A stretch of 63,606 nucleotides of DNA, counting the filler, from Reclinomonas americana ATCC 50394 (lineage: Eukaryota): NCBI GenBank assembly GCA_048213135.1. It is 17 parts of 17 records of this genome, joined end to end, with 100 filler letters (N's around TTAATTAATTAA, not from the genome) between each part and the next. Parts side by side here need not be neighbours in the genome. Positions count along the whole stretch, not along the records: positions 1 to 7,584 come from AFZH01022571.1; positions 7,685 to 14,297 come from AFZH01022572.1; positions 14,398 to 17,712 come from AFZH01022573.1; positions 17,813 to 23,122 come from AFZH01022574.1; positions 23,223 to 25,763 come from AFZH01022575.1; positions 25,864 to 29,300 come from AFZH01022576.1; positions 29,401 to 36,197 come from AFZH01022577.1; positions 36,298 to 38,564 come from AFZH01022579.1; 9 more parts are not named here. One strand, given 5' to 3'. Of the stretch, positions 1 to 63,606 are shown piece by piece (position 1 is the stretch's first letter; every line of letters begins with the position of its first letter). A model generated the notes under the pieces. It saw nothing but the letters and a program-made list of their open reading frames with translations. It was not told where the DNA came from and did no database searches. A program made the translations under genes and the position numbers.

Positions 1-170
1 CTCTTCCTCTCTCCCTTGCACTCTCCTTGTCTGTGCTTCCGCACCCTTGCCTTCTCCTCTGTGTTCCTCTCACCTTTCCTGCCTTCTATTCTCTTGTTGT
101 TCTCCTTCTTCCAATTCTCTCTTTCCCTCTCTCCTTCTTCTCATCCCCTTTTTCTCCTCTCCAGCCCACC

Positions 171-2865
171 ATGGATCGCCACCCGCACATCCGCGGCACT
201 CGATTATCCACCGACGATCGTGCTGCTTCTGCCACCGCTGCTTCTGCTTCTGCTAACGACGATGATCGCAAACGCAACGACGATGATGACGACGACGACG
301 ACGATGACATGGTCGTCAGTGGCAATCGCCGTCGCAAAAATCACCGTGGCGACGAGCGACGGCGATTGCTGACTGCCGAGGACGAGATGAGTGAGTCGGT
401 GGCGCTGTCGCCGTCGGAGAGCGACATGCTGCAGTCGCCAAGTGGCGACGTTGTGCCGCTGCCACCGTCACCGCCACCGCCGCCACATCCCCCTCTGCTG
501 GTGCATGTGGAGCCGGCATTTGTGCCGCCGCCGCCGCCGCCACCGTTGCTGCTGCTGCAGCCCGAGGTCGCGGTCGAGGTTCCTGCTCCGCTTCCGCTGC
601 CCGCCGGTGCTGCGGCGGCGGCGGCTGGGGACGTGGAGGTCGCCGTGCCGATGATGCCGAATGTGGCGCCCATGTCGAGGGCAAGTCGTGCGGAGCGGAT
701 GGAGCGTGTGTCGTGCAACGTGTGCAAGGTGCTGGCGTTTCCATGTGCGAGCTCGTGGTACTTTTGCACCGGGTTCAGCGAGGGTTTTATCGAGGAGTGT
801 GATCGACTGGTACGTTGTCCCTTTTCTTTGCGTTCCGTTCGCCTCACTTACCGAGTGCGGCGCAGCACTATGCGTATGCCTGCTCCCGGAGTATGGAGCG
901 TGCATGGAATCCAGTTGCGCTGAACCCTCGATGCCTCTCTGTCTCCCATCTTTTTCTCTCTCTCTCTCTCTCTCACACACACAAATGAATTTGGATTCGC
1001 AGTGGAAGCTCCCCACGGAAAACACCACGGACATGGTCACGCGCGGCGCGCGACGTGTGTTTTGCTGTCGCACCACACCGCCGGATCCCGACCTGTCGTG
1101 GATGGATGATGCACGAGGTGTGAAGCGTGGAAACCTTTTGTTTCTTCCTGTAGCTCACTCACCGTTGCTCCTCCACGCAGCCAACGGCATTCCTCTGCAT
1201 CTCTTCCTCAATCGCCCCGACTTGATGCACGGCGGTCCGCGGCCACCGGGTGCCGATGGCGGGGCGGGGGCAGCCGCGGCAGCGGCATTAGCAGCCGCAG
1301 CCCCACCACCCGCAGCGGCAGATGATGCGCCGCCTCCCGCTGTTTCCAACGCAGTCATGGTGGTCGACGGCGAGGTGGTTGACATTGTGCACATTCCACA
1401 GCCGCCACAAGGACCACCTCCACCACCACCGCCACCACCTCCTCCGCCTGCACGCTCCGCGTCTTTGTCGTCGTTGGCTGGCGCCTCGGCGTCGGCCATT
1501 CCGAGTGTGACTGCGGGTGAGGCGGTGGATGACGAGATGTTTCTGTGCAAAGTTGAGTGGAAAGGGGGGAAGGGGGGAGATGGGAAAGAGAGTAGCACAG
1601 AGAGAGAGAGAGAGAGCAGAAGGCAAGGGCCAAAGGAGGCAGCGACATCCGGAAGGACGAGCAGAGAACATGGGAGAATGAGCAATCCGTGGGTGGTTCC
1701 CACTGCTCTTCCTGCGACGATTGCTCCTTCTTTCTTTATCTCTCTCTGTGCGTCCTCATTCCGGTGCGTTGTTTCGACCGCCGGTTTTCTGCCTTAATCC
1801 CCTTTTTCTCCTCTCACTTCCGGCATCCTCTTCTCACTGTGTCGTTGTAACTGCCGTCGATTTTGTTGATCCAGCTATATTCATCCTTTCTGCCTTTAGT
1901 ACTTGCCACGCTTCTTTGCATACTCCTCTCAGTGCAGAGCTGCTCACCATCTCCTTTGCTTCAAACTTTGCTGTCTGCCTCCCTCCCTCTCTCTTCTCCT
2001 CTTTCTCATTATCTCTCTTCTTCCAGATTCACCACATCCACTTGCATTCTTTACTCACTGCGCTGTTTCCAACTTGGCTGTCTGCATCTCTCCCTCTCTC
2101 TTCTCCTCTTTCTCATTATCTCTCTCCTCCTCCCCGTTGCACCACATCCGCTTGCGTTCTTTACTCACTACGCTGTTTCCAACTTTGCTGTCTGCATCTC
2201 TCCCTCTCTCTTCTCCTCTTTCTCATTATCTCTCTCCTTCCAGATTCACCACACCCGCTTGCACTCTTTGCTCATTGCGCTGTTTCGGCTGCGCTGTCTT
2301 CGGTGATCATCTTGAATCCTCGTTCTTCCGTCTCTCTCTGTGTATCTATCTATCTGTCTCATCCTTCATCTCCTTCTCTCCTCCCCGTTTCACCACATCC
2401 ACTTGCATTCTTTTGCTCACTGCGCTGTTCCAGCTTTGTTGTCTCCGTTGATCAACTCTATCTCGCTCTCTCTCTCTTTCTTTCTTTCTTTCTTCCCACC
2501 CTCCCCTTCCCCTCCCACCCCATCTCCCCTCTCGTATCCATTATCTCCTTCTCTCCCACCTATTCTTTACTCACTGCGGTATTCAGCTTTGTTGGATTCG
2601 TTGATCAACTCTCTCTCTCTCTCTTTCTTTCTTCTCACCCTTCCCTTCCCCTCCCACCCCTTCTCCCCCTTTGCAGGTCTGCTACGCCCGACCAATCGAC
2701 TGCGCGCTGCTGGAGTGCGGCCATCAAGTGGCGTGCGTGCAGTGCGCGCGCGAGTGCGCCACGTGCCCGATTTGCCGCGACCCCATTGTGCGCATCATCA
2801 AGATCTACATACCGCAGCTGAGTGGCACCAGCGCCGCGGGCGGCAGCGGCGTGCATTCCAAGTGA
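171..2865 (+). CDS. RING-HC (IAP/Mdm2-like C3HC4) E3 ubiquitin ligase, 5 exons
   Basis: Frame-consistent GT-AG exons 171-809, 866-913, 1003-1117, 1181-1551, 2677-2865. The spliced C-terminus CK|VCYARPIDCALLECGHQVACVQCARECATCPICRDPIVRIIKIY is a classic RING-HC. The N-terminus is acidic and Pro-rich. Confidence 0.8.
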
Positions 2866-2981
2866 CAATGCAACTGTACTCTTTTCCCTCCAGAAAAAAC
2901 ACACTCCCGTTGCCGTACATTGGCTTTCCCCTTAACAATTATTTTCTGCCACGTACAAACACGCAAACACACACACACAGC

Positions 2982-4222
2982 TCACAGCATCATCGGGTCG
3001 TCGCCGAACAACGCGTTGTACATGTTATCGTGGTCATCGCCGTCGCCCACGGGTGCCACTGGAGCCGCGAGTGGAGGCAGGCAAGCGGCGGTGTCGACGT
3101 ACGGAAGTGGGTGATGGAAGTCGTCCATCCAGCTCTCCGTTGGTGCCTGTCGTGGTGCCTCCATCTCGAGCTCGGGCGCACGGTACTGCACCGGCGGCAG
3201 TGGCAACAGAGGCAGCACCGGTGGTGGTGGTGGTGGTGGAAGCATGGTGATGGGCGATAGTGGCAGAGGGGTCATGGCGTACTGCTGCTGCATCGGCACT
3301 GGTGACGCCGCTCGGCCAAAGCTGGCAGTGGTCGGGTATGGCGATGGCATGGCACACACTGCCATGGGGAATGGCGACGACGGTGGGGCGAATTGCGCGG
3401 AGAGCGAAGGAGCCTCGACTTCGATGCTGTGATGATTCGAGCCTTGTGCGCCACCGCCGCGACGACGACGGCGTGGGGCCGCTGCGGTGTCGTCCTGCGC
3501 GGCTGCTGCTGCTGCTGCCTTCGAGATCCACCGCGTGTCGCTGCTGAGGTGCTCCGATCGGCACAGCTCGTTCCACGAGGCACATGTCTGCTTCCATCGC
3601 TCAAAACCAGGACCAAACTGCACAATGTAACAAGCGCAGCGAGACGTCAGAGTCGGACGAGTGCACGTGGGAGAGAGGCAGAGCGAGAGACAAACCTCGG
3701 CTGCCAGAAGAGCGTTGACACCTTTAAGGATGTTGCGCATAGGTGCCTTCTTCTTACCACCTCGCTCAAAGTTGGCGAGCACCCATTCGCGCGCCACGGC
3801 CACTTGAGTGTCATCGACTTCGCCGGTGCCCTTGGAGGCGTGCGGAACGGTACGCTTGCGCTTCGGCTTTGGCTGGCCGCGGCTGTCGAAGCTTTGCGTT
3901 TCGTCGTCGTCATTGTAGTCCTCCTCCTCTTCCTCGCGTGGTCTCCGGCGAGAGGTGCGAGTGCGAGAATTTGTGCGGGGGGCTGGTGGCGGCATGGTGA
4001 TTGTCATGTCCGGAAACAACACCGGCACTACCTCATCAGCATCGTCGGCTTCGATAATCATCTGCACCACGCAAGCAAGCAAGCAGAGAGAAATGCACAC
4101 ACACAGAGAGAGAGGGAGTGGTGGCGTGAGGAGTGGCGGCCATGTCTGCGAACACGCACGAACACACTTCTCACCGCTTGCGCGTTGCTCAGCTGCGCAG
4201 TTGATCGTCGCTGGCGTTGCAT
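2982..4222 (-). CDS. Hypothetical protein (basic NLS-like patch KPKRKR, Pro-rich tail), about 3 exons
   Basis: GC-rich open exons with GT-AG junctions (e.g. AAE|GTTTGT...cag|FGPG). No family recognised. Confidence 0.5.
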
Positions 4223-4763
4223 GGTGATGGAGTGGAAGAGAGAGAGACAGAGAGGGACTATGAAGAAGAGAGGGGAGGGGAGCACACAACGTTGGCTCTC
4301 AGGAGTGCAAAGAAAGTCAATGTGAGAGCAGTCGAAAGTGTGGTGTCGTGAGGTCATTGCGCGAGAAATCCGGCAACCAGGACGCTACGTGATATTTGCG
4401 ATAGTCGGACAACTCTGCTTTTCTGGGATTCAAACACATAGAATACGGAAAACGTGACCCGGCGCCTTCCGACACCAGACGCTGTACAGAAGCATGTTGT
4501 CTGACGTGAATTTTTGAGCCCGCTGCGCATGCACGCAACACGACACTACGGTTGAGGGGGATCGATCGCGCTCCTCCAACACTTACACGACGGCTGCGAG
4601 AGGAGGCGAAGAGTGAGAGCACAAATCTCACATGTCTGACAACTTTCTGACAGGCGCGGGGGCTGCGCATCTCATCAGACAACAAGAACAAGCCAGTGTC
4701 AGTTTTCGTTGTAGGAGACGACATCACCGATATAAAGTGTTCGGCGTGCACTGCCACGTCTGT

Positions 4764-7094
4764 TTACGCAATGCGATCTGCGTCTCGCACAGCTTCCTCA
4801 AAGAGACGGGCGAGACGCACGGCCAGGGACTGCAATCCGCGAGCCTGTGCACGTGCACGACAAAAATGGTGAAAAACCAGCAATGTGTGAGGAAGATAAA
4901 AATAGGCAAGTGTCTCTCACTGGAGCTCGTCGACCCTCACACGAAACTCCTTGCAAGTTGCATAAGACGGCCACCACCACGCCTTCTGCCGCCCTCGAGT
5001 CCGATCTGACGATTAGTGGCAGAAAGCAAGTATTAATGCAAATCCGACAACCGCGACGACACGTGACATCATGAGTGACAGCAACACAGAAAGAGGCAAA
5101 AGCAACGACCCCCGCCGACACAAACACAACTCCAGTGGTGGGGCCACAGACAACAAAATAGAAACAAGAACCCCCCACTGTGAGAAATAAGGAGAGAAGA
5201 GAGCTCGAGAGAGAGACCGCCCTTCTCGCTCTGCACTTTCTCCTTCCCCGCTTTCCCTCCCTACTCTTTCCCCCTCCGAGACTCACGTTTCCTCGTCGCC
5301 AACGGTGGTCGGCGCCGGTGGCAAGAGGACCAGCATGGAGGTGCCGCCAACAGCGCCTCCCGAGTGACTGACAAAAAAGTGCTGCTGTGCACCGTGGCCG
5401 TCAAAGAGCTGGTGAGCGGGGTGCACCACGAAGCCGAGCCCTTTTTTTTCATGGCAAGGGGTGGGAGACATGTCGCTCCTGGTCAACACCAACAAAACCT
5501 CACTCACCATACGACGCCTGGTGCCATTCACGTGCCGGCTCGGCGCTTCCATCATGGGGTGTAAACTGTGATGGCCAAACGGGAGGGAGAGAGAGTGTGT
5601 GGGCACGGTGATTTTGTTCAGCAAAGTCACAGCGGGTACACACCATTGCGCGCACGGACGACGGTTTGAGGAACGAGTGGCCGTCGTCATCCTCACGCTG
5701 CTGCTGCTGCCATGAGTGCAACATGGCGGCGCCGAAGGCACACAAATCCTCGGCGGTGGAAAGGAAGCCTGTGGGAGAGACGAGGTCAGAGAAGAGACAG
5801 AAAGAAAGAGTGTGAGTGCGTGTGCGAACCACCGCCAGCCCATTTCAATGAGCAGTCGACTGCTGGTGCATTCTGGAGTCGGTGGGGCGACTTGCGTGAT
5901 CGCACGTACTGTCGCGCTCGTCCGTGCAGAATGTCTTCCGGGCTGTGGTGACAGGAAAGGAGGTTTAGGACCAGTTTCACGGCATTCTTCTCGCGGCTCG
6001 GTGTTTTCTCCCTCCCAGGTTTCTCTTTCTCTCTCTCTCCCCTCGCCCGACGATGTTCTCTCTCTACATATCTTCTTCGTTCTCTCCTTTCCTCTTTCCA
6101 TCTCTCTTAGTCTCCTCCTCTCTCTCTTTCCCAGTCTGTTCTCTCTCTCTGCCTCTCTCCCTCTCTCTTCTCTCCCCCTCTCTCACCGATCGGGAACCGT
6201 GTTGCTCATGCCCAGCTCACGGAACATGCCTGCACAACCATGAGCCAACACCTCCCCACAAGACACGCAGCAACGACCACCAACCTTCCATCACACTCAA
6301 AAACTCCTTCCCACCGCTCACCGCCTCCACAATCGCCGACAACACCGTGTACCCATGCGTCGTATACACGCGCTTCTCACCAGGCACACAGCACAACGGA
6401 TCACTGCGTGCGTCACCCCACTCAACAACCAAGCACGCGCGCAACGGAGAATCACCCGCAAGCCTCGCTGCGCGCAACTTGGCAAACACCCTCATGGCCT
6501 CGGCGACCGTCTCATATCGATGATTCGAGTGAAACTCGACGGGATTCTCACCGCCCTCAGGCACCAAGTAGTGCCGCACGCAGCCGAGATGCGACAGCAG
6601 TTGTCTCACCGTCACCGCTGCTGCAGAGCTTGCAGGCCCCGGAGGCGCAAATGAAGGCACATAGCGCGACACAGGCGCGTCCAGATCAACACGGCCCTGC
6701 TCCACTCTGTACGCTTATATAATCAGCTGCAGACTCCTTACCAGATGTGCAAAAAAAGAGCGTTTCCAACTGACAATCGCATGACACAGGCGGCGGTGAG
6801 CGGTTTCGAAATCGACGCAATGCGCATGAGCGATGAGTGCGGTGAGCATCGCACGTGGTTCTCCACATCGGCGAATCCGTGTCCGCTGCAGTGCACCAGG
6901 CGGCGTCCGATGCGCACGGCCACGGTGAGGCCGGGAATGCCGTGTTCGGAGCAGAAGCGATCGCAGAGTGTGCGCGCGTGATCGCGGGCGGAGGAGAGTG
7001 AGTGATCGACTGGGGAGGGTGAGGAGGAGGCGGAGAGTGGGAAGGGTATGCCAAGGAGAAGAGTGCCGCAGGTGGCTAGCGCGCGCAGGAGCAT
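4764..7094 (-). CDS. LACTB: LACTB-like serine beta-lactamase-fold hydrolase, multi-exon
   Basis: Spliced product contains MRIASISKPLT (SxxK), LVEQGRVDLD, RQLLSHLGCVRHY, NDPL..PG...YTTHGY (YxT), KWAGGGFLS, YGLGF and HSGGAVGGTS. The N-terminus MLLRALAT looks like a targeting sequence. Confidence 0.88.
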
Positions 7095-7438
7095 GGGGAA
7101 AAAGTTGTCGTCCTGTGGCGGGTTTGGGGGGAAGGAGAGAGAGAGAGAGAATAAAGGCGCGGGAGGTCATCCAAGCTTGCTTTTCGTTGTGCCGTGGCCG
7201 AGGCTCATCCGCACGTGTGCCACAAAGCATAGGAGAAGCGAAAGCCTCAAAAGTGTTCATTCTCTCATACAGTATGCATCGCTGCGCTGTGCATGCAGCA
7301 GGTGATGGCCGACAGCAAGGAGGGTGGAGAGGAAGAGGTGGATAGTGGGGAGGAAAGGGGGGAGAAGGGGGAAACGGAGGGAACATTGCAACGTCGACGT
7401 CGACGTCGGTGGTGATCGGAAGTACTTCCTGTGCGTTG

Positions 7439-7492
<54 letters not shown>

Positions 7493-7584
7493 AGGAGTAG
7501 TCTCTACGTGTAGTAGTTAGTTAGGACGACGTACGTACGACTACTTCGTAGGAACGTAATAGTACGACGTCGGTCGTCGTTCGT

Positions 7585-7683
7585 NNNNNNNNNNNNNNNN
7601 NNNNNNNNNNNNNNNNNNNNNNNNNNNNTTAATTAATTAANNNNNNNNNNNNNNNNNNNNNNNNNNNNNNNNNNNNNNNNNNN
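7585..7683. other. Assembly gap spacer (N...TTAATTAATTAA...N), first of 16
   Basis: The same spacer with stops in all frames recurs at about 14298, 17713, 23123, 25764, 29301, 36198, 38565, 40048, 44742, 46087, 47578, 49906, 51373, 57256 and 61186. The NHE and VIT1 genes continue across spacers, so at least those contigs are in scaffold order. Confidence 0.97.
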
Positions 7684-7822
7684 NCGTACGTTAGTACGTA
7701 GTACGTACGTACGTACGTACGTACGTACGTTACGTTACGGTAACGTTAACGTACGTACGTACGTTCGTCGTCGTTCGTCGTTCGTTCGTTCGTCGTCGTC
7801 GTCGTCGTCGTCGTACGTGTAG

Positions 7823-7880
<58 letters not shown>

Positions 7881-8179
7881 GAGAGAGAGAGAGAGAGGAG
7901 GAGGAGGACGGAGAGAGAGAGAGAGAGTGAAAGAGTGAGTGATCGAGAGACAGTGAGAGCGAACCATACGCACCCGTGCTCCTTCACACACGCACACACA
8001 CACGCTCTCTCTCATTGATTCACTCACACGCTCATTCACTTGCTTTCTCACTCTCTCACTCACTCCCTCTCACACACATTCATTCATTCACCCACACCCT
8101 CTCTCTCTTTCACACACTCTCTCTCACTCACTCCCTCTCTCACACTCATTCTCACTTGCTCTCTCTCTCTCTCTCGCAG

Positions 8180-8839
8180 GCGCTCTGATGGGAGCTCGTC
8201 GTGGCAGCACTGCGTCGCTGGTGATGGGCGGCTCAGCGGCCGCACTCATTGCCTTTTTCACCTATCGCGTGTCCAAGGCGCTGTCGACCCCGTGGCCTCT
8301 CTTCAGTTGAGTGACACAAAGGGAAGAGAGGGAGGGGAGAAGGGGGAAGCATGATTGTGATTCTGTATTCATATGCGGAAGAATCGCATGTCTTGTCTCT
8401 ATAATGTGCGAAGAGAGTAAGGCGAAAGCCAGTGAGGAAGTGGCATGTGGGTTTGCAGCGAGGGTGAGAGACACTGGCGGAACAGTTGTCGAGCTCGTAT
8501 TCTCGCTCTATGAGTGCAAGCGACATCCATCCTCGAACTTGGCACACTGACAGACTGGTTAACGAGACAAGTCGAGGCAAAACATACATCTCGTCCTTGA
8601 AGCTTGCGCTCTCTGTCATGCATCTCCCTGTTACTGGCCTTGAATCTCTTTCATCTCCTCACCCTTCTCCCTCAACCTTCTCTCCCTCAGTCATTGCCGT
8701 CTTCCTGGCCATCTTCATGGGCGTGCGCTTCCTCAGCTCCGGCAACTTCATGCCCGCCGGCCTCGTCGCCCTCCTCTCCGCCTTTATGGCGCTGCACTAC
8801 GCCATGGGATTCTCGTCGGGAGGCGTGGAACGCGTGTAA
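8180..8839 (+). CDS. TMEM14: TMEM14/FAX family membrane protein (5' exon missing)
   Basis: Exons 8180-8305 and 8691-8839 give GALMGARRGSTASLVMGG...MGVRFLSSGNFMPAGLVALLS, which carries the TMEM14 hallmark motifs. Confidence 0.85.
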
Positions 8840-8882
8840 AAGCTCTGCCACAAGTTGTGCGTTGGTGCGTACACGTTTTCAT

Positions 8883-11800
8883 TCAGTGAAAATGCCGATT
8901 CATACGCCGCATCATGAGGTTGAGCAGGGCCGACGGCGTGTAGTGGCGACCGGCGGGAAGCGTGTGACCATCGGAGAGCACATTGATGACTTCGGCGCAC
9001 TGCAAGTGCGAGAGGATGCGTGTGGACAGTGGGCGACAGTCGCTGAGCTCCACGTCCACGTCGCGCTCGGCCTGTGCCCGCAGTCGGCGACGCAGGCGGT
9101 CGGGATCGTTGTCGTCGATGGCAAAGGCGGCGTCGACCATGGCACCGCGGCTGTCGCTGTCGTGCGTCAGCGCGGCGAGGCTCTGTGTGCGCACCGTTTC
9201 GATCCGCAGTTCCTCCTGTGTGTGCGTGTGGTGAGTGATGCGTTGAAGAAAGGAAGGAGAGGGAGGATAGGGTTTGCGCAACGAGGCGTCGCTTGACGTG
9301 TCGCTCGTGCTTCCGCTCGTACTCGAGCTGCTCGCAGGCGCTGATGCGGCGCATGCGGGTGACCATGGTCATGGTGGCGTTTTCGATGATCATCCTGTGA
9401 CGGGGGGAAAGAGATGAAGAGAGGGTGTGTGTGAGAGAGAGAGAGAAAGGGGAAGAAGTAGAAGAAGAAAAGAAGGAATAGAAGAGGCAAAGCGATGCGA
9501 CAATCCAAGAGTTAGGAAAGGAGGTGCACTGAGTGGAGAGACGCCGCGGCCGTGGAAGGGTGGCACAGGCAGAACGGAGGAGAACTTGAAAGGTCCAGCG
9601 ACAACGGCATCGGGGGACGAGGGAAAAAATGAAGAGGAAAGAGAGAGAGAATGTGGGAGCTGAACTGGTGGAGTGACGAGGGAAAGAGAGTGGAATTATG
9701 TGACAAAGGGTAATGGGGGCTCCAAATATGAAGGAGAAAAAAGAAAGCTGAACTTGTGGGTTGAAGAGGGAGAGTGGAACAAAGGAAACGGGGCTCCTGC
9801 ATCCGCCATTAAAAAGGGCCTGGGGCCGAGAACTGAATTACATAAGGAAGGAAGGACTCAGACACAGGAACTGCAGGAGAGGCAAGGTGCGAAGAATCAG
9901 AGTGATGACTGGTTCGCAGCAGCGCGCGCGAAAGAGAGAACGACAACCGACGAGCAACGAGATCCCACCCACGAACCATGGCAAGCCATGCGTGACAGTC
10001 GACGGGTTCTTCAAGTGGTGCGCAAAGGCCTTGTATCTGCGTGTTGGAGACAAGAATGAGCCACCGTCACCATGAGCGCGTCTCGTGCACTACACGCAAC
10101 GAGTCCTCGGTGAAACCCGCACGGCGGAGAAGCGTGGTGATCGGTGCCTGTGCGAGATGTACAATTGAGAACAACAGCATACGTACGTTAGAGGAAGCAG
10201 TACATCGCACCGTTTGATCTGACCACTCGAGCTCCTCGTCGCCATGCGAGGAGACGCGGTGGACGACGCAAAGGATGCGGCGAATCTGTCACACGATGAT
10301 GGTGAGGAGAAAGAAGGGAAGCAGAGGGAAGGAGAGCGAAACGAGAGGGAAGGAGAGGGGGGGAGAGGGAAGCAAAGGGAGGAGAGGAAGGAGAGGGAGG
10401 AGAAGGAGGAGAGGGAGACGAAAGGTGACAAGCTCGGCAAGAGCAAACGCTGAACAAGTGTAGGAAGAGCAGAGGAGGACGAGCAGATATGGGAAGAGCA
10501 CAGAAGAGAGAGCACAGGGGAAAGAGCAAGGGAGGAAGAGCAATGGTGAAAGTGAGAAGGGATAGAGAAGGGGGAAGAGAAGGGGGAAGACAAGGGGGAA
10601 GAGAAGGGAGAAGGAGGGGAAAGAGGAGAAAGAGGGGAAAGAGGGGAAAGAGGGGAAAGAGGGAAAGAGAAGGGAAAGAGGGAAAGAGCAAGGGGGAAGA
10701 GCAAGGGGGAAGAGAGGGGAAGAGAAGGGGGAAGAGGGGAAAGAGGGGAAAGAGGGGAAAGAGGGAAGAGAGGGGAAAGAGGAGAAGAATTCGAAGCGAT
10801 GGAAAGAGGAGAAGAGAAATGGGGCAAAAAGCAGGAAACACAGGAAGCAACAAGAAGAGGAAAGGAGGGGACACAAAGAATGACAAGAAAGCGAGTGCGG
10901 AGAGTGAGAAAGTCAGTGAGAGAGAGAAGGACACAAAATAGAAAGGTCAGCGGCGAAGAAGGAGGTGAGACTGCTAACAGCGAAGCAGGCCGAAGATGAA
11001 ACAACGGCGCAGTGATCGTGTACCTTGATAAGGTTGAGGACGCGACACGCGGCGCGACACCGCAGAAATGCACGTACTGTGCGCTGCGCCAATGTGACTG
11101 CAGAGAGCGGGCAGAGATGAGACAACATAGAAGGCAAGGACGAAGCTCTGCGAGGCACAAACCTTTTCCTCGAAACTGTCGCACGGCACCAGCCAGCTGC
11201 ACAACAGAAAGAGTGAAATTGAAATTCACGCAGAAAATCTTCTCCCCTGCCACACCTTTTGCGACTCCGAGGTGTTGCGAAGGAAGGACTTGATGGTGGC
11301 CAGTGCACGGCGGATTTTCTGTCGCCGACAGTTGGCGACGAACCGAAACAGGTTGCTGCGGAGAGAGAATCAGCATGCCAAGCGCACGAATGCGACGTCT
11401 CTCGCCCTCGTGGCACATACCGACGCAGCACAAGCCAGGCTGCCTTTCGGCGCTTGGCCTGTCGCAGCTGGAAGCGCGGCCAGAAGAGACGCTGGAGCGT
11501 GACCACAGCGCGGACTCGTCTCCGCATTAATCGTTGTCGCTCGCGGTGCGCCTGTGCATGCCACATTGAGCAGCGCGACAAAGGAAGAAGAACAGCGGAG
11601 GAGAGGCACCTCCAAGCTGGCGGACAAGAAATGCAGCCGCTCCACCATGACCGACAGCGTCAACCACAGTCTGCGCCCACAATGTCAGTTCCTGATAGGT
11701 TTATGAAACAGGGAAAGGCAACAACGAACTTGTTGCACGGCCGCATCGCGCGCATGTACTGCTTGTGCTGCTGCAGTTCCTCCGCCTGCGCGTGCAAAAG

Positions 11801-13845
11801 ACCATCAGATGAGCAACCACTTCCCGTGACAAAACTCATCGCACCACTCACCGCAGCCTGCTTCCGCAGCGACTCGTTCACCTGCTCCTGTGCGCGCGCC
11901 ACACGCTCCTGCTCGTGTCTTATCTTGCTCTCCATGTGCCGCTGCAGCGATTCGACCAATCGTTCCTGATTCTCCTGCACCAGCTCCAGGCGACGCTCTG
12001 GGCTCAACCGAGCCGCTTCCTCACGATTCCGCTGCGAGGTTGAATGTGAGTGAGTAAACAAGATAGACACCCATTTCCCTCCATGTTGAGCCCACCTGCG
12101 TCACATTCGCTGCCGGATCGGAGGCACGGCGCTGCCGTCGCTCCCGCTCGTACTCCTCCACGCGCTTCTTGAGAGCGCGGCGTTCCTCAGGAAACTCGCG
12201 CATACGCTCCTCCGTCACCAGCAGCTGCTCGTGCAGACTCATGCGCTCCCACGATTTGTCAAAGCGTGCACCGCCGCGTGAACCGCTCTTGGCGAGCGGA
12301 GCGCTGCCGCGACGAAGCCGCCTGTGATTGTCGGTGGGCGGCGAGATGCCGGCGGCCGCCATGATGAGTGCCTGTCGTCGTCGCTCCAGCACGGCGCCGC
12401 TGGCGGGGGGCAGGCCGCTGCTAAAGTCCTCGCGGAAGACCAGGAGGTCGACTGAAGAAGGGGAGGAAGGGAAACGGGAGGGGGGATGAGGGGAAGGGAG
12501 GGGAGGGTCGAAAAGAAGAATGAGAAAGCGGGAGCAGAAGAGTGATGAGAAGAAGAAGAAAGAGATGAGCAGAAGGAGACGTGGAAAGAAAAGAGAGGCA
12601 GAAAAGGAGAAGACAGAAGGGGAGGGAGAAAACGGAAAGAGGAAGAGGGAGAGAAGAGTGATGAGAAGGGAGACAGCACCGAGAGAGTGAGAAGGGTTGA
12701 GGAGAGAGGGAGAGAGGGAAGGAGAAGAGGAAGCCGAGGAGAAGTGGAGAGGAATTGGAGAGGGAAGAAGAGCAGAGAGGCAGAGAGGTGCGATGCGGAG
12801 AAGAGTGCAATAAGAAGGGAGGCAGCGCAGGGAGACTGAGGAGGGACGAGGAGAAAGAGAAAATTGGAAATGGAGGGGAAACGGGGAAGAGGAAGTCGTG
12901 GAGAAGTGGTGGGGAAGTGGAGAGAGAAGGAAAGTAGAGAGAGGTAGAGGATGCGATGCGGAGAAGGGGTTGCAGGAGAGAAAGGGAGAGAAGAAGAAGA
13001 GGAATTCATAGAAAGAAGAGGACGGGAGATTGCGAAGAGGCAGGAGGTCGGAGGGAGCAGAAGAGGGAGGAAAGAAAGAAGAGGGAAGAGAAGGGGGCAA
13101 GGTACACAAGGAACACGCAGATGGAAGGATCGGAAGAGAGGAAGGGAACAAAAGGTGGTGAGGGGGAATAGAAGGGAGAATGTGATGAAGAAAGGAAAGC
13201 GAGAGCGGAGGAGGCGCTGCGTGTAGTAGAGAGGAGAGGCGGTGCGACTAGAATGCCTCGAGCAACGCAACACATCAAGTCGTGGAAGTCGCGGGCCACC
13301 TCCTCACGACTTCTCCCCTGCACCTCCTCCTCCTCCTCCCCTTGCTCCTCCTGCTGCTGCGCCTCTCGCTTCTGCAGACCGCCAATCGCCGGTAACCTCA
13401 CCGGTGCAGTCGACAACTGCCGACCTACACTCCCACCCACAGTAAACACCAAGGGCAAAAGAGAGAAACTTCTTCGATATCTGCAGCGCTGCTCACCATG
13501 CTCGTCCGCGCAACCCAATGACAAAAATCCGAACATGTCATCCTCCTCCTCCTCCTCTGCCTCCTCCACCTCCTCCTTTGCGCGCCCCAGTGCAGCATTC
13601 ACCAGTGCATCCAACGCCGCCGACGCACGCGCTCTGGCCACAATCAGCGCCGGATTACTCACCGACTCGCTCCATTGCTGATCGCGACGCAGAGTGCGCG
13701 CAGTGGCGACGGGCGGCGACGTGCGACGTGCAGGACGGCGTGAAGGCGGGGAGGGTGGCGACGAAGGCGCAGTGGGTGGCGGCGGGAGAGAGCTGCGAGT
13801 GTGTCCTGTTTCCCCCCCAGAGTGTGAGCGTTTTTCGCGTGTCAT
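8883..13845 (-). CDS. Hypothetical coiled-coil protein with IQ-like motifs, more than 10 exons
   Basis: Chain of frame-consistent exons (e.g. DLMF DLLVFREDF, RNREEAARLSPERRLELVQENQERL, VVTLQRLFWPR, VTLAQRTVRAFLRCR, KRRL|EELRIETVR). Exons between 9400 and 10950 are uncertain. Confidence 0.55.
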
Positions 13846-14068
13846 TGTGAGAGAAGAGTGACTGACTGACCAAAGAGGACGTGGCGGGCGGCGGTGGCGT
13901 GTTGTGGGAGGTCGCGCGCGGTGCGTGTGTCGCGACGAGCGCGGCTTAGCATTTTGTTTGTGAATGAGCGAGTGGCGTTTTGAGTTGTTTACGGTGGTGT
14001 TCGCGCTTGGGTGGTGCGTTTCTTGCAGGTGGTAACTGATGGGGGAAAGGAGAGAAGGAGAGAGTGGT

Positions 14069-14216
<148 letters not shown>

Positions 14217-52473: not shown

Positions 52474-55400
52474 ATGGCCCTGCCCGAATTTGAAACCGCT
52501 CGCGCCAAACTCCCACCGACGCCAGCTGCAGTGCCGGAGAGGTACGGAGTGTGCCACAAAAGTGATTGCCCCACCCTCTCTCTGTATGTTCTCATGATTG
52601 TGTATGTGTTATTAGTGTTCGCGATGCTGGTCTTCCGTCACTGTCCTTTTGCGTCAGCAAGGATGCCAGCTTCCGTCACTGGAAGGTACCGGGGGCGGAG
52701 TACGCGCTGCTTGTTGTCGGCGCGCTGCCGTCCATGTTTAGTAAGCACGAGATCGCGGCTGCCGTTCGTGAGCGGCGTGCGGAGGTCGTGTTTGTGATCG
52801 ACAGATCGAGCTCCATGGACTGCTTGGTGGACATCGGCGGGCGTTCCTCTCGCACCTCGCGACTCGAGTGCGCCATGGACGCGGCGAGTGTCGCGCTGAA
52901 CACCCTTGTCGGTGCCGGCGAGGACAAGCGCTACTCCAAGGGCCACGTCATGTACTTTAACCACGCGATTGGCGATTTGATTGAGTGCGGCGGCGGCACC
53001 GGCATTGCCATGCCGCGAGAGCAGCCGAGCGGTACCACGTCGCTCTTCGAAGCGCTGGAGCATCTGGGCACCACTATTGTCCCTCGCCTTGCCAATTCTG
53101 GCGCCTCGGAAGTCGACGTTGTTTTCCTCACCGACGGATATCAAAGGCCTGTCATGAGCACGTCCGAATCCAGCAGGTTCCTGGAGGCGATGCGTGACGG
53201 GCTGCAACGTTCCGAAGTCAAGGTCAAGTTTGTCACGGCCGGCGTCGGTGCCGACCACGACTACAAGACCCTCTTTGGTATTATCGAAATGGCCGGTACC
53301 GGTTTTTACACTGTCTTGGACAGCAGCACCTCCAGCAGCTTTGGCGAGTACCTGTCGTCGACTCTGGGGTTGCCGACGCGTGCCATGCGCCGCACCCTTG
53401 CCAGCGGTCACGAAATCATCTTCCCCGACGGCCTGGATGGCTACGGGTACGGTTTGGTGCCGACAACGCATCCGAGCATTGTTGACGGGCGACTCGACCT
53501 CGGTGGCGATGCCGGAGTTCTTCGCGGCACCCCCTTGCCAATGGAGGAGGACATTGAAGTGTGCAAGGGTGTGCTGTGTGACGTGATTGCCCGTGCTCTC
53601 TGCGACGCCATTGGGCGCGGCGTGCGGACCATGCGACAGGTGCACGATGTGGCCGCTCTGGTCCGGCTGGCGCGCAACCACGGGCTCAGCGTCTCCGACG
53701 AGCTTGCCGCTGCACTCGTGCACTCTCGCACATTGGGTGGCGCGGGTGCGAGCATTGAGCTGCTGCGCGATATCTCCGACGTGATGATGGGCCGGATCAA
53801 GCAGGCGACTGCGTCGCTGGACCGGATGATGATGCACCGCATCGTCCGCAACACCGCCATGATGCAGATGTTTGCCGATATGAAGCGCACAGCCATTGCG
53901 GAGTTGCACGCCATGCGTGATGACGTGCGACGACCGGAGCTGTCGCGCTTCCTGGACACGGACGGCGATTTGCCGTATGTCGCGGTGCAGGTGCTCCGAG
54001 TCGGTCGGGTGGTGGGAGCCAGCCCGCACGACTACAATATCGCCCTGCCTGGCGAGTGCGGCTGGCGATACAACGAGGCCAAGGAGGCGTTTGACGCTCA
54101 GCCACGAAGCGACAACGACGGCGACGATACCAACGGCGCTGTCGGCAACATTGTGGCGCTTCCGTTGTGCCCGAGCAGCGAACTCGTGCGAGTCTGGTAC
54201 CTGACCGCGTTCTCGCCGACGTCGTTGATGACGACTGGTAACGCGGCCGCCGGCTCCAACGAGCACATGCTATCGGTCTGCACGCGCGCCTACATGCTGG
54301 CACGCACGCGTGCGGAGCCAAAGTTGCTTGCGCTGCTGCGCAACACGGTGTTGGCGGCGCTCTGTCAGCCGCTGGTGGAGGGTGGCGAGCGAACTCTGGC
54401 CATGGAGATCACGGACGCGGCGAGCAGGTTCAAGCGTGACGCGGCGCACCGTGGGCGTGAGGTGGTGCACTCGGTGTCGGCTCTGATGACGCAACTGCAC
54501 ACTCTCACCGGCGCGGACGCGGCCCACTGGCCTCTCGGCATTGCCGGTGTGTCGGTGGAGCCCGGCGGCGAACTTGCTCGTGCACTCATCGAAGAGGACA
54601 TGGTGCGTGCGCTCACCTACCTGCGCGCGGACCAGACGACGAAGCTCGCCATTGGCGCCCACACCGACGTACTGTTCAAGGACATCCAACCGTTCTCGGT
54701 CACGAGTGCTACCGAGCATGTGCACGTCACCGGAGATCATGTCGACGTGGTGGTCGTGGACGGACTGGTGATCAAGGGCGTGCGCACTCTGCTAAAGTCC
54801 ACCTTTGAGCAAGAGAAGAGTCGCTTCACGGTCCGCGGCGGGAAACCGCACATTGAGCCGCGCAAGGGACAGGCCTACATTCACGCACTGAAGAAGCTGG
54901 CAGACGGCATTGCCATGGGCGCCGACATGATTACGGTGGTGCCCAACAAAGCCGTGGTGGATTGGGCGACCGGGTGGATCGCGGCGCGGATGGCTGAGCG
55001 TCACTACGCCCTCCGTGGCGATTACCACGTGGCGCCCGACACGGCATTTGGCATCCTCCTGACGGCGCTGCCCGCTGGCACTTCGACGGCCTTGGCCCAT
55101 GCGGGTTCCTACGCCCAGGTGGCTGCGCTGGAACTGGAGGCCGTCAAGGAGCAAGAGAAGAAGCGCTATGCGGCGGCTGCCGCTGCACACAAGATCAAGG
55201 CCACGTTCGACGCACTGGCGCTGATCATTGTGACGGAGCTGAGTCCCGCCGAGCAGGAGCTGGCCGTGATGTGTTTCGGCTCGGTCGGAGCTGGCGTGTC
55301 GTCGCGCATGCGCCGAACCGTTCGAGCGTTTGTCGAGGGAACGCTGCACGACCCGTCTCCGGCCACGAGCAGTGTTGCCGATCTGAGTGCGCGCGACGAG

Positions 55401-55604
55401 CAAATGATGCACATGCGTCGCGTGCTGGCCTCGTACGGCAACAGCTGCGACACCCGCCGCACCGACATCCTCGAGGTGTGCGAGCCGGCCTCCCGCTGGG
55501 TTGCGCGCGGCCTGAAGAGTGTCTTCTATCGCAGTACTGCTGACGACAGCAACAGCAACAACAACAACAGCGGCGGCAGCGGTGGCTCGATTGTGCAGCT
55601 GTGA
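52474..55604 (+). CDS. Protein of about 1000 aa with N-terminal von Willebrand A (MIDAS) domain and unrecognised C-terminal region
   Basis: Exon 52474-52541 plus a single 2947-nt exon 52658-55604. VVFVIDRSSSM (DxSxS), SGTTSLFEAL, VVFLTDG, TAGVGADHD. Confidence 0.85.
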
Positions 55605-55619
55605 GCGGTAGAGAGAGAA

Positions 55620-56030
55620 AGTGTGTGAGAGAGAGAGCACCTCGCCACGTCTCGCTTGAGGGGGAGAATACTATACTACAAAGTGAAGACGATGATGCTC
55701 TCGACACACGATTAGGAGAAGATGGCAGAGGGGGAGAGAGAATTTGTCGTACGGCACGTCTCGCTTGAGTGGGGGGGGGGGGGGGGGGAAGTACTATTAC
55801 TACAAAGTGAAGACGCTGCTGGTCTCGACGTACGATTAGAATGAGATGGCAGAGGGGAAAGAGAATTTGTCGGACGGCACGACTCGCTTGAGGCGATACT
55901 ACAAAGTGTAAACATGTCGTTCCCGACACACATGATGATGTATTAGGAGAAGACGGTAGATCCAGAGGGAGAGAGAGGGTTTGTCGAACGGCGTCTCGCT
56001 TGAGGGGACACAAATGATGTAATGCGAAGA
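55620..56030. repeat. Degenerate tandem repeat of about 120 bp (3-4 copies) between convergent genes
   Basis: Recurring blocks GAATTTGTCG..CGGCACG.CTCGCTTGAG, TACAAAGTG and ATTAG..GAAGATGGCAGAGGGG. Confidence 0.75.
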
Positions 56031-56046
56031 GCAAACCGCAAGTGGG

Positions 56047-57187
56047 TTATATTAGCGCTACGACAGTGGCCGTCACGAGGAGAAGGAGCAGCCACGATGT
56101 GCTGTGCGCCGACGGTGAGGCGGCGTTGGGGATTGGGAGATTGAGATTGTTGCAGGTTGGGTAGGGGGCGTAGTCGGAGGTGACTTCCAGGGGTGGGCAG
56201 TCGAAGCCTGCGAGGAGGGGGAAGGAGAAGGGAGGGTTGAGGGGAAGGAGAAGGGTATGTAGGGGAAGGGAGAGAAGGGGGAAGAGAGACAGGAAGTAAG
56301 ACAACATGAGAAAATTGAGGAACAGAAACAGAAGGATAGGAACGAGAGATAACGAAATGTATGGATGAATACGAATGAAAGAAAAGGGAGAGTTAGAGAT
56401 AGAGAGGAAGAAAACAAGCAAGAGCGGCGATGGCAGACAGGAAGTAAGAAAGCATGAGAAAAAAAGGGAGGAATAGAGAGGAGCAAAAGAGTATGAAATG
56501 GATGGATGAATACGAATGAAAGAAAGAAGGAGAGGGAGTGTGTGTGAGAGAGGACGGAATTTCGAAAAGCAGCGATGGCGGGAGACAGGAAGCAAACAGC
56601 ATGAGAAAAAGGGAGAAGGAAGGCAGGAAGGAAGAAAGGAAGGAAGAAAGGAAGGAAGAAAGGAAGGAAGGAAACAGGAAGAAAGGAAGAAAGGAAGGAA
56701 GGAAGGAAGGAAAGAAGGACGAAAGAGAGAGAGGAAGGAAACAAGCAAGAGCGGCGATGGCAAACAGGAAGCAAGAAAGCATGTGACCAAGGGAGAGGAA
56801 ACGCAAGAGAAACAAAGAAAGAAAGAAACAACGATTGAAGGAAAGAAGAGGAGAGTGAGCGAGAGATCAGGAGAGAGAAAGAGAGACAGAAGAGAAGAAG
56901 AGAAAGAAAGGGAGAAAGAGAGCGAAACAAAAAGCAGTGAAAGAGAGGAAGGCAAAGTGCAAACGATGGAGAGCAGGGCACTGTGGCCGTCTTGTGCAAA
57001 CTCACCTAGATCGGTGGGGCACTTTCGCACCACCTCGTAGCACAGATCCTGACACGGTAGCACCTGTCCGTTGGACGGTATCACCGGCTGCTGACAAAGC
57101 GGGAAGTTGATGGCGCACGCCCAGTTCTTGTAGGCCTTCAGGCACGAGTTGCACTCGTAGAACGGGTAGAAATCGCGGCAATCGTAT
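56047..57187 (-). CDS. Mid1/FAM155(NALF)-like Frizzled-type cysteine-rich protein, C-terminal part
   Basis: Exons 57006-57187 and 56047-56207 give CNSCLKAYKNWACAINFPLC...VLPCQDLCYEVVRKCPTDLGFDCP...CN plus a hydrophobic GPI/TM-like tail. Confidence 0.72.
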
Positions 57188-57355
57188 CTGTGTATTGGAG
57201 CGGTGAGTGGCTTGGATGGACACCAACGAACCACAGGCTGTACAGCTATCGGGCANNNNNNNNNNNNNNNNNNNNNNNNNNNNNNNNNNNNNNNNNNNNT
57301 TAATTAATTAANNNNNNNNNNNNNNNNNNNNNNNNNNNNNNNNNNNNNNNNNNNN

Positions 57356-57399
<44 letters not shown>

Positions 57400-57713
57400 C
57401 TGCCCGTCTCTATTCTCTGTGATCACTCTCTCTCTCTCTCTCCTCACAGTCTGCCCCTCTCTCTATTCACTGTGATCACTCTCGCAGACTCCTCTGTTTA
57501 TCTCATTAGCTGAGATACTGGCGTTCCCGCGCAAACCTCAGACAACTCAATCTCGCCCTCTTACCCACCTCTCACACTGGTGAATGTGCATGCGACAAGC
57601 AACAGCAGCAGCAGCAGCAGCGTATGGGAAGAGGCTTCGTGCGCTCTCCGCGGCCTTGACATGATTGACGAAACGGTTGAGGGACACAGAGGACAGCAGT
57701 TTATCTCCATCAT

Positions 57714-60261
57714 TCACGTCGCACAATGCATGCCCACCAGCGCAATGAGCACGCCCATCCGCTCCTCCAACTCCTCCTTCTCCGCTGCGTGACGAGCGGG
57801 CACCGATTTCCGCATGAATGCAAGTGCCGCCTGCAGCGACTGACGCACCTCGTGTGCCGGCACCGTCAGAGGCGGCTGACTGCCGTCGCACTCGGCGTCC
57901 AGACGCGACACAAAGTCCGACGCCACCAGCGCCTCCCACATGAGCAGTAGTCGTTGCCACTCGGCCACATGCTGCGGTTGCAGAGGTCGGAACATGGCGT
58001 ACGGCGGCTGCTCGTCGCTGCTGCTGCCTCCGGCTGGTGTGGGTGCGCCGAATCGCTCGCCAATGACATACAGACACGAGTCGGGTAGCTGTGGCGGCGA
58101 GTGTGAGCGACTATATGCGTAACATGAGAGAGCTTCCTACTCACCAGTGCCTGCAGAGCCGGATGCGCCGAGTGCAGTTGCAGCACGCGCTCGGTCACAC
58201 TCGGATCACCGCCATGGTCGCGCATGCAAAACGACATTTGATCGGCCAAGTCATGCACCGCCGCATCGCCGGGTCCCGCGTCGAACGCAGGCGGCCACGT
58301 GAGGCACCCGTACTGACCCGACACCAGCGTCGCCATCAGCGACTTTATGAGCTGCATGTGCATCTCGTCGGGCACGCCATGAATGAGAATGTCGGTGATG
58401 GTCGGCAGGAACTCTTCCATGGGGTTGCCGTAGATGGCGGCGGTGAGATCTGCGGGGCGATGACAGTGAGTGAGAGAGCGAGAGGGAGAGAGAGATTCGG
58501 CAGAAGGCAACTCCAACCTCTCATCGTGTTCGCATCACCCGCCAGCGCCACCGTCTGATACACCAACTCGGCCACAACGCCCAACAGATGCTCCACTGCC
58601 GGTGACTTGGGATCCGCGCGCACCTGCTTGAGCGCATATTCGAGTGTGACACGCACACGTGCGGGGCGACGAAAGGCGGCCGCCGCCACCGAAGGCATCA
58701 CCGTGCAAAAGTGACGCGACAGTTCGACGGCCACGCGACCGGTCGGGGCACCGGCGAGCAAGCGGAAGAGTTTCATGAGGACATCTCTGTGGCATGATGA
58801 GGAGGGCACAAAAAAAGGGAGTGCGAGGAGTGTGAGGGAGGGAGGGGGAGGCGCAACTCGGGGCAGTAGTAGCCGGCGAGCTGATGTCGATAGAGTGCGT
58901 CGAAGAGTACTTTGAGGCCTGCAGGAGAAAAACACGAATGAAATGGGGAAAGGGCGGCAAGAGAGGAGAGAGAGGTGAGGGGAAGGGGGGAAGGGAGAAG
59001 AGCGAGAAGAGAAGAGAGAGTGGAGAGGAGAGAGGAGAGAGGGGAAGGGAGAAAAGAGTTGAAGAAGGGACGAGAGTGAGAGGAGAGAAGAGAGAAGGGA
59101 GACACCAAAATGAGTGAAACAAAGGAGAAGAAAGATTGAGAGAGAAAAGGCGATGAGCAACTGAGGCCGCAAACACGAAATGAGGCAAGAGGAGAGAAGA
59201 GAGCAGAAAGCACAAGAAACAAAACAGACGCAACGAGAGAGAGACAGATAGAGACGAAAGAGAGTTGAGTACACAAGAGAGTGAGGCCTGCAGAAACGAA
59301 ATGAGTTGAAAAGGGAAGAGAGTGAGAGAAGAGAAGAGCGATAGAGAGACCAAGAGAACATTGATGCAGACACCAAAATGAGTCAAAGTAAGAGTTGAGC
59401 AGCAAGAAAGCTAAGACATTGAGGCTTACAGAAACCACGAAATCAGTTGAATGAGGGCTAGGAGAGAAGAGAGAGAAGAGAGACCAAGAGGCGAAAGATG
59501 CAGAGAAACCAGAATGAGTGAAAACAGCGGAGAGACTAACGAGAAGAGAGACTTGAGTAAACACAAGAGACTGACAGATGAGCACTTTGAGGCTTACATA
59601 AACTACGAAATGAGTTGAATGAGGGCTAGGAGAGAAGAGAGAGAAGAGAGACCAAGGGGCGAAAGATGCAGAGAAACCAGAATGAGTGAAAACAACGGAG
59701 AGACTAATGAGGAGACAAGAGACTGACAACGAGGACTTTGAGGCTTACATAAACCACGAAGTGAGTTGTCTCTCTCATTCTACAGCTGCCGTCCATTCAT
59801 TACCACTCTGCGCGCCGCGCTTCAACTCGCCACGACGCGCGTGTTTCTCGACGAAAACAGCGAAACGATTGATGGATGATTCAAGGAAGAAATCAACTGT
59901 AATCAATCTCTCTCTCACCCCTCTCTCTCAAATGTGTGCATGTGTGTGTGCATGTGTGTGTGCAGGTGTGTGTGTGTGTGTGCATCTGTCGCACTTTCAC
60001 ATGTTTTTCCCTCATTTTTTGCCTCTCACCTTCACCCTCATCTCCTCCCTGCAACAACGAGCTGACTGCCACCGCCATTCCATGCGGCAATGTGCGCAGC
60101 TCACTCACACACGCGCCCACAAACACCTCCTCGCGCAACACCGACTCGAACGACAGTGACACTGCGCGCGACGAGGTCGATGTCGACAGGGGCGACAGGG
60201 GCGATTCGCGGGTGATGATCGAGGCCTTGGAGGAGGTCTTTCTCCGCTTCACAGACGCCAT
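57714..60261 (-). CDS. Hypothetical helical protein, multi-exon; 3' end approximate
   Basis: MASVKRRK..., VDFFLESSINRF, GLKVLFDALYRHQLAGYYCPE|DVLMKLFRLL, DLTAAIYGNPMEEFLPTI. Junctions are frame-consistent. Confidence 0.55.
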
Positions 60262-60635
60262 GGTGTGGAGAGTGAGAAGGTGGTTTGCTGGTGGTGCGCG
60301 GGAGTGCTCGCAGGTTTGTGTGGAAAGTGCGAGAGAGGATTTGTCTCTCACTTTCTTTCTCTTTTGCTCTCTCTTTGCTCTCTCTCGCCATTCCATGCGG
60401 CAGTGTGCGCAGCTCACTCACACACACACCCACAAACACCTCCTCGCGCAACACCGACTCGAACGACAATGACACTGCGCGCGACGAGGTCGATGTCGAC
60501 AGTGGCGACAGGGGCGATTCGCGGGTGATGATTGAGGCCTTGGAGGAGGTCTTTCTCCGCTTCACAGACGCCATGTTGCAAGCAGTTGATCTTGAGGTTT
60601 GCAAGGTGCAATGTGCGCGGGAGTGCTCGCATGCA
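60073..60635. repeat. Tandem duplication (period 313 bp) of the first coding exon and upstream sequence
   Basis: 60073-60262 is nearly identical to 60386-60575, and GTGCGCGGGAGTGCTCGCA occurs upstream of both copies. Confidence 0.92.
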
Positions 60636-60682
60636 GTGAACTGTCCATTGTCACTCATCACTCTTTCTCACACACACACGCC

Positions 60683-60906
60683 ATGGGCAAGATCGCACAG
60701 TTGGTCATTGGACCTGCAGGCAGTGGCAAGGTAGTCTCTCACACACGAGCACTGTTCTTTTATTCTCAAATTGCATCGCATCTCTAACTTGACTTGGCAG
60801 ACCACCTACTGTCACACATTGCGGGAACGATGCGAAGTCGGCAAACGCCGTGTGCATCTTATGAATCTCGATCCAGCTGCGGAAGAGGAAGTCGACTGGG
60901 CGATTG
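60683..60906 (+). CDS. GPN3: GPN-loop GTPase 3, first two exons
   Basis: MGKIAQLVIGPAGSGK|TTYCHTLRERCEVGKRRVHLMNLDPAAEE (P-loop plus NLDPAAE). Confidence 0.85.
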
Positions 60907-60919
60907 GTGAGCTCTTCTC

Positions 60920-61185
<266 letters not shown>

Positions 61186-61285
61186 NNNNNNNNNNNNNNN
61201 NNNNNNNNNNNNNNNNNNNNNNNNNNNNNTTAATTAATTAANNNNNNNNNNNNNNNNNNNNNNNNNNNNNNNNNNNNNNNNNNNN

Positions 61286-63606
61286 CACGAGCCGTTACCG
61301 TTGCAGGTGGTCGACGCCTGGCAGAAGGTGTTGCACGTGGCACCGTAGTAGTTGGCGGTGCACTGGTTGCAGTTGGTGCCGGTGTAGTTTGGAGTGCACA
61401 CGCACTGGCCACTCGAGTTGCACGAGCCGTTGCCGTTGCAGGTGGTGGCCGCCGAGCAGAACACGTCACAGTTGGCACCGAAGAAGCCCGCCGTGCACTG
61501 CGTGCACGAGGCGCCCGCAAAGTTGCCAGAGCACACGCACTGGCCGCTCGAGTTGCACGTGCCGCGACCAGAGCACGTCGTCGCCGCCGAGCAGAACGAG
61601 TTGCACGTCAGGCCGTAGTAGTTGGGCAGGCACTGGTTGCAGTTGGTGCCAGCAAAGTTCGGGTTGCACACGCACTGACCAATCGAGTTGCACGAGCCGT
61701 TGCCGTTGCAGGTGGTGGCCGCCGAGCAGAACACGTCGCAGTTGGCACCGAAGAAGCCACCGTGCACTGCGTGCACGAGGCGCCCGCAAAGTTGCCAGAG
61801 CACACGCACTGGCCGCTCGAGTTGCAGGTACCGCGCCCGTTGCAGGTGGTGGTGGCGTCGCACTGCACAGAGCACGTCGAGCCATAGAAGCCGCTGTTGC
61901 ACACGCACTGGCCGCTGCCATTGCACACGCCGTTGCCGTTGCATGTCGTGGCCGCCGAGCAGAAGGCCGAGCAGGTGGGTCCGTAGTAATTCGCCGCGCA
62001 CTGCAGGCAGTTGGGGCCGGTAAAGTTGCCGCCGCACACGCACTGTCCGGAGGCGTTGCAAGGACCACGACCGTTGCACGTCGTGCCCGGCGAGCAGAAC
62101 ACGTCGCAGCTGGTGCCGTAGTAGCCGGCGACGCACACTGAGCAGTTGGTGCCGGCAAAGTTGCCCGTGCACACGCACTGACCGGCCGAGTTGCACGTGC
62201 CACGCCCGTTGCAGGTGGTGGCCGCATTGCACTGAGTGGCGCACGTCAAGCCATAGAAGCCGCTGTTGCACACGCACAGGCCGCTGCCGTTGCACACGCC
62301 GTTGCCGCTGCAGGTGGTCGACGCCTGGCAGAAGGCCGAGCAGGTGGGTCCGTAGTAGTTGGCCGCGCACTGCGTGCAGTTGGCGCCCGTGTAGTTCGGA
62401 GTGCACACGCACTGGCCGCTCGAGTTGCACGAGCCGCGACCGCTGCACGTGGTCGACGCCGAGCAGAACACATCGCAATTGGCGCCGTAGTAGTTGGCTG
62501 CGCACTGCGTGCAGTTCGGGCCGGTAAAGTTGGCCGAGCACACGCACTGGCCGTTCGAGTTGCACGAGCCGCGCCCGTTGCAGGTGGTGGCCGCATTGCA
62601 CTGAGTGGCGCACGACGCACCGTAAAAGTCGGTGTTGCACACGCACTGGCCGGTGGCGTTGCAAGTGCCGTTGCCGTTGCACGTCGTGGCCGCCGAGCAG
62701 AAGCTGTTGCACGTCGGGCCAAAGTAGCCCGGCTGGCACTGATTGCAGTCGGCGCCGGTGGAGTTGGCGTTGCAGACGCACTGGCCGGCCAGGTTGCAGG
62801 TACCGCGCCCGTTGCAGGTGGTCAGCGAGTTGCAGAACGTGTCGCAGTTCACGCCGTAGTAGTTGTTGGCGCACAGATTGCAGTTGAAGCCGCCGAAATT
62901 CGGTGTGCACGCGCACCGCCCATCAGCGTTGCAAGTACCGCGACCGTTGCAGGTCGTCGACGCCTCGCAGTAGTTGGCGCAGTAGGGGCCGTAGAAATTG
63001 GGCAGGCACGAGTTGCACGACGGACCAGTGTAGTTGTTGTTGCAGACGCACTGGCCAGTGGAGCTGCAGGTGCCGCGCGAACTGCAAGTGGTAACGGGGT
63101 TGCAATACTGGCTGCAGGTCGGGCCGAAGTAGCCGGCGGCGCACTCGGTGCACGTCGGGCCGGCAAAGCCTGTCGGGCACAAGTTGCACGTGGGTCCCGT
63201 GAAGCCAGGGTTGCACACGCACTGGCCCTGCGAGTTGCAGTAACCACGACCACGGCAGGTGGTTGCCGAGCTGCAAAACACGTTGCAGCGAGGGCCGTAG
63301 TAGTTGGGCGCGCACTGCGAGCATTGCGGGCCAGTGAAGCCCGTCGGGCACGCATCGCAGCGGGATCCGCTAAAGCCGTTGCGGCACACGCACTGTCCAT
63401 CGGCGCCGCACACACCATTGCCACTGCAAGTGGAGGCGGCGTCGCAGTACACGTTGCAGCGCGAGCCGTAGTAGCCGGGCTGGCACACGGAGCAGTCGGG
63501 GCCATCAAAGCCGCGGCGGCAGATGCAGCGTCCGTTGCTCGGATTGCACGTGCCGTTGTTGTTGCAGGTGATCTCGGCAATGCACTGGCGCGAGCAGTTC
63601 GAGCCG
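61286..63606 (-). CDS. Laminin-type/EGF-like tandem cysteine-repeat surface protein (internal fragment; apparent 1-nt frameshift at about 61759)
   Basis: Many modules of the form CxAATTCNGRGxCNxxGQCVCxxNFxGxxC(xxCxxNYYGxxC). No introns over 2.3 kb. Confidence 0.9.

What the first reader, a model, noticed from the sequence alone, without database searches (positions are those of the whole stretch)
914..60906. Donor class depends on the last exonic base
Seen: none of the 21 shifted donors follows G (13 follow A, 4 C, 4 T). Nearly all standard donors follow G; I found only about 5 exceptions, such as A|GTGAGT near 21989, C|GTGAGT near 5286 and T|GTCAGT near 6774. Both classes therefore spell G-[G/T]-T-G-[A/C]-G, cut after the first G in one class and before it in the other. 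Inference: the intron's +1 G substitutes for the exonic -1 G in U1 pairing, and the A enrichment mimics the usual -2 A. This would free the exon end from constraint and uncouple recognition from the cleavage position.
Basis: partly seen in the sequence, partly recalled or inferred. Interest (0 to 1): 0.75.

Follow-up and report, generated by a model that had tools for sequence, protein, structure and literature searches.

The report
Two intron-start classes set by exon end
In this intron-rich eukaryotic DNA about a fifth or more of the introns begin GTTGCG or GTTGAG and never follow a G, while ordinary introns (GTGAGT-like) nearly always follow a G, as if the splicing RNA U1 binds the odd class one base out of step.

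Summary
I found 22 donors of the form N|GTTG[AC]G (17 GTTGCG, 5 GTTGAG). Their last exonic base is A 14, C 4, T 4, G 0.

Six are fixed at amino-acid resolution by homologues: three in UFC1 and three in a Na/H exchanger. Two more are fixed by a complete ATG-to-stop RING gene. All seven validated standard donors follow G (0 of 8 against 7 of 7, p=1.6e-4).

A gene finder that never saw the exon side gave 0 of 14 G for the shifted class and 21 of 28 for the standard class (p=4e-6). GTTG[AC]G hexamers that are not donors follow G in 22 of 74 cases.

The U1 reading is partly supported. With a textbook U1 5' end, the shifted class forms 4.2 pairs in the normal register and 6.8 in the +1 register. The whole base profile slides by one. 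However, predicted duplexes are weak, +5 is never T, and the organism's own U1 could not be seen.

Shifted U1 pairing is known for rare human sites. A discrete, abundant class of this kind appears to be a new variant of it.

The parts
914..1002 (+). Shifted-class intron, A|GTTGCG, 89 nt, RING-finger gene
   Evidence: The gene model 171-809, 866-913, 1003-1117, 1181-1551, 2677-2865 is open from ATG to stop (1362 nt) only with these borders.
1552..2676 (+). Shifted-class intron, A|GTTGAG, 1125 nt
   Evidence: Same gene model. The junction gives F-L-C-K|V-C-Y, the first C-x2-C of the RING. Also predicted by the gene finder.
8306..8690 (+). Candidate shifted-class intron, A|GTTGAG (weak)
   Evidence: Appears in early gene-finder runs. 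Local score 18.0. No homology support.
26511..26729 (+). Shifted-class intron, A|GTTGAG, 219 nt, in frame and free of stops, ARPC2 (p34-Arc) gene
   Evidence: Predicted by the gene finder. The alignment to a partial ARPC2 homologue ends at 26510. Against solved ARPC2 chains the read-through ORF carries 74 surplus residues exactly here.
30821..30892 (+). Shifted-class intron, A|GTTGCG, 72 nt
   Evidence: Gene finder, reliable set.
31016..31341 (+). Shifted-class intron, T|GTTGCG, 326 nt
   Evidence: Gene finder, reliable set. Local score 57.4.
42792..43821 (+). Shifted-class intron, A|GTTGCG, phase 2, Na/H exchanger gene
   Evidence: The spliced product ...RDEAQ|YLLVLF... is colinear with homologue P0040. 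A near-copy of the donor lies at 42930 in a repeat about 138 nt long.
43889..43956 (+). Shifted-class intron, C|GTTGCG, 68 nt, followed by a 23-nt micro-exon (43957-43979)
   Evidence: MLRF|HIHLLPE|SAVTMF matches LLKF-HFHYLPE-SVATIL of P0040.
45518..45577 (+). Shifted-class intron, A|GTTGCG, 60 nt, in frame and free of stops
   Evidence: Removing it takes the alignment to P0040 from 20 gapped positions to 0 over 201 residues. Bit scores rise against 4 of 4 homologues.
45875..45882 (+). Probable shifted-class donor, A|GTTGAG; acceptor not found (contig linker at 46087)
   Evidence: Homologue alignments end at 45874.
48824..49376 (+). Shifted-class intron, A|GTTGCG
   Evidence: Gene finder, reliable set.
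49478..50321 (+). Shifted-class intron, A|GTTGCG, VIT1 gene
   Evidence: Gene finder, reliable set. The Pfam VIT1 match starts at 50321.
50446..50481 (+). Shifted-class intron, C|GTTGCG, only 36 nt, in frame
   Evidence: Predicted by the gene finder. The alignment to the solved VIT1 chain 6iu3_A breaks after ORF residue 50, which ends at 50443, three bases before the donor, with surplus residues after it.
58787..58857 (-). Shifted-class intron, A|GTTGCG, 71 nt, Mid1-like gene
   Evidence: Gene finder, reliable set.
42100..42295 (-). Candidate shifted-class intron, A|GTTGCG (weak)
   Evidence: Signal-only caller and a low-scoring gene model.
36539..36642 (-). Shifted-class intron, A|GTTGCG, 104 nt, MFS transporter gene
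   Evidence: Gene finder, reliable set.
16199..16272 (-). Shifted-class intron, T|GTTGCG, 74 nt, UFC1 gene
   Evidence...TALIA|YQKINK... matches the homologues' ALI-x-Y without a gap.
15330..16066 (-). Shifted-class intron, T|GTTGAG, 737 nt, UFC1 gene
   Evidence: QFD|IPALYP matches QFDIPVTYP of P0026. Pfam profile positions run 80 to 81 across the junction.
15097..15161 (-). Shifted-class intron, A|GTTGCG, 65 nt, UFC1 gene
   Evidence: LSLA|LGPWLA matches LALALGPWLA and LSLALGPWMA of the homologues.
12452..13271 (-). Shifted-class intron, T|GTTGCG, 820 nt, very CT-rich
   Evidence: Top local score, 141.5. The upstream exon is a long GA-rich open frame. The gene finder placed only a 4-nt first exon here, so this one is graded weak.
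10037..10100 (-). Shifted-class intron, C|GTTGCG, 64 nt
   Evidence: Gene finder, reliable set, in a 13-exon gene.
9216..9282 (-). Shifted-class intron, C|GTTGCG, 67 nt
   Evidence: Gene finder, reliable set.
810..865 (+). Standard intron, G|GTACGT
   Evidence: Complete gene model.
1118..1180 (+). Standard intron, G|GTGTGA
   Evidence: Complete gene model.
16330..17280 (-). Standard intron, G|GTGAGT, UFC1 intron 1
   Evidence: Homologue alignment.
26901..28067 (+). Standard intron, G|GTGGGT, ARPC2
   Evidence: VFLK|QLNDAKK is colinear with VFLQEFVDARK of P0078.
43980..44050 (+). Intron after G, G|GTATTC (no +5 G), Na/H exchanger
   Evidence: Homologue colinearity.
44350..44649 (+). Standard intron, G|GTGAGT, Na/H exchanger
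   Evidence: FLFG|SVISAID is colinear with the homologues.
45160..45379 (+). Standard intron, G|GTGTGT, Na/H exchanger
   Evidence: HIE|VGLSLVF matches HIEVGMFLLL of P0040.
21989..22046 (+).
   Evidence: Gene finder, reliable set.
6707..6774 (-).
   Evidence: Gene finder, reliable set.
5280..5287 (-).
   Evidence: The acceptor is uncertain.
13508..13515 (-). G|GTTGCG hexamer, possible counter-example, judged exonic
   Evidence: Local score 119.8, reached through the same acceptor as 13271. It lies in frame 243 nt upstream. The 243 nt between them are GA-rich and score about -24 as intron.
30434..30441 (-). G|GTTGCG hexamer, possible counter-example, judged antisense
   Evidence: Local score 22.0. 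It overlaps the plus-strand exon 30415-30521 of a higher-scoring gene.

Best explanation
The window is nuclear DNA of an intron-rich eukaryote. Its GT-AG introns start in two discrete ways. Standard donors are G|GT[GA]NG[T], mostly G|GTGAGT, GTGCGT or GTGTGT. A second, abundant class is H|GTTG[C/A]G[T/C], where H is A, C or T, and it is cut before the G of GTTG.

Shown: both classes are real and cut at GT, and the class goes with the last exonic base.

Inferred: U1 snRNA binds the second class one base out of register. Intron +1G then takes the place opposite U1 C9 that exonic -1G normally holds, +2U sits mismatched opposite C8, and +3U to +7U pair like the standard +2 to +6. Exonic -1 faces U1 U10, hence the A preference and the lack of G. 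The cleavage site is then fixed by the only GU present, through U6, U5 and Prp8, and not by the U1 register. This is what was shown for rare human sites.
For: Reality and cut site:
- UFC1 junctions ALIA|YQK, QFD|IPA and LSLA|LGPW, and exchanger junctions EAQ|YLL and LRF|HIH, are colinear with homologues. Removing 45518-45577 as an intron also restores a gap-free alignment.
- Moving the cut by one base would give non-GT-AG borders. At QFD|IPA it would also give V instead of I; all 6 homologues aligned there have I.

Association with the last exonic base:
- 0 of 22 shifted donors follow G, against 21 of 26 standard donors (p=3e-9).
- With nothing dropped from the gene-finder sets: 0 of 14 against 21 of 28 (p=4e-6).
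- Validated donors only: 0 of 8 against 7 of 7 (p=1.6e-4).
- Non-donor hexamers follow G in 22 of 74 cases (p=0.0027).

Register:
- Pair counts with the U1 5' end AUACUUACCUG (Tan 2016 table) are 4.2 canonical and 6.8 shifted for the shifted class, and 7.5 and 5.0 for the standard class.
- The shifted register has lower energy than the canonical one at 11 of 21 sites and is never worse. It has lower energy than the bulged register at 9 of 21 and is never worse.
- The base profile from -1 to +8 matches the standard profile moved by one position.

Comparative hint: two of the three UFC1 shifted introns sit at positions shared with ciliate-like metagenome UFC1 genes. There the last exonic base is also not G: GAA|GTATAA and GCT|GTAATA or GCT|GTAAAT.

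Precedent: shifted and bulged U1 registers are established for human sites (Tan 2016 abstract, introduction and table; review passages).
Against: - The organism's U1 was not seen, so all pairing uses a generic U1 5' end.
- Predicted duplexes are weak: mean -1.6 kcal/mol, and 10 of 21 sites have no stable duplex in any register. This holds above all for GTTGCG, the commoner form at 17 of 22.
- The class is not a plain shifted copy of the standard one. +5 is C 16, A 5, T 0, while standard +4 is T in 7 of 26 (p=0.012). Widening the pattern to GTT[AG]NG added no reliable donor.
- A G at -1 could still wobble-pair with U10, so strict exclusion is not predicted. 0 of 22 is compatible with the 2 of 26 G seen at standard -2 (P=0.17).
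- Two G-preceded hexamers (13514 and 30440, minus strand) score as plausible donors in the blind local ranking.
- There is no RNA evidence, and 12 of the 22 rest on my own gene finder or weaker grounds.
Confidence: 0.5

Rival explanations
1. A dedicated recognition factor serves the GTTG[C/A]G class. This could be a variant U1 snRNA whose 5' end is fully complementary to A|GUUG[C/A]GU, for instance with A instead of C at position 8. It could also be U1-independent recognition by U6, U5 or a protein.
For: The class is discrete and abundant. It makes up 14 of 62 reliable gene-finder introns, 3 of 4 UFC1 introns and 3 of 6 mapped exchanger introns. It has its own consensus, GTTGCG[T/C], with +5 never T. 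Pairing to a generic U1 is weak. A hypothetical C8A U1 end would add one pair at every site, 7.8 against 6.8.
Against: No snRNA gene is in the window and no genome is held, so nothing supports such a variant directly. The one-base slide of the whole profile is explained equally well by one ordinary U1.
Confidence: 0.2
2. U1 binds in the normal register at -1 to +2, one of the two U's (+2 or +3) bulges out, and G[C/A]GU then pairs as +3 to +6 normally do. This is the bulge register known from human sites.
For: Pair counts are nearly as high as in the shifted register, 6.6 against 6.8. A register with a bulge at +3 or +2 is documented in Tan 2016, Figure 1C legend.
Against: In this register -1 faces U1 C9, so G should be favoured as in standard donors (21 of 26). 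It is 0 of 22, and A, which would pair with U10 only after a shift, is 14 of 22. Nearest-neighbour energy is never better than the shifted register and is worse at 9 of 21 sites.
Confidence: 0.12
3. The lack of G is a by-product of composition, codon use, intron phase or neighbour-dependent mutation, and has nothing to do with recognition.
For: 7 of the 8 validated shifted donors are in phase 0, so -1 is a third codon position. The sample is small.
Against: The same hexamer outside donors follows G in 22 of 74 cases. Standard donors in the same genes follow G. 5 of the 7 validated phase-0 cases end in codons with G-ending synonyms.
Confidence: 0.08
4. The shifted class is an annotation artefact: the wrong GT was chosen, or the stretches are not introns.
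For: 12 of the 22 rest on my own gene finder or weaker grounds. That finder made known errors. It called a donor at 891 in place of the 810 and 914 introns. It also predicted false exons (donors 43638 and 43734) upstream of 43822.
Against: Six junctions are fixed by homologues to the residue, two by a complete gene model, and two more by alignments to solved structures.
Confidence: 0.03

Closest known systems
Shifted-register 5' splice sites of human genes (Roca and Krainer 2009)
   Same: These are GT-AG U2-type introns. +1G pairs with U1 C9 instead of C8, and all downstream pairs move by one. The last exonic base faces U10; the test oligo in Tan 2016 reads ACA|GUCAAGUAUA, with -1 A. Cleavage stays at the GU, so recognition and cut site are uncoupled.
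   Different: In humans these are described as atypical sites, and from recall they are a very small share of sites. I could not open the 2009 paper. Here the class is discrete (GTTG[C/A]G), +3 is U so it pairs with A7, and +5 is mostly C. It makes up 14 of 62 reliable gene-finder introns and half or more of the introns in the two genes mapped by homology.
Bulged-nucleotide U1 registers (Roca et al. 2012; Tan et al. 2016)
   Same: A one-base offset between the 5' splice site and the U1 strand downstream of +2. A GUU start allows a bulged U.
   Different: A bulge keeps -1 opposite C9 and so predicts G at -1, whereas here G is absent. The 2012 paper was not held; I know it from citations and from the Tan 2016 introduction.
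Compensation between exon-side and intron-side positions of ordinary 5' splice sites
   Same: Donors that lack -1G lean on stronger intron-side pairing. This is general knowledge of U1 pairing, recalled and not from a call.
   Different: Here the compensation is not graded. It is a switch to a different hexamer with a one-base offset.

Membership tests
Shifted-register (+1) U1-type 5' splice sites | U2-type GT-AG intron cut at the GU | tested here: met
   Homologue-colinear junctions in UFC1 and the Na/H exchanger, and a complete RING gene model.
Shifted-register (+1) U1-type 5' splice sites | More base pairs to the U1 5' end in the +1 register than in the canonical one | tested here: met
   With a generic U1 end, 20 of 21 sites have more pairs when shifted. 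Means over 22 sites are 6.8 against 4.2.
Shifted-register (+1) U1-type 5' splice sites | A stable predicted duplex in the shifted register | tested here: inconclusive
   The shifted register is better than the canonical at 11 of 21 sites, but 10 of 21 have no stable duplex in any register. The mean is -1.6 kcal/mol.
Shifted-register (+1) U1-type 5' splice sites | The organism's own U1 has the conserved 5' end | not testable with these tools
   No genome is held. There is no U1 in the window at the gathering threshold or at E<=1.
Shifted-register (+1) U1-type 5' splice sites | Genetic proof by suppressor U1 that restores pairing only in the shifted register | not testable with these tools
   This needs an experiment.
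Bulge (+2/+3) register 5' splice sites | Canonical pairing of -1, +1 and +2 is kept, so -1 G is favoured | tested here: not met
   -1 is G in 0 of 22 and A in 14 of 22.
U12-type (minor spliceosome) introns | Donor [AG]TATCCTT (consensus recalled) | tested here: not met
   All 22 donors read GTTG[AC]G.
Non-GT donors (GC-AG and the like) | The first two intron bases are not GT | tested here: not met
   All validated junctions are GT-AG.

The most novel reading that the evidence does not exclude
This lineage may have turned the rare shifted U1 register into a second main way to start an intron. It would be used at a fifth to a half of introns, wherever the exon does not end in G. It may be served by a U1 variant matched to GUUGCGU. 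U1 recognition and the cleavage position would then be one base apart for a whole class of introns genome-wide.
Probability: 0.25. Interest if true: 0.8.

Novelty: new variant of a known kind. Interest (0 to 1): 0.6.

Why it matters
If the pattern holds genome-wide, this organism would be a natural system in which thousands of introns test how far U1 binding and the catalytic cut site can be uncoupled. So far that has been studied only at a handful of atypical human sites.

It also has a practical side. Splice-site models trained on one donor matrix would miss or misplace this class. Several of these introns are in frame and free of stops (26511-26729, 45518-45577, 50446-50481), so ORF-based annotation reads straight through them and adds false residues to proteins.

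Tried and rejected
- RNA evidence: no RNA run was listed for window 29401-36197.
- Whole genome: none is held, so I could make no genome-wide table and no U1 search.
- Earlier findings: two look-ups returned nothing.
I used stop-to-stop ORFs instead.
- Gene finders: the first versions, without signal models or with position-weight matrices trained on their own output, chained genes or broke them up. One run gave no answer. A signal-only intron caller picked internal GTs and was dropped.
- The final rule-based version still errs. It called a donor at 891 where the manual model has the 810 and 914 introns. It invented exons at 43505-43733 and placed tiny first exons.
- For the 26-donor standard set I dropped 3 of its 28 reliable standard donors. 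Donor 891 is superseded. Donors 43638 and 43734 are contradicted. I added 810. The undropped table is given as well.
- The window's own annotated proteins were not among the hits. The best identities were 80% and 51%.
- ARPC2: the word-index search found nothing. The exhaustive search with a 48-residue exon gave only 9 weak hits, so only one ARPC2 junction is firmly colinear.
- Relatives: the 10 metagenome UFC1 loci are distant (68-77% identity in the best exon). At about 20 inspected exon ends none showed GTTG[AC]G. They give no sister-species test.
- Literature: the papers of Roca and Krainer 2009 and Roca et al. 2012 are not held.
- Prior reports: searches for GTTGAG, GUUGAG, GUUGCG or GTTGCG together with intron or splice terms listed nothing relevant. 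A search on one guessed taxon gave nothing on donors, and I did not pursue the organism's identity.
- Rfam at E<=1 gave only sub-threshold hits to microRNA and similar families on GA, CT and GT repeats.

Full report
WHAT THE WINDOW IS

It is 63.6 kb of eukaryotic nuclear DNA, about 55% G+C, dense in short-exon genes. Pfam finds a beta-lactamase-like gene, UFC1, Rit1, two WD40 genes, ARPC2 (p34-Arc) and an MFS transporter. It also finds a Na/H exchanger, VIT1, a VWA-containing ORF, a Mid1-like gene, a GPN-type GTPase start and an EGF/DSL-repeat gene.

Introns are CT-rich on the sense strand. They usually carry a CTCAC-like motif 15-30 bases before a YAG acceptor.

No whole genome is held. No RNA run was listed. 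No Rfam family reaches its threshold. All gene structure therefore had to come from the sequence and from homologues.

ARE THE SHIFTED DONORS REAL, AND WHERE IS THE CUT?

UFC1 (minus strand). I fetched homologues with one exon and aligned them to the window, then read the sequence. The gene has four introns.
- The first donor is G|GTGAGT at 17280.
- The other three are T|GTTGCG (16272), T|GTTGAG (16066) and A|GTTGCG (15161).
- Their junctions read ALIA|YQKINK, QFD|IPALYP and LSLA|LGPWLA, and match the homologues residue for residue without gaps.
- Pfam profile positions also run 80 to 81 across the second of these.
- Moving the cut by one base would give non-GT-AG borders. At QFD|IPA it would give V instead of I; all 6 homologues aligned there have I.

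Na/H exchanger (plus strand; homologues).
- The product of exons 42688-42791, 43822-43888, 43957-43979, 44051-44349 and 44650-44741 aligns to P0040 residues 15-212 with a single gap opening.
- This fixes A|GTTGCG (42792), C|GTTGCG (43889), G|GTATTC (43980) and G|GTGAGT (44350).
- It also reveals a 23-base micro-exon.
- Further on, G|GTGTGT (45160) is fixed by HIE|VGLSLVF.
- A 20-residue surplus in my ORF, relative to all four homologues, disappears when 45518-45577 is removed as a 60-base intron with donor A|GTTGCG. The alignment then has 0 gaps over 201 residues, and bit scores rise with 4 of 4 homologues.

First gene of the window. It is open from ATG (171) to stop (2865) only with introns 810-865 (G|GTACGT), 914-1002 (A|GTTGCG), 1118-1180 (G|GTGTGA) and 1552-2676 (A|GTTGAG). 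The last junction makes the first C-x2-C of its RING finger. An apparent frame problem was my own coordinate slip.

Solved structures. Alignments to solved ARPC2 and VIT1 chains place surplus residues exactly at the predicted in-frame introns 26511-26729 and 50446-50481.

So eight shifted donors are firmly placed and two more are well supported. All are cut before the G of GTTG.

THE ASSOCIATION

To avoid circularity I wrote a Viterbi gene finder. It models coding frames, shadow strands, introns as jumps and rule-based acceptors. It scores donors from intron bases only: GT[AG]NG, GTTG[AC]G or other.
- It predicted 134 introns. 62 passed a reliability filter: gene score above 100, both flanking exons at least 30 nt, and no N.
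- In the reliable set the shifted class is 14 (A 8, C 3, T 3, G 0), the standard class 28 (G 21) and other donors 20 (G 10). Fisher p=4.4e-6 for shifted against standard.
- Over all predictions the counts are 0 of 17 against 33 of 74 (p=2e-4).

Adding manually and homology-derived sites gives 22 shifted donors: A 14, C 4, T 4, G 0.

The 96 GTTG[AC]G hexamers of the window follow G in 22 cases. All 22 are non-donors, which gives 22 of 74 (p=0.0027). The validated sets give 0 of 8 against 7 of 7 (p=1.6e-4).

Results against a strict rule:
- A local score blind to -1 ranks two G-preceded hexamers among the top 27 of 96.
- Site 13514 (minus strand) uses the same acceptor as 13271 and lies in frame 243 bases upstream. 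The stretch between them is GA-rich, open and not intron-like, so I read it as exon.
- Site 30440 (minus strand) is antisense to an exon of a better-scoring plus-strand gene.
- Neither can be excluded without RNA data.

Twelve of the 22 rest on my gene finder or weaker grounds. That finder has known errors, which are listed under 'tried and rejected'.

HOW IT MAY WORK

Shifted and bulged registers between 5' splice sites and U1 are established for human sites. I read the abstract, the introduction and the oligonucleotide table of Tan et al. 2016, and passages of a 2022 review. The original papers of 2009 and 2012 are not held.

Pairing to the U1 5' end printed in that table:
- Standard donors (n=26) average 7.5 pairs and -7.0 kcal/mol in the canonical register, and 5.0 pairs when shifted.
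- Shifted-class donors (n=21) average 4.1 pairs and no stable duplex in the canonical register. In the +1 register they average 6.8 pairs and -1.6 kcal/mol. With a bulged U they average 6.6 pairs and -0.8 kcal/mol.

The base profile supports a one-base slide:
- Shifted +7 is T-rich like standard +6.
- Shifted +8 is G-rich like standard +7.
- Shifted -1 (A>C=T>G) looks like standard -2 (A 9, T 8, C 7, G 2 of 26).

The bulge model keeps -1 opposite U1 C9 and so predicts G, which is absent. I therefore prefer the shifted register.

Open points:
- The GTTGCG form (17 of 22) pairs poorly with a generic U1.
- +5 is never T, although standard +4 is T in 7 of 26 (p=0.012).
- Widening the pattern to GTT[AG]NG adds no reliable donor.
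- A G at -1 could still wobble with U10. 0 of 22 is not different from the 2 of 26 G at standard -2 (P=0.17).

The rule may therefore be a strong preference inherited from the -2 position and not an absolute ban. A U1 variant matched to GUUGCGU, or another factor, remains possible. A hypothetical C8A end would add one pair at each site. None of this can be settled without the organism's U1 genes.

COMPARATIVE HINTS

Ten UFC1 loci from metagenomes are only distant relatives. At the roughly 20 exon ends I inspected, none showed GTTG[AC]G, and those with a readable donor were of the ordinary kind, mostly G|GT[AG]NG.

Two ciliate-like loci share two of the window's UFC1 intron positions. There the last exonic base is also not G: GAA|GTATAA and GCT|GTAATA or GCT|GTAAAT. 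This fits the idea that the shifted class occupies positions where the exon does not end in G.

Of the 7 validated phase-0 cases, 2 end in codons that cannot take G (GAT, TTC). The other 5 have G-ending synonyms.

NOVELTY

The mechanism itself is known for atypical human sites. What looks new is a discrete GTTG[C/A]G class that makes up 14 of 62 reliable gene-finder introns, 3 of 4 UFC1 introns and 3 of 6 mapped exchanger introns.

Full-text searches for the motif with intron or splice terms and for shifted registers listed no report of such a class. These searches cover open-access papers and bioRxiv only, and I do not know the organism, so a report in its genome paper cannot be excluded.

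I rate the finding a new variant of a known kind, with interest 0.6.

Noticed in passing
16 places, e.g. 7585-7684, 14298-14397, 44742-44841, 61186-61285: Every run of N is N44-TTAATTAATTAA-N44. This is a 100-base linker with stops in all six frames, the kind used to join contigs. It is mostly flanked by GA, GT or CGTA microsatellites. The window is thus a chain of 17 contigs, and genes crossing a linker (such as the exchanger exon ending at 44741) are cut by gaps of unknown size.
   Followed up: partly
43957-43979 (+): A 23-base micro-exon in the Na/H exchanger gene encodes HIHLLPE and is colinear with HFHYLPE of homologue P0040.
   Followed up: yes
26511-26729, 45518-45577, 50446-50481 (+): Three shifted-class introns are in frame and free of stops (219, 60 and 36 bases). 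ORF-based reading runs straight through them. The 36-base one would be unusually short.
   Followed up: partly
shifted-class donors, position +5: +5 is C in 16, A in 5 and T in none of 21. The matching standard position (+4) is T in 7 of 26. No register model I considered explains this.
   Followed up: partly
42792, 42930, 43066 (+): Three donor-like copies (GGCGCA|GTTGCGTGATG and a variant) are spaced about 138 bases apart, in a tandem repeat at the start of a 1030-base intron. Which copy is used cannot be told from homology alone.
   Followed up: no
1552-2676 (+): The 1125-base intron holds several tandem copies of a unit of roughly 120 bases (…tctcattatctctc…ccacatccacttgcattctttactcactgcgctgtttcc…).
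   Followed up: no
intron 3' ends throughout, e.g. 843-847, 1155-1164 (+): A CTCAC or CTCAT motif, probably the branch site, lies about 15-30 bases before most acceptors. It is the reverse complement of the GTGAG core of the standard donor.
   Followed up: no
L007 1548 and 1926; L008 3978 and 4244: Ciliate-like metagenome UFC1 genes share two intron positions with the window's UFC1 (after QFE/QFD and after LALA/LSLA). These introns look old, and the exon ends there in a non-G base in both lineages.
   Followed up: partly
11729, 18002, 37391 and other predicted donors: The gene finder also predicts donors with T at +3 but without the GTTG[AC]G pattern: A|GTTCGT, A|GTTTCG and A|GTTCTG. They are unvalidated, and three of them follow A.
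   Followed up: no
48887-49018, 40201-40384, 16880-17017 and others: Rfam matches at E<=1 to plant and animal microRNA families all fall on GA, CT or GT low-complexity repeats and stay below the gathering scores. I read them as chance.
   Followed up: no
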